Assembly: GCA_963708075.1 (NCBI GenBank)
Contig: OY970194.1
Span: forward strand, 64,001-128,000
Reading direction: 5' to 3'
Length of the DNA stretch: 64,000 bases
Source of the DNA: Sedimentisphaerales bacterium
Lineage (GTDB): Bacteria; Planctomycetota; Phycisphaerae; Sedimentisphaerales; Anaerobacaceae
Part shown: positions 1 to 64,000 of the stretch, in pieces
Position numbering within the stretch: the stretch's first letter is position 1
Layout: every line of letters starts with the position of its first letter
Made by a program: the position numbers and the translations under genes
The notes under the pieces: generated by a model
Told to the model about the DNA's origin: nothing
The model's input: only the letters and a program-made list of their open reading frames with translations
Databases searched by the model: none

Positions 1-1
1 A

Positions 2-307
2 TCGAAGGAGAACGTCGAGAAGAGCGGCGTCGGCAATCTCGCCACTATCCAGCAGAAAGACATCTTCACCCTGGACCTGAGCCCGGCCAACGTCGTCACG
101 CTCTATCTGCTGCCGAGCCTGAACGTGAAGTTGATCCCGCAACTGGAGAAGCTCAAGCCCGGCTGCAGAATCGTTTCGCACGACTTTGACATGCATGGCG
201 TCAAGCCCGATCAGGTTGTTGAAGTGACCTCGGAGAACGGTGCTGAACACACCGTCTATCTCTGGACCACGCCTCTGAAGAAAGAGGCCGAGACATCGAT
301 TGAATGA
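2..307 (+). CDS. Class I SAM-dependent methyltransferase, 3' part (runs off window start)
   Basis: Open frame from base 2: ...IQQKDIFTLDLSPANVVTLYLLPSLNVKLIPQLEKLKPGCRIVSHDFDM, typical C-terminal half of this methyltransferase family. Confidence 0.8.
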   Translation, partial: SKENVEKSGVGNLATIQQKDIFTLDLSPANVVTLYLLPSLNVKLIPQLEKLKPGCRIVSHDFDMHGVKPDQVVEVTSENGAEHTVYLWTTPLKKEAETSIE

Positions 308-346
308 GGCACCACGCTTTTAGTGGTTGAGACTCTATGACGCGCG

Positions 347-386
347 GGGTGGCATCGGCACGGCGAAGGCTTTGCCGATGCCGCCC
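347..386. repeat. Inverted repeat/hairpin between convergent genes (REP-like or terminator)
   Basis: GGGTGGCATCGGCA (347-360) pairs with TGCCGATGCCGCCC (373-386), one G-U pair. Confidence 0.6.
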
Positions 387-433
387 TGACGTTGACCGCA
401 GGCTGCAAAGAACTCAAACGCCGTGGGTATCGG

Positions 434-452
434 CGCCTTATGGCGTCACCAC
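434..452 (-). repeat. Putative GTGG-type REP element
   Basis: Minus strand GTGGTGACGCCATAAGGCG: GTRG head followed by a short GC palindrome, the layout of REP elements. Confidence 0.35.
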
Positions 453-631
453 TGCATTACTCGTCCTCTTATGTGAGCAAGACGAGAATCATGGGGGAAA
501 AAGCCATTCAATGTCTCGCCAAGCCGCATAACAACGCTGGGCTGGAACGCGTAATTCGTGCGTATCCTCAGCGCTTGGCGAGAGCTGACTTTGGTTTCCG
601 CTGAAGGCAGGGCTGGGGGCTCTCGTGCCGT

Positions 632-1951
632 CTACTGTCCGACCTTTGCCACCTCGACCTTGAACACGTGCGTCGGGCCGAGCATGTTCGAGCGAAAGAC
701 GATCCATTTGCCGTCAGGTGTGAACTGGCAGTTCGGCTCCAGCGAATAGTCGTGCCTGGCCAGGTTGACGAGCTTCTCCGCCTCGAAATGTCCGCTCTGG
801 ATCAGAGTCGCCGGGTCACTGGCGCCGCCGGTCACCGGCGGGATCACGTGCGGGCGGAAGAGGTAGACCCACTGACCGTTGTCCGGCGCGGCGACGCTGT
901 GCGGCCCGCCGCCATCGCCGCAGAAGAGCTTCTGGTCGGGGGAGATGTTGAAATGCACCGACCACTCATTCTGCCTGAGGTTGTACCACGTCCGCGTCTT
1001 GCTCTCGATGTTGTAGGATGCGAGCCAGAAGACGCGACTGCGAGGCGTCTGCAGGTCGTACAGGATGCACTTGCCGTCCGGGCTGAAGAACTCGTGCCCG
1101 TTGATTTCCATGTTCATTGTTCGCGGATGGACGTTGGTCAGTCCCGTGTCGTCCGCGCGGATGATCCAGGTCCGGTCCATGAGTTGCCAGGTCCCCTCGT
1201 GACAGAATAGCATCTGATGCGGATCGGTCGGCGAAAATTGCACGTGGTTCAGCCAGGCATGGCTCCGGTTGAACTTGTTGACTTCGCCGGTCTTCAGATC
1301 GAGCGTGACCAGTTCCATATCGCGATCTTTGTTGGGTGTTCCGAAGCCCGGCCGCTGCGATTCGCGCAAGCCCCCGCGTTCAGCGCGTCGGTCGGCTTCT
1401 GAACCGCCCGATGTCCCGGAGGCCGCCGCGTCCGGCCGGTCGCGTGGACCGCCGAATCCCTGCGGCCGCCGCCGGTCGAACGTGCCGCCCGCCAACGTCT
1501 CATTGCAGTTGATATTGGCAATCGACAGCCCCTGGGGGACATCGACAACCTTCTTGTCTTCTCTCGCATTCGGGTCGACAGCCCAGATCGCCGCACCCTG
1601 GTCGCCTCTCGACAGGTAATAGGCCCGGCCCGTCTTACGGCCGATGCAGATCAAACCGGTTCGCCCGGATCGGATCTGCTCGATCGCGTGCGTCTGCAGG
1701 TCCACCGTGTACAGGCCCGTCGGCGAGGTGAAGACCAGCTTCCTGCCGTCGGGGGTGAACTCATTCTGATGGAAGTAGGAACTCTGGCTGCCGTCCTCGC
1801 GCGACAGCCGGATAACGCGATGTCCCGTATTCGGATCGATCCAGTCGGTCGGAAGGTCGCCTCGGGCACTGACGCAAATACCCGCCGGCATCATTACGGA
1901 AACCACCAAAAGCCTGCTCCAGGCGTACATTCTCATTTGCCCTCCATTCAT
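632..1951 (-). CDS. Oligogalacturonate lyase family beta-propeller protein, exported
   Basis: Signal-peptide-like N terminus; WIDPNTGHRVIRLS, YFHQNEFTPDG, WLNHVQFSPTDP, FCHEG, GHEFFSPDG motifs. Confidence 0.8.
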   Translation of the reverse strand: MNGGQMRMYAWSRLLVVSVMMPAGICVSARGDLPTDWIDPNTGHRVIRLSREDGSQSSYFHQNEFTPDGRKLVFTSPTGLYTVDLQTHAIEQIRSGRTGLICIGRKTGRAYYLSRGDQGAAIWAVDPNAREDKKVVDVPQGLSIANINCNETLAGGTFDRRRPQGFGGPRDRPDAAASGTSGGSEADRRAERGGLRESQRPGFGTPNKDRDMELVTLDLKTGEVNKFNRSHAWLNHVQFSPTDPHQMLFCHEGTWQLMDRTWIIRADDTGLTNVHPRTMNMEINGHEFFSPDGKCILYDLQTPRSRVFWLASYNIESKTRTWYNLRQNEWSVHFNISPDQKLFCGDGGGPHSVAAPDNGQWVYLFRPHVIPPVTGGASDPATLIQSGHFEAEKLVNLARHDYSLEPNCQFTPDGKWIVFRSNMLGPTHVFKVEVAKVGQ

Positions 1952-2078
1952 TCGTTAATCCCGTTCCAACAATGCTCAAGCCGTCCATCTGTCCGGCCGA
2001 TCTCCAGGGTCTTCCAGATTTCCCCGGGATTTTCACCTCCGGCGGCATCAAGATCAAGGAGATTGCTTTGTGATCTTC

Positions 2079-2107
2079 TTGCAATCCCGGCTGGTTTCGT
2101 GTAGGGT
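2079..2107 (+). promoter_or_regulatory. Putative sigma70 promoter for the tRNA
   Basis: TTGCAA-17 nt-TAGGGT about 46 nt upstream of the tRNA. Confidence 0.4.
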
Positions 2108-2153
2108 AAGCAGGAGTTGATCAGAACGTGATTTGCGTTCAGAGTCGGGTATT

Positions 2154-2227
<74 letters not shown>

Positions 2228-2371
2228 TTTGCCTTTTGTTAATGACAGGCGGTGCCAGGCGGGCCGTTTCAGTGTCTAAGTCTCGGTTGGTCATGCCTTT
2301 ATGACTCGCTGTTGTCTCTGGCTCGTGAGGATGAACCATGCCATCTGACGACAACCCACTATACCCAGAGC

Positions 2372-2557
2372 ATGCCATATGTGTCAAAGCAGGTGTCGAA
2401 CATGATGAACGATGCATACCGTAAGTCGCGAGGCACGAACAAGCCGTTCAGCGGCTCGGAAGAACAGGCCAAGGCGATCTGGAATGAGCGGATTCGAAGG
2501 GAAAAGTATCACTACAGAAAGCCAAATCCCACGCCCGAGGCCACACCGAAAGGGTGA
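2372..2557 (+). CDS. Small hypothetical protein
   Basis: 61-aa ORF MPYVSKQVSN...TPKG; no recognisable family, start uncertain. Confidence 0.25.
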   Translation: MPYVSKQVSNMMNDAYRKSRGTNKPFSGSEEQAKAIWNERIRREKYHYRKPNPTPEATPKG

Positions 2558-2639
2558 GGTTATCTCGTCATGACGGCCGGTCCCAGAACCGTGAGAAGTC
2601 ACATCGCCGGGTGGCAACGCGGAAGATGGCGGAGAGTCG

Positions 2640-3341
2640 TTAGATGATGGTCACCTGGACGGGGCTTTCGATGATCCCCGCCGCGATGGCGTAGCGCGTG
2701 AGCCCCGCGGTGTCGTGGAGGTCCAACTTGCTCATGAGATGCTGCCGATGCTTCTCCACCGTCTTGACGCTGATGCCAAGTTCCCTTGCGACTTGTTTGT
2801 TGGCTTGGCCTTCAGCAATCAGTTGCAGCACCTCCGCTTCGCGCGAACTCAAGGCAATTGTTTTCTTCTTGATCGCTCCACGCCCATCTGGCAATTCCAA
2901 AGAAAGACTGTGCAGTCGATTGGCAATGGAGGGACTGAAGAATGTGTTTCCCTTTTGGACTTCCCGGATCGCCCGGGACAGGAGATCGGCGGACGTTTGT
3001 TTGATCAGATATCCCGCCGCACCCAACATGACTACTTGCCGGATGTACTCGTCATCACCATGCGCGGAGAGTATGAGCACCCTGGTGGCGGGGACGGCCT
3101 TCAGAATTCGCCGGGTGGCTTCCAGACCATTGAGCAGCGGCATCGCGATGTCCATGAGGACCACGGCGGGGCGAAGTCTCTTGACCAGTTGAATCGCTTG
3201 ACGGCCGGTTTCCGCCTCGCCGACCACCTCGATATCCCCTTCGGCCTTCAGTAATGCCCGAATCCCCTCTCGGACGATCATGTGATCGTCAGCCAGCAAG
3301 ACGGTAATCTGCTCCATAGAAACCGGCCCTGTAGAATCCAT
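2640..3341 (-). CDS. NarL/LuxR-family DNA-binding response regulator
   Basis: Receiver VLLADDH...VVLMDIAMPLLNG...K; C-terminal HTH LSSREAEVLQLIAEGQANKQVARELGISVKTVEKHR; start 3341 or 3317. Confidence 0.93.
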   Translation of the reverse strand: MDSTGPVSMEQITVLLADDHMIVREGIRALLKAEGDIEVVGEAETGRQAIQLVKRLRPAVVLMDIAMPLLNGLEATRRILKAVPATRVLILSAHGDDEYIRQVVMLGAAGYLIKQTSADLLSRAIREVQKGNTFFSPSIANRLHSLSLELPDGRGAIKKKTIALSSREAEVLQLIAEGQANKQVARELGISVKTVEKHRQHLMSKLDLHDTAGLTRYAIAAGIIESPVQVTII

Positions 3342-3348
3342 GAGAAGT

Positions 3349-4488
3349 CTAATCCCGTGTACCGTTGGCGAACGGAATCTCCGCTCGGATCGTGGTGCCT
3401 TTGCCGGGTGAGGATTCGACGGCAAAGCGGCCGCCGACCATCTCCACTCGCTCGCGCATGCCGAGCAGCCCCAGACCTTTGTTCCTTCTGGTGGGCAATA
3501 CACCTTGCACCTGAAAGGATTTGCCGTTGTCTTTGATTTCCATGCGAATGGCATCCCGGAGTTTTTGGATGCTCACTTTCACCAGAGTGGCTTGCGCATG
3601 CCTGGCGACGTTGGCGAGCGCTTCCTGGGCGACGCGATAGAGCACCGTTCGCTTGACGCTGTCCAATTGTTCAGTCCTGCCGCGAGTAAAGCTCGTGAAC
3701 TGAATGGGGATGCCCATCTGTCTCGCAAAGTCCTTCATATACGAATGGAGGGCGGGAATCAGCCCCAGGTCGTCCAGCGCCGGCGGGCGCAATTGGCCGG
3801 CAAACCGATGCACGATGTTCACCGACTTCTCCACCAGCCTCTGCGTGCGGGCGATCTTCTTCTTGACGTCTTTCGTGTTGGCCGTAACCTCCTTTTTCAA
3901 CGTCGCCAGATGGAGATTGACTCCCGTCAAGACCTGCGCAACTTCATCATGAAGCTCGCGGCTGATCCTCCTTCGTTCTTCCTCCTGGGCAGACAGAATC
4001 TGGCGGGACAGATGCCGCAGATGCTCCTCCATACGACGCGACTGCTCCAAGAGCTGGCTGGAGTGCTGCTCACTTTTCCTGAGGGCTTTCTCTACGGCAT
4101 GGCGCCGGATGATTTCCTGTTTCAACTGCCGATTTGCAGCAGCCAACTCCACGGTACGCTGGCGTAGCGTCCGGTTCAGTTCATTCAGGCGGACGTTGGC
4201 CTCCATCGTGATCTGATGAGTCTTCTCAATCGGCGTGACTGCCTTGATAAAGAAAGCCTGCGCCCGTTTGACCACGCCGTCTCTGGTTCCGGAGGAGTTG
4301 CTCGGCGACACCAGTGCAATTATCGCTTGCTCGTGGATCCTGGCCAGGTCCAGTGTCTCCAGCCCCATGGTCAGGGCTTGGCGTCCCAGCCTATCGGCGG
4401 ACTGCGGGCTCGCCCGCGGCTCTCGTTCGAGGTGTTCTTGCAGTGCTACCTGATATCGTCGCGACAAGCCGGTCATCTTGGTTTCCAT
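3349..4488 (-). CDS. Soluble HisKA_3 sensor histidine kinase with RsbU_N-like N-terminal domain
   Basis: H-box EEERRRISRELHDEVAQ, N-box QEALANVARHA, DNGKSF, GLGLLGMRER, PGKGT; no TM segment; N terminus YQVALQEHL...ADRLGRQAL..GLETLDLARIHEQAI resembles the RsbU N-terminal domain. Confidence 0.9.
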   Translation of the reverse strand: METKMTGLSRRYQVALQEHLEREPRASPQSADRLGRQALTMGLETLDLARIHEQAIIALVSPSNSSGTRDGVVKRAQAFFIKAVTPIEKTHQITMEANVRLNELNRTLRQRTVELAAANRQLKQEIIRRHAVEKALRKSEQHSSQLLEQSRRMEEHLRHLSRQILSAQEEERRRISRELHDEVAQVLTGVNLHLATLKKEVTANTKDVKKKIARTQRLVEKSVNIVHRFAGQLRPPALDDLGLIPALHSYMKDFARQMGIPIQFTSFTRGRTEQLDSVKRTVLYRVAQEALANVARHAQATLVKVSIQKLRDAIRMEIKDNGKSFQVQGVLPTRRNKGLGLLGMRERVEMVGGRFAVESSPGKGTTIRAEIPFANGTRD

Positions 4489-4590
4489 AAGCCACCCCGA
4501 ATCTACGCGCTACCGTCTGGGCAAGCATCCGGTTTTGTCCCGCCGTCAGGGATGCCCGACCCTCTGTTGGCGAGCCACGAATACGCTGGC

Positions 4591-4635
4591 ATTATCTGAC
4601 TTTTGTCTCCATCTGTCTATAGGGTGAAACCCGAC
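4591..4635 (-). promoter_or_regulatory. Regulon box P1 plus -10, facing the kinase/regulator operon
   Basis: Minus strand GTCGGGTTTCACCCTATAG; GATAAT begins 38 nt after the first T of the box. Confidence 0.7.
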
Positions 4636-4652
4636 TCACCCGATAGTACCGG

Positions 4653-4697
4653 GTAGGGTTTTACCTTATGGAGAACAGCCATCCGATGGCGTAGCGT
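4653..4697 (+). promoter_or_regulatory. Regulon box P2 plus -10, upstream of mlaE-like operon
   Basis: GTAGGGTTTTACCTTATGG; TAGCGT at +38. Confidence 0.7.
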
Positions 4698-4809
4698 ATG
4701 TCTCATGGAAAACCCAGGAATCGACCAGCAGGTCGAAACCGCACGGACGCTTAGGAAACAAGTGACTATCCTATTCGGCTTTACGGCGAGCAGGTGATTG
4801 TGAACTGAG

Positions 4810-5657
4810 ATGCACACTATGTTCGCAGGGCTAACCGAAGTGGTGAGTGGGTTTCAGAGAACACTGATGCGTGTGATTGGCGAATTAGGGGAGATGGCTT
4901 GGGCGCAGTGGGATGAGCTGCGCCATGCGGCGGCGGTGATTGGAACCGTGCTCTACGTTTGTGTTCGGCCGCGATATTGGGTGCGCACGGTGCGACGAGC
5001 GTTTGTGCGGCAGATCGTGGCGATCGGCGTTGAGGCGGTCGGGTTTGTTGGCGGGGTGGCGGTCTTTGTCGGAATCACGGTGGTGGTGCAACTGGTGTTC
5101 TGGGTCGGGGAGGTGGGACAGTCACAAATGCTCGGGCCGCTGCTAGTGGCCGTTGTGGCCCGCGAACTCGGCCCGGTGCTGATCAGCCTCGTGGTGATCG
5201 TTCGCAGCGGCAGTGTGATGGCGACGGAATTGGGAATCATGAAGATCGGCGGGCGGGTTCACGTGCTCGAGGCGCAGGGAATCTCGCCGTTCCTCTATCT
5301 CGTCATGCCGCGAGTGCTGGGCGCAGCCGTGTCCACGTTTTGCCTGACGATCGTCTTTATTCTGGTCGCGCTTGCGAGCGGGTATTTGTTCGGGGCGACG
5401 GTGGGGCAAGGCAGCCGTGATTTGCCGTTATTTGCGGACACCGTGTCGCACGCAGTTCATCCCAAAGACGTGCTCGCCATCCTCAGCAAGAGCATTCTGC
5501 CCGGCCTGTTTGCCAGCGCGTCGTGTTGCATCGGCGGGCTGGGCGTCGACGGGTCGCTGACCGAAGTTCCGCAGGCTGCGCAACGTGCGCCGTGCGCTCC
5601 GTTGCTGGATTGTTTGTGATTTCCACGGTGGTGTCACTCTTGACGTATATCGGATGA
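4810..5657 (+). CDS. mlaE: MlaE-like ABC permease (frameshift near 5585)
   Basis: ARELGPVLISLVVIVRSGSVMATELGIMK...LVMPRVLG; last TM helix (RSVAGLFVISTVVSLLTYIG*) is in another frame. Confidence 0.8.
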
Positions 5658-6367
5658 TGAACGAACCGATCGACATCCTGAGATTCCACGACGTGACGAT
5701 CGCGGCGGACCTCGAGGACGAATCGGGCATCTCCAGCCTGAATTTATCTCTCGCGCCCGGCGATCTGACCGTGGTGTTGTGGGAGACGGAAGAAGTCCGC
5801 ATCCCGCTGGCGGACGTCGCCGAGGGGTTAGTCGCGCCAGTGCAGGGAACGGTCGCGTTCCTCGGCGAAGACTGGCAAACGATGGCGGCGGACCGCGCGG
5901 CCGCACAGCGCGGCAAGATCGGGCGCGTGTTCGAGGGGGGAAGCTGGCTCAGTGGTCTCAACGTGGATCAGAACATCACGCTGGCGCAGCGGCATCACAC
6001 GCGCCGCCCCGTCCAGGAGATCGAGCAGGAGGCGACCGATCTGTGCCGAGTCTTCGGCCTGCCGGGGTTGCCGCGCGATCGGCCCTCGAACGCGCGATGG
6101 CAGGACCTGCAAAAGGCCGCCTATGTGCGCGCGTTTCTCGGCGCGCCCATCCTGATTCTCCTTGAAAACCCCACGGTCGGGATCTACGCTGATGTCATCG
6201 CGCCACTGATCAGCACGGTTCGCGAGGCTCGCGAACGGGGTGCAGCGGTGTTATGGACGACGAATGAACTCCAGGTTTGGAACAATCCCGCTCTGCACGC
6301 GACCTCGCGGTGGCGAATGCTCGGCTCGCCGATGGGCATGATCGAAGAGGTAGAAGAGGCGACCTGA
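5654..6367 (+). CDS. MlaF-like ABC ATP-binding subunit with degenerate motifs
   Basis: ABC scaffold (GLVAPVQGTVAFLG, LNVDQNITL, ILILLENPT) between mlaE and mlaD, but no Walker A or LSGGQ. Confidence 0.7.
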   Translation: MMNEPIDILRFHDVTIAADLEDESGISSLNLSLAPGDLTVVLWETEEVRIPLADVAEGLVAPVQGTVAFLGEDWQTMAADRAAAQRGKIGRVFEGGSWLSGLNVDQNITLAQRHHTRRPVQEIEQEATDLCRVFGLPGLPRDRPSNARWQDLQKAAYVRAFLGAPILILLENPTVGIYADVIAPLISTVREARERGAAVLWTTNELQVWNNPALHATSRWRMLGSPMGMIEEVEEAT

Positions 6368-7329
6368 TGAAACAGCGTTTCAAATTTCGGCACGTGAACG
6401 AGATCACCGGTACATTCGTCATCCTCGTCGTGTTGGTGCTGATCGCCGCCATCGTGTGGACGGCATACAACCAGCGATGGTTCAGACGCACCGTCACGCT
6501 GCGGATCGTTCTGCCCGAGGCGGGTGCAGCGGGCATCCGGCAGGGCTCGGAAGTGTACTTCCTGGGCACGCTCGTGGGAACGGTTTCCGATGTCGTTGTC
6601 GCTGCGACCGGTCGCATGGAAGCCCGGACCAGCATTCGTAGCGACTTCTTCCGATTCGTGCGCGAGGATTCGTTTGCGGTCGTCAAGAAGAAATTCGGCG
6701 TGGCGGGCGATGCGTATTTTGACATCACGCGTGGCGAGGGCCAGCCTTTGCCCAAGAAGAACGCCTCCATCGTCTGCAAGGAGTTGCCAGGCACGTTGGA
6801 AGCTACGATTGAGGAAGCCCGCCGTGCCGTGTTGCCTGTTTTGGAGAGACTGAGCGTGGGCCTCGACACATGGACCACGCTCGGTGAGAACCTGAGCACC
6901 GGCGCGGGCGCGTGGACGAGGCTGGGCACGGATCTGGGCGAGTCCCGGCAGCACTTGGATCAACTTATCGCCCGCGTTGACGGTCTTGCCGCGGGGGTCG
7001 AGCAGGGCAAAGGCACAGCCGGTAAGCTTCTGACCGATCCCGCTATCGCGGACGAGTTGAAGACCATCCTCGACAAAGGCAACGCATCCATGGATCAACT
7101 CCAGGGCATTCTGAAAGACGTGCAGGTCGCCGGCGCCGATCTGTCTGTGGTTAGCGAGGCCCTTGCCGTAGAGGCCAAGGATCTCCCCGGGCTGGTTTTG
7201 CAGACGCAGCAGACGTTGCACGAGCTGGAGAGACTGATCGAAGGGATCGAAAGACATTGGCTGATCCGCAAGTACATCGAGCAGCGACAACCGAACACAC
7301 GCATCCCACCCAGTGAGGTCGTGCCATGA
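6367..7329 (+). CDS. mlaD: MlaD/MCE-domain protein
   Basis: N-terminal TM, AAGIRQGSEVYFLGTLVGTV MCE motif, helical tail GKGTAGKLLTD. Confidence 0.85.
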   Translation: MKQRFKFRHVNEITGTFVILVVLVLIAAIVWTAYNQRWFRRTVTLRIVLPEAGAAGIRQGSEVYFLGTLVGTVSDVVVAATGRMEARTSIRSDFFRFVREDSFAVVKKKFGVAGDAYFDITRGEGQPLPKKNASIVCKELPGTLEATIEEARRAVLPVLERLSVGLDTWTTLGENLSTGAGAWTRLGTDLGESRQHLDQLIARVDGLAAGVEQGKGTAGKLLTDPAIADELKTILDKGNASMDQLQGILKDVQVAGADLSVVSEALAVEAKDLPGLVLQTQQTLHELERLIEGIERHWLIRKYIEQRQPNTRIPPSEVVP

Positions 7330-8112
7330 GAAGGTTCTTCATCGCCCTGACTCTTCTGACGCTGGTCGGCTGCGCCACCTCGCCGACTTCGACTGTGCCA
7401 CCTAAAGACAAGGAACTTTCGCGGACCAGCCACCTCGCCCGCGCCGCATTCGAAGACGGTGCGACCGCCCAGGCCATCGATCTTTACAGGAAAGCACTGA
7501 ACCGGGCGATCGCTATGGACGATGCCACGGAGATCGGCAACGCCGCCTACAACCTCGCGCTTTGCCACATCATCCTGGGACAACTCGATCAGGCGAGTGC
7601 CTCGCTCGCCGAGGCCAAGGCGGAGGTCAAACGCAGCGGAAGCAATCCCGCCGACGTGCTGCTGTTGGAGGCAACGGTCGCTCAACGGCAAGGCAAACTG
7701 GAGCAGGCGCTGTCGCTGGTCGACCAGGTGCTGTCGGCATCATCCGACGAAAGCCATCGCTTTCAAGCGGCGTTGCTGAAGGGGACCATTGCCTGCGCAA
7801 GACGACCCGGCGAGTGCCAGGGCCGCGCTGGTCGAGGCGGACAAGCATCACATCACCAATGCCGCACTGCTGGCCGCCAGGGAACGACTCGCCGGAAACA
7901 TCTTCTTGCTGGAGGGGAATCCGGCCGAGGCCGCAGCGGCGTTTGACCGTGCAGCGGTCTTGTTCCAAAAGGCGAGACACTATCGCGACATGGCGCTCAC
8001 TTTGCGGCGAGCAGGCGAAGCGTATCGGGAGGCAGGCGACACGCAACGCGCAGAGGACCGGCTGTCTCGCGCCGAGCGCAGCCTGACCGCCCAGGGGGAG
8101 AACGCGGAATGA
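7326..8112 (+). CDS. TPR-like lipoprotein (frameshift near 7795)
   Basis: Lipobox LVGC; Ala-rich TPR-like helices continue in ORF 7789..8112. Confidence 0.7.
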
Positions 8113-8268
8113 GCTCATCGCAAGCCTTCCCTCCTCGTCGCGGGCAATAACGTGACCAGCCACCAGGTGCTGAACCTCCATCTCTTACGTCAGGACCACG
8201 GTGTCACGGCCTGTGGAACTCTCCCGGCGGCCGGGTCCCTTTCCGGGGAGCGAGACCAACAATCCCGG

Positions 8269-8313
8269 GTAGGGTTACACCCCATAGGAAAGGACCGACT
8301 CATGGCGTACCCT
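8269..8313 (+). promoter_or_regulatory. Regulon box P3 plus -10
   Basis: GTAGGGTTACACCCCATAG; TACCCT at +38. Confidence 0.75.
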
Positions 8314-8475
8314 GGTTTATGAAAAACATAACAGCGAAAACACAGAAGGCTGGAGAACCAGATGACCGTGGAGGAAACCAGGAACAAGGAGGGTCCCTGA
8401 TCGCTGCCGGCTGGTGACGGAGGCGCCAGCCAGCGGTGAACCATGGCCGATTGAAAGGAGAATCCCGTGTTTTGA

Positions 8476-8616
8476 ATGACTGCCGCCATACTGGTATTCC
8501 TGTGGCTGCTGGGGCTGGCGAGCGGTCACACCGTGGGAGGATTCATTCATCTCCTGCTGGTACTTGTTCTTATCGTGGTGCTCATCGGGATCGTTGATGG
8601 GCGACGACCCGTGTAA
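8476..8616 (+). CDS. lmo0937-family small membrane protein, copy 1 (not in ORF track)
   Basis: MTAAILVFLWLLGLASGHTVGGFIHLLLVLVLIVVLIGIVDGRRPV*; RBS GAAAGGAG precedes GTG TTT TGA ATG at 8467. Confidence 0.75.
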   Translation: MTAAILVFLWLLGLASGHTVGGFIHLLLVLVLIVVLIGIVDGRRPV

Positions 8617-8717
8617 GAAGCGGCTGTGCAACCGCGCTCGTTGCGATGTTTCGCGCGGCAGGCAAGCCAAATATCGACAATCAGGCACATCGGCTGTTAC
8701 ACTCTAAGGAGGTTCAC

Positions 8718-9188
8718 ATGAAAGGTAACACGAAGATCATTGACGTGCTCAATGCGCTTTTGAGCGATGAGCTTACGGCGATCAACGAGTACATGGTACA
8801 TTCCGAGATGTGTGCCAACTGGGGCTACGACCGCCTGCATAAAGCCGTCGAAAAGCGGGCCGTCGATGAGATGAAGCACGCGGAGAAGCTGATCGGAAGG
8901 ATTCTGTTCCTGGAGGGCACGCCGGTCGTCAGCGAGCTGAAGACGATCCGTATCGGTTCCGACGTTCCCAAGCAGTTTGCCAACGATCTGGCCGCCGAGA
9001 TGACGGCGATTAAGAACTACAACGCGGCGATTTCCGTAGCAACTGACGTTGGCGATAACGCGACCCGAGAAATGCTGGAGGGGATCCTCAAGGAGGAAGA
9101 CGGTCACGTGGACAAGATCGAGGAGAACGTGGATCAAATCGATCAGATGGGCGTCCAGAACTTCCTGGCAACGCAGGCAAGAGAATAA
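8718..9188 (+). CDS. bfr: Bacterioferritin
   Basis: MKGNTKIIDVLNALLSDELTAINEY...DEMKHAEKLIGRILFLEG...EEDGH; ferroxidase residues and heme Met present; RBS TAAGGAGG. Confidence 0.95.
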   Translation: MKGNTKIIDVLNALLSDELTAINEYMVHSEMCANWGYDRLHKAVEKRAVDEMKHAEKLIGRILFLEGTPVVSELKTIRIGSDVPKQFANDLAAEMTAIKNYNAAISVATDVGDNATREMLEGILKEEDGHVDKIEENVDQIDQMGVQNFLATQARE

Positions 9189-9302
9189 GCACCCAAGGCT
9201 TGCTCGGACGTACAGCTAAGGAGAAGGTCAAGACTGTATGCGTGAGAAGGTGACGAAGCAGTGCTAGGGCAAGGAGAGACTCTCAGCACGGCAGAGCTGT
9301 GA

Positions 9303-11936
9303 ATGAAAGCTGCAAAGAAGACCCTGAACGCATCTCATCGCCCGGGCAACCTCCTTGGCGGGAACGGGACGCATTATTCCCGTCAGCTATTGGAACATGC
9401 GCGTGCCGATACAGATACCGTCCTGCAGGAGCTTGGATCGCGACTAACCGGCCTGAGCGAGGCCCAAGCCGATTTTCGCTTGAAACAGGTCGGGATGAAC
9501 GAGATTGCCCGAGAGAAGCATCCATCTGCCGTGATGCGCCTCTTGGCTAACACCAAGAATCCATTGGTCCTCCTGCTCCTGGCGCTGGGCGTGCTTTCAT
9601 TTCTAACCGGTGACCTGCAGGCCATGGTGGTCATTTTCGTGATGGTGGTTCTGGGGGTGGTGTTGCGTTTCTTCCAGGAAACGCGTGCCGATAACGCGGC
9701 CGAGAAGCTAAAAGCGATGGTCAGCAGCACGGCGGCATTGGTGCGAGGCGGTAAGGAGGAAGAAGTATCGCTCAAGATGTTAGTGCCTGGCGATATCATC
9801 CGGCTGGCAGCGGGTGATATGGTGCCGGCTGATGTACGGGTGCTTTCCGCCAAAGACTTGTTCCTGAATCAGGCGACCCTCACCGGCGAAGCCCTGCCCG
9901 TGGAAAAGAAAGCCGCCCCGGCGTCGGCAGACGTTCAGAATCCGCTCGATCTGCCCAACATCTGCTTCCTGGGCTCCAACGTGGAGAGCGGATCCGCGAC
10001 TGCCGTGGTCATCCAAACCGGAGGCCGCACCTACTTTGGCTCGCTGGCTGCCAGCATCGTCGGGCAGCGCCAACTCACCAGCTTCGACAAGGGCGTGAAC
10101 AAGTTCACCTGGCTGATGATCCGCTTCATCGCCGTAATGGTCCCGGCTGTCTTCCTGATCAACGGGCTGGGCAAGCACAACTGGCTGGAAGCTTTCCTGT
10201 TTGCCATGGCGGTGGCAGTCGGGCTGACCCCCGAGATGCTGCCCATGATTGTGACCGTCAACTTGTCCAAGGGCGCCCTCGCGATGGCGCGCAAGAGCGT
10301 GATCGTCAAACGCCTGAACGCCATCCAGAACTTCGGGGCGATGGATGTGCTGTGCACCGACAAGACCGGCACCCTCACCCAGGGCAAGATCGTGCTCGAA
10401 AAGTACCTGGACCCGCACGGCGACTCCAGCGAGAAGGTGCTGCACTACGGCTACCTGAACAGCTACCACCATACCGGGTTGAAGAACCTGCTCGACGAGG
10501 CCGTCCTCGCCCATGAGGAACTGGAAGAACGCCTGAAAGCGAACCAGGAGTACCGCAAGATCGACGAGATTCCTTTCGACTTTGTGCGTCGGCGCATGTC
10601 GGTGGTGGTGGAAGACAGAACCGGGTTGAACACGCTGATCTGCAAGGGTGCGGTGGATGAAGTGATGAGCCTGTGTACCCGGGTGGAAGTCACAGGGGAA
10701 GTCATCGAGGTTCTGCCCGAGCACGACGCCAAGCGCCGGCAGTTGGCGGACGATCTGAGCGGTCAGGGCTTTCGGGTAATCGCCCTGGCTTACAAGCAAA
10801 TGCCGGGCTCGTCTGATGAGCCGGTGTACTCGGTCCAGGATGAGTCGGACTTGATCCTGTTGGGTTTCCTGGCCTTCCTCGACCCGCCCAAGGACACCGC
10901 TACAGAGGCGTTGAATCGGCTTCACAGCCTGAACGTGGACGTCAAGGTCCTGACCGGGGATAATGAGATCATCACCGCCTACATCTGCAAGGAAGTGGGC
11001 ATACCGGTGGAGCATCTCCTGCTCGGCTCCCAGATCGAGACGATGAGCGAGACGGAATTGGCCGAAGCCGCCGGCGCGACCAGCGTCTTTGCCAGGCTGG
11101 CCCCGGCTCACAAGGAACACATCATCCGTGCGCTCCAGAGTAAAGGCCATGTGCTGGGGTTCATGGGCGACGGCATCAACGACGCCCCGGCCTTGAGGGC
11201 CGCCGATGTGGGCATCTCGGTGGACAGCGCGGTGGACATCGCCAAGGAGTCATCCGATCTCATCCTGCTGGAAAAAAGCCTGCTGGTACTGGAGCAGGGC
11301 GTGCTGGAGGGCCGGCGGGTGTTCGGCAACATTGTCAAGTACATCAAGATGGCGGCCAGCTCGAACTTCGGCAACATGTTCAGTGTCGTGGGGGCCAGCG
11401 CATTCCTGCCTTTCCTGCCCATGCTGCCAATCCAGGTGCTGACCAACAACCTCCTGTACGACTTCTCGCAGACCACCATCCCGACTGACGAGGTGGACGC
11501 CGAGTGGCTGACCAAGCCGCGCAAGTGGTCGATTGGCAATATCCTGCGATTTATTCTGTTTATCGGGCCGATCAGCTCGATCTTTGATTACGTGACGTTC
11601 TTCACGATGCTGTACGTTTTCAACTGCCGGCATAACCCGGCTCTGTTCCACACCGGCTGGTTCGTGGAGTCGCTCTTCACCCAGACGTTGATCATCCATG
11701 TCATACGCACCAACAAGATCCCGTTGATCGAAAGCCGGGCGAGTTGGCCGCTAATCCTCACTTCCGCAATCATCGTCCTGGTCGGCGCCGCCCTGACGGT
11801 TTCACCTCTGGCGAACACGCTCGGCTTTGTCCCACTCCCGTCGCTGTACTGGCTGTTTTTGGTCATCATGCTGCTGGGCTATGCGATTCTGACACAGGTG
11901 GTGAAAACCCGGTTTACTCGCAGGTTTGGCGAATGA
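9303..11936 (+). CDS. mgtA: Magnesium-translocating P-type ATPase
   Basis: TGEA, LTPEMLP, DKTGTLT, KGAVDE, GDGINDAPAL, MAASSNFGN, NLLYD motifs. Confidence 0.93.
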   Translation: MKAAKKTLNASHRPGNLLGGNGTHYSRQLLEHARADTDTVLQELGSRLTGLSEAQADFRLKQVGMNEIAREKHPSAVMRLLANTKNPLVLLLLALGVLSFLTGDLQAMVVIFVMVVLGVVLRFFQETRADNAAEKLKAMVSSTAALVRGGKEEEVSLKMLVPGDIIRLAAGDMVPADVRVLSAKDLFLNQATLTGEALPVEKKAAPASADVQNPLDLPNICFLGSNVESGSATAVVIQTGGRTYFGSLAASIVGQRQLTSFDKGVNKFTWLMIRFIAVMVPAVFLINGLGKHNWLEAFLFAMAVAVGLTPEMLPMIVTVNLSKGALAMARKSVIVKRLNAIQNFGAMDVLCTDKTGTLTQGKIVLEKYLDPHGDSSEKVLHYGYLNSYHHTGLKNLLDEAVLAHEELEERLKANQEYRKIDEIPFDFVRRRMSVVVEDRTGLNTLICKGAVDEVMSLCTRVEVTGEVIEVLPEHDAKRRQLADDLSGQGFRVIALAYKQMPGSSDEPVYSVQDESDLILLGFLAFLDPPKDTATEALNRLHSLNVDVKVLTGDNEIITAYICKEVGIPVEHLLLGSQIETMSETELAEAAGATSVFARLAPAHKEHIIRALQSKGHVLGFMGDGINDAPALRAADVGISVDSAVDIAKESSDLILLEKSLLVLEQGVLEGRRVFGNIVKYIKMAASSNFGNMFSVVGASAFLPFLPMLPIQVLTNNLLYDFSQTTIPTDEVDAEWLTKPRKWSIGNILRFILFIGPISSIFDYVTFFTMLYVFNCRHNPALFHTGWFVESLFTQTLIIHVIRTNKIPLIESRASWPLILTSAIIVLVGAALTVSPLANTLGFVPLPSLYWLFLVIMLLGYAILTQVVKTRFTRRFGE

Positions 11937-12005
11937 GGGCGGTGACGCGGAGCATGCATTCATGAAGCAAGAAATCACGATAGGACATTCCATGGAGGTG
12001 GTAAG

Positions 12006-13487
12006 ATGACGGATGTGGGGGACAGACAACACCGCTCTATCCTGCAAAGAATTGCCCATCGGGTGATGCTTGAAAGAGGACTTGCTCCGGATTTTCCACT
12101 CCAGGCACTCGCCGAGCTCGACAAAATCCACGGGCCAGCGAAGCGAGTTGAGGAATCGACACGTGATCTCAGGGACCTTCTCTGGTGCTCCATCGACAAC
12201 GAGGATTCGCGAGATCTGGACCAGCTTACCGTCGCCGAAGCCATGCCCGACGGGGCCACAAAGGTCCTTGTCGCCATTGCCGATGTAGACGCGGTTGTCA
12301 AGAAGCGATCGACCCTCGATGATCACGCGCGGCACAACACCACTTCAGTCTACACTGTGGCCGAGACGTTTCCGATGCTGCCCGAGAAACTCTCGACCGA
12401 TCTTACCTCGCTCAACTACGAATCAGACCGCCTGGCCATCGTTGTTGAAATGGTTCTCGCCGCGAATGGATCGCTTCAGCGTTCGGACCTTTATCAAGCG
12501 GTGGTGCATAATCGTGCAAAGCTTGCCTACAACAGCGTTGCCGGCTGGCTGGAGGGTAACGGGCCGCGGCCGCAAGGGATTGGCATGGTTCGCGGTCTCG
12601 ACGAGAACCTTCGACTCCAGGACCTCGCGGCCCAGAAACTGAAAGCGATGCGGCACCTGCACGGTGCACTCCATCTCGAAACGATAGAAGCACGCCCGGT
12701 GTTTGACGGAGACGAGCTCAAGGACTTCGCGGCCGAAACAGGGGACAGGGCCAAGGACATCATTGAGGACTTCATGATCGCCGCGAATGGCGTTACCGCA
12801 CGATACCTTGCGTCCAGAGATGTCCCATCGCTGCGGCGTATTGTCCGCACACCCAAACGCTGGGACCGGATCATCGAGCTTGCCTCAGAGCGGGGCTTCA
12901 CGCTTCCCAAGGAGCCCGACTCAAAGGCCCTGGAGCAGTTCCTGGTATCGGCAAAGACCGCTGATTCTCTCCGTTTTCCCGATCTCTCTCTCAGCGTCAT
13001 CAAGCTGTTGGGTAGCGGCGAATACGTCGTCGAACTTCCGGAAAGCAGTGCCGCCGGGCACTTTGGTCTTGCGGTCAGGGATTACACACACTCCACAGCC
13101 CCCAACCGCAGATACCCCGATCTGATCACACAGCGGTTGCTGAAAGCCGCGATGACGGAACGGTCCCGGCCCTATGAGACCGCAGAATTGGAGATGCTTG
13201 CAAAGCACTGCACCGAAGAAGAGGACGCCGCGAAGAAGGTCGAACGACAGGTTGAGAAATCCGCAGCGGCAATGCTGCTCGAATCGAGAACTGGAGAACG
13301 GTTCGATGCCGTTGTCACCGGCGCATCCGACAAAGGCACGTGGGTCCGCCTTCTGCATCCGCCCGTGGAAGGAAGACTGGTGAGGGGTTTTGAAGGCATG
13401 GACGTCGGCCACAGGCTCAGCGTGCAACTGATCCGCACGGATGTGGATCGCGGATACATCGACTTCAAGAGGCAAGGGGTACAATAA
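12006..13487 (+). CDS. RNB-domain ribonuclease (short RNase II/R-like)
   Basis: SIDNEDSRDLDQ, VAIADV, IEDFMIAAN, HFGLAVRDYTHSTAPNRRYPDL, C-terminal S1-like domain; lacks N-terminal cold-shock domains. Confidence 0.9.
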   Translation: MTDVGDRQHRSILQRIAHRVMLERGLAPDFPLQALAELDKIHGPAKRVEESTRDLRDLLWCSIDNEDSRDLDQLTVAEAMPDGATKVLVAIADVDAVVKKRSTLDDHARHNTTSVYTVAETFPMLPEKLSTDLTSLNYESDRLAIVVEMVLAANGSLQRSDLYQAVVHNRAKLAYNSVAGWLEGNGPRPQGIGMVRGLDENLRLQDLAAQKLKAMRHLHGALHLETIEARPVFDGDELKDFAAETGDRAKDIIEDFMIAANGVTARYLASRDVPSLRRIVRTPKRWDRIIELASERGFTLPKEPDSKALEQFLVSAKTADSLRFPDLSLSVIKLLGSGEYVVELPESSAAGHFGLAVRDYTHSTAPNRRYPDLITQRLLKAAMTERSRPYETAELEMLAKHCTEEEDAAKKVERQVEKSAAAMLLESRTGERFDAVVTGASDKGTWVRLLHPPVEGRLVRGFEGMDVGHRLSVQLIRTDVDRGYIDFKRQGVQ

Positions 13488-13585
13488 GAGACAGGCGTGC
13501 CTTCAAACCGCACATCGACCACCACCTCGCGGGCACTGAGACTGTCGGGACATGGACCTTACGTCAGTTTCTGGCCTACTGGAAG

Positions 13586-13630
13586 GTAGGGTTATACCCC
13601 ATAAACAAGGGCCAGCCCATGGCGTATCAT
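13586..13630 (+). promoter_or_regulatory. Regulon box P4 plus -10
   Basis: GTAGGGTTATACCCCATAA; TATCAT at +38. Confidence 0.75.
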
Positions 13631-13746
13631 ACATCCGATGCCGGCTTGTACGGGAACCATACAGGGTTGACGGAGTCTTCCCCGCTGGAAGCTCCCGATG
13701 AGGCCTGAGCCAAACACGTGAAGACAGTGAATAGGAGATGCACATC

Positions 13747-14286
13747 ATGTCAAAGCAGAATTCGACCGTAGCGATTTTCAGTGACCACACAGGGGCCGAG
13801 CATGCCGTCAAGGAACTCCAGAAGGCCGGCTTTGACATTAAGAAGCTGTCCCTCGTAGGCAAAGACTACCACTCGGATGAGCACGTGGTGGGATACTACA
13901 ACACGGGTGACCGCATCAGGTACTGGGGCAAGCTGGGCGCATTCTGGGGCGGCTTCTGGGGCTTGCTCTTCGGGTCGGCCTTCTTTTTCATTCCCGGAAT
14001 CGGCCCGATCGTTGTAGGCGGTCCGATCGTATCGTGGATCATCGGTGCCCTGCAAGGGGCCGCCATTGTCGGGGGTATCAGCGCTGTTGGCGCGGCACTG
14101 TACAGCATTGGCATTCCCAAAGACAGCGTGCTCAAATATGAGACCTCTCTCAAGGCGAACAAGTTTCTTCTGGTCGTTCACGGAACCGCTGACGAAGTGG
14201 AAGGAGCCAGCGGTATCCTGCAGGGTACGGACGCGATCGAGACAACGGTTCACAGGGTCGAAGAACTGGCAACGACAGCGCCCTAA
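13747..14286 (+). CDS. General stress protein 17M/DUF1269-like membrane protein
   Basis: AEHAVKELQKAGFDIKKLSLVGKD, Gly-rich GAFWGGFWGLLFG...IPGIGPIVVGGP, GIPKDSVLKYE. Confidence 0.75.
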   Translation: MSKQNSTVAIFSDHTGAEHAVKELQKAGFDIKKLSLVGKDYHSDEHVVGYYNTGDRIRYWGKLGAFWGGFWGLLFGSAFFFIPGIGPIVVGGPIVSWIIGALQGAAIVGGISAVGAALYSIGIPKDSVLKYETSLKANKFLLVVHGTADEVEGASGILQGTDAIETTVHRVEELATTAP

Positions 14287-14378
14287 GACCGGAATCGCAG
14301 AGCGCCCTTGTTCAAGGGCACACTTGATGTCGTCGAACCTTGACAGTGCGGCAAGATGAGCGGTGAAAGGGGGATCCT

Positions 14379-15269
14379 GTGGATCCGATCACGGTTGCTG
14401 TGTTTGTTGTAGTTGCGGTGGTGGTGGTCATTTTTCTCTCGGGCATAAGGGTAGTCCGTCCCACCCACAGGGGCCTTATTGAGAGACTCGGCAGGTACAG
14501 GCATTTTGCGGCACCGGGTTTCAACTGGATCATTCCTCTTGTTGACAGGATGATTCAGATCAACACTACGGAGCAGATGGTGGACGCCCAGCCACAAGAG
14601 ATCATCACCAACGACAATCTCAATGCGAGCGTGGATGCCCAGGTCTATTTCAAGGTCAAGGATGACGAGGACAGCGTCAAGAGTTGCCAATACAATGTCA
14701 ACAACTACCAGTTTCAGATTGTCAACCTCGCCCGCACCACACTACGCAACATCATCGGCACGCTGACGCTGAAATCGGCCAACAGCGAGAGAGACAAGAT
14801 CAACACCTCACTTCTGGAGACGTTGACCAGGGAAACCAAGCACTGGGGAATGGAGATCGTCCGGACGGAGCTGAAGGAGATCGACCCTCCCAAGGACGTC
14901 CAGGAGACCATGAACAAGGTGGTCAAGGCGGAAAATGAGAAGGTCGCGGCCCTGGATTTTGCCGATGCGGTGGAGCGGCAGGCAGATGGAGTCAAGAGAG
15001 CGGAAATCAAGAAGGCCGAAGGGATCAAGCAGGCCAAGATTCTTGCGGCCGAGGGCGAGGCCGAGGCCATAAAGCTCGTCAACGAGGCGGCAGACAAGTT
15101 CTTTACCGGCAACGCACAGCTTCTTCGAAAGCTCGAGGCCGTTGAGAAATCCCTGAGCAGAAACGCAAAAATCGTCATTCCTTCTGGTTCTGAACTCGTC
15201 AATGTGATCGGAGAAATGGCCGGCGTCTTGCCGCTGACGGACAGAGTAACGCCCATGCAGCGAAAGTAA
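14379..15269 (+). CDS. SPFH/Band 7 family protein
   Basis: N-terminal TM; GLIERLGRY, PQEIITNDNLNASVDAQVYF, LARTTLRNIIG, coiled-coil tail. Confidence 0.9.
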   Translation: MDPITVAVFVVVAVVVVIFLSGIRVVRPTHRGLIERLGRYRHFAAPGFNWIIPLVDRMIQINTTEQMVDAQPQEIITNDNLNASVDAQVYFKVKDDEDSVKSCQYNVNNYQFQIVNLARTTLRNIIGTLTLKSANSERDKINTSLLETLTRETKHWGMEIVRTELKEIDPPKDVQETMNKVVKAENEKVAALDFADAVERQADGVKRAEIKKAEGIKQAKILAAEGEAEAIKLVNEAADKFFTGNAQLLRKLEAVEKSLSRNAKIVIPSGSELVNVIGEMAGVLPLTDRVTPMQRK

Positions 15270-15293
15270 CTGCTGAGAAGGGAGGAATCTCGG

Positions 15294-16774
15294 ATGAATG
15301 TCCTTTTGATCTACCCCGAGTTCCCGGATACGTTTTGGAGCTTCAAGCACGCGCTGGAGTTCGTGGGCAAGCGGGCGGTGCTGCCGCCGCTGGGGCTTTT
15401 GACCGTGGCGTCCATGCTGCCGCGGGAATGGTCGCAACGGCTCGTGGACACCAACGTCCGGCGTCTGACGAAAAAGGACCTGGCCTGGGCCGACTGCGCG
15501 TTCATCAGCGCCATGGTTGTCCAGCGTGAATCTGCGCATCGGGTTATTGCCCGATGCAAGGAGGCAGGTCTGCCGGATCGTGGCGGGCGGTCCGCTGTTC
15601 CAGATCGAACACGAGAAGTTCGAGGCCGTGGATCATTTCATCTTGAACGAGGCCGAATTGACGCTTCCGGCCTTTCTCAAAGACCTGGCGCAAGGCAACC
15701 CGGAGCGGATCTATTCGTCCGTCGAGCACGCGGATGTGCGGCAAACGCCTCCGCCTATGTGGGAACTGCTTGACCTCAGACGATATGCCAGCATGAGCAT
15801 CCAGTTCTCTCGCGGCTGCCCCTTCAACTGCGATTTCTGCAATGTCACGGCTCTGCTCGGCCATCGTGTGCGCACCAAAACCTCCCAGCAGGTTATCGCT
15901 GAACTCGACAGCCTTTACGCTTGCGGCTGGCGCGACGAGATCTTCTTCGTGGACGACAACTTCATCGGAAACAAGCAATTCCTGAAGAACGATCTCCTGC
16001 CGGCCCTCATCGAATGGCGCAAGGGCAAGACCGGAATCCTCTTCTTCACGGAAGCCTCCATCAATCTGGCGGATGACCAACTATTGATGGAGATGATGGT
16101 GGAGGCCGGATTCAACCGGGTCTTCATCGGCATCGAGACCCCGGACGAGGAGTGCCTGGCCGAGTGCAGCAAGATCCAAAACAGGAACCGAAACCTCGTG
16201 GAAGACGTGAAGCGCATCCAGCGAGCCGGGCTTCAGGTGCTGGGCGGATTCATCGTCGGCTTCGACCACGATCGGCCCTCCATCTTCCAGAGGCAGATTG
16301 ACTTCATCCAGAAGAGCGGCATTGCGACCGCCATGGTCGGCTTGCTGCAAGCCCCTCCCGGAACGCGGCTGTATGAGCGGATGAAAAAGGAAGGCCGTCT
16401 TCGCGGGGACCCGACGGGAGACAACGTCGACGGCACCACGAACATCATCCCGGCGATGAGCCTGGAGGCTCTGAAGGAAGGCTACAAAGGAATTCTGCAG
16501 CACATCTATTCCCCGGAACACTACTACCGGCGCATCCGGACCTTTCTCCGAGAATACCAGCCACCCCGAGTACGAGGACGGATCCGGTTCTCGCACATCC
16601 TTGCGCTCGCTGCGGTCGTTCTATCGACTCGGCCTTGTGGGCCAGGGGCGGTTACACTACTGGAAGCTCCTGCTTTGGACCCAGTTCCGGCGCCCCCGGC
16701 TCATTCCCGAGGCCGTCATGCTCGCGATCTGTGGCCATCATTTTCGCAAGGTCTGCGAACGGCGAGTGAAGTAA
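15294..16774 (+). CDS. B12-binding radical SAM protein with DUF4070-like tail (two frameshifts, near 15570 and 16610)
   Basis: FPDTFWSF...PPLGLLTVA; SRGCPFNCDFC; FFVDDNFIGN; tail YWKLLLWTQFRRPRLIPEAVMLAICGHHFRKV in a third segment. Confidence 0.85.
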
Positions 16775-16811
16775 CGCCGCCGGCAGAAAGGAACGACAAA
16801 GGAGAAAATCG

Positions 16812-17237
16812 ATGAAGACAAGAGTGGGTTTGTGGATTGACCATCGGAAGGCGATTGTCGTGGCTATCACGGACAAAGGGGAAGAAACACGATTGATCAT
16901 ATCGAAGGTGGAAAGACAGCTCCGCCGCTCTGGGGATTCACCTCTGGAGGGAGCCTATGACAAAGCGCAAGCACCGGCACGCAATAGCCGCCAGAGAACG
17001 CTTACGGCCCATCTCAACATTTACTATGATGCGGTCATTGCGTGCATTCGTGATGCCGAATCCATTCTGATATTTGGCCCTGGTGAGGCCAAGGGCGAAC
17101 TGAAAAAGCGGCTCAAAAAAAGCAACCTCAATGGACGCATCGTGGGCATGGAGACCGTTGACAAGATGACGGATCATCAAGTTGCGGCGAAAGTCCGACA
17201 GCATTTCCAGGACACCAGCGGTCCGCGTCGGACTTGA
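16812..17237 (+). CDS. eRF1-middle-domain-like (baeRF/host-attachment-like) small protein
   Basis: VGLWIDHRKAIVV...YYDAVIACIRDAESILIFGPGEAKGELKKRL...ETVDKMTDHQVAAKVRQHF; RBS AAAGGAG. Confidence 0.6.
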   Translation: MKTRVGLWIDHRKAIVVAITDKGEETRLIISKVERQLRRSGDSPLEGAYDKAQAPARNSRQRTLTAHLNIYYDAVIACIRDAESILIFGPGEAKGELKKRLKKSNLNGRIVGMETVDKMTDHQVAAKVRQHFQDTSGPRRT

Positions 17238-17304
17238 GATGGCGAACGAGCAGGACTTCGCAGCGGGCAAGTCTGTTTCCGGGCAGTAGGTCCAATGATT
17301 GCGG

Positions 17305-17349
17305 GTAGGGTTATACCCCATAGAGAAGGCCCCACCCATGCAGTACCAT
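17305..17349 (+). promoter_or_regulatory. Regulon box P5 plus -10
   Basis: GTAGGGTTATACCCCATAG; TACCAT at +38. Confidence 0.75.
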
Positions 17350-17525
17350 GTCTTCATGGGCATATCTAAGAATGTAGCAACAGAAAGAAACCGGCGTGAG
17401 GAGCGCAAAGAAGCAAATGACCATGGAGGGGGGGGCACCAGCCGGCAGGCTAAGGGATCGCCACTGGCTGGTGCATCCATGCGTTAACCGGTGGTGAACT
17501 CATGGCTAATCGAAAGCTGAATCAT

Positions 17526-17675
17526 ATGTGGTGGACAGTCGCTGTAATAATGATCATTCTGTGGCTGCCGGGACTGCTCAGCGGGTACACGGCAGCAGGG
17601 GTAACTCACATCCTGCTGTCGCTTGCCCTTGTCGTGGTGCTATTCCGGATAATGCAGGGGCGACGACCGGCGTAA
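17526..17675 (+). CDS. lmo0937-family small membrane protein, copy 2 (not in ORF track)
   Basis: MWWTVAVIMIILWLPGLLSGYTAAGVTHILLSLALVVVLFRIMQGRRPA*. Confidence 0.75.
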   Translation: MWWTVAVIMIILWLPGLLSGYTAAGVTHILLSLALVVVLFRIMQGRRPA

Positions 17676-17867
17676 GAGGTGGTCAGGCGGCAGCGCGCGT
17701 CATAACGAAAATGCGACACAAGAAGGAAAGGACAATGGCTATGCTCTATGTTTCACACTTTCGCCGCCGTGTTGATTTTGGGCCCACGAAGGCATTCGGA
17801 CGGCCCGCAGGATGTTGGGGGATTGGACCGCGAACCAGACATTTGGACAATAAGCTAAGAGGTAATC

Positions 17868-18164
17868 ATGGCAACGATAGCCGCAGTTACGGAGCTTCAA
17901 CCTACAGATCGCCGTAGATCCCAGAGTGCAGGTCACGACCAGGGGCGTGATACCTCGCCGACTTGCGATGCATTGCTGGAGCACATCCTTGAGAACATGA
18001 ATACCACGCCTCAGGAGGAGGCGTTGAGAAGGATCACATCTCTTCCCGACATCCGACGAGACAAGGTGCTGGACATCCGCCGTCAGCTTACGGAGGGGAC
18101 CTACGAAGTGGCGGATCGGCTGGATGAGGCGATAGATCGGGTACTGGAGGCGATCACCACCTGA
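17868..18164 (+). CDS. FlgM-like anti-sigma-28 domain protein
   Basis: C-terminal PDIRRDKVLDIRRQLTEGTYEVADRLDEAIDRVL matches the FlgM sigma-binding pattern. Confidence 0.65.
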   Translation: MATIAAVTELQPTDRRRSQSAGHDQGRDTSPTCDALLEHILENMNTTPQEEALRRITSLPDIRRDKVLDIRRQLTEGTYEVADRLDEAIDRVLEAITT

Positions 18165-18276
18165 TCGCTCAGGCATTCCTACTGTTGGCACGACGATTCC
18201 GACGCCTGCAATCATGTGGTGCTGCTTGTCAGGCGTTGCGAATAGGAAACCGCGGAATGTTGTGAGGGATCGACCC

Positions 18277-18714
18277 ATGAAGCTCCCAGCCATTTGCCTG
18301 ATTGTTCTCGTACCCGCCTGGTTTGCCGTAGCGTCGGCACAGGCGGCAGCCATGGCCCCCAACGGCATCGAGCGACTGCTGGACGCCATTGCCCGTATCG
18401 AGAGCCGCTGTGACCCCAATGCGGTCGGCGATGGCGGCAGAGCTCTCGGTGCCTACCAGATTCACCGTGTCTACTGGGAGGACGGCACGGAACTCCTGGG
18501 TGTCGATTGGCCTCATCGGGACGCGACTGACCCGAAAAAGGCTCGGCGGGTAGTGAAGGCCTACTTGCTCCACTATGGCAACGGCAAGAGCCTCATCGAG
18601 ATGGCCCGCATTCACAACGGCGGGCCGTGCGGTCACAAGAAGAAGGCCACCGTGTGCTACGCGAGGAAGATCCTGGCTGACGGAAGTCTGCTGCCGGGAT
18701 TACACGCTCCATAG
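18277..18714 (+). CDS. Secreted lysozyme-like protein (i-type lysozyme/destabilase-like)
   Basis: Signal peptide; AIARIES, GAYQIHRVYWED, ARIHNGGP motifs. Confidence 0.65.
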   Translation: MKLPAICLIVLVPAWFAVASAQAAAMAPNGIERLLDAIARIESRCDPNAVGDGGRALGAYQIHRVYWEDGTELLGVDWPHRDATDPKKARRVVKAYLLHYGNGKSLIEMARIHNGGPCGHKKKATVCYARKILADGSLLPGLHAP

Positions 18715-18933
18715 TCGCTGAATCTCCTCATCCACTGAGGCCTGTTAGCGTGTTTGCCTCTTTGGGTCTGGCACGCCTTCGAAACAAAGGTGCTTGATGA
18801 ACCGGGAGTTTACGCCTCTTGTCAGCAGTGGTTTCGGGACAGCCTGTTTGGGCCTCCCACGGCGGCGAAGAAGATCGACATTCCAGCATACGCACAATTC
18901 CTGAAACGAGGAACAAGCAAGAAAGGACCTGTC

Positions 18934-20433
18934 ATGCGAATCGCGATGTTATCCTGGGAATCATTGCACTCCATTGCCGTTGGAGGAGTCGCCGCCCATG
19001 TGACTGAATTGGCGGCTGCGCTGGCCAGGACAGGGCACCAGATCCATGTGTTTACGCGTCGCGCCTTTGGCCAGGCAGCTCACGACTGGACGGATGGGGT
19101 TCATTATCATCGGTGCACGTACCCGCCCCACGATGATTTCGTGGATGACGTCAACAACATGTGCCGGTCTTTTGTGGATCATGTCTTCGAGGTAGAGGAT
19201 ATGGTCGGCCGCTTCGACATTGTCCATGCACACGATTGGCTGACGGCCAACGCGATGATCTGGATCAAGCAGGGCCGCGGACACAAATGTCTGTTTACGA
19301 TCCACTCGACCGAATATGCCCGCTGCGGCAACGCCTTCCCAGCGGGTCGATCCGACCGTATCCGTTACCAGGAGCGGGCGGGGACCTACTGGGCAGATCG
19401 CGTGATCGCCGTCTCACAGGCGACCAAAGACGAGATCACCTGGATGTACGAGGTGCCACCCGGGAAGACGTCGGTGGTGTACAACGGCGTCAGCCCACAA
19501 CGCTTTGATCAACCTACCGACCCCGGCGCAGACAAACGGCACTATCACATCGGCCCCCTGGATCCCACGATCTTGTTCTGTGGTCGGCTATCCTGGCAGA
19601 AGGGCCCCGATATCCTGGTCGAAGCCATTCCTCCAATCCTCCGACGACATCCATCCTCGCGTTTCGTGTTTGCCGGTGATGGGGATATGAGGGATGCGCT
19701 GGAGTCGCGCATTCGCCAATTGGGCGTGGCGCACGCCGTGCGGTTCCTGGGCTATCGCAATGGAGATGAGCTGGTCCGCTTGTACAAGCTGGCGGAAGTG
19801 GTTTGCGTGCCAAGCCGCAATGAGCCATTCGGGATCGTCGTGCTCGAGGCCTGGAGCGCCGGCAAGCCGGTCATCGCAAGTCAGAACGGCGGTCCCGCGG
19901 AGTATGTCCGGCATGAAGTGAATGGGCTGAAGATCTACCCCAGTCCCGAGTCTGTTGCCTGGGGAGTGGGCCGCATGTTCTCCGATCTGGACCGGGCTCG
20001 GTGGATGGGCCGGAATGGACGGAAGGCGGTGCAGGAACGGTTCACCTGGGACACAATCACGGAACAAATGCTGGCCGTATACCAGGGGCTGTGTCCAAGC
20101 CGTGTAATGCTGCCGCACCGAGCGGTTGATAGAGTCCGGGCAGTGCTTGCGGAATCTCCCTGTGAGACATCGTGGGCCGGCGCCGTGGAGGAGAACTCGC
20201 TGGCGGTCATTGGCGTGGAGGGAACACATGGTTCATGCATTTCTGTGCAAGCCAGGCGCCATATCAGGGCCGCAGACCCCGAGGGACAAACTGACGACGC
20301 CTTGACCGCCGTCAAACGCTGTAATCAGCATAGGCGACGATTCCACGTACACCACAAACAGCAGCCGAGCATCGAAATGACGGCAGTTCCACAGGAAGTT
20401 CCGGCGGAGGATCTCGTGCTCGCGGCCCCTTAA
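18934..20433 (+). CDS. Glycosyltransferase family 4
   Basis: MRIAMLSWE...GGVAAHV, DIVHAHDW, GRLSWQKG, EPFGIVVLEA; low-similarity C-terminal extension. Confidence 0.9.
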   Translation: MRIAMLSWESLHSIAVGGVAAHVTELAAALARTGHQIHVFTRRAFGQAAHDWTDGVHYHRCTYPPHDDFVDDVNNMCRSFVDHVFEVEDMVGRFDIVHAHDWLTANAMIWIKQGRGHKCLFTIHSTEYARCGNAFPAGRSDRIRYQERAGTYWADRVIAVSQATKDEITWMYEVPPGKTSVVYNGVSPQRFDQPTDPGADKRHYHIGPLDPTILFCGRLSWQKGPDILVEAIPPILRRHPSSRFVFAGDGDMRDALESRIRQLGVAHAVRFLGYRNGDELVRLYKLAEVVCVPSRNEPFGIVVLEAWSAGKPVIASQNGGPAEYVRHEVNGLKIYPSPESVAWGVGRMFSDLDRARWMGRNGRKAVQERFTWDTITEQMLAVYQGLCPSRVMLPHRAVDRVRAVLAESPCETSWAGAVEENSLAVIGVEGTHGSCISVQARRHIRAADPEGQTDDALTAVKRCNQHRRRFHVHHKQQPSIEMTAVPQEVPAEDLVLAAP

Positions 20434-21137
20434 GGACATACTGATGGCACATGCCTGAGAATCCTGTCATTCTCCCCGTTTTTTACCGGCTTCGACGATC
20501 GGCTGTGGTCGATGGAGTTCGCCCGTAATTGTTGTCTCTCGTGCACGGAAGGCGAGGTCGAAAATGAGTATTCAATTTTGGTCGCAAGGCATTATTCTTG
20601 TGAACTTGCCTTGCAGGGCTCCGATTCGCCTGCCACAACGTCTTCCGGAGTAGCCCTTCCCAGTCCATGCCGTCATCCGCCGCTGTATCGAGGGCCGCTT
20701 TGATTGCCAGGAATAACCGGATGTTCTGTTCGGCCGTATCCAGTCTGTCCCTCTCGCCCGTAGGTAAAATGCTGCGGTAGTTGGGGCGAAATCCCTATTT
20801 GTGCGGGCGGCAGGCTTTGGCAAAGGTGGGGGAATGGTGTTCCAGGACATAAATCTTGTCTTTGCGTTGTTTGGATTCGTGTTTCTGATGCTCCTGTTCA
20901 GGGTGCCATTTGCGGCGGGGACGATCAAGACAGGCGTATTCCGCTTCACCCACTCCATGCAGATTCCACGTCTGCGGACTTTCGTAGACAGGCACGAAGT
21001 CCACAGGCGGAATTCCACGAGTACATAGGAAAAAGCACGGGGCTGTTTATCAGCCTCTCGCCACCGGCAGTCTGGATGGCTGCGGGCTAGGCCGCGAATC
21101 TCTGGGGGGTTCTCAGGGTAGTTGAAGGAGATTTGTC

Positions 21138-21599
21138 ATGTCAACACGTGCGAGCATCTATCGTCATCCCATCCATCCGATGCTCATCGTCTTCCCGCTG
21201 GGTCTGTGGATCTTCTCCGTCATCTGCTACGCGGTCTACCTGCTCAGCAGCGTGCCGGTGTGGCGTACGGTAGCCCTGTACGCGATGGCAGGGGGAATCG
21301 TCGGCGGGGTCATGGCGGCGATCCCCGGCGTGATTGACTTTCTGACGCTTCCCAAGTCAAGGGTGCAGACCATCGCACTGTCGCACATGATCTCGAACGT
21401 TGTTGCCCTGACTATCTTCATCATCACGTTTGCCTTGGCCGCGTTTGGACGCGAGCACAGCGTGGTTCCGTTGATCCTGGCCGCGTTTGGCCTGTTGGCA
21501 GTGGGCACGGGCGGCTGGCTGGGGGGAGCGCTCGTATATGAGCACGGCGTCGGTGTCGAGCACCTGCAGAGGCAGGAGGCCGAGTACCAGCACGTATAG
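21138..21599 (+). CDS. DUF2231 membrane protein
   Basis: HPIHPMLIVFPLGL...GGWLGGALVYEHGVGV; RBS GAAGGAG. Confidence 0.85.
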   Translation: MSTRASIYRHPIHPMLIVFPLGLWIFSVICYAVYLLSSVPVWRTVALYAMAGGIVGGVMAAIPGVIDFLTLPKSRVQTIALSHMISNVVALTIFIITFALAAFGREHSVVPLILAAFGLLAVGTGGWLGGALVYEHGVGVEHLQRQEAEYQHV

Positions 21600-21692
21600 G
21601 ACTAACGCCAACCACATCAGGTGGCAAACAGCAGCATTTGTGCGGCCCATTCCTCCACTTGCTGATCTTCCTCAGCCTTTTGACTCGGATAA

Positions 21693-21737
21693 ATAGGGGA
21701 ACACCTTACTGACCCTGTGCCTGGCGGCCTGTACATT
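21693..21737 (+). promoter_or_regulatory. Regulon box P6 (divergent copy) plus -10
   Basis: ATAGGGGAACACCTTACTG; TACATT at +38; upstream of the DUF1328-CsbD-ElaB block. Confidence 0.5.
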
Positions 21738-21927
21738 GAGCCATGCGGGCGGGTGGGTGTAGACTGCTTTGCCGGCCACCTGCCGCAACGCATCATGAAA
21801 TGGCGAATCTCAATGAGGGGGACGATAACCTGCAGCGACGGGCACATAGCACACCGAACAACGCTACGCAGGACAATACAAAGAGGATAATGAGCAAGCA
21901 TCGTTAGCCATGCTTGGGGAGTGAACC

Positions 21928-22110
21928 ATGGGTCTGTTAGGGTGGGCGTTGGCTTTCCTGATCGTGGCCGGCATTGCGGCGATATTCGGGTTTGGCGGTA
22001 TAGCCTCCGCCGCCGCAGGCATCGCCAAAGTACTGTTTTTCGTCTTCGTAGCCATTTTCGTCGTGTTGCTCGTCCTCGGATTACTTGGCGTCGGCGCAGT
22101 CACTGCATGA
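21928..22110 (+). CDS. DUF1328/UPF0391 small membrane protein
   Basis: [38 protein letters not shown]. Confidence 0.9.
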
Positions 22111-22221
22111 CGGTCTGACGCAGGGGATCCCCCAACGGCTGTTCGCAGGATCACGGATGGTCGGACGGACAAACAAGAACCGGGGACTGCGCCTGGTGGA
22201 ATGGATAGAAGGGAACTCACG

Positions 22222-22398
22222 ATGAGTACGCTGTGCCAGAGAATGATCAGCCTGTTTATGGCGTTAGCGCTGACGGTGAGCACTATGGTCGTCCTGTCCG
22301 GCTGCGAAAGGAAATCAAAACCCGAGCGAGTCGGAGAAAAAGTCGGCGAAGCGGTCGAAGAGGCAGGCGAAGCGGTGGAGGAGGCGGGACGAGGGTAA
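22222..22398 (+). CDS. Small lipoprotein
   Basis: Lipobox LSGC then PERVGEKVGEAVEEAGEAVEEAG repeats. Confidence 0.65.
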   Translation: MSTLCQRMISLFMALALTVSTMVVLSGCERKSKPERVGEKVGEAVEEAGEAVEEAGRG

Positions 22399-22451
22399 TA
22401 CTGCCAACTGTTGTGACAGGCGTTGCACTACTCATGGGAAAGGGTATAGAG

Positions 22452-22649
22452 ATGAACCGGGATATCCTGGCAGGCAAATGGAAGCAATTAAAGGGTTCGG
22501 CAAAGCAGAAATGGGGGAAGTTGACGGATGATGATCTGGATCGCGTCGAGGGCTCGCGGGATGAGCTTATCGGCATGATTCAGGAGCGATACGGCAAGAG
22601 CCGTGAGGAGGCGGAGAGGGAGGTCGATGACTGGCAGATCCGTGTGTGA
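22452..22649 (+). CDS. csbD: CsbD-family general stress protein
   Basis: MNRDILAGKWKQLKGSAKQKWGKLTDDDLDRVEGSRDELIGMIQERYG. Confidence 0.92.
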   Translation: MNRDILAGKWKQLKGSAKQKWGKLTDDDLDRVEGSRDELIGMIQERYGKSREEAEREVDDWQIRV

Positions 22650-22693
22650 CCCCTGGATTTCACTTCGACTTCACAATGGAAAGGAGTGGCTAC

Positions 22694-23047
22694 ATGGCGC
22701 GGACAGACTCTGAAGAAATGACAAGTGCCGATATTGAGAACTTGAAAGCGGATATCCAGAAGCTGCGGGATGATCTTGGGGACATGCTGGGTTCCATCGG
22801 CTCCTATAGTAAAGAGAGACTGGCGGATACCCGGGACAAGTTGATGGCCGCCGTCGAGGACTTGGAGGGAAAGGCCTACGACCGGCTGCACGGAACCGCG
22901 CGTACCGTGCGCGACCGTGGCCATCGGGCCGTCGATGCATCGAGGGGGGCGGTGGAGCAGAAGCCGTTGACGTATGTCGTGACTGCTTTCATTGCCGGGG
23001 CGATTCTTGCGTCCTTCTTCGGATGGAAGAAGTCATCATGCGACTGA
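22694..23047 (+). CDS. ElaB/YqjD/DUF883 family protein
   Basis: DIENLKADIQKLRDDL...VEQKPLTYVVTAFIAGAILA C-terminal anchor. Confidence 0.8.
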   Translation: MARTDSEEMTSADIENLKADIQKLRDDLGDMLGSIGSYSKERLADTRDKLMAAVEDLEGKAYDRLHGTARTVRDRGHRAVDASRGAVEQKPLTYVVTAFIAGAILASFFGWKKSSCD

Positions 23048-23355
23048 TGAGAGACCTGGTGATGACGGTCGGCGACGCCCTGCGGCTATCCAGCGATCTG
23101 ATGCGATACAGGGTGGAGATGCAGAAACGGGTCATCCAGCGTGCCGTAAGTCGCCTGACGATGTACCTGGCAGTCTTCATGGCCAGCATTATTCTGGCGG
23201 GGGTAGGCGTGGGATTCATCCTGTACGGGATCTTCATCCTGCTTGCGGCGGCGATCGCCTCCGGCGCGGCGGCGGGTCTGATCATGGGCTTTGTCCTGCT
23301 GCTGGTGGCGATCTCCACGGCCGTTCTTGGCCGCAACCTTCTGAGCCGGCCCTGA
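23038..23355 (+). CDS. YqjE-like (holin superfamily) two-TM membrane protein
   Basis: Two hydrophobic helices; overlaps the ElaB-like gene, as in yqjD-yqjE arrangements. Confidence 0.55.
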   Translation: MRLMRDLVMTVGDALRLSSDLMRYRVEMQKRVIQRAVSRLTMYLAVFMASIILAGVGVGFILYGIFILLAAAIASGAAAGLIMGFVLLLVAISTAVLGRNLLSRP

Positions 23356-23479
23356 TCGCGGGCACGGACATGGGTCTGCAGGAAGTCCCGCCAGGGTGAA
23401 GACTCGCTCCACCGTGACGGAAAGCAGATGGATGCCGTCGTCGATACGGATTCGAGACAAAACAGAGGGATGGTGTGCT

Positions 23480-23962
23480 ATGGCAGATGCAGAAGGAATC
23501 GTACCAGCGACCGAAGAGCGGGTAGAAGTGAATACGGAAGAGGAGATCAACCGCAGAATCCGCAAGGAGTTGGAAGCGTGCGTGTACTACTATGCACAGT
23601 GGCCGGAGGAGATCGACAACCGACTGGACGAGTTGGACCGTGAGTGGGACATGGAGAGGATGCTGGAGACGAGTGCAGGCATTTTCTCGGTGGCAGGTGT
23701 GACCTTTGGCTCCATGCACCGCAGGTGGTTTGTTCTGCCCGCCCTCGTCGGGGCGTTCCTTCTTCAGCACGCGATCCAGGGCTGGTGCCCGCCGGTATCC
23801 GTCCTGCGCCGGATGGGGGTACGCACGACGCACGAGATCAACCACGAGCGGCTTGCCCTCAAGGCGCTGCGGGGTGACTTCGACAATGTACGTATGGGAG
23901 GCGAGCAGAACCCGCAGGAGCGTGCCCGTCGGGCGATCGAGGCAGCCGATCTGTACCTGTAG
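23480..23962 (+). CDS. DUF2892/YgaP-like membrane protein
   Basis: RLDELDREWDMERMLE...AFLLQHAIQGWCPPVSVLRRMGVRT. Confidence 0.75.
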   Translation: MADAEGIVPATEERVEVNTEEEINRRIRKELEACVYYYAQWPEEIDNRLDELDREWDMERMLETSAGIFSVAGVTFGSMHRRWFVLPALVGAFLLQHAIQGWCPPVSVLRRMGVRTTHEINHERLALKALRGDFDNVRMGGEQNPQERARRAIEAADLYL

Positions 23963-24115
23963 TCCTGCCGGCAGATGTAGTGAGCGGCCGAGAAGACCCC
24001 GGTGTGCTCTCTTGAGCCCTTTATTCCTGCCGCAGGCGGATGTCAGGCCTGTCAGCGAGGCCGGCATCTGTTTCAGATATATTGAGTAGCCTTTTGAGAC
24101 GAACAGAGGTGAACT

Positions 24116-24565
24116 ATGGATATCTTCGAAGTCCTCACGGCGGACCATGAGAAAGTCAGCAAGATACTGGAGCAAATGCAACAGACCTCTAACCGAGCCA
24201 CAGGCCGAAGGGAGAAGCTTCTGCAAAACCTCGCCGCCCACCTCCTGCCGCACATGTATGCCGAGGAGCAGTACTTCTACCAGATCCTGCTCGACGAGAC
24301 CTCGGAGCAGGAGGATTTGTACTCGGCGCTGGAGGAGCACAGGGCGGCCAAGATGGTGCTCTCGGACCTGACCGAGGCGGCGGCGGACGATCCACGCTGG
24401 ATGGCCAGACTGAAGGTCCTCAAGGAAATGATCGAGCACCACGTCGAGGAAGAGGAAAGCACGATCTTTGACATTGCACGCGAGGTGATCGATGAGGATC
24501 GTTCGGACGAAGTCGCCAGGAGATTCAAGGAACTGAAGAAGGAAGCTCCGACGGTGACGGCATAG
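24116..24565 (+). CDS. Hemerythrin HHE-domain protein
   Basis: LTADHEKV, HMYAEEQYFY, EEH, HHVEEEE. Confidence 0.88.
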   Translation: MDIFEVLTADHEKVSKILEQMQQTSNRATGRREKLLQNLAAHLLPHMYAEEQYFYQILLDETSEQEDLYSALEEHRAAKMVLSDLTEAAADDPRWMARLKVLKEMIEHHVEEEESTIFDIAREVIDEDRSDEVARRFKELKKEAPTVTA

Positions 24566-24677
24566 ACAGCCCGTACATGACCGGACAGGTCCTCCATCCC
24601 AACGGCGGCCGGATCGTCAACGGCTGATCCAGAGCCGAGAGAATCACACGCAGACTCCAATATCAGGAGAAAGAACC

Positions 24678-24911
24678 ATGCCTGCCAAGACGAAGAAGGA
24701 ACTGCCCAAAGGGGTCAAAGGCGCTTTGCCTGACAAAGCACAGGAGATTTATCGCAAGGCGTATAACAAGGCCTACGACGAGTACGAGGACACGAGCAAG
24801 CGGCGGGGCAGTGTATCTCGCGAAGAGACTGCCAGCAAAGTGGCCTGGTCGGCCGTCAAAGGAAAATACGAAAAGAGTAATGACGGCAAATGGCATCCGA
24901 AGAAGAAGTAG
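24678..24911 (+). CDS. chaB: ChaB-family protein
   Basis: ELPKGVKGALPDKAQEIYRKAYN...EETASKVAWSAVKGKYEK. Confidence 0.9.
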   Translation: MPAKTKKELPKGVKGALPDKAQEIYRKAYNKAYDEYEDTSKRRGSVSREETASKVAWSAVKGKYEKSNDGKWHPKKK

Positions 24912-25086
24912 GGCCGCTGTAGCCAGTGGAAATGCAGGAACATTTCCTGCCTCGCGTAGGTAAGCGGAGTACCCGCTTTGCGGCTTTTCCCCACGGGGTG
25001 CTCAAGGATGCCTATGTTAGCGTGAGCGTTGCGATAAGCCGGCTGAGATCATTGCTGCGGACGACGCCAGGAGGACGGTTCAGCAA

Positions 25087-25210
25087 ATGACGGAAAGGAT
25101 ACTAATCACGGGGGCGCCGGCTTCGTCGTCTGGAGGAGCTTCCCCTGGCCATGCGGGACATGGAAGATCGCCCTGAGGGGTTTCTGAAAGGCTTGGTATC
25201 TTATGACTGA
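25087..25210 (+). pseudogene. Deletion scar: start of an NAD-dependent epimerase joined to the end of a Zn-dependent dehydrogenase-like gene
   Basis: MTERILITG(G)AGFV (one G missing in a G run) abuts RLEELPLAMRDMEDRPEGFLKGLVSYD*. Confidence 0.6.
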
Positions 25211-26319
25211 CACTGCACCGAGGCAGTCGGCAGGGCAGGCTGCACGATTCACGCCGGGAAAGATGAGGTTCGGATTCGTCGGCGTTGGATGGATTGGACG
25301 AAGCCGTCTCCAGGCCCTTGCGGACAGTGGCTTAGCGGAGGTCGCCGCCATCGTGGATCCGGACCCGGCCAGCATTGAGGCCTGCGAGAAACTCGCTCCG
25401 GAAGCCCAGGTATTCGACAGTCTCGACGAGTTGCTCGCACAGGACCTGGACGCCGTGGTGATTGCCACGCCAAGCGCCTTGCATGCGGAACAGTCCATCG
25501 AGGCATTGAACCGGGGCTTTGCCGTATTCTGCCAAAAACCACTCGGCAGGAACGGCCTTGAGGTAAAGAGGGTGGTCGAAGCAGCGCGGCGGGCCGATCG
25601 ATTGCTGGGCGTTGACCTGTCGTACCGCTGGACCCGGGCGGCATTGGCCATGCGGGACACCGTTCGTTCGGGCCGCATCGGCAGGGTATTCCACGCGGAC
25701 CTGGTGTTCCACAGTGCTTATGGACCCGACAAACCCTGGTTCTATGATCTTCGTCTCGCCGGCGGCGGCTGTGTCATCGATCTTGGCGTTCACCTGGTCG
25801 ATCTTGCCCTGTGGGCGCTCGGTTTTCCGGAGGTGATCGAGAACCAGCAGCCGCCTTTATAATAAAGGCGTGCTGCTGCGGCGAAACAGCGCGGTCGTGG
25901 AGGACTTTGCCACCGCGCAACTGCTGACCGCGGAAAACGCCAGCGTAACCCTGCAATGCTCGTGGAATCTCCACGTCGGCTGTGACGCCGTGATCGCGGC
26001 CAGATTTTATGGGGAACGCGGAGCAGTCACGTTCGAGAATATCAACGGGTCCTTCTACGATTTCCTCGCGCGCCTGTGCACCGGCACGAAAGCCACGAGC
26101 CTGGCGGAGCCGCCTGATTCGTGGCCCGGGCGGGCGGCCGTCGAATGGGCCCGCAGATTGCAGAGCAGCCAACGATTCAACAATGACGCGGAAGAACACA
26201 TTGCTGTTGCACAAATCCTGGATCGCCTCTATGGGCGCGAGATCCAGAAAGGTGGTATCCACAATATCGAAATCATCCAAAGTCACGACGGATCACGACA
26301 CTATTCGCAAGTGGGCTGA
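25203..26319 (+). CDS. Gfo/Idh/MocA oxidoreductase (frameshift near 25850)
   Basis: GFVGVGWIG, IATPSALH, CQKPLG, GGGCVIDLGVHLVD; continues in ORF 25870..26319. Confidence 0.8.
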
Positions 26320-26338
26320 GGCTGGTGTCATCACATGA
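26264..26338 (+). pseudogene. Remnant of a small TTDH(D/E)xIRxWAE-type protein gene
   Basis: RBS AAAGGTGG, ATA in place of ATG, SKSSKVTTDHDTIRKWAEA then immediate termination. Confidence 0.45.
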
Positions 26339-27446
26339 CTGATTCTCTGGACATTGTGGTGCTTGGGCTGACGATCACGTCGTCCTGGGGCAACGGCCAC
26401 GCCACGACGTACCAAGCTCTGCTGCGGGCGTTGTCCCGGCGAGGGCATCAAGTGATCTTTCTGGAACGGGATAAGCCGTGGTACCGGGACCATCGCGACA
26501 TGCCGAGCCCGCCGTTCTGCGATACGATTCTCTATCAGAACCTTGGCCAGCTCAAACGCGAGCATACAAGAGCCATCCGGCGGGCGGATCTCGTGGTGGT
26601 CGGCTCCTATGTGCCCGAGGGGATCGAAGTCGGCCGCTGGGTCTGTTCCAATGCCTCCGCCACGGCGTTCTATGATATCGATACACCGGTGACTCTCCGC
26701 AAGCTGGCGGCGGGAGGCTGCGAGTATCTTGCGCCGAGCTCATACCGTGCTACGATCTCTATTTCTCCTTCACGGGCGGAGGCACGCTCGATCGCCTGGA
26801 GCAGGTGTATGGGTCGCCTCGTGCCCGTGCCTTGTATTGCTCGGTCGATCCGGCCAACTACTACCCCGAGGGTGTGGAATCCGAGTATGACCTTGGCTAC
26901 ATGGGCACGTACATCGCGGATCGCCAACCTGCCTTGCAAGGGCTCCTGGTGGAACCGGCGCAACTATGGCCATCGGGGCGTTTTGTCGTGGCGGGGCCGC
27001 AGTATCCGGGCTCGGTCCGTTGGCCGGCGAATGTGATGAGGATCGAGCATCTCGCCCCGTCGGATCACCGCAGGTTCTATAACAAGCAACGCTTTACGCT
27101 GAATGTCACGCGTGCCGACATGCGCGAGGCCGGGTACTCGCCGAGTGTGCGGCTCTTCGAGGCGGCCGCCTGCGGCACGCCGATCATCACTGATTCCTGG
27201 CCCGGTCTCGACACGATCTTCGATCCTCAGGAGGAAATCCTGGTCAGTCACAGCCCCGGCCAGACGCTTTCGTACCTGCGTGACATGGACGAGCATCACA
27301 GACGTGCCGTAGCTCACAAAGCGAGACAGCGAGTGTTGGGCAATCACACGGCGGATCACCGTGCGGCGGAGTTTGAACAACACGCGTACGGTCTTCTGGG
27401 ATTGTCGAGGAAGACAGTGGAAGTTGGATTCGCCGAGAACCTGTAA
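26335..27446 (+). CDS. CgeB-family glycosyltransferase (frameshift near 26740)
   Basis: SSWGNGHATTY, FYDIDTPVT, TLNVTRADM...GYSPSVRLFEAAACG. Confidence 0.8.
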
Positions 27447-27464
27447 TGTCGAGAGAGTCACCCA

Positions 27465-28541
27465 TCACGTTGGAACGAAACTTGTCGAATCCTCGGACTG
27501 CGGGGCAAAATCGTCGGCGGTCTCCATGACCCTGCTGCTCCCTCGCATTGCCGGGTCCACCGGCGAGGTTTCGCACCTACCCACGGCAAGGCGGTTCTCT
27601 TCGAGCTGCTTGCGGAAGTAGGTGATGGTCGCCCGCAGCCCCGTGTTGAGGTTCGTAGTGGGTTGCCAGCCCAGCAGGGCGTGAGCCCGTGAAATATCAG
27701 GCTGCCGCCGGACGGGATCATCCTGGGGCAACGACTCAAACTGAATATGGGATTGAGAGTGGGTCAACACGAGGACCCGCTTGGCCAGATGCAGCACAGT
27801 CACTTCATGGGGATTGCCAAGGTTCAGCGGCCCCATAATGCCGGGGGGACTTTCCATCAAGGTGACGAGCCCGTCAACCATGTCCTTGGCAAAGCAGAAG
27901 CTCCTCGTCTGATGCCCATCGCCGTAGACGGTCAACGGCTGTTGCTTCAATGCCTGCACGACGAAGTTACTCACGACCCGTCCATCGTCCGGGTCCATTC
28001 GCGGACCGTAGGTGTTGAAGATGCGCGCGATCTTTATCCTGACGCCGTACCGCCTCTGGTAGTCGAAGAACAGAGTCTCCGCGCACCGTTTGCCCTCGTC
28101 ATAGCAGGCCCGCACGCCGTCGGGGTTCACATTGCCCCAGTACGTCTCGCATTGAGGATGCTGTTCCGGATCGCCGTACACTTCGGAGGTGGAGGTCTGG
28201 AGGATTCTGGCCTTGTGGCGGACCGCCAGATCGAGAAGATTGACGGCCCCGTATACGGAAGTCTTCAGCGTCTGGATGGGATCCGCCTGGTAGTGCACCG
28301 GTGACGCCGGGCAGGCCAGGTTGTAGATTTCATCCACTCTCAATTCCAGACGCTCCACAACATCATGTTTCAGGAGTCGAAAATTCCTGTGTACAAGCAG
28401 ATGAGAAATGTTTTTCAGTCTGCCGGTCTGAAAGTTGTCCAGACAGAAGACACGATGACCCTCGGCGAGCAGCCGTTCACACAGGTGGGACCCGAGAAAA
28501 CCGGCCCCGCCGGTGACAAGGATGCGTTTTTCACGTATCAT
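27465..28541 (-). CDS. UDP-glucuronate decarboxylase-like SDR
   Basis: [56 protein letters not shown]. Confidence 0.92.
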
Positions 28542-29174
28542 TCCGCACCTTTCCCCTGGTGTTCCTGGAAACTGATCCTGCTCCTTTCGTCCTGCGGCGA
28601 CGGCGCAGGCAGGCTGTCGCCGCGAACGCCTTCAGGACCGACCGATATCGACGTCAGGGCGTCTGGGTGCGCCGCGGCGCGCCGGCTTTCCATCCCACAG
28701 ATGAATCCCTTGACGACAAACGAATAGACGTTTCATGCGCCGGCGCGAGTTGATCAGAGACTTGTGTACATACGTATTGAGGGGCGTGCCATGGTTTGCG
28801 ATGGGAGGAACCGCCGGAAGAAGGCCGCGAATAGAGTGGATCGCCGGCGGCATCCGAATGATCACGTCTTCCTGAGCGATGAATGGCCAATCCCATAATC
28901 ATGATGCTTATTTTGCCGTTTTGTCCGGGTGGCTCAAGGAAGGGAGATGCTTAACCCAGGGTGTCATTTTCCTTACGGGAATGAGAGTGTGGGTGTCCGC
29001 AAGGCGGCAAGCGTCACGGTGCCCCGGGCTGCCATACGAACTCTCCGACGGTCCTCGCCGGATTTGTCCAATTCCAGGTTTCCCATGTGGACGTGCTGTG
29101 GTATCCTGTCACCGTGAAAGTGCTGTCACTGGAGGCTCTTGCGAGCCTGGGGTTCCACGTGGAAAGGAGCTGAG

Positions 29175-30712
29175 ATGAACGAGCAAACGAGAAGAGAATT
29201 CCTCAAGACCCTCGGTGTTGCGGCGGGCTCGGCCGGAGTTCTATCGGCGCTGTCGGGGGACACGTGCTTTGGCCAGACTCCATCGGGTGGGAAGAGGCCG
29301 ACGAATATCCTTTTCATCATGACGGACGATCACGCTGCTCATGCCATGAGTTGCTATGGGAGCAGGATCAACAAGACCCCAAACCTGGATCGCATTGCCA
29401 AAGAGGGCATGCGCTTCAGCAACTGCTTCTGCACGAATTCCATCTGTGCTCCGAGCCGGGCCGTGATCCTCACCGGTAAATACAGCCACGTGAACGGCCT
29501 GATAGACAACGCTGTGAAGTTCGACGGGGCGCAGCAGACCTTCCCGAAGCTGCTCCGGCAGGCGGGCTACGAAACGGCCATCATCGGCAAGTGGCATCTC
29601 AAGACCGATCCGACCGGATTCGACTACTGGAACATCCTGCCGGGCCAGGGGGTGTACTACAATCCCGTGACGATCGAGATGGGCCAGAGGAGGATGCATC
29701 AGGGATACGTCACGGATATTGTGACCGATCAAGCCCTCCGATGGCTCCGGGCTCGAAAGGGCGACAAGCCATTCTGCCTGATGCTGCAGCACAAGGCGCC
29801 ACACCGTGAGTGGGAGCCGGGGCCGAAACAGTTGGCGCTCTACAAGGACGAGACGATCCCGGAGCCGGACACGTTATTCGACGATGGAGCCGGCCGGGGA
29901 CGGGCCGCCAAAGAACAGGATATGAGCATTGAGAAGACCTTGAATGATAGGGATCTCAAACTCACGGAACCCAAGAACCTAGCCCCGGAGCGAAAGGAAC
30001 AGTGGGAGGCAGCGTACGGGCCTGAGAACAAGGCCTTCGAAGAGGCTGGATTGCAGGGCAAGGACCTGATCCGATGGAAGTACCAGCGGTACATCAAGGA
30101 TTATCTTCGCTGCATTGCGTCGGTGGATGAGAATGTGGGGCGGGTGCTGGACTACCTGGAGGAATCGGGCCTGGCCGGGGACACCGTCGTGGTGTATACC
30201 TCCGATCAGGGATTCTACCTGGGCGACCACGGCTGGTTCGACAAGCGATTCATGTACGAGGAGTCGCTACGGATGCCGCTGCTGGTTCGCCATCCGGGGG
30301 AGATTCGCGCGGGGGCGGTGAACGAGGATATCGTGATGAACCTGGATTTTGCCGAGACGTTCCTGGATTACGCGGGCGTGAGCGTGCCGGGCGACATGCA
30401 GGGGCGTTCGTTGCGTCCTTTGCTGCAGGGCGCACGCCGGAGGACTGGCGAAGCTCGATGTATTATCATTACTACGAGTATCCGGCGGTCCACAGCGTGA
30501 AACGGCATTATGGCGTCCGCACTCAGCGATACAAGCTGATCCATTTCTACAACGATATCGACGAGTGGGAGCTGTACGATCTGAAGAACGACCCGGAGGA
30601 GATGCACAACATCTACAACGACCCACAGAACGCCGATGTCATCAAGGAGCTGAAGGCCGAGCTGGCACGGCTTCGCACGCAATACAAGGATACGACCGGC
30701 GCGCCGATGTAA
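29175..30712 (+). CDS. Tat-exported sulfatase (frameshift near 30435)
   Basis: TRREFLK signal; [12 protein letters not shown] formylglycine motif; GKWHL; C terminus in ORF 30458..30712. Confidence 0.88.
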
Positions 30713-30713
30713 C

Positions 30714-31277
30714 TCATCGGACCAGTTTACCCGTGCACTTGTCCCACTGGATGGTGCGGGTTTTCATGTGGTGCTCCTGGCCGTGGCAATCGGTGCAGTA
30801 CCTTCGGGCGTGCTCGTCGGGTGCGGTCTCCAGGACGCTCAGATTCGCCTCCAGGATGGGCCGGTGACTCTCCACCTGCCGAATCTCGTGCCTGGGATGG
30901 CACGTCATGCAGGTCGGATTGATCCGTTCTTTCGGGTACATCAGCTCGGGCGGCGTGACGTTGGCCTCATCTGAGCGGTGGCGAAGCGATTCGCCGTGAC
31001 ATCGCTCACAGCCGATCCCGGCCGCCTTATGTCCCACGACAAGCTTCTCTTCGTCGAAATCGGCGTGGCAGGCATAACAAAACAGATTGGCCACGAAGGG
31101 CGCTACGGGCTCGGCACCATGCTTGCCGGCTGATACGGTCGGGGTCTTTCCGGCTTGATCGACTGCAGGTGTCGTGGCTCCCTTGTCCTGCTTGAGCGAG
31201 CAACTCGCGGCGGCAATGAGCACGACGATGCCAAACAAAATGCCCATTGCCGCCCCTGGTCTTGTTCTTTCTCTCAT
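30714..31277 (-). CDS. Tetraheme c-type cytochrome lipoprotein
   Basis: Four CxxCH motifs (CYACH, CERCH, CMTCH, CTDCH); lipobox-like AASC. Confidence 0.8.
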   Translation of the reverse strand: MRERTRPGAAMGILFGIVVLIAAASCSLKQDKGATTPAVDQAGKTPTVSAGKHGAEPVAPFVANLFCYACHADFDEEKLVVGHKAAGIGCERCHGESLRHRSDEANVTPPELMYPKERINPTCMTCHPRHEIRQVESHRPILEANLSVLETAPDEHARRYCTDCHGQEHHMKTRTIQWDKCTGKLVR

Positions 31278-31331
31278 TATCCTGTTTCCCTGCACCTCCC
31301 AAACGGGTGATCCAAGTACCTTGTCATCCGG

Positions 31332-32471
31332 CTACACGTACTCCCAGTTTTTGAGCCACTGGTAGTCGGTGGGCAGCTTCGCCCAGGCCCGGTCCATGGC
31401 CTGTTCCAGTTCCTTCGCCTCCGCGGCATCCAGCTCTCGCCGCTCCTTCAAGGCCTTGACCATGTTGTCCACCTGGTGCGTGTTGATCAGGCCGGGGATC
31501 GGGGCCGTGATGACGTTCGTGGCGAGAATGTAGCGGATCGCCATGCGGGCCATCCGGTCGTCTTCTTCAGCGTGCGGGCTCTCCAGTGAGCCGTCGCCGC
31601 TGAACAGGGCATTGCTGGAGAATGGCTTGATGCCGAAGACGCCAACGTCGTGCTGTTTGACGGCGGCGAACAGGCTGTCTTCCGGCGCGACCTTGCTCTT
31701 GGCCGTGTACGGCGTCACAACCACCTGCACGATATCCGGATACGTCTCGATCATCCACTTGATATGCGGGCGGTCGTGCGACGAAAAGCCCGTGAAGCGG
31801 CACTTGCCCTGCTTGCGGGCCGTCTCAAGGGCCTTCATCATCTGCTCCACCTCCGCCTCCGTGTGCATACCGCTCTGTTCGTGCATCGTGATTCGCCACA
31901 GATCGACGTAGTCCAGCTTGGCTTCTTTCAAGCCCTTATCGAGCGTGCCAAGCAGCGCTCCGGTCGTCCGGAACTTGTCATTCCGCATCTCCTCCTGATA
32001 CCAGGAGAAGGCCAGGAACATGCTTTCGCGTCTGCCCCTGAGCGCCTCGGCATACGTCACGACCTCTTCCTTGGTGCAGGCGTCGATGTGGTTGATGCCT
32101 GACTCGATGCACCGGGTAACCACGTCCCGGCGATTCTTCTTGAAGGCCTCATCGTCGAGCTTGGCGGCGAGAAAGTTGTCGCCCTCGAAGGCACTGGGCA
32201 CCATCCTGTTGACCCGTTTCCAGTGTCCGCCCATGCACACGGCCGACACCCACAGATCGGTCTTGCCTAGCCGGTGATACTCCATCTCGGGATTGTAGCT
32301 GCGTGTTTTCTCGGCACCTGTCGCCCTTGTGGCTCCCACCACCGGTTCCGTCCTGCAACTGGTCGCGGCCATGCCGACGGCTAGTCCGGCGGCTGTCACG
32401 GTGCCGTCCCGCAACAACTCGCGTCGGGTCAGATTCTCTGGCTTGTTGGGTTGTTGGCTCTTGCTATTCAT
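31332..32471 (-). CDS. Tat-exported aldo/keto reductase
   Basis: TRRELL signal; MEYHRLGKTDLWVSAVCMGG, GKCRFTGFSSH. Confidence 0.8.
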   Translation of the reverse strand: MNSKSQQPNKPENLTRRELLRDGTVTAAGLAVGMAATSCRTEPVVGATRATGAEKTRSYNPEMEYHRLGKTDLWVSAVCMGGHWKRVNRMVPSAFEGDNFLAAKLDDEAFKKNRRDVVTRCIESGINHIDACTKEEVVTYAEALRGRRESMFLAFSWYQEEMRNDKFRTTGALLGTLDKGLKEAKLDYVDLWRITMHEQSGMHTEAEVEQMMKALETARKQGKCRFTGFSSHDRPHIKWMIETYPDIVQVVVTPYTAKSKVAPEDSLFAAVKQHDVGVFGIKPFSSNALFSGDGSLESPHAEEDDRMARMAIRYILATNVITAPIPGLINTHQVDNMVKALKERRELDAAEAKELEQAMDRAWAKLPTDYQWLKNWEYV

Positions 32472-32510
32472 GGTCTTCTCCTTGCGATCTATAGTCTCGA
32501 ATCGAAGCGC

Positions 32511-33440
32511 CTATGTATTTGTCGTTCCATGAAGCTGGGCATAACAGTTCTTCAAGTAGTCCCGCGCGGTTACCAGGTTCGTCATCGTGGTCTCTGTCCC
32601 CGGGTGCTCATGCATGAAGGGATTGACGTATCCACGATAGCGTATCTGCGCCAAAGCACGAATCCACGGCATCATGTCGGTGGGGCCGACGCCGGGAAGC
32701 TGCTTCACGCCCGGCTGATTTTGCCACGCATAAAAGAAAAACAACTGCTGCCCGCAAATGCGAATCGCCTCGGGCACCGAGACTTTGAGGGCCTGGATGT
32801 GGTAGGGGGCCAGGGCAATCCCCAGTCGCGGCGAGGTATTCGTATCGACAAACGCCTTGAGCGAGTCGAGCGAATCCAGCAGGGCCTGTCCGTGGTTCTC
32901 GATAGCCAGGTACGAGTTGTACTTCTCCGCCAACTCGATGGAGGGCTTGAGGCCGTCAATGAATTGCCGCATCCGGCCGCCCAGTTCCTCCGGCTTGCAC
33001 GGACCTGCGCTGCTCTGGATGGCCAAGCCGCCGCCGGCTTTGCCCAGCAGCTCGGCATATCGCTCGTAGCCGCCCTGATAAACGGAGAATGCGAACAGCT
33101 TGAGCTTGTGCCTGGCCAGCAATTCCTTCAATCCCTCGGGCCCGAGCCGTGAGGCGACATCGTCCAGATGCGGACAGCCTTCGTAGGCGGACCAGATATC
33201 GATCGCTTCAAAGCCCAGCTCAGAGATCTTTTCGCAGGCTTTCTCAATGGGCAGCTCCATGAAATGGATGGAGGAGGTGGACAGCCGCATCCGCCAGGGC
33301 GACGCATTGGCCGGTCGCAGCACGTCACTGGTTGACTCTGCTCTTACGGTCCGCGATGCAGCAACCGCCCCCATCAGTTGCAGGAAACTGCGCCGACCGA
33401 TTGTCTGGTCCATAGAACGCCTCTTCTGCTCGCCGCTCAT
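32511..33440 (-). CDS. Sugar phosphate isomerase/epimerase (xylose-isomerase-like TIM barrel), Tat signal
   Basis: GRRSFL; LGFEAIDIW, LAIENHG. Confidence 0.75.
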   Translation of the reverse strand: MSGEQKRRSMDQTIGRRSFLQLMGAVAASRTVRAESTSDVLRPANASPWRMRLSTSSIHFMELPIEKACEKISELGFEAIDIWSAYEGCPHLDDVASRLGPEGLKELLARHKLKLFAFSVYQGGYERYAELLGKAGGGLAIQSSAGPCKPEELGGRMRQFIDGLKPSIELAEKYNSYLAIENHGQALLDSLDSLKAFVDTNTSPRLGIALAPYHIQALKVSVPEAIRICGQQLFFFYAWQNQPGVKQLPGVGPTDMMPWIRALAQIRYRGYVNPFMHEHPGTETTMTNLVTARDYLKNCYAQLHGTTNT

Positions 33441-33537
33441 GCACTGCTCACCCAACGGCTTGTTCAAGGTATCAGACGGGTCGGGATTCCGCAAGCATTG
33501 ATTCTTGCCTGAGCGACCTGCGCCCTATAATGCTGCT

Positions 33538-34308
33538 ATGCCTTCGCCTGAACAGGAACAGAACCAGACTCTCGTGCCTGCTCTGAACGAGCTTACGATC
33601 AGGGTCGTTCACGACAACTACCCGTGTGCCGATTCGTTAAGGACCGCATGGGGATTCTCGGCCCTTGTCACCGGGCCGGAGAAAACCATTCTTTTCGATA
33701 CGGGCAGTGACGGCACGCTTCTGTTGCAGAACATGGCGAGCCTGCAAGTCGAGCCCGCCGGCATTGACACGGTTGTCCTGTCGCACATTCACGCTGATCA
33801 CACCGGTGGACTGACCGGCTTTCTGAAGGCCAATGCCCGCGTCGAGGTGTACGTGCCCCGGTCCTTCCCGGCAAGGGTCAAAGGCGTTGTGCGGGGATAT
33901 GGAGCGACCATCGTCGAGGTGACCACATCTCGGGAGATCTGCCCGAATGTGTACACGACCGGCGTCTTGGGCAGACTCATCAAGGAGCAGGCCCTGATCG
34001 TTCGCACGCAGCGCGGGCTCGTCGTTCTCACCGGCTGTGCCCATCCCGGCATCGTAAGAATCGTGGAGGAAGTCGAGAGCCTGCACCCGGAGAACATCCT
34101 GCTCGTCATGGGCGGATTCCATCTCGAATGGGCCACAAAAGGAAGAGTGGAAAGGATCGTCGCCGCCTTCGAAGAGCATGGCGTCCGATACGTTGCGCCG
34201 ACCCACTGCTCCGGCGAGAGGGCAAGGCATCTGTTTCAGCAGCACTATGGAGAGGGCCACATCGATGCAGGAGCAGGCAAGACAATTTTCCTCACCGACC
34301 TATCGTGA
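33538..34308 (+). CDS. MBL-fold metallo-hydrolase
   Basis: LFDTG, LSHIHADHTGG, TGCAHPG, GGFHL, PTHCSG; TATAAT 6 nt before the ATG suggests a leaderless mRNA. Confidence 0.85.
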   Translation: MPSPEQEQNQTLVPALNELTIRVVHDNYPCADSLRTAWGFSALVTGPEKTILFDTGSDGTLLLQNMASLQVEPAGIDTVVLSHIHADHTGGLTGFLKANARVEVYVPRSFPARVKGVVRGYGATIVEVTTSREICPNVYTTGVLGRLIKEQALIVRTQRGLVVLTGCAHPGIVRIVEEVESLHPENILLVMGGFHLEWATKGRVERIVAAFEEHGVRYVAPTHCSGERARHLFQQHYGEGHIDAGAGKTIFLTDLS

Positions 34309-34391
34309 CGCCACATTTCCCTGTGAACGCCCATTCTGCATCGCCACAATAGCCAGCCCGCAACTCGCCGGTTGCGAATGCACTCTCGCGA

Positions 34392-36251
34392 CTACGTCTG
34401 GCCTTGCGGCTGCGGCTGTTTCTGTGATTGTCCCGGCGGCGGGCTCTGCTGGCGCTGCTCCTGCATTTTCTGCTGCTGCAACTGCATGAAGACTCCCATG
34501 ATCTCCATCAGATGCTGTTTGGGCAGGGCCAACTCGACCCCCAGGCTGCCGCCGGTCATCTTCCCCGCAACAGCGATATTGGTCTGGCTTTGCACGGACG
34601 TCTGCGGGATCGGTAAAGGCATGATCGCCGCGACCAGTTGGAGCACACGCAGGTAGTTGTACGTCACAAAGAAGTTGGCCTTTTCCGACCCGGGGATCAA
34701 TTGCATGGCCGCCTGGACCTCACTGGGGGCCGGCTGTGTGTCGCCGCCTTTCACCTGATCGATCAGCTTGTGCACCAGCGTCCCGGAGTCACCCGCAACC
34801 GCATAGACCAGCAGATTGTTGACCACGGCAAACCGGCCCTCGATCCCTTGGCCGAAGATCATAGAGAGCATCTGGCTCTCCTGGGAGTTCGGATCGGTTG
34901 GATTGAAGCTGACCCTGACCACATCGACGGGCACATCCTTGTATGTCTCCGCTTTGCGCTTGAGCTCGAACTTGATCCCCATCCCCGACTGTTTCATGAG
35001 GTCGGCGAACGGGCCGGATTCAAACATGGCCGGGGCCTGTTCTATCGCTCGATAAAACGCCTGCGGGTCCTTCAGGCCAACGACATACTGCAGCCTGAAC
35101 GGTGGCTTGGTTTTCGCATCCATCGAGAACGAAGCCGCCAGCGTCCCGGTGAGGGAATTGGTTGCATCTGTCGCCAGTTTCTTCAGCTTGCTGACCTCCT
35201 CGCTGGACGCATCCTTGCCTGTGAGCTTGGGGATCATGTCGAAATAGAAGTTGTTGAGCCGGTTCCAAGTGGCCGGGTCCACGGACATGACGAGATTCAT
35301 GACCGCCCCATTTTCGAGGTACTGCATGAACTTCTTGTCCGGGGCTCCGGCGGATCCCTGAAGAACCTTTGCCATCTCGGTATTAGGCACAGCGGTTGCC
35401 ACGAATCCGGCACGAATCGCATCAGGAGTCGGGTCCAGCGTCAGGCTCGCGGACTGCATCTCCTGCATCAGCGAGTTCAACATCGCTATGTTCATATCCA
35501 TGGCCGCGCCGGCCTGGCCGATCTGGCCCTGTTTCTGCGTCTCCTGCATGGCCTTCTTCGCTTCCTGGAGCTTGGCCTGGATCATCGGCCCATACATCTT
35601 GGACACCGTCTGGATGTTGGCGTACCCCCACACCGGGGCGTCCTGGGCGCGTTTCAATTCGTCGGGACTGAGTCTCTTGGCCAGCGCGGTCGCTCCCGGG
35701 CCGGCGAGCAACTTCTTCGTCTCGATCAGGGCCTGCCGGTTATTCGGGGTAGTCACCAGAGCATAGCCGGGCACGCCGGCAGCCATGAACATCGGTTGCT
35801 CTTTGGGGCCGATCGCGGAAAGGCCCTGCGCATCGGGAGGGGTCACATTCGGATTGCCTTCTGTAAACTGTTTGTAGTCGCTCATAGGGACAAGCAGCCC
35901 GAAGCGTTTGATGTCCGGCTTGTCGCCGCCGGGCAGCGGCCCGAAAATGGCGAAGCTTCCGGACATGTTGATCCCTTTGGGCTCCGTACTGCCCAGGAAC
36001 TTGGCCAACTGGGCAGGCACGATCCCGGAGACGCCAATAGGCGATATGCCGGTCAGGAACTGGTCGATCTTGCCCATTGTCCCCGTCAGATTGTTGATCC
36101 GAACGCAGAACAGGGAATCGGCGGGGATGACCGAGATCGGATCGCCGGAGGCCGGCTGCGGGCCGCTTGCGGCACCGATGGCCGCCGTACAGAACAGGGA
36201 TATCGATGTCCACAGAACAAGTGCCAATCTCGCCTGGCTCAATCGTACCAT
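34392..36251 (-). CDS. Exported hypothetical protein (DUF3352-like)
   Basis: Long ORF with signal peptide, RBS AGGAGG, Gln/Pro-rich tail. Confidence 0.65.
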   Translation of the reverse strand: MVRLSQARLALVLWTSISLFCTAAIGAASGPQPASGDPISVIPADSLFCVRINNLTGTMGKIDQFLTGISPIGVSGIVPAQLAKFLGSTEPKGINMSGSFAIFGPLPGGDKPDIKRFGLLVPMSDYKQFTEGNPNVTPPDAQGLSAIGPKEQPMFMAAGVPGYALVTTPNNRQALIETKKLLAGPGATALAKRLSPDELKRAQDAPVWGYANIQTVSKMYGPMIQAKLQEAKKAMQETQKQGQIGQAGAAMDMNIAMLNSLMQEMQSASLTLDPTPDAIRAGFVATAVPNTEMAKVLQGSAGAPDKKFMQYLENGAVMNLVMSVDPATWNRLNNFYFDMIPKLTGKDASSEEVSKLKKLATDATNSLTGTLAASFSMDAKTKPPFRLQYVVGLKDPQAFYRAIEQAPAMFESGPFADLMKQSGMGIKFELKRKAETYKDVPVDVVRVSFNPTDPNSQESQMLSMIFGQGIEGRFAVVNNLLVYAVAGDSGTLVHKLIDQVKGGDTQPAPSEVQAAMQLIPGSEKANFFVTYNYLRVLQLVAAIMPLPIPQTSVQSQTNIAVAGKMTGGSLGVELALPKQHLMEIMGVFMQLQQQKMQEQRQQSPPPGQSQKQPQPQGQT

Positions 36252-36271
36252 TGTGCAACCTCCTGCTGAGA

Positions 36272-36359
36272 ATTTACGATTTACCATTTACGATTTACGA
36301 TTGCGAATGATAAATCGTAAATGGTAAATCATCAATTGACAATCTTAAATCTGGAAATC
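36272..36359. repeat. Heptamer tandem repeats forming an inverted array
   Basis: ATTTACG/ATTTACC x4, then RTAAATC/GTAAATG units (reverse complement). Confidence 0.75.
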
Positions 36360-36375
36360 ATGTCTCGCTCTTGGC

Positions 36376-36981
36376 CTACCGCCTTCTACTATACGTGCTC
36401 ATGATCTGTCCCTGTGCGAGGATATGCCCCTCCATGACTTCGAGCAGATCGGCCTTTCTCTTGCCCGGCGGCAGGTTTACCTGTGTATTGAGAGCGTAGA
36501 TCTTGAAGAAGTAGTGATGGGTTCCACTCGGCGGGCATGGCCCCATGTAGCCGAAATCGCCTCCGTCGTTTATCCCTTGCCTGGCGCCGTTGGAGAGGAT
36601 TTTGTCACGGGCCATGTCCTCCGGCAGCTCCCGCGTGCTCGCGGGCAGATCGTAGAGCACCCAGTGGACGAACGTCCTGCGCGGTGCATCCGGGTCGTCG
36701 GCGATCAGGACGAAGCTCTTTGTCCCTTCCGGACCCGACTCCCAACTCAACGGGGGCGAGATGTCCTCGCCGTCGCACGTGTACTGTCGGGGAATGGCGC
36801 CGCCTTCTTTGAACGCGGAGCTCATGACCTGCATCGTCGCAACGTCGATGTCCATCGTCGTCCTGGCCATATCGTTCTCTCCATTCCTGCACGAAAAGAG
36901 CCCCGTCGCAAGCATAGTGACGGGGCAGATGATGGTTGCTATCCTCCACCTTACGCTGGCGTGCTGCTTTCTTGCCTGCAT
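36376..36981 (-). CDS. YbhB/YbcL (PEBP) family protein
   Basis: YTCDGEDISPPLSW, DDPDAP, FVHWVLY, GYMGPCPPSGTHHY; start may be 36870. Confidence 0.9.
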   Translation of the reverse strand: MQARKQHASVRWRIATIICPVTMLATGLFSCRNGENDMARTTMDIDVATMQVMSSAFKEGGAIPRQYTCDGEDISPPLSWESGPEGTKSFVLIADDPDAPRRTFVHWVLYDLPASTRELPEDMARDKILSNGARQGINDGGDFGYMGPCPPSGTHHYFFKIYALNTQVNLPPGKRKADLLEVMEGHILAQGQIMSTYSRRR

Positions 36982-37141
36982 CGTGTTGTTCCGCCATGTC
37001 CTGATGCTGTTTCCCCCTGCGTATTACCGGGGCAGCCGGCAACTGTCCCTACGTTGACTCTACCTGTGGTGCGGCCACAATCACAAGAGGCATTCCGGCA
37101 CAGTGGCTAAGGATTTCCCCGATGGTTTATGGGCAGCGGAA

Positions 37142-37828
<687 letters not shown>

Positions 37829-37851
37829 AGCGCCCGGGTCTCCATGAGGTA

Positions 37852-38445
37852 TCAATCTACGATGACCTCCTTGAGCGAACGCTTGGGGACATGGTGGACC
37901 GCGTCACGGTCTCGCCAGTACTTGATGTCCCCGTTGGGCCCGACCTCGTCGATGACTACCTGCTCCCGTGGCTTACCCAGGGCGATTACGAGGAGGATTT
38001 CGTACCGCGACGGGATGGCCAATGCTTCGCGAAGCTCCTCCCTCTTGATCAAGCCGATCATGCATCCGGCGAGCCCCTTCTCGCGGGCGCCGAGGAGGAT
38101 GCTCTGCGCCGCGATGCCGTGGTCGCAGCCGAAGCCCTTACTGATCTGCGTGTCGCCGAGAATGATGATATAGCCGGCCGGCCGCTCCCCCGGCGAGGGC
38201 CCCGGCCACTCTTTCAGATACGCAGCCCAAGCCAGATGCGGGAAAATGCCGGCATTTTCCTGCGGCTCGTGCGAGAGGAAATACTTCAGCGGCTGCAGGT
38301 TCCCCGCCGAGGCGGAGAGCCTGGCCAGATCCACCAACTCTTCGAGCGTTCGACGCTCGACGGTGAATCCCTCTTCGAACCGCCGACAGCTCCTGTTACT
38401 AATGATAAGGTCGCGTATCACGGGCGTTCTCTCCAGGGTACTCAT
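37852..38445 (-). CDS. Nitroreductase family protein
   Basis: NRSCRRF, ARLSASAGNLQPL, DHGIAAQSILLGA, HHVPKR. Confidence 0.88.
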   Translation of the reverse strand: MSTLERTPVIRDLIISNRSCRRFEEGFTVERRTLEELVDLARLSASAGNLQPLKYFLSHEPQENAGIFPHLAWAAYLKEWPGPSPGERPAGYIIILGDTQISKGFGCDHGIAAQSILLGAREKGLAGCMIGLIKREELREALAIPSRYEILLVIALGKPREQVVIDEVGPNGDIKYWRDRDAVHHVPKRSLKEVIVD

Positions 38446-41400
38446 CGCTCCTGCTGCCGGCCTATTGCGATCTCCATGTCTTGTCCCTCCGACACGCGTA
38501 CGGGGTCGGCGAGCTCAATCTGGACTCGGCCATTCTGCACAATATGCTGGCTCTTGACTGATCTGTCGCCGATCCGGGCTGCGACATTCACCGCCTTCCA
38601 GCCTTCGGGAATGGCGAATGCAAGGGTCTTCAAATTCAGACGGCCCCAGCGGACGCCGATCTGCTCTCGCTGCGAGTCTTGGGTCCGGGTTTGGGCGAAT
38701 GAGCCCCATCCTTCGGCACCTGTGAACGCGGCCCGGAAATTGTCCGGCGTGATGCGCGGGGCAAAGCCGATATGTCCCTTCGGGCCGTGGTACTCGAAGC
38801 CGGACAAGGCGGTATAGACGCCCCAACTGGCCATGGCTCGGGCGTAGTGGTCGCCGCACTCGATCTCGTTGAATGGATTGTGCTTGGCCGGGTGGTAACG
38901 GTCCTCGACCCCGCGACAGATGGCCAGGGCTTCGGTGAGCATATTCTCCCAGACCATGTGGCCTGCCACCTGGTACTCGATGCCGGTCCAGACCTCCTCG
39001 CGGTATCGCACACCCTCTTTCAGGTACTCGCTCTTGGGCCATGTGCACGTGAAGAGTCCCGCCTCGCCGGGCAGGGCGAACCATCGCTCCGGCGGATGTG
39101 CGCCGTTGTGCGGCCCCACGTCGGGGGCCCAGTCGTACTTCCAGATCGACCTCAATGCCTGCTTCACGTTCGTCGGCGGATAGATGTACCCGAGCCCGAG
39201 TTGGTGGGCCCAGCCCTGTCCGAAGAGCTGGTCGGCCAGACATCCCTTGCCGTACTGGTCCTTCGGGTGCTTCACCAGATCGACGATCTGAATGAAGTAT
39301 TCGCCGTCCCACAGACGTTCGATGCTGAGCCGGCTGCCGCTCTCGAAGATTTTGCGGCATCGCTGGGCGAATTCATCGTCCCCCATCTGCTTGGCCATCT
39401 CCTCGCCGGCGCGAACGGCGGCCAGGTAGAGTGAGCCGACAAACGTGTTGGGTCCCTCGAAGTTGATGTCATAGGTGTTGTGCTGGCTGTTCTCTATCAG
39501 ACCGTCGTCATTGCCGTCCTGCTTGATCGAGAATTCCAGGGCCTTCTTGATCCACGGCCAGTTGCGCTTGAGGAACGAGTCATCGGGGGAGCACAGGTGC
39601 TCGCGGTATGCCTTGAGAATCGTGCCACATTGCCCATCCGCCGCGTACACGCGATTGCTCCGGAAGCCCACAAGGCCACTATTCTCGTCAAAGCCGGCCC
39701 CGAAGTCCTGCATCTCGCGGGCGCTTCGCTCCAGTTCCGGGAACAGCCGGGCCGGTGCGTGAGCATAGTTCCACACGTGGGTGCAGGTCCCTTCGCAGCA
39801 GCCGACGCCTTCCCACGCCCAGAACCGGCCGCTCTGCCACCACTGGCACGTCCCGGTCGCCATGGTGCTGACCGTTGAATGCAGCCGGAACAGCAGCCAG
39901 CGGGGCAGGGTGCTGTCCTCGTAAAACGTCTGGCACCATTTCTTCGTATCGCCGGCGAGCCGATCGTGGTTGTCCAGCACATAATGAGCGACATCCGCGG
40001 CACTCTTGAAGCGGGCCGCGTACTCGTGTCCCCCCTGCGGATGATTCGGGAAGAACCACGCCAGAACGAACGTGACTGTCCGGGTGGCTCCCGGCGCCAG
40101 TTCCGCGGCTTTCGCGCTCATGGATGTAGTTGCCCTCTCAGTGATTGGATATGACACGTCCTGCTTTGTGTTCCACCCCTTAGCCTGGTCAGCGGTCCGG
40201 GGCGAGTCCTTCCACACGATTGAGCTATCCGAGAAGTCCTCCGCCATAGCGAGCACGAGCGAGCCATAGTCGGGCAGCTTGTCGAAGGGGCCAAGGTCGC
40301 CCTGTTGCGGCTCGTCGGACAACTCGATCTGGTCGATGTTAATGTGTCCCCATCCGCCGGAGTTGCGGTCCACGATCTCGATGCGGGCGGTCTTTCCCTG
40401 GAGGTCTTCGACGTTCCAGAAGAACCATTCGAGCTTCTCATTGTCCTTGCCTGCGGCGGTTCGCACGACCTTGCCATCGACGAGCAGGTTGATGCAGGTT
40501 TCGCCGGCGTGACTGCCGCCTCCGATGAGGAAGTTGATGTACTTGCGGGAGACCTCGAAAGCAGGGGAGGTAAGCGTGCCTTGCGGGCCGTCGCCTCCGA
40601 GGAATGTGTTCACAAGCCCCTTGCCGAGAAAGCCGTTGACGTTTTGCTGACTGGGCAATGTCCCATGTGCGGGCCCTTTGCCGAAAGCCTCTCCCGTCGC
40701 TTGCCAGTCGCCGTAGCTGTCGCCTTCAAAGTCCGCCAGAGTGATCTTCGGTCGGGGCTTTTCGACCTGCTCCTTGGGGGTCTCCTTGGCGGTGTGAACG
40801 ATCAACGTGCGGCCCTTCCCGATTTTGATCTGGCTCTGCCGCTGTCCGTGCACGCTCTTGGCGGAGTTGAAGCACACGGCGTTCTCCAACCAGCTCAGGA
40901 CATTCACACGCTGAGCCTTGTCGGAGGTGTTCTTGAGGGTGATATGGAAGATCGTCGCGGGCAGGGCGGAGTCCCTGGCGTTGAGTGGGATGAAGGGCGA
41001 AAACGCCTCCATCTGTGCAACGATCGGAAAACCATCCGCCCTGTACCGAACCAGCCCGACCGGATACTCACCGGCGAACTCGACAGCACCGAAGTCTTTA
41101 TTCAACGGTCGCACGATGGTCTTGCCGTCAGACTCGATGACCACTGCAAAGCCGGAATCGACAGGTGAGTCGGGCCGGTAGGTTCGATAATTGTCCCGGC
41201 CGTAGCCGCTGAAGATGTGCCGATTGAAGATCTGCCAGAGTCCGAGCGTGCCGTCGCCGCGCAGATACAGTTGCCCCGTCGCGATGCCCCCGATCGGCAT
41301 GCCGATAGTCTCCAACTCCTCACCTGTGTACACCGCTCGCTCGCCCCTCTCGAACAGCGAACGGGTGAACTCCTGCGAGAGGTTCTTGTCGGCGGGGACA

Positions 41401-41501
41401 AGGTGCTTGTCCTTCGATGCGTCCTGCCCAATGGCCCCGGAACCGATCCACAGAAGCGGGGCGCACACGAGCATCGTTTGGATCATTCCTTGTTTTCTCA
41501 T
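38442..41501 (-). CDS. GH116 glycoside hydrolase with inserted CBM38-like module
   Basis: GMPIGGIATG, FSPFIPLN, WEGVGCCEGTCTHVWNY, QHNTYD, EVWTGIEY, NEIECGDHYARAMAS. Confidence 0.85.
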   Translation of the reverse strand: MRKQGMIQTMLVCAPLLWIGSGAIGQDASKDKHLVPADKNLSQEFTRSLFERGERAVYTGEELETIGMPIGGIATGQLYLRGDGTLGLWQIFNRHIFSGYGRDNYRTYRPDSPVDSGFAVVIESDGKTIVRPLNKDFGAVEFAGEYPVGLVRYRADGFPIVAQMEAFSPFIPLNARDSALPATIFHITLKNTSDKAQRVNVLSWLENAVCFNSAKSVHGQRQSQIKIGKGRTLIVHTAKETPKEQVEKPRPKITLADFEGDSYGDWQATGEAFGKGPAHGTLPSQQNVNGFLGKGLVNTFLGGDGPQGTLTSPAFEVSRKYINFLIGGGSHAGETCINLLVDGKVVRTAAGKDNEKLEWFFWNVEDLQGKTARIEIVDRNSGGWGHINIDQIELSDEPQQGDLGPFDKLPDYGSLVLAMAEDFSDSSIVWKDSPRTADQAKGWNTKQDVSYPITERATTSMSAKAAELAPGATRTVTFVLAWFFPNHPQGGHEYAARFKSAADVAHYVLDNHDRLAGDTKKWCQTFYEDSTLPRWLLFRLHSTVSTMATGTCQWWQSGRFWAWEGVGCCEGTCTHVWNYAHAPARLFPELERSAREMQDFGAGFDENSGLVGFRSNRVYAADGQCGTILKAYREHLCSPDDSFLKRNWPWIKKALEFSIKQDGNDDGLIENSQHNTYDINFEGPNTFVGSLYLAAVRAGEEMAKQMGDDEFAQRCRKIFESGSRLSIERLWDGEYFIQIVDLVKHPKDQYGKGCLADQLFGQGWAHQLGLGYIYPPTNVKQALRSIWKYDWAPDVGPHNGAHPPERWFALPGEAGLFTCTWPKSEYLKEGVRYREEVWTGIEYQVAGHMVWENMLTEALAICRGVEDRYHPAKHNPFNEIECGDHYARAMASWGVYTALSGFEYHGPKGHIGFAPRITPDNFRAAFTGAEGWGSFAQTRTQDSQREQIGVRWGRLNLKTLAFAIPEGWKAVNVAARIGDRSVKSQHIVQNGRVQIELADPVRVSEGQDMEIAIGRQQER

Positions 41502-41546
41502 CGTCGATTCCCCTTCATCAGGTTTCCATGAGATGGATTATTGCGG

Positions 41547-44500
41547 TCACAAATCCGTGTCTTTTGCGATGCCCAGCTCGATGGCGAGCAGGGTCGGCTC
41601 GACGATATGCAAGTTGTTCAGCAGTGGCTCGGTATACCTGATATCGCCGTACTCGGCCTCATTGAAATGGTGCTGTTTGCCGACGTGGTTGTTCCAGTCC
41701 ACGCCTTCCGTCAAGAAACCGGTGTCTCGTTGATGATGTTTGGCGATGGCTCGCAGGATGGTCAGCCCATCATTCGTGTACTGCTTGTTGCCCGTGTCTT
41801 GCCAAGCCTCGAAGTAGGCCAGCGCCGCCTCGGCGTTCTCCCACATGTAGGACGTGTCCCAGCTCTTCTCCATGTAGAGCAGTCCCTTCGTTTGCACGCC
41901 GTTGCGGTCGTCCGACATTTTGAACTGGTCAAGGCCCGCGAGACATTTGTCGAACGCAAACGCCCGGATACTCTCATCGTTCAGCAGCTTGGCCACTTGT
42001 CGCAACGTGCGAAACGCCACGGAATACGCGACGTTCTCGTGCTCATCATAGGTGTCATGATTGATGCTGCCGAAGAACCCGCCGTGGTCCGTGAAGACTC
42101 GCACCTTCTGTCGAACCGCCTCTTTGTAGTCGGCAAGTCCGCGCAGTGTGAGAGCCGCGTTGAGCTGGACGATGAACAACCCGTCGGCACTTTTCTCAAA
42201 GAGGATGTCACCATCGCCGTAAGCGTTTTGTGGGAAATGCTCGCCGGTGGGCTTGCAGCGTCTCGGGTACCAGCCGTTCGGTGTTGGCTTGATGTTCCTG
42301 TGAATCCAGTCGGCCGTCTTGATGGCGACCTGCTGTACCACGCTCTTTCGCGGTTCGTCGAGGACGTCACTGAACAGCAGGAGCTGGTAGGCCACCTTGG
42401 CCATGGAGCCGGGACAGAACCAGTTGCTCTTGTGCTGGTAATTCAGGCAGAACTGGTTGGTGGTCGTCTCCCGATAGCCCGTTATGAACCCTGTCTCGTA
42501 GTCGATGAAACCATCCTTCAGTACATGGTCGAGTAGCGACAGGGCCTTGCGCTCCAGACCAGAGTCCTTGTTGTGCCGGGCGAACTGGAACAGCTCGTAC
42601 GCGCCGCCGACGGCATTGGCCGCCCAGCCGGGGCCTTCGAGGTTGCCAAACTCGTGCCAACCCATAATGTTGCCGTCTTTATCGACGAAGCTGGATTTGG
42701 AGCACAGATGGCCGTTGTACTCGGTCATCGTGCGCTCCATCGTGAAGCGGACCGAGTCCCTTATCGAGTCGGCGATCCCGTAGCCAGGATCGCTGGGGAG
42801 AAAAAACCGGAAACCGCCGCCTCCTCCAGCTTGATGTAGTCGAGCCCGAACATGTAGTTCTTGACGGCCTTGGGATTGGCGCCGACGATCTCGACGCGCA
42901 GCACATGCTGGCCCTTGGTCAGTTCGTGCATACCCATGTCGAGGACCCCGGTGGGGACCACGCCGTTGTTATAGAGGTCGATGGGCCCGCCGAGCTTCTT
43001 GCCATCAAGCGAAAGCTGCACAATGCCGTAATCGACCGCCTTGGTGAGCTGCATCTTGAGCCGATACGTGCCGGCCTTTTCCACCGGGACAGCCAGATCG
43101 AGCGTGTCGCCCGGCTTGGTCTCGATCCACCACAGATGCGACTCGCTGCTCCAGCCGTCGCCGAAGAGCGACAGATCCTGTGGCGAGGGATTGCCGCCGG
43201 TCTTGGCCAGAATCTTCATGTCCTCGCCTTCAATCGCGCCCTTGACTTTGGTCACTTGGATGGGACCCCAATAGCCCGTCCGCTGATCGAGCGGGACGGC
43301 TGTGTAGGGATCACTCTGCCCGGCGGCCTGGTACCAGTACACTGTGGCCGCGTACAGGGTCGGTCGGGCGTTGGCGTAGTACTTCTCGATCGCACCTTCG
43401 AACGATTTCTGGAAGGGGATGTTATCGGTGATGTGCCACCGGTTGACGCTGATGTGGCCGCGATTGTTCATGCTGATCGTCTGGTTGTGATAGGCGTTCT
43501 GGAACAGCGTGGGGTTGCACCAGGCATAGCCGAAGTAGTCCTCCGAGCCGGTGCCGATGGTGGACGGGAATTTCTCGCCATCGACGAAGAACTTCTCGTC
43601 GCCCTCGCCCCACCAACTGCCTCGCGGGTTCCACACGTGGAGCATTACGCCGCAGAAACGCCCCCGGCCCTGCGTCTTGAGCATTGTCCAGTCGATCTTC
43701 GCCCGCTCCGCATCCTGGGGCAGGTAGGCGTCCCGGTGCCATTTCGCATGGAACCGCCCGAGCTGCTCAATGGGTCGCCGCAAGGGCGCGTGTATCGCCC
43801 TCAGGTCCAGTGTTCGCGCCTTGGTACCCTCGTTGATGAACTCGAACTTCGCCGAAGTGGCAAAGGGCATGTACCAGTTGCAGTAGTAGCCTTCCTCGGT
43901 CATCCCCAGCGGGAACGAGCGGTAGAGGTTCGCGCCGGGGGCGGTGCCGAAGAAGTCGCCGAGCGGCGACCATACGGCGGGTTTGTCCTCGTCGTCCCAC
44001 GTGACCTGCAGCACGATGTCGCGCAGGGCTTGAATCTCGTCCTCACGATTGTCGAACTTGCCGTTCACGGCGAACCCTGTGATGGCTCGCGGGCCATCCA
44101 GTGTCGCTTCAAACCGGTCTCCCGGCTCAATCGTCACGGTCGTTTCCGCATTTTCTGCATCTGCCGGCACTCCGGCCGGGGCGGGGCCGCCCTTGGTCAG
44201 GACTTTGTTGGCTTCGTCGAGGGCCGCATTCTCTTCGGTGGACAGTTGCCGCTTGAATGTCGGCACCTGCGTGCCTTTGGGGTACGTGGTGTAGACGAAC
44301 TGGAAATAGGCGCCCCAGTTCTTGTCGGCCGTGATCTTGCACGACTTCTGGTAGGGGATGGGCGTGTAGTTGTTCCAGCCCATGGCGACGGTGTGGACAA
44401 GGGCCGAACGCGTGAAGGGCTCATTCTTGCCGTCGAAATACCCCTTGAACGGCAGATCGATCGTCGGCTCCTTGGCGCCGTCGAGGTAGATGCGCACGTG

Positions 44501-44872
44501 GCCCTGCTCGGGCTTGGCCGACCAGATTCGCCAGATGCATCCCGGCCCTTCCATCTCGGCGAATACGAACTGGTCGCCCTCCTTGCGAATGAAACCGTCG
44601 CCGTCGCCGTTGGCGTCCCAGCCGATGTACTTGCCGGAGGCTTTGTCGTACCGGCTGTCGCGATCATAGCTGGACCACTGGCTGCACGTCTCACCCGGTG
44701 CAGGCAGGGTCGCCAGTTGCTCCAGGTCCGCCAGCCGGTGGACCAGATCGACGTAGGTCAGCTTGTCCGGGGCGGCGTTCCCCGCATTCGCGAAGAACGT
44801 GGGCAGGGCAAGGCAGCAGGCGACAAGAACATGGATCGACAATCCGGCGGGAACTCGTGCAACGTCCTTCAT
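41547..44872 (-). CDS. DUF2961 (GH172-like) protein probably fused to a C-terminal alpha/alpha-barrel-like domain (frameshift in T6 run near 42805)
   Basis: WWGEGDEKFFVDGEKFPSTIGTGSEDYF; adding one T at the T6 run joins ORF 42761..44914 to ORF 41547..42740 in frame. Confidence 0.7.
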
Positions 44873-45172
44873 TTTCGGCCTCCTTTTGGAAAACGACACG
44901 CAACAAGACATCAACGACAGGTCGATGTGTCACTTATCCCTTGTCACTCATCGCTTGTCAACTGCAAACCCTGGGTGGACGTTTCTCGGGAGTACAGCGC
45001 CGATGCTGTCGCCGCGGCAATTCTTCGAAATCATAACTTTGATGGCCGGGCTATTGAGATCGTAGGGAGGGCAGTAGTATCATGGTACTCATCGTAAGTA
45101 GAAGCATCGTGTATGAAGCCAGGTAAGGGACTGCTGTTGAACCGGGGCCTATTCGCTGAGGGGAGCATTGGC

Positions 45173-46942
45173 ATGAGAGAATCGATTCTGCTGTTTGCGG
45201 CGTTGATCGGTGTTGCCTTCGGGGCTGAAGGCATTTGGGCGAGCGAGATCCATGTCTCCAAGGCAGGAAGCGATTCCGCGTCCGGCAGCTCCGCTCAGCC
45301 GTTTCTGACCATCAGCAAGGCTGCGTCCGTGGCGCAGCCTGGGGATACCATCATTGTGCATGCCGGGACATATCGCGAGTGGGTCAAGCCCGCTCGCGGC
45401 GGCACCGAGGACAGTAGACGCATTACTTACCGGGCTGCACCCGGCGAGGAAGTCCTCGTCAAAGGCTCCGAGCGCATCACCTCCTGGACAGCCGAAGCCG
45501 ATGGCGTCTGGAGAGTGGAACTGCCGAACTCATTCTTCGGGGACTACAACCCCTACTCGCTGCAGGTCTCCGGGGGCTGGCTCAACTACGGCCAGTGGCA
45601 TCATCGCGGGGACGTCTATCTCAATGGCGAGGCCTTCTACGAAAAGCAGACCGCACAGGAACTGGCGGGGGCCGAGCGCACCTGGTTTTGCCAGGTGGAC
45701 GGGGACGTGACGACGATCCGGGCGAACTTCGGCAAGGCCAATCCCAATACGGAGCTGGCCGAGATCAATGTCCGCGAGAGCATCTTCATGCCGGAGATCA
45801 CCGGCATGAGGTACATCACCATCGACGGCTTTCATTTCATGCACGCGGCCGCCAACTGGGCGCCGCCGGTTCTGGAACTACAGACGGGTGCTGTCGGCCC
45901 GCGGATGGGAAAGCACTGGATCATCGAGAATTGCACGGTCACCAACGCCCGCTGCGTGGGCATTATTCTCGGCCAGGCGCCGGGGGTAGACTACAGCGAC
46001 ATCGATGCCTACGGCGACCACATCGTCCGCAACAATGTGATTCGACGGTGCGGGCAGGCGGGCATCGCCGGCCAGAAAGGGGCCACTCGCTCGCTGATCT
46101 GCGGCAATCTCATCGAAGACACCAACTATCGCAAGGAGTTCGGCGGCTGGGAGACCGCCGCCATCAAGTTCCACAACAGCGTGGACACGGTCATCAGCGG
46201 CAATCTGATCCGAGGGGTCTACCGGCAGGAGCAGGGGGCCTTCGGGATTTGGATGGACTTCGGCAATCAGGGCACCCGGATCACCCGCAACATCATCTAC
46301 AACACGGACGCGGCCACGATTTTCCTGGAGATGGATCACGGTCCCACTCTCGTCGATAACAATGTCCTCGTCGGACCGTCCGTCCGGAGCAATTCCGAGG
46401 CCACGGTGTTCGCGCACAATCTGTTCGTCGATTGCGGGTACGACTACAGCCCCGACACCGGACGGCGTTCCGAGTACTACTCGCCACATACGACGAAGGT
46501 AGTCGGACGCAAGATCCGGCACGGCCCAGGATGACGCTGGTTCAACAATCTCTTCATCCGGCAGGGACTGGATCAGGTCAAGACCGCCCCGGGCTACGCG
46601 TCCGATTACAACGTCTTTCTGGAAGGCGCCAAGAAGAGCTCCTTCGGCGACGAGAAGAGCATCGTTGATCCTTATGTCACTGGATTTGCCATCAAGGATG
46701 ATCCGCGGGGCGCTGCTATCACGTTCTCCATGAATGACGCGCCGTTCGGTGTGCAAGGGCCGCAGGTCAATGCTGAGTTGGTCGGTGTCTTCGCGACTGT
46801 CGGTCAGACGATTGAGGACCGTTATGGCCACGCCATCAAGGTCGATGCCGACATCAACGGCAAGCCGTACACCCGGCCAATCGCCGGCCCGCTCACGGAC
46901 CTCCGGAAAGGGTCCAACACGATCGTCTGGTCAGGCAAATAG
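45173..46942 (+). CDS. Right-handed beta-helix protein, GH120 beta-xylosidase-like (frameshift near 46520)
   Basis: PFLTISKAASVAQPGDTIIVHAGTYREWV, AANWAPP, GWETAAIKFH, GIWMD. Confidence 0.75.
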
Positions 46943-46966
46943 TAACCTGATGAAGGAATATGTGGG

Positions 46967-49897
46967 ATGATTCACTCCGGTGTCAGATTTCAGCTCCTGC
47001 TCGTATTTCTTGTTGTGTTTGGTTTCTGCGGTGCCGTACGTGTTGCCGCCGACAGCCGCCTGGAGCGAGGCTTTTCGGATCCGCCGAACGAAGCCCGGCT
47101 GCGGGCGTACTGGTGGTGGCTCAACGGCGATGTCACCAAGGATGCGATTACGCGCGACCTGGAGGAGATGAAGGCGAAGGGTTTCGGCGGTGCGTTGATC
47201 TGCGATGCCGATGGTTCGAGCCAGGATGGCAATCAGCGTGCGCCACACGGCCCGACCTTCCTGTCAGAGCCGTGGCGCGAGCTATTCAAACACACGCTTC
47301 GCGAGGCGAACCGCCTCGGCCTGGAAATGAGCCTCAACATCCAGAGCGGCTGGAATGTCGGCGGGCCCATGGTCAAGCCCGAGGACGCTCCAAAGAAGTT
47401 GGTCTGGACCGAGACCCGCCTCACCGGCCCCAACGCCGTCGAGGTGCAACTGCCCACGCCCAAGGGGCGCGATGGCTTCTACCGTGATCTGTACGTGCTT
47501 GGCTTCCGGGTGAAGCCGGAGGGTGCCATACGCCGTCCGTTGCAGAACTGGCAGCAGAAGGCCCTGCTCAAGCCGCTTGTGCCTTTCTCGGCGCCGGACA
47601 GCCGGCCGTTGTTCGAGGAGTCTCCGGCTGAGCCGGGGGAGGAAGACACGCACGCCGGCGACGTCCTGGACGTGACGGCCAAATGTGGTTCGGACGGGGC
47701 ACTGCGTTGGGACGTGCCGGAGGGGACCTGGGACATCCTGCGTTTCGGCTACACACTCAATGACCACTGCCGCGTCTCGACGTGCAGCGAGGGCTGGGAT
47801 GGATACGCCCTGGACCCGTTTGACGCACAAGCTTTCCGGAATTACTGGGACGCGGTCGTCGAGCCGCTGATTGCCGACGCCGGGCCTTTCGCCGGCAAGA
47901 CGCTCAAGTACTTGCACACGGATAGCTGGGAGGTGGAGGTGGCCAACTGGACCGGCACGCTTCGCGAGGAGTTCCGCAGTCGCCGCGGTTACGACCTGCT
48001 GCCATATCTGCCTGTTATCGCCGGCCGGATCGTGGACAGCCGCCAGGTGAGCAACCGCTTCCTCAATGATTTTCGCCGGACGATGGGCGATCTGGCGATT
48101 GCCAATCACTATCAGCTCTTCCGCGATGGCGCGCACCGGCACGGGATGCAGATTCACCCGGAATCCGGTGGGCCTCACGCCGTGCCGATTGACGCCCAGC
48201 AGTGCCTTGGTTTCAACGATGCCCCGATGAGCGAATTCTGGGCGTGGTCCTGGCGGCATCGCGTGGGCGACACCAACCGCTTCTTTGTCAAGCAGCCCGC
48301 CTCCGCCGCCCACGCCTACGGCCGCAAGCTCGTTCTGGCGGAAGGCTTCACGACCATCGGCCCGCACTGGCAGGAGACGATCTGGGACAACCTCAAGCCG
48401 TCATTCGATCATGCGCTGTGCGAGGGGTTGAATCTGCTCGTGTGGCACGCGTTTGTCTGCTCGCCGCAGGAGGCGGGGATGCCGGGCATTCAGTATTTCG
48501 CCGGCACTCACATGAACCCGAACTCCACGTGGTGGAGCCGTTCGGGCCCGTTCTTCGATTACATCAATCGCTGCCAGTGGATGCTGCAGCAGGGGCTGTT
48601 CGTGGCGGACGCCGCTTATTACTACGGCGACCACGTGCCCAATTTCACGCAATTGAAGCGCACCGACCCTGCGAAGGTCCTGTCCGGCTATGACTATGAC
48701 GTCGTCACCGAGGAAGTCATTCTCACGCGCATGGCGGTCAAGGACGGTCGCATCGTGTTGCCCGATGGGATGAGTTACCGCGTGCTGGTGCTGCCGGATC
48801 GGACGATGATCTCGCTGCCGGTGCTGCGGAAACTCAGGGAACTCGTCCTGGCCGGAGCGACCATCATCGGACCCAAGCCGGTAGAAGCCAGCACACTACG
48901 GGATTATCCGCAGTGTGATGCTGAGGTGGCTAAGCTCGCAGGGGGACTATGGACCGGTGGCGAGGGACGAGTGATCCAGGGAAAGACGGCCCGCGAGGTG
49001 CTGTTGGCGGATGGGGTGCCGCCCGATTTTGAGTTTACGCTTGGGCCGGCGTCAACGCTGCCGGTGCCTGCCGGCACGGAGAAACAAGCCCAGTCGATTC
49101 TCTTGGAAGGTGTCCCCACGCTCAACTATCTCCATCGCCGTGCCGGCGATGCGGATATTTACTTCGTCTGCAACAGTTCGAATCGTTACGTCACGGCGTC
49201 CTGCGTCTTTCGCGTGGCCGGCAAGCTGCCCGAAATCTGGGACCCGGTGAGCGGCGGCATCCGTAAAGCGACTGCATGGTCGCAGACGGCCGGCCGGACA
49301 ACGGTGCCGCTGGAATTCACGCCCTATGCCTCGATGTTCGTGGTATTCCAACAGCCGGTCTCTACCGGTGCAGCGGGCAAGGCGACAGGGAATTTCGCGG
49401 CGCTCACGCCGGTGCACCAGCTTGATGGCCCGTGGACGGTGCAGTTCGATCCAAAGTGGGGCGGTCCGGCATCGGCCGAATTCGAGTCGCTGATCAGTTG
49501 GACGCAGTGTCCGGAAGACGGCATCAAGTTCTATTCAGGCACGGCCACGTATCGCAAGACCTTTGATCTGCCGAAGTCTGCACGCGAGGAGGGCGACCGG
49601 TTGTGGCTCGATCTCGGCAACATCAAGGAGTTGGCCGAAGTCCGTCTGAACGGCAAGAGCCTCGGTGTGCTCTGGGCGTTTCCGTTCCGCGTGGATGTGA
49701 CCGATGCCCTGAAGTCCGGGGACAACAAGCTGGAGGTGGATGTGGTCAACTTCTGGCCCAACCGCATCATCGGGGATGAATTCCTCCCGCCACAGGAACG
49801 TTTCACAAAGACGAATATTCGCAAGCTGACCCGCGAGACGCCGCTGATGGAGTCGGGCCTGCTCGGACCCGTCACGCTTTGCACGGCGCGCAACTGA
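46967..49897 (+). CDS. GH106 alpha-L-rhamnosidase-like glycoside hydrolase
   Basis: YWWWLNGDVTKDAITRDLEEMKAKGFGG, HTDSWE, PMSEFW, AEGFT, SGLLGPV. Confidence 0.85.
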   Translation: MIHSGVRFQLLLVFLVVFGFCGAVRVAADSRLERGFSDPPNEARLRAYWWWLNGDVTKDAITRDLEEMKAKGFGGALICDADGSSQDGNQRAPHGPTFLSEPWRELFKHTLREANRLGLEMSLNIQSGWNVGGPMVKPEDAPKKLVWTETRLTGPNAVEVQLPTPKGRDGFYRDLYVLGFRVKPEGAIRRPLQNWQQKALLKPLVPFSAPDSRPLFEESPAEPGEEDTHAGDVLDVTAKCGSDGALRWDVPEGTWDILRFGYTLNDHCRVSTCSEGWDGYALDPFDAQAFRNYWDAVVEPLIADAGPFAGKTLKYLHTDSWEVEVANWTGTLREEFRSRRGYDLLPYLPVIAGRIVDSRQVSNRFLNDFRRTMGDLAIANHYQLFRDGAHRHGMQIHPESGGPHAVPIDAQQCLGFNDAPMSEFWAWSWRHRVGDTNRFFVKQPASAAHAYGRKLVLAEGFTTIGPHWQETIWDNLKPSFDHALCEGLNLLVWHAFVCSPQEAGMPGIQYFAGTHMNPNSTWWSRSGPFFDYINRCQWMLQQGLFVADAAYYYGDHVPNFTQLKRTDPAKVLSGYDYDVVTEEVILTRMAVKDGRIVLPDGMSYRVLVLPDRTMISLPVLRKLRELVLAGATIIGPKPVEASTLRDYPQCDAEVAKLAGGLWTGGEGRVIQGKTAREVLLADGVPPDFEFTLGPASTLPVPAGTEKQAQSILLEGVPTLNYLHRRAGDADIYFVCNSSNRYVTASCVFRVAGKLPEIWDPVSGGIRKATAWSQTAGRTTVPLEFTPYASMFVVFQQPVSTGAAGKATGNFAALTPVHQLDGPWTVQFDPKWGGPASAEFESLISWTQCPEDGIKFYSGTATYRKTFDLPKSAREEGDRLWLDLGNIKELAEVRLNGKSLGVLWAFPFRVDVTDALKSGDNKLEVDVVNFWPNRIIGDEFLPPQERFTKTNIRKLTRETPLMESGLLGPVTLCTARN

Positions 49898-49903
49898 GAG
49901 GTG

Positions 49904-52168
49904 ATGGTGAAGAACATGACATCAGGGCTTTGGACGAAAATCGTAGTCATCGTAGCCGTGACGACCTCGGTCTTATCCGCTCAGACGAAAACACAGTGGC
50001 AGGAGTTGGACGGAACGCGGATTCCTGTCCCACCGTCGGAGCATCCCAGGCTCTACCTGCGTGCCGAGCACGTGGCGCAGTTGCCGCAACGGTTGAAGGA
50101 CCCTGTGCTCCAGCCGGTGGTTGAGCGGTTGCAGACGCAGGCGAAAAGATCGCCGCAGTCGGAGGTTGAGTGGGATGCATTGCAGTACCTGGTGACCCAC
50201 GATGCCAAGCTTGGCCGCGCCGTCATTGAGTCTACGCTGCCACTGCTTCAAAAATGCGTGCTGGCGGACAAGCAGGATGCCTGCCGAGAAACAGGCCGCA
50301 TGATGGTCACCGGCGCTATTGTATACGACTGGTGCTACAGTCTGCTGACGGCGGAGGAGAAGCAGGCGTTCATCAAGGAACTGGTCCGCTTGGCCGGGAC
50401 GCAGGAGTGCGGCTATCCGCTCACGGGCCAGGGCTCGGTCACGGGACACTCCTCCGAGGCGATGATCATGCGCGACATGCTGTCGGCCGGGATCGCGATC
50501 TATGACGAGTTTCCGGAGATGTATCGCCTGGCGGCCGGACGGTTCTTCCGCGAGCATCTGCCGGTGCGAAACTGGTTCTATGGCGGCCATGCCTATCACC
50601 AGGGCGACTCCTACGGCCCGCACCGCTATAGTTGGGACACGTATCCGCTGTGGATCTTCGACCGGCTGGGCGCGGGCAACGTGTACAATCCCGAGCAGCG
50701 TTTCGTGCCTTACCTGTGGATTTACGCCACACGACCCGATGGCCAGCGGCTGCGGGCCGGGGACACCTTCGCCCACAGCGCACCTCGCGGCCAGCCGTGG
50801 AGCCAGTATATCGGGACTGTCCTGACCGCCAGCTATTACAGCGACGGCATTCTGCTCGACCAATATCAGCGTCAGGGCGGCAGCGGCGGCAATGAGACGA
50901 TCTTCGAAGTGCTCTGGCGAGACACCTCGCTCCAACCGAAATCCATCCGCACGCTGCCGTTGTCACGATATTCTGGCTCACCCTTCGGCTGGATGATCGC
51001 CCGCACCGGCTGGGATGAGAACGCGGTTATTGCGGAGATGAAGATCAATGAGTACAACTTCGTGAATCACCAGCACCTGGATGCAGGCGCGTTTCAGATC
51101 TACTACAAAGGCGCACTGGCCGTCGATTCGGGCCTCTATCAAGGAGGATCATCCGGCGCTTACGGCAGTCCGCATTGCCTGAACTACTACTGGCGCACCA
51201 TCGCACACAACAGCTTGCTCGTTTACGATCCGAACGAGGACTTCGGCAGACGCGGATATGGTAATGACGGCGGCCAGCGCCTGCCCAACGGCCGGTCCGA
51301 GGCACGCAATCTCGATGTGCTGCTTGCACCACGGAACGGGTATCGCACTGGAAAGGTGCTCGCGTATGGCTTCGGTCCCGACCCGCAGATGCCGGACTTC
51401 ACATGGTTGCGAGGCGATCTCACCGAGGCATACGGCAAGAAGGTCCGGCAGGTGACACGCTCTTTCGTTTTCCTGAACCTGCGCAACTCGCATGTGCCGG
51501 CGGCGATGATTGTCTTTGATTACGTGATAAGTGCTGATCCAGCCTTTCGCAAGTATTGGCTCCTGCACACACTCGAAGAGCCTCGTGTGGAGTCCGCGTC
51601 GGCCGTGGTGGATTGTACCCAGCACGGCAGCAGCGGCCGCCTCATGCTGGACGTACTGTTGCCGCCATCGACAGACGCGGACCTGGCCAAAGTGGGCGGG
51701 CCGGGCAAGGAGTACTGGGTGTTCGGCCAGAACTATGCCAACGATGTCGATCTGCAGCGGCTGGAGCGAAGCTCCATAGAGACTGGCGCGTGGCGGATCG
51801 AGCTGTCCCCAAAGGCCGCTGCTGCCGAGGACCTGTTCCTCACGGTCATGCAGGTGACCGATCGCCAATCGCCGTCTCGCTGGCCGGTGCAACGCCTGGA
51901 TGCAGGTGAACGCGTGGGCTGCGTGATCGAAGGGCCCGAGACATCGTGGGTTGTTCTTATGCGCAAAGACAGCCAACGCTCCGCCTCGACGCTGAAGTTC
52001 ACTGTGCCGGGTGCTCGTCCCAGCCGTATGCTGGTGACCGACCTGGAGCCGGGCCGATGGCGTGCACAGCGCGAAGGTTCCATGGAGACCCGTGATCTCG
52101 TGGTCAGCGAGGAATCAGGGGTTGCATGGCTCGAGGGCTCGGCAGGGACCTGGACGCTTTCCCGGTGA
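49904..52168 (+). CDS. Heparinase II/III family lyase (HepB/PL21-like)
   Basis: HPRLYL, GHSSE, YHQGDSYG, NHQHLDAGAFQIYYKG, RTIAHN. Confidence 0.8.
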   Translation: MVKNMTSGLWTKIVVIVAVTTSVLSAQTKTQWQELDGTRIPVPPSEHPRLYLRAEHVAQLPQRLKDPVLQPVVERLQTQAKRSPQSEVEWDALQYLVTHDAKLGRAVIESTLPLLQKCVLADKQDACRETGRMMVTGAIVYDWCYSLLTAEEKQAFIKELVRLAGTQECGYPLTGQGSVTGHSSEAMIMRDMLSAGIAIYDEFPEMYRLAAGRFFREHLPVRNWFYGGHAYHQGDSYGPHRYSWDTYPLWIFDRLGAGNVYNPEQRFVPYLWIYATRPDGQRLRAGDTFAHSAPRGQPWSQYIGTVLTASYYSDGILLDQYQRQGGSGGNETIFEVLWRDTSLQPKSIRTLPLSRYSGSPFGWMIARTGWDENAVIAEMKINEYNFVNHQHLDAGAFQIYYKGALAVDSGLYQGGSSGAYGSPHCLNYYWRTIAHNSLLVYDPNEDFGRRGYGNDGGQRLPNGRSEARNLDVLLAPRNGYRTGKVLAYGFGPDPQMPDFTWLRGDLTEAYGKKVRQVTRSFVFLNLRNSHVPAAMIVFDYVISADPAFRKYWLLHTLEEPRVESASAVVDCTQHGSSGRLMLDVLLPPSTDADLAKVGGPGKEYWVFGQNYANDVDLQRLERSSIETGAWRIELSPKAAAAEDLFLTVMQVTDRQSPSRWPVQRLDAGERVGCVIEGPETSWVVLMRKDSQRSASTLKFTVPGARPSRMLVTDLEPGRWRAQREGSMETRDLVVSEESGVAWLEGSAGTWTLSR

Positions 52169-52281
52169 CCGGCAAGTGCTTCAAGCCCGTCGCCCTCCCA
52201 GTGCTCGGAAGGTATAATACCCGGCACGTTGTCGGGCTGGACAGTGCACGCGGGCGACCGCGATTGTGAAGGAGAAGAATC

Positions 52282-53409
52282 ATGCGTCTTATGCGATCGA
52301 ACCGGATTGTGTGGGTGTGTTTCAGTCTGCTGTTTAACGTCACTAGTGTGCCGGCGGGTGACAAGGCTTCGCCCGAGACGTTGCTGCTCAAGGACTTTCG
52401 CCCGAAGTCCGTTTACCGGATTCCGGAGACGGTGGTGCAAAAGGCGAAGTATCCTGCAATCGACATGCATGCCCACGTCTATGCGAAGACGCCGGAGAAG
52501 ATCGCCGAGTGGGTTCGGATGATGGACCAGGCGGGGGTGGAAAAGGCGATCGTCTTGTCAGGGGCGACCGGAAAGGAATTCGACGACGTTTATGCGATGT
52601 ATGCCAAGTACCCGGATCGATTCGAGGTCTGGTGCGAATTTGACTACACGGGATATGATAAGCCGGGTTTTGGCCCTGCAGCCGTCAAGGAACTGGAGCG
52701 GTGCTACAAGGCCGGGGCCCGCGGCGTCGGCGAACTCGGCGACAAGGGCAAGGGCCTATTCTATGGCAAGCCCCGGGCGTGGGGAATGCATCCCGATGAT
52801 CCTCGCATGGACCCGCTGTTCGAGAAATGCGCGGAACTCAAGATGCCCGTGAATCTCCACGTGGGCGACCCGTACTGGATGTACCTGCCGATGGACGCTC
52901 ACAACGACGGGCTGATGAATGCCTATCAGTGGCGGCTGGATAATCAGCCGGGGATCGTCGGCCTCGAAGGCATGGTGGACATCCTCGAACGAACTGCATC
53001 GCGACACCCGAAGACGACCTTCGTCGCTTCTCACTTTGCCAACTGCTGCTACAACCTGAGCCGGCTCGGCGAGCTGTTTGACAAATGTCCCAATCTGTAC
53101 GCGGATATCTCCGCCCGATACGCGGAGACCGCAGCCATCCCGCGTTTCGTGGCGCAGTTCTACGGGAAGTACCAGGACCGCCTCGTCTACGGGACGGACA
53201 TGAGCGCCAGCATGGATACCTACCGGCTCACGTTCCGCGTTCTCGAATCCGCCGACGAGCATTTCTATGCGTGGAGTCATTCCAGTTATCACTGGCCGCT
53301 GTACGGCCTGGCCCTGAACGACCCGGTCCTTCAGAAAGTCTACCGCGTCAACGCTCTGAGAATCCTGCAGCCGCGAACCACCGAGGCTGAATCAGCAGAG
53401 CGCAAATAG
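52282..53409 (+). CDS. Amidohydrolase_2 family protein, exported
   Basis: IDMHAH, GVGELGDKG, LHVGDP, YADISAR, YGTD. Confidence 0.85.
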   Translation: MRLMRSNRIVWVCFSLLFNVTSVPAGDKASPETLLLKDFRPKSVYRIPETVVQKAKYPAIDMHAHVYAKTPEKIAEWVRMMDQAGVEKAIVLSGATGKEFDDVYAMYAKYPDRFEVWCEFDYTGYDKPGFGPAAVKELERCYKAGARGVGELGDKGKGLFYGKPRAWGMHPDDPRMDPLFEKCAELKMPVNLHVGDPYWMYLPMDAHNDGLMNAYQWRLDNQPGIVGLEGMVDILERTASRHPKTTFVASHFANCCYNLSRLGELFDKCPNLYADISARYAETAAIPRFVAQFYGKYQDRLVYGTDMSASMDTYRLTFRVLESADEHFYAWSHSSYHWPLYGLALNDPVLQKVYRVNALRILQPRTTEAESAERK

Positions 53410-53445
53410 GCTTGCGTGCAAATGACATCGGGCTGACGCCAGACA

Positions 53446-53517
53446 TGTCACCCCCGCGCAGGCGGGGGTCCATTCCGTCACAGTGGTTCATGGATTCCCG
53501 CCTTCGCGGGAATGACA
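53446..53517. repeat. REP/dRS3-like composite palindrome between convergent genes
   Basis: TGTCACCCCCGCGCAGGCGGGGGTCCA ... TGGATTCCCGCCTTCGCGGGAATGACA. Confidence 0.8.
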
Positions 53518-53542
53518 CGAGGGCTTAGTCCGCAATTGCCGA

Positions 53543-54548
53543 TCAGTCGAGGCGGAAGGTGCCTTTGTCCATGATCACCTGGCCGTCCACGTAGATGGAT
53601 GGCTTGATGATAACTCCGTCGACGTGGGCTTTGCTGTCCCACTTGGCGCCGGTCTTGCTGGGCAGGGAGCTGCCGAAGGCGATGTGGATGCCGGGGAATT
53701 TCTCGTCCTGGAGCAGGTTGTAGATCAGCTTTGTCAGGCCGGTATTGGTGCCGATGGCGAACTCGCCCACGCGGCTGCTGTTCTCATCGGTTCTCGAAGA
53801 CGTACTCCTCGAATTCCTGGCGGAGCCGCTCGTCCTCGCATTGCAGGGTTTCTCGTATGGCCCGGCCGTTCTTCACCTCCACGCGGATTGGCGTGTCCTC
53901 CAGCGAGCCATACCGTTCCGCGAAGAAATCGCCGAGACAGCCGTCGATGACGACCATGCCGTTGAGGTCGGCGGGGGAGGTGAAGACCTCGCCGTCGGGC
54001 AGGTTCGTCCAGTGCTTTGGCCTGATGTCGCCGTCGCTGACCGTCCACCGGAGCTCGGGGCTGAATCGGCCCGTGAAATCGCACCCTTTGTCCGTCACCA
54101 CCCTGATCTCTTTCGCATCGCGAACCTTCTCGTAGACCAGCTTGCTGATCCGCTGGATCTCTTTGTAGTCGCTGCACATGCCGTCCTTCATGATCTCGGG
54201 TGTGATGCCGATCATGTGAGCGTGGCGGAGCTTGGGATTGGCGTCAATCGTCTTGAGCATCGGCTGGCGGAAGGTCGCCAGCTCGCCCTTGGCCCCCTGG
54301 GCGGCGTAGATGCTGACGTCGGCAGCCTTGAGGGCGTCGGCAATCGCCTGCGGGAATCGAATCGGCCGCTGGCCCAAATCCTCCATCACGAAGAGCTGGA
54401 TATCGCCCGTGAACTTCTCCACGCCCTTGCGAAGTGCCTCGCCGATGTCCATCGTCTCCTTATCGGTGATGATGACGACCCGGTCGCCGGACTTGACTTT
54501 CAGGCAGTTCTCCACGGCCTGCCTCACGCCTTCCGCAATCGTTCCCAT
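53543..54548 (-). CDS. M29 aminopeptidase (frameshift near 53785)
   Basis: NLPDGEVFTSP; C-terminal GEFAIGTN...QDEKFPGIHIAFG...HVDG in ORF 53543..53770. Confidence 0.82.
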
Positions 54549-54777
54549 GTTCTTCTCTCCTTCATGCCAGAATTCGATCGCCGGCGAGATGCCGTGAGCT
54601 TCACCGACACCCCCGTCCGTGAACCTTGATTCTACTTGTACCCGCCGGCGCCGGCAAGAGTTCTGTCATTTCCGTTCACGCTGCGGGGTTGCTTTCCCAC
54701 AGGTTCTGTGCCATGATCACGTCTTTGGCTATCAATTGTGACGTGGTGTTACCCGGACGGGCCTTGCGAGGTGAGTT

Positions 54778-57015
54778 ATGCGTCAACGCTCCAATGGATT
54801 TCTGGTTTGTGTGTCAGGTCTCTTGATGGCGGCCATAGTCTGTAGTGTGTCCGTCCGGGCATCCTCTGAACCCAATGAGCCGCCCGTGATTCCCGTCGGT
54901 CTTGATGCTTACCGTCAGTGGGATCGCTGGCCGTACCAACGCATCGGCGCACGCGCGTACATGCGCAGCACCTACGACCGGCGGGGCGGCAACGAGGGTG
55001 CGGATGCCAGCCATTTCCTTTACCAGCTCAGCGATGATTTCAATGTCTCGCTGGACATCGCGGGCCTCGGTGTTTTGTACTTCGCCCGCTACAACCACTG
55101 GCATGGCAGCCCGTGGCATTATGAGGTGGATGGCATAGATCATATCGTTCGTGAGACCGGCACGGCCGACCCGGTCAATGCGAAGAGCACGCTCAAGGAG
55201 ACCGTCTTCATCCCGGAGGAGCCATTTCCCAGCCCGCTGACGTGGACGTGGTCCACGACCAAAGGGGCGGATTTGATGTGGGTGCCGCTGCCGTTCGAGC
55301 GCACGTTTCGCATGGCCTATTCGCGCACGCGCTACGGCACCGGCTATTACATTTATCACCTCTACGACCGCAGTGCGCCGCTCTCGCAGCCCATCCGCTC
55401 CTGGGACGGCAGGACGCCGCCGGCAAAGGACGTCCTGGACCTGCTGAATCGTGCGGGCACTGATATCTCTCCGAGACTGGGGACGCCGGAAGGTGACAGT
55501 CTCGGTGGGAAGGAGGTCTCCGGCGAACTCAGCCTCGCGTCAAAGCAAGCCGTCGTGCTCACGACGCTCACCACCGCGCCCGCGATGGTGCGGGCACTGG
55601 AGTTCTCCGTTCCCAAGGAACAGGCCGTGGCCTTCGGCCTCGCACGTTTACGCGTCACGTGGGATAAGCGGAAGGAGCCGTCGATTGATGCGCCTGTGGC
55701 CTTGTTCTTCGGCGCGGGCACGCTCTACAACCGCGAAGGCCGGGAATTCCTGGTGAAAGGCTTCCCGGTTCACATTCGCTTTACCGAGTCTCGGGTGCAC
55801 CTGGCGTGTTACTTCCCGATGCCGTTCTTCAGGTCGGCAAAGCTTGAACTTGTCGGGGCAAGTGACGCGATTGAGGGTGTCCGGTGGCGGGTGCGTTATC
55901 ATCCGCTGAATACTCCGGCGAGCCACGTCGGCTACTTTCACGCGACGTATCGCGATCATCCCTTGCCAGAACCGGGCCAGGACCTCGTGCTCCTCGACAC
56001 TCGCACGGCTGAAGGCGGCGGCGAGTGGTCCGGCAGTTTCGTCGGCTCCTCGTGGATCTTCTCCCATCGCGGTGTACTCAATACGCTGGAGGGCGATCCT
56101 CGCTTCTTCTTCGATGACAGCCAGACGCCGCAAGCTTACGGCACCGGCACTGAGGAGTGGGGCGGTGGCGGCGACTACTGGGGCGGACTAAACATGACCC
56201 TGCCTTTGGCGGGCCATCCTTGCGGCGCCCGTAATGCGAAGGAAGCGAAGTGCGATGAGGACTTGATCGAGTCGGCCTACCGGTTCCTTCTGGCCGATCT
56301 GATGCCGTTTGGCCGCCGGGCCGTCATCCGGCTCGAGCACGGCGGTGAGAACCAGTCCACCGAGCACTATGAAACCGTGGCGTACTGGTACGGTGCTCCC
56401 GCCGCCACTCTGGTGCAGACGGACGAGCTAAAAATTGGCGACGCCGACAGTGAACGTGCGCATCGTTACGATTCGCCTCAGGCCGGCGAGCCTTACGAAA
56501 TCACATCTCGTTATGAGTGGGGTCCGGACACGTTGGGCGGAAAGGAAATCTATTCGCCACACACCGATGTCGGCCGTAAGATCACGGGGGTAACCGAGTT
56601 CACGCTGAAGCTGGCCCCGCAGAACTTCGGTGTGCTCTTGCGGCGCAAGCTCGATTATTCATTCCCCAACCAGCGTGCCGAGGTCTTCGTCGCCGGCGAG
56701 GATGGCGAATTCAAGCCCGCAGGCACTTGGTATCTTGCCGGGGGGAACACGTGCGTGTACTCGAATCCCAAGGAGGAGCTGGGCGCCACGCAACATATCG
56801 TTCAGACCTCCAACCGCCGGTTCCGTGATGATGAGTTCATTGTGCCCCGCGAGCTCACGCGAGGCCGATCCCAAGTCCGAATCCGCATCAAGTTCACGCC
56901 GGTGGAAATCCCGCTGTTTCCCGGGCAGCCGCTCGCTGAGCTGGCTTGGAGTGAAATCTGCTACACGGCCTATTGCTGGGTCATGCCGGCGCGACAGGAC
57001 CTATGGGACCAATAG
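54778..57015 (+). CDS. DUF2961 (GH172-like) exported protein
   Basis: PSIDAPVALFFG, YFPMPF, LEGDPRFFFD...GTGTEEW, LEHGGEN. Confidence 0.75.
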   Translation: MRQRSNGFLVCVSGLLMAAIVCSVSVRASSEPNEPPVIPVGLDAYRQWDRWPYQRIGARAYMRSTYDRRGGNEGADASHFLYQLSDDFNVSLDIAGLGVLYFARYNHWHGSPWHYEVDGIDHIVRETGTADPVNAKSTLKETVFIPEEPFPSPLTWTWSTTKGADLMWVPLPFERTFRMAYSRTRYGTGYYIYHLYDRSAPLSQPIRSWDGRTPPAKDVLDLLNRAGTDISPRLGTPEGDSLGGKEVSGELSLASKQAVVLTTLTTAPAMVRALEFSVPKEQAVAFGLARLRVTWDKRKEPSIDAPVALFFGAGTLYNREGREFLVKGFPVHIRFTESRVHLACYFPMPFFRSAKLELVGASDAIEGVRWRVRYHPLNTPASHVGYFHATYRDHPLPEPGQDLVLLDTRTAEGGGEWSGSFVGSSWIFSHRGVLNTLEGDPRFFFDDSQTPQAYGTGTEEWGGGGDYWGGLNMTLPLAGHPCGARNAKEAKCDEDLIESAYRFLLADLMPFGRRAVIRLEHGGENQSTEHYETVAYWYGAPAATLVQTDELKIGDADSERAHRYDSPQAGEPYEITSRYEWGPDTLGGKEIYSPHTDVGRKITGVTEFTLKLAPQNFGVLLRRKLDYSFPNQRAEVFVAGEDGEFKPAGTWYLAGGNTCVYSNPKEELGATQHIVQTSNRRFRDDEFIVPRELTRGRSQVRIRIKFTPVEIPLFPGQPLAELAWSEICYTAYCWVMPARQDLWDQ

Positions 57016-57055
57016 GACGAATAGGACCTGTGTTGCGTGGCATTTCAATCGCCTG

Positions 57056-58057
57056 TTATATTCGCTCTCCCTTTTCGCGCGCCTCGTTGATTTGCTTTCG
57101 GCTGCGGTGCTGGTAGTCGCGGAGGGGCTCGATGCCGTGCTCCTTCAGGATGTCGCGGGCCCGGATGCCGGGGGCAATAGAGCGGAACAGCCACCAGGGG
57201 GCGAGGTCCTCCGGGCTGAGGTTTTGCTCGACCTCGATCTGGTCCTTATGCTCTTCCAGCATCTTCTTGACCTTGTCCTGGTGGAAATCATGGTGCACGA
57301 ACGTGCGGTCGAGGTCCAGCGTGGCGATGAATTGCTGCGACCGGGGCTTTTCGACACGCTCCAGGGTCTTGCCGGTCATGTCGATGATGTTGCCCGCGCC
57401 CACGGGCACGATGTAGTAGTGGTGGAGGATGGCGTAGGCGTTCATGGGTGAGCCGCCGCCATAGGCGCTGGGCCAGAAGACGATGTCGGCGTTCATCTCG
57501 TCGCATTTCAGCCAGAGCTCGGGGAAGTTCAGGTCGAAGCAGGTGAAGATTCCGATTCGGCCGAAGTCCGTCTCGAACACTTTCACGCCGTCGGGGCTGC
57601 AATGCAGGCCCTCGCCCCAGAATACGAAGACCTTGCGGTAATAGCCCGCGACCTGTCCCTTGCGGTCGATCAGGACGGCCGTGTTGTACTGTCTGTCCCC
57701 GGCCTGCTCCCGGATCGGGCAGACCACGTACATATTGTACTGCTTCGCCAGTTGCGCCACGGCTTCGGTGGTGGGCCCTGGAATTGGCTCGGCCTGCGTC
57801 CCGCTGAACTCCTCGGGCAGGCACGCGATATCCACGCCGTTCTTGCCCGCCGTGTGCAGGTGGTCGAGCGCCAGCTTGAGTTTTTCCTCGTGCTGGCCGC
57901 CGAATCCGATGCAGATGGCCGCCACCTTGACCTGCCTGCCCGGAAGCTTCGACCGGTCGAGCTGCGGGACATCCCCCCTAAGGGACATCGATGTAATCGT
58001 CATCCACGCTGCCAGAACACAGATGGACAAGTTCGACGGCCTCATTGTGCTTTTCAT
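57056..58057 (-). CDS. Carbon-nitrogen hydrolase (nitrilase superfamily)
   Basis: ACLPEE, YRKV, FTCFDLNFPE catalytic triad pattern. Confidence 0.88.
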   Translation of the reverse strand: MKSTMRPSNLSICVLAAWMTITSMSLRGDVPQLDRSKLPGRQVKVAAICIGFGGQHEEKLKLALDHLHTAGKNGVDIACLPEEFSGTQAEPIPGPTTEAVAQLAKQYNMYVVCPIREQAGDRQYNTAVLIDRKGQVAGYYRKVFVFWGEGLHCSPDGVKVFETDFGRIGIFTCFDLNFPELWLKCDEMNADIVFWPSAYGGGSPMNAYAILHHYYIVPVGAGNIIDMTGKTLERVEKPRSQQFIATLDLDRTFVHHDFHQDKVKKMLEEHKDQIEVEQNLSPEDLAPWWLFRSIAPGIRARDILKEHGIEPLRDYQHRSRKQINEAREKGERI

Positions 58058-58085
58058 CGTCGCGACTCCAATTCACCTCATCACA

Positions 58086-58114
58086 TTGACAACTCATCTG
58101 ACACCGTTTACCAT
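58086..58114 (+). promoter_or_regulatory. Sigma70-type promoter
   Basis: TTGACA-17 nt-TACCAT, with ATG 6 nt downstream. Confidence 0.65.
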
Positions 58115-58135
58115 TGGCCTATGCTCCGCAAGCCA

Positions 58136-58173
58136 AATTGTAAAGGGTAAATCGTAAATCGTAAATGGTAGAC
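58136..58173. repeat. Heptamer repeats (GTAAATC type)
   Basis: GTAAAGG GTAAATC GTAAATC GTAAATG; same unit as 36272-36359. Confidence 0.65.
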
Positions 58174-58193
58174 GTCAGTAGGAGAGAACCGCA

Positions 58194-59585
58194 ATGAGTG
58201 AAAGCACGCAAAACAGCACGTCGCGTCGCGAGTTCCTGAAGAACACGGGTCGGATCGCCGCCGTCACGACCCTCGCGGCGGGATTTGGCCCGCGCATGTA
58301 TGCCGGGGAGAACAATACGATCCAGTTGGCGCTGGTCGGCTGCGGCGGCCGCGGATCAGGGGCTGCCTCGAACGCCCTGTCCGTCAAACGGGGCCCGGTC
58401 AAGCTTGTGGCCATGGCCGATGTCTTCCAGGGCCGGCTCACCGAGAGCTACAGGAACCTCAAGGAAGGGCACGGCGATAAGGTGGATGTGCCCGATGATC
58501 GTAAGTTCGTCGGCTTCGATGCCTACAAGAAGGCCATGGATTGCCTCAAGCCGGGCGACATCGCGATCTTCGGCACCCCGCCGGCCTTCCGCTGGGTCCA
58601 CTTCACCTACGCCATTGAGAAGAATCTCAACGTCTTCATGGAGAAGCCGGTCACCGTGGACGGCCCAACCAGCAAGCGAATGCTCAAGCTCGCTGATGAC
58701 GCGACGGCCAAGAACCTCAAGGTCGGCGTGGGACTGATGTCCCGCCACAGCCGGGCGCTCCAGGAACTGGTCAAACGCGTTCAGGACGGCGAAATCGGCG
58801 ACGTTATCCTGCAGCGCGGCTACCGGATGCACGGACCGATCGGGTTCTTCTCCTCTTTGCCCAAGCCGAAAGACGCCAACGAGCTGCTCTACCAGGTGCA
58901 GCGTTTCCACAGCTTCATCTGGGCCAGCGGCGGCAACTACAGCGACTTCTACATCCACATCATCGATCATCTCGGCTGGCTGAAGGGCTCCTGGCCGATC
59001 AAGGCACAGGCGCTGGGCGGCCGCCACTATCGTCAGAGTCCCGAAGGGGTCACGTACGTGGACCAGAATCTCGACACCTACTCGGTCGAATACACCTACG
59101 CCGATGGGAGCAAATTCCTCTTCGACGGCCGCTGCATCAACGGCTGCAACGACATCTATTCGAGTTATCTCCACGGCAGTAAAGGCTTTGCGATTGCCTC
59201 CAAGAGCGGCGATTGTGGAACGCCCTCCAGCATTCATAAGAGCCAGAATCCGGATCGCTCCAACATGGTCTGGGAGTCCAAAGTGAGCCCGGCCGAGCGA
59301 GATCCTTATCAGAACGAGTGGAACGACCTGTTGGACGCCATCCGCGACAACAAGCCCTACAACGAGGCCCATCGCGGCGTGGAAGCCAGTCTCGTGACGA
59401 GCATGGGCCGCATGGCCGCCCACACCGGCCAGGAAATCACCTACGACCAGATGCTCAACTGCAAGCATGAAATGGCGCCCGGCCTGGACAAGCTGACGAA
59501 GGATTCACCTGCACCGCTGGTGGCCGACGCCAACGGCAGGTACCCCGTGCCACAGCCCGGTATTGTGAAAGATCGCGAGTATTGA
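58194..59585 (+). CDS. Tat-exported Gfo/Idh/MocA oxidoreductase
   Basis: SRREFLK, LVGCGGRGSGA, TPPAFR, FMEKPV. Confidence 0.88.
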   Translation: MSESTQNSTSRREFLKNTGRIAAVTTLAAGFGPRMYAGENNTIQLALVGCGGRGSGAASNALSVKRGPVKLVAMADVFQGRLTESYRNLKEGHGDKVDVPDDRKFVGFDAYKKAMDCLKPGDIAIFGTPPAFRWVHFTYAIEKNLNVFMEKPVTVDGPTSKRMLKLADDATAKNLKVGVGLMSRHSRALQELVKRVQDGEIGDVILQRGYRMHGPIGFFSSLPKPKDANELLYQVQRFHSFIWASGGNYSDFYIHIIDHLGWLKGSWPIKAQALGGRHYRQSPEGVTYVDQNLDTYSVEYTYADGSKFLFDGRCINGCNDIYSSYLHGSKGFAIASKSGDCGTPSSIHKSQNPDRSNMVWESKVSPAERDPYQNEWNDLLDAIRDNKPYNEAHRGVEASLVTSMGRMAAHTGQEITYDQMLNCKHEMAPGLDKLTKDSPAPLVADANGRYPVPQPGIVKDREY

Positions 59586-59658
59586 CGATTGTTGATTTCA
59601 GATTGCGGATTGCGGATTGGGCCTGCGGGCGCCAATCTGCAATCCGCAACTGAGACAA
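59582..59658. repeat. Heptamer inverted array (GATTGCG type)
   Basis: GATTGTT GATTTCA GATTGCG GATTGCG GATTGG...CCAATCT GCAATCC GCAA. Confidence 0.7.
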
Positions 59659-59726
59659 TGAGTACTGTTACTCTGCGTCAGCAGCGTGCCTTATATAGGT
59701 GAAGGACCTGATGTAAGGATGTTGCG

Positions 59727-59798
59727 ATGCATACGGTGCTCATCATGTTGGAAATCGCTCTTCTGCTGGCCGTCGTGCTGACCTACGGCAGAAAGTAG
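59727..59798 (+). CDS. Putative 23-aa single-TM peptide
   Basis: TAAGGA RBS; MHTVLIMLEIALLLAVVLTYGRK*. Confidence 0.35.
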   Translation: MHTVLIMLEIALLLAVVLTYGRK

Positions 59799-59809
59799 TA
59801 TCGCGTGAA

Positions 59810-61978
59810 GTGGACATGGACCGAAGGGATTTCCTGAAGACGTCGGTGGCCGCGGGGGCTTATGCGATCCTTGCGGAGCCCGGCAGCATCTTCGCTCAAG
59901 ACCAACAGGGCTGGTTCGACCGGCCGATGCGCTGGGCCCAGCTTGTCCTCGTGGAGAACGATCCCGGGCAATTCGACCCGGACTTCTGGCTGGACTACTT
60001 CAAACGGGTGCATGCGGATGGCGCCTGCCTCAGCGCCGGCGGCATCGTGGCCTACTATCCGACACAAGTCCCCCTGCATCACCGAAGCGCCTGGCTCGGG
60101 GACTCCGATCCGTTCGGCTATCTCGTCCGGGGTTGTCGCAGGATGGGCATGGCGGTGATCGCCCGCACCGATCCTCATGCGACGTGGGACAACGCCCATC
60201 AGGCCCATCCGGATTGGATCGCGGTCGATACGGAGGGCAAGCCGCGGCGACACTGGGCGAACCCGGACCTGTGGGTGACGTGTGCGCTTGGGCCGTACAA
60301 CTTCGAATTCATGACGCAGGTGCATGAGGAGATCATGAAGTTGTACGATGTCGATGGGATCTTCTCCAATCGCTGGGCCGGGCATGGGACGTGCTACTGC
60401 GAGCACTGCGTGAAGAACTTCAAGGAGTCCTCCGGGCTGGACCTGCCTCGGACGGAGAATCGACTCGACCCGACCTACCGCAAGTACGGCCAGTGGCGAA
60501 TCGAGCGACTGAAAGAACTGTGGTTTCTGTGGGATCGGACGATCCGCCAGGTCAATCCTGCCTCTCGCTACATTCCCAACGGCTTCCCGGACAACATCGT
60601 CACGGGCCAGCTCTCGGACATCTTCTTCACGGACCACCAGGGCCGAAGCGGCATGATCCCGCCTTGGTCCAACGGCAAGCGGGCGAAGGAACTGCGTGCG
60701 ACGATGGGCATGAAGCCGCTCGGCGGCATTTTCAGCGTCGGCCTGGAGGAGGCCTACCGTTGGAAGGATTCCGTGCAGAGCGAGGCGGAGACACGAGTTT
60801 GGGTGGCCGACGGAATCGCGAACAACATGCGGCCGTGGTTCGCCAAGTTCTCAGGAGTTCTCTACGACCGCCGCTGGCTCAAGGTCGTCGAGGAAATCTA
60901 CCGCTGGCATCACCGTGTCGAGCCGTACCTGCGGAACACCGCGTCCCTCGCCCGTGTCGGAATGGTGTACTCGGAGCAGACGCGGCGATACTACGGTGGC
61001 CAGCGATGGCAGGAGCGAAGCAGCGGCCATGAGCTGGGCATGTATCACGCCCTGATCGAGGCCCGCGTGCCGTTTGAGATGGTCAACGACCGATTGCTCG
61101 ACGCGGAACACCTCAAGCCCTTCAAGTTACTGGTCCTGCCGAACGTCGCAGCCCTGTCCGACGCCCAATGCGATCAACTGAGGCAGTACGTCGAGCGGGG
61201 CGGCAGCATCGTCGCCACCTTCGAGACCTCGCTCTACGATGAGCAGGGCGACCGGCGGCCGGATTTCAGCTTGGCGGACTTGTTCGGGGTCTCCCGCAGA
61301 GACCGCGTGGAAGGCCCGATGAGGAACTCGTACCTGAGGCTCAAGGCCGATGCGGCCACGGGCCCGTTCCATGAAGTGCTTGATGGGCTGGAAGACGCGG
61401 GCAGGATCATTAACGGCATCTGGCGGCTGGACGTGACGCCCAGGCTCGACTTTCCCTCGCCCGTGACGTTGATCCCCAGTTATCCCGACCTGCCGATGGA
61501 GCACGTGTACCCACGCGTGCCGGAGACCGACACAAGTGAGCTGTACCTGCGGGAGATGGGCAAGAGCCGGATCGCTTACTTCCCGTGGGACATCGACCGC
61601 TCGTTCTGGGAAATCATGAACACCGACCACGGCAGGCTCCTGGGGAACGTGATCCGTTGGGCGACGAATGAGGATTCGCTCGTCCAGGTAACCGGCCCAG
61701 GAATCCTCGATGTCACCACTTGGCGGCAGAAACGGTCCATGACGGTCCATCTCGTCAATTTGACGAATCCGATGATGATGAAGGGCCCGTTCCGCGAGCT
61801 GATCCCCGTCGGCGAACAGAAAGTCCGCATCCGGGTCCCGGAAGGCACAAAGGTGAAGAAGGTCCGGCTGCTCGTCAGTGACAAGAACCCCGCTCATAAG
61901 AGCAGCAGGGGCGTTGTGTCCCTCCGTGTGCCGTCCATCCTGGACCATGAGGTCGTGGCTCTCGATCTGCAGACCTGA
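59810..61978 (+). CDS. GHL6-like glycoside hydrolase with beta-galactosidase trimerisation (GATase-like) domain, Tat signal
   Basis: DRRDFLK; AGGIVAYYPT, VDGIFSN, CYCEHC, LVLPNVAALSDAQ, VHLVNLTNP. Confidence 0.75.
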   Translation: MDMDRRDFLKTSVAAGAYAILAEPGSIFAQDQQGWFDRPMRWAQLVLVENDPGQFDPDFWLDYFKRVHADGACLSAGGIVAYYPTQVPLHHRSAWLGDSDPFGYLVRGCRRMGMAVIARTDPHATWDNAHQAHPDWIAVDTEGKPRRHWANPDLWVTCALGPYNFEFMTQVHEEIMKLYDVDGIFSNRWAGHGTCYCEHCVKNFKESSGLDLPRTENRLDPTYRKYGQWRIERLKELWFLWDRTIRQVNPASRYIPNGFPDNIVTGQLSDIFFTDHQGRSGMIPPWSNGKRAKELRATMGMKPLGGIFSVGLEEAYRWKDSVQSEAETRVWVADGIANNMRPWFAKFSGVLYDRRWLKVVEEIYRWHHRVEPYLRNTASLARVGMVYSEQTRRYYGGQRWQERSSGHELGMYHALIEARVPFEMVNDRLLDAEHLKPFKLLVLPNVAALSDAQCDQLRQYVERGGSIVATFETSLYDEQGDRRPDFSLADLFGVSRRDRVEGPMRNSYLRLKADAATGPFHEVLDGLEDAGRIINGIWRLDVTPRLDFPSPVTLIPSYPDLPMEHVYPRVPETDTSELYLREMGKSRIAYFPWDIDRSFWEIMNTDHGRLLGNVIRWATNEDSLVQVTGPGILDVTTWRQKRSMTVHLVNLTNPMMMKGPFRELIPVGEQKVRIRVPEGTKVKKVRLLVSDKNPAHKSSRGVVSLRVPSILDHEVVALDLQT

Positions 61979-61982
61979 CAGG

Positions 61983-62486
61983 TCACCGTCGGCGCAGGCG
62001 GGCCAGGGTCGCCTCCACCACCTGCTTCAGTTGCTCGGGCGTGAGGGCCTCGATCTGTCCGCCGCCGAGAAACAGCACGTTGCACCGCCCGTCGTGGACC
62101 GGCTTGGACTCGTACACCAGCACGTTGGTGGGGGGCATGGTCCCATCCTGGCCGGGGATGTACACGTACTCCGATCCGTTCGGGTCGGGACAGTGGAACA
62201 GCTTGGAGTAACCGCCGAACTCGACCAGCTCCGCCTGAGACTCCGGGAAGTGCTCGTTGCTGATCGCGTAGATATTCAGGTTCTTGTAGATCGTCTGCAT
62301 ATTGATCTGGCAGTTCAGCGTGGTCGCCTTATGGCTCGTCTTGATCATCGCCTCGGTGTACTGCTGGCCCGCCTGGCCCGTGGTCTTGATGATCCACCAG
62401 ATGCCCATCCCGATCAAGCCGAGCACGATCGCGATGGCGAGGACATCGATGATCCTGCCGCCATAGTTGCGTCGCGTGCGATTCAT
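61983..62486 (-). CDS. Prepilin-like membrane-anchored protein (degenerate H-X9-DG)
   Basis: N-terminal TM, CQINMQ, FHCP, HDGRCNVLFLGG. Confidence 0.6.
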   Translation of the reverse strand: MNRTRRNYGGRIIDVLAIAIVLGLIGMGIWWIIKTTGQAGQQYTEAMIKTSHKATTLNCQINMQTIYKNLNIYAISNEHFPESQAELVEFGGYSKLFHCPDPNGSEYVYIPGQDGTMPPTNVLVYESKPVHDGRCNVLFLGGGQIEALTPEQLKQVVEATLARLRRR

Positions 62487-64000
62487 GGCTTCATCTCCTT
62501 CACGCTCGTGAAACAGCCCGTAGCGTCCTTTATCGCAGTTGTATTCGCTTCCACCGAGAGCATGGCTTTACCGGCGGTGACAAAGCCTTGCTTTCTCGCA
62601 TCGTCGGCAATTGTGGGGTGCCCTCCTTCATTCGTGACGGCGATCTCCTTCATCTCCAGCTCAATCCCCTTGGCCGAGACCGTCCCGACGAGGTAGTTCA
62701 ACCTGGGATCCTGTCCGATCGAGGCGCCGTGGGCGATCTGCAGGATGCCGCCGGCCTGTGCACAATGGATCGCGTGGACCTCGCCGCACAGGTACAGGTC
62801 CGCCCGATGCTTCTTGAGAGTCTGCCACAATGGGGACTCCTCGCCGCCCGCCAGGGTAAGGCCGGCAGAGCCTTGTGCAGCAGGTGGTATGACTGGTGTG
62901 TGACCCATCACAACGACGTGCTCGACGCCGGGGTTGTCGGTCAGCGTCTGTTCGAGCCATTGAAGTTGCTCGCCCGTGACTTGGGGAACGATGCCGGCCT
63001 GATCACCGCTGCCTTTCTCGAAGACATCCAGCGCGGCGAACAGCACGTTCTCATGGATGAACCAGTAAGCCGTGCCCTTCATGCGAAGGGGACCGCTGAG
63101 CGGCATCGCGAGATGCTTCTGGAACTGCCGCTTGAAGAGGCGAACGAGGTCCGCCTTGTCGGCCGGCCACGGGCCGCCCCCGATGTCGTGGTCGCCGATA
63201 GCGGCGTAGAACGCCAGGCCGTGGTCCTGCATCCGCTTCACCCAGGCCGGATAATAGACAGCCGCCTGCTTCTCGATGCTCTCTTTGTCCGGCCATGTAC
63301 CTGCGACCAGGTCGCCCGGCACCAGTACGAACTCCGGATTCTCCGCTTTGATCGCCTTGAGCACATAGTCGAGAGTCTCTTCCCAGCCGCTCTGCGGATA
63401 GGCCACGTCTGCGCCGGTGAAATTGGGGATACTGACGAATCGCCACGGCTGCACGGAATTCACGCCGCCTTCGGGGACCTCAGCCTTAGCCACCCATAGA
63501 ATCGCGTTCAGGACCAGCTTGCGGAACGGCTCCATGTGCCAGTTTTTGTCGGTGTGGCCGCCGCTGAATCCGAAGCCCCGACCGCCATCGGCACGTGTGT
63601 AGGCCCAGGCGAGGACTTTATCCTGCGGGTTACGCGGCGGAAGCTTGCCCGTCATGATCGGGACAACGTTCGGATCGTTCGGCTGAAATCCAAGATCGAA
63701 GTACCATTCATCCTCCGCGACGTAGCCGCGGCAGCCCCGGCTGATAGGATGGCCGTTCTCGGCCGGCGTCACTTTCACCGTGTTGACGGGATTCTGCGAA
63801 AGGCCCACCTGATAGCAGCCGCCTACCCATCGGCGCAGGTCTTCCTGCAGTCCTTCAGGCGGATCGATGGAGTAGTGGAGAAACACCAACCCCTTGCCCC
63901 GTTTGGCCAATTCTCGAATCTTGGCAGCCCGGCCGGGCTCTTTGAGCGGGTGGAGGTCGCGACCATCCGCGAAGAAGATGATCGCATCGGCGTCATCCAG
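62483..64000 (-). CDS. ThuA-like domain fused to a metallophosphoesterase (5' end outside window)
   Basis: DEWYF...AWAYTRADGGRGFGFSGGH; PGDLV, IGDHD, GHTP, YLCGEVH. Confidence 0.75.
   Translation of the reverse strand: MDDADAIIFFADGRDLHPLKEPGRAAKIRELAKRGKGLVFLHYSIDPPEGLQEDLRRWVGGCYQVGLSQNPVNTVKVTPAENGHPISRGCRGYVAEDEWYFDLGFQPNDPNVVPIMTGKLPPRNPQDKVLAWAYTRADGGRGFGFSGGHTDKNWHMEPFRKLVLNAILWVAKAEVPEGGVNSVQPWRFVSIPNFTGADVAYPQSGWEETLDYVLKAIKAENPEFVLVPGDLVAGTWPDKESIEKQAAVYYPAWVKRMQDHGLAFYAAIGDHDIGGGPWPADKADLVRLFKRQFQKHLAMPLSGPLRMKGTAYWFIHENVLFAALDVFEKGSGDQAGIVPQVTGEQLQWLEQTLTDNPGVEHVVVMGHTPVIPPAAQGSAGLTLAGGEESPLWQTLKKHRADLYLCGEVHAIHCAQAGGILQIAHGASIGQDPRLNYLVGTVSAKGIELEMKEIAVTNEGGHPTIADDARKQGFVTAGKAMLSVEANTTAIKDATGCFTSVKEMKP

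Follow-up and report, generated by a model that had tools for sequence, protein, structure and literature searches.

A predicted NarL/FixJ-type activator regulon marked by rigidly spaced operator-promoter elements in a Sedimentisphaerales bacterium

Introduction

DosR/DevR is an autoregulated NarL-family regulator that works with HisKA_3 kinases and has a palindromic box in front of its stress genes. The system described here, from a Sedimentisphaerales bacterium, appears to share this arrangement and its regulator is a sequence relative of DevR from Mycobacterium tuberculosis, but the box and the targets seem to be different and the haem-GAF sensors seem to be absent.

The closest solved DNA-binding domains include those of EsrB (Edwardsiella, E 9e-14) and SsrB (Salmonella). 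The available part of the SsrB study describes its site as an 18-bp degenerate 7-4-7 palindrome in which one weak half is tolerated (PMC2837388); this is the geometry of the symmetric operator form found in relatives of our host. Unlike in SsrB and EsrB, the host box is 7-3-7 and asymmetric, a soluble kinase carries an RsbU-N-like domain, and the targets are wholly different. Escherichia coli NarL belongs to the same family and has the same HisKA_3 kinase class, and a single NarL dimer site abutting the -35 is described as sufficient for activation at yeaR and ogt, with the ogt site centred at -44.5 and contact made with the alpha subunit (excerpt of PMC7419079). NarL sites, however, are 7-2-7 with another consensus, the host regulator scores 140 bits against the NarL cut-off of 250, and a nitrate-sensing input is absent in the host. 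RcsB, a further NarL/FixJ member whose recognition helix is alpha9 (PMC5758874, in part), is comparable in its asymmetric, oriented heterodimer sites and its envelope and stress targets, but the host regulator reaches only 86 of 235 bits, there is no Rcs phosphorelay, and no partner was identified in the host. The NreC box has been described as 'GC rich palindromic' (PMC8139620).

On the kinase side, RsbU-N-domain kinases adjoining rsbT in stressosome operons are reported in the accessible portion of PMC12143880. The host kinase shares with these and with the RsbT-RsbU system of Bacillus subtilis a weak RsbU_N match, but without a detected rsbRST-like operon and without conservation of E24 and Y28. 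A literature search found no paper on the present regulon, nor one on how stress genes are controlled in this group of soil and sediment bacteria, which are abundant but for the most part uncultured.

Results and Discussion

The window analysed is a 64,000-nt stretch of contig OY970194.1. Near its left end, a minus-strand gene (2640..3317) encodes a 225-aa response regulator with Response_reg (Pfam, 4.5e-26) and GerE (4e-19) domains. Its receiver carries the phospho-acceptor residues (D56, S84, K106) and its GerE/LuxR-type helix-turn-helix has the recognition helix KTVEKHRQH, placing it in the NarL/FixJ family; its relatives in the PDB are LiaR/VraR, NarL, DevR, EsrB and SsrB. It falls below the orthologue cut-offs of the NarL, SsrB, UvrY, RcsB and MctR models, the best being MctR with 208 of 300 bits. 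The adjoining gene (3349..4488, minus strand) encodes a 379-aa soluble HisKA_3 kinase with H180, N and G boxes and an ATPase domain, and the two form a two-component pair. No membrane segment was found in the kinase (top 19-residue hydropathy 0.82).

The N-terminal helical domain of the kinase is RsbU-N/KaiA-like. It matches Pfam RsbU_N weakly (E 1e-4, under the cut-off), a family that is over the cut-off in truncated paralogues of two relatives, and its top profile match is 1W53 (E 0.049). Fold comparison by VIA-align only gave KaiA with Z 9.1 (rmsd 3.1, 88 aligned) and RsbU with Z 7.7 (rmsd 4.3, 74 aligned), a Z range common for helical bundles. A stressosome is not supported as the kinase input, because no rsbRST-like operon lies next to any of 13 STAS matches (ORFs read by eye; genome 93% complete) and the RsbT-binding columns equivalent to RsbU E24 and Y28 are variable in the kinase family. 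KaiC is likewise improbable as a ligand of the domain, since no kinase of the RsbU-N type was detected in 7 of 12 KaiC loci and a separate kinase lies downstream in each.

The gene block is bounded on the left by a plus-strand tRNA-Arg(TCG) gene (2153..2228), a possible integration point. The genome showed no second copy of the tRNA 3' end (15-25 nt), an Rfam search of positions 1-30,000 returned nothing besides the tRNA, and viral contigs gave no exact match to a 20-mer.

Promoter elements in the window

The first-pass annotation had proposed six intergenic 15-mer boxes, each with a -10-like hexamer starting 38 nt past the first T. All six were found at their positions with this spacing and placement, and the spacer between the -35-like hexamer, directly 3' of the box, and the -10-like hexamer is 17 nt at every site. 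The local box is an asymmetric imperfect palindrome of 7-3-7 form. P1 (4591..4634, minus strand) faces the kinase-regulator operon, with the box at 4634-4620, a -35-like TAGACA at 4619-4614 and a -10 GATAAT at 4596-4591. Divergent from it on the plus strand, the 4654..4697 element (TGGAGA, TAGCGT) faces an operon (4810..8112) encoding MlaE, an ABC ATPase, MlaD and an apparently frameshifted TPR protein. The element at 8270..8313 (plus strand; TAGGAA, TACCCT) precedes genes for a DUF5670/lmo0937-family small membrane protein, bacterioferritin, an Mg2+ P-type ATPase and an RNase II-family protein (8476..13487, plus), and that at 13587..13630 (plus; TAAACA, TATCAT) precedes genes for a YflT-domain protein, an SPFH protein, a radical SAM protein frameshifted in the assembly and a 141-aa protein of no assigned family (13738..17237, plus). 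The element at 17306..17349 (plus; TAGAGA, TACCAT) is followed by genes for a DUF5670 protein, an FlgM-like protein, an SLT/destabilase-like protein and a GT4 glycosyltransferase (17502..20433, plus). A degenerate sixth element (21694..21737, plus; CTGACC, TACATT) lies before a stress-type block of DUF1328, CsbD, DUF883, YgaP-like and hemerythrin genes (21928..24565, plus) whose regulon membership is uncertain.

Five of these are genuine, rigidly spaced promoter signals; the sixth is doubtful and may be weak, in decay or a product of chance. A scoring matrix derived from relatives, but seeded with the host genome's boxes, put P1 at 28.5 and the elements at 4654, 8270, 13587 and 17306 at 30.7, 38.2, 34.8 and 39.0, against 13.5 (rank 33 in the genome, within the background) for that at 21694, so that the proposed six copies of one architecture reduce to five clear ones. 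A check for chance occurrence using a 16-mer with up to three mismatches recovered the same five boxes against 0.62 expected and missed 21694; a site-derived pattern gave five matches against none in 100 shuffles, a circular comparison in that the pattern was built from the same sites. The copies are not all independent, because 8270 and 17306 duplicate one promoter-leader-DUF5670 module. All 22 public runs listed for this DNA consist of contigs; the contigs of the four runs aligned to the window come from relatives, as most are 85-99% alike, and they show no pile-ups of contig ends; those covering the rest of the block barely reach the 21694 gene block, with little cover beyond 20,700, which is only a hint regarding its membership.

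The earlier description of five stress operons was too strong: the 21694 site is doubtful, and the operon behind 4654 is an Mla-like ABC transporter rather than a classic stress operon. CsbD, YflT, BON, Dps/ferritin and small membrane proteins are families typical of general stress regulons, and such families occur among the predicted targets, BON and CsbD being associated with boxes in relatives. The candidate targets in the window thus appear to be in part general-stress-type (YflT, DUF5670, bacterioferritin) and in part envelope or metabolic.

The regulon in the host genome and in relatives

The matrix scan of the genome returned 18 sites scoring at least 20.9, the next scoring 17.2. Thirteen of them lie beyond the window, nine of these in a second island encoding a 92%-identical regulator copy; altogether the 18 sites fall in four places, 14 within the two regulator-encoding islands. 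Of the 13 further sites, 10 have A and T at -11 and -7 of the +38 hexamer, where the background rate is 3.9%, a non-circular result. The right half alone showed no -10 enrichment in the host genome (1/211), so both box halves matter. Because the second regulator would recognise these boxes too, the two islands and two outlying clusters likely constitute a single regulon with some 18 promoters. The proposed scope, the own operon and the window promoters, is boxed as described but is only part of this set, which the second regulator could also read.

A scan of relatives found 136 box matches in 52 of 80 loci, against 4-6 in five shuffles. Among 113 sites from 80 loci of related regulators, chosen by box alone, TAnnnT stands at +38 in 61 and at other offsets from 20 to 59 in at most 6, with T38 at 61%, A39 at 84% and T43 at 83%; C yields to purines at +49 to +51, and the spacer is 17 nt in 79 of 93 asymmetric sites. 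An ATG/GTG peak at +50/+51 (36 starts among the 113 sites) raised the possibility of leaderless mRNAs, yet only 14 open at least 50 codons; this candidate was rejected and the peak is read mainly as a start-site preference.

Box and regulator co-occur. The exact box is present in 39 of 50 regulator-bearing genomes (reversed-box control, 0) and in 1 of 200 genomes of the host's class, where a close regulator was not found. A matched sample of 151 genomes held 39 with both, 5 with the box only, 25 with the regulator only and 82 with neither; all 20 genomes with at least three sites in this sample have the regulator. Within the host phylum the box occurs in 5 of 8 regulator-bearing genomes versus 7 of 292 others. 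The genomes in these tables are related to one another, so Fisher values overstate the association. Exceptions exist, with neither exact box form in 19 of 64 regulator-bearing genomes and the regulator missing from 10 of 55 box-bearing ones. These comparisons support an association of the box with regulators of this family, and the box signals are common to many uncultured Planctomycetes and Verrucomicrobia and conserved across several phyla.

Upstream of the regulator cassette, a score of at least 13 is reached in 15 of 39 loci, against none of 39 internal controls; in many of the remaining loci the symmetric form occupies this position. These comparisons bear out a site upstream of the regulator's own operon, while the activating half of the autoregulation claim stays a prediction from sequence. 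In one subclade, where the recognition helix is altered to KTVDKHR, the operator mostly changes as well: the palindrome at the regulator's own promoter carries TCCCCGAT arms in loci L026, L031, L032 and L108, and L042 has a close variant. There are counter-examples, since L123 and L106 combine canonical-like arms with the D helix, and L124 showed no site. The change may be a single event because it is confined to one clade of a quick 82-row tree.

Reading of the box

We consider the boxes to be predicted operators at which the neighbouring NarL/FixJ regulator would activate its own operon together with stress-type and envelope operons (probability about 0.8). An unlikely alternative, for which RcsB and its partners are the model, is that the regulator pairs with another GerE-type protein to recognise the asymmetric 7-3-7 box, its homodimer being restricted to the symmetric 7-4-7 form. 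Two discrete forms do exist in relatives (103 asymmetric and 152 symmetric strand-matches; 0-3 each in shuffles), both occur together in 26 of 80 loci, and the asymmetric form keeps a fixed orientation, for which BglJ-RcsB, whose site is both asymmetric and oriented, offers a precedent (PMC3950696, in part). The local box is itself asymmetric, and no regulator residue separates loci by box form (best p 0.004, uncorrected), so a partner protein is possible. However, the host genome has 17 asymmetric matches and one weak symmetric match, a second helix-turn-helix family was not seen in its islands, and SsrB is described as coping with a degenerate half-site and spacer loss (PMC2837388, as far as available).

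Repression or damping by the bound regulator seems a good deal less probable still. The right arm ends on the base with which the -35-like hexamer begins, and P1 already agrees with the sigma70 consensus at 10 of 12 positions, but the box stands upstream of the core promoter in fixed phase and the target hexamers agree with the consensus at only 1-5 of 6 positions each. A poor consensus match of the -35 and -10 is expected of activator-dependent promoters.

Alternative sigma factors usually govern such stress gene sets, and a directional, rigidly spaced element with an FlgM-like gene behind a box in both islands could be the extended promoter of one such factor, the regulator merely adjoining. 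This is very improbable: two inverted half-sites are required, the -10 has the sigma70-type T/A/T pattern, and no sigma factor family recurs in at least four loci (ORFs of at least 80 aa). Least probable, and largely refuted, is the idea of mere duplicated promoter cassettes or mobile-element ends, since despite a homologous leader shared by 8270, 17306 and four other sites and a flank of the 13587 box that recurs at 4.114 Mb, relatives conserve just the box, -35, -10 and start region, and boxes stand before many unrelated gene families and track the regulator across genomes.

Under activation by the neighbouring regulator, the soluble kinase would phosphorylate the regulator, which would dock on the box in dimeric form, next to a weak -35 of the sigma70 type, and activate rather than repress, presumably with stress as the inducer and with positive feedback through its own operon. 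Start sites would lie at about +50/+51, placing the box centre near -43. The first-pass annotation had called this a class II activator position; the fixed phase to -35 and -10 agrees, but the label gives position only, NarL at -44.5 on ogt contacting alpha. Its overall proposal, activation of P1 and five stress operons by the adjacent regulator, thus keeps the box-regulator link, the own-operon site and an activator-like position and loses the five stress operons.

The proposed activation mechanism itself is ordinary, even textbook; more unusual are the two operator spacings, an RsbU-N-like kinase without a detected RsbT, and alternative input modules. A broader and more tentative idea, which we regard as possible but doubtful, is that Planctomycetes, Verrucomicrobia and some neighbours may rely for general stress control on a two-component module that moves horizontally and on the housekeeping sigma factor instead of an alternative sigma, with one regulator tiering its targets by two operator geometries (7-3-7 and 7-4-7). 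Its input would be exchangeable, coming from an orphan kinase of the RsbU-N/KaiA-like type that has a kinase-dead twin, from a CheB/CheR-PAS module or from a KaiC-KaiB timer. Since the operator is precise, the regulator named and the set of targets recurrent, the regulon is a hypothesis testable with one purified protein, and the box lends functional context to the small unnamed proteins DUF5670, DUF3309 and DUF2934.

Promoter architecture and gene context

All six copies of the box, a 15-bp operator-like inverted repeat, lie where the first-pass annotation placed them (4620-4634 on the minus strand; 4654, 8270, 13587, 17306 and 21694 on the plus strand); each is intergenic and has the described -10-like hexamer 38 nt past its first T. 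Directly 3' of the boxes are the -35-like hexamers TAGACA, TGGAGA, TAGGAA, TAAACA, TAGAGA and CTGACC, separated from the -10 by 17 nt. Five of the six sites are firm: a 16-mer consensus with at most three mismatches recovers these five in the window against 0.62 expected, but misses 21694, which has a matrix score of only 13.5 (rank 33 in the genome). It is possibly a weak or decayed site, because the families CsbD and DUF883 found downstream also stand behind boxes in relatives.

The window is part of a 7.5-Mb single-contig genome, and the closest named relatives of its kinase are from Sedimentisphaerales and Phycisphaerae. A tRNA-Arg gene is followed on the minus strand by a NarL/FixJ-family regulator (2640..3317) and a soluble HisKA_3 kinase (3349..4488), with their promoter P1 at 4591..4634. 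With operon boundaries inferred from gene order, the plus-strand boxes precede an Mla-like operon (4654); DUF5670, bacterioferritin, Mg2+ ATPase and RNase II (8270); YflT, SPFH and radical SAM (13587); DUF5670, FlgM-like, SLT-like and GT4 (17306); and DUF1328, CsbD, DUF883 and hemerythrin (21694). The label of stress operons, proposed for these five, is apt in part.

A conserved leader of ∼150 nt precedes the DUF5670 genes (8320-8475 and 17356-17501; also in loci L001 and L004). It has no match in Rfam; a 16-bp hairpin is predicted ahead of its ribosome site, with compensatory change in just two of the 27 pairs. In the DUF5670 copy that follows box 8270 (∼8467-8476), a stop replaces the paralogues' Trp3, and the next ATG still yields a 46-aa Pfam match. 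At each of two positions in the radical SAM gene (15573 and 16609), a single base is missing from some contigs of relatives, which suggests that its frameshifts are assembly errors. The stress-type and glycosylation block at 21138-28541 (DUF2231, CsbD, hemerythrin, oxidoreductase, epimerase) may have an origin separate from that of 2600-20400.

Box sites across the host genome

The box is real and extends beyond the window. The proposed matrix scan, using a matrix trained on 113 sites of relatives and seeded with boxes of this genome, returned 18 sites scoring at least 20.9, the next scoring 17.2 and lower. The window holds five of these 18 and the 4.100-4.127 Mb region nine; three more cluster at 2.062-2.063 Mb, and the last is at 5.129 Mb. 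With the hexamer at +38, ten of the 13 sites beyond the window show A at -11 and T at -7, a combination with a 3.9% background frequency; an eleventh fits at +39. The 4.1-Mb island encodes a regulator 92% identical to that of the window and, after a CheB/CheR-PAS gene, a PAS kinase whose catalytic part is 71% identical.

This second cassette (G000:C1:4095496-4101321, locus L001) comprises the regulator, the PAS kinase, a split CheB/CheR-PAS gene and two RsbU-N-type stubs; its promoter at 4100737 has a -35 and -10 as in P1 and an eroded box, and an upstream copy at 4101321 retains the box. Both islands have a FlgM-like (anti-sigma-28-like) gene behind a box (window 17868-18164; G000:C1:4122071-4122430). 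Two related palindromes, at G000:C1:2659550 and 2765338, also have their -10 at +38; a NarL paralogue of 47% identity lies ∼6 kb from the former, which may be part of a separate regulon.

Conservation and co-occurrence with the regulator

The regulator has at least 584 relatives, and the best 80 of these loci (mostly Verrucomicrobiota, plus Planctomycetota, Acidobacteriota, Omnitrophota and Kiritimatiellota) bear out the expectation that the box recurs in relatives, with 136 matches in 52 of 80 loci versus 4-6 in five local shuffles. The 15-bp box was the sole criterion for selecting 113 sites, in which we observed a downstream profile of T15 (98%), G17 (84%), C18 (66%), T38 (61%), A39 (84%) and T43 (83%), with purines from +50 onward. 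A TAnnnT hexamer starts at +38 in 61 of these and at any other offset from 20 to 59 in at most six. Families behind the boxes at 132 sites examined, counted by locus, include DUF5670 (18), the kinase cassette (15), BON (11), ice-binding-like, AMPK-CBM and DUF883 (6 each), CsbD (5), YflT and MlaE (4 each) and DUF3309 (3). Of the loci with RsbU-N-type cassettes, 39 have sufficient upstream DNA; a site scoring at least 13 lies within 700 nt upstream of the cassette in 15 of them, versus 0/39 internal controls; many remaining cassette loci have a symmetric form ∼80-145 nt upstream, often with G at -12 like P1.

The exact box is present in 39 of the 50 regulator-bearing genomes given by 50 of the 80 loci (reversed control 0). 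Within the host's class, a pattern one position stricter found it in a single one of 200 other genomes; an HTH query there matched only two others (68-69% identity), both without the box. A sample of 151 genomes from one Verrucomicrobial order had both in 39, box only in 5, regulator only in 25 and neither in 82 (45, 10, 19 and 77, respectively, if either exact box form is counted), and all 20 genomes with at least three sites encode the regulator. Across 300 genomes of the host phylum the box occurs in 5/8 regulator-bearing genomes versus 7/292 others, the reversed control matching 4/301. Because the genomes are related and incomplete, p values for this co-occurrence are overstated; from these sequence comparisons the box is likely linked to the NarL/FixJ-family regulator. 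The helix variant KTVEKHRQQV is found in 9 of 20 loci from mostly box-less regulator-bearing genomes, only two of the nine having a candidate site. Literature searches, largely in open-access papers, returned no match for the box in five spellings and nothing describing this system among Verrucomicrobia or Planctomycetes stress regulons.

Kinase and possible input modules

The kinase has no membrane segment, and its N-terminal domain has a weak likeness to RsbU-N. KaiA aligns with the model (pLDDT 88) at Z 9.1 (rmsd 3.1 over 88 aligned residues), a domain of a stressosome protein at Z 8.8 and RsbU-N at Z 7.7, values usual among helical bundles; the columns matching RsbU E24/Y28 are variable. 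RsbU-N kinases are reported to adjoin rsbT (PMC12143880). No rsbRST-like operon was seen near the 13 STAS matches in the host genome.

A truncated twin of the kinase often stands directly ahead of it in the 80 loci; the window cassette has none. The twin (L013, L014, L015, L017, L029, L043, L059, L084 and others) consists of RsbU-N-like and DHp domains with no ATPase domain, and frequently has Q or R in place of its His. KaiC and CheB/CheR each occur in 12/80 loci. KaiC lies within the RsbU-N kinase cassette in L033, L058 and L062, and in the host genome itself a PAS protein and then a HisKA_3 system come after KaiC-KaiB-KaiB (G000:C1:3786503-3788885, L103).

Proposed box recognition and mechanism

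The asymmetric 7-3-7 form of the box (GTAGGGT-N3-ACCCCAT) has 103 matches in relatives, 83 with a -10, and the symmetric 7-4-7 form (ATGGGGT-N4-ACCCCAT) 152 strand-hits, many of them palindromes counted twice; shuffles gave 0-3 matches per form. Both forms occur in 26 loci, 7-3-7 only in 19 and 7-4-7 only in 17, with a spacer of 17 nt in 79/93 7-3-7 sites and of 17 or 18 nt in the 7-4-7 form. The host genome in effect has the 7-3-7 form alone, with 17 matches versus one weak match to the 7-4-7 form. Comparison of the relatives' regulators found no residue separating 7-3-7 from 7-4-7 loci, and reading of the box by a heterodimer of the regulator with a partner is the foremost alternative, if an unlikely one.

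In one clade KTVDKHR replaces KTVEKHR in the recognition helix, the E/D-variable residue presumably corresponding to a base-contacting residue of NarL. At their own promoters, L026, L031 and L032 of this clade carry a palindrome with TCCCCGAT arms, to which that of L042 comes close; none of the other 74 loci has this form. Six further D-helix loci include L108, with the variant in the same place, L110 and L112, with variant-like sites elsewhere, and the counter-cases L123 and L106, with canonical-like arms, and L124, with no site seen. This imperfect match is suggestive of a helix change accompanied by an operator change, probably as a single event. The E/D-variable residue is in the helix through which RcsB is described as recognizing its sites (PMC5758874). 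Regulators with the helix KTVEKHREHIM (L037, L060, L086) have divergent boxes in their loci and are a possible second helix-operator variant.

Given a transcription start near +50, the box centre would lie near -43. Repression of these promoters by the regulator is quite improbable. Because the right half alone has a -10 in 1 of 211 host-genome occurrences, with no enrichment, a dimer site is favoured over a sigma -35 signal; a promoter of an alternative sigma is very unlikely. A homologous leader common to 8270, 17306 and four other sites limits the independence of the box copies, and passive duplication of box-bearing promoters is the least credible account.

Architecture, spacing, conservation, co-occurrence and the site ahead of the cassette being directly observed, we infer activation by the regulator, at a probability of about 0.8 for the mechanism as a whole. 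A phosphorylated regulator dimer would bind the box beside the -35 and recruit sigma70-type polymerase to weak promoters, and through P1 the regulator would amplify its own expression.
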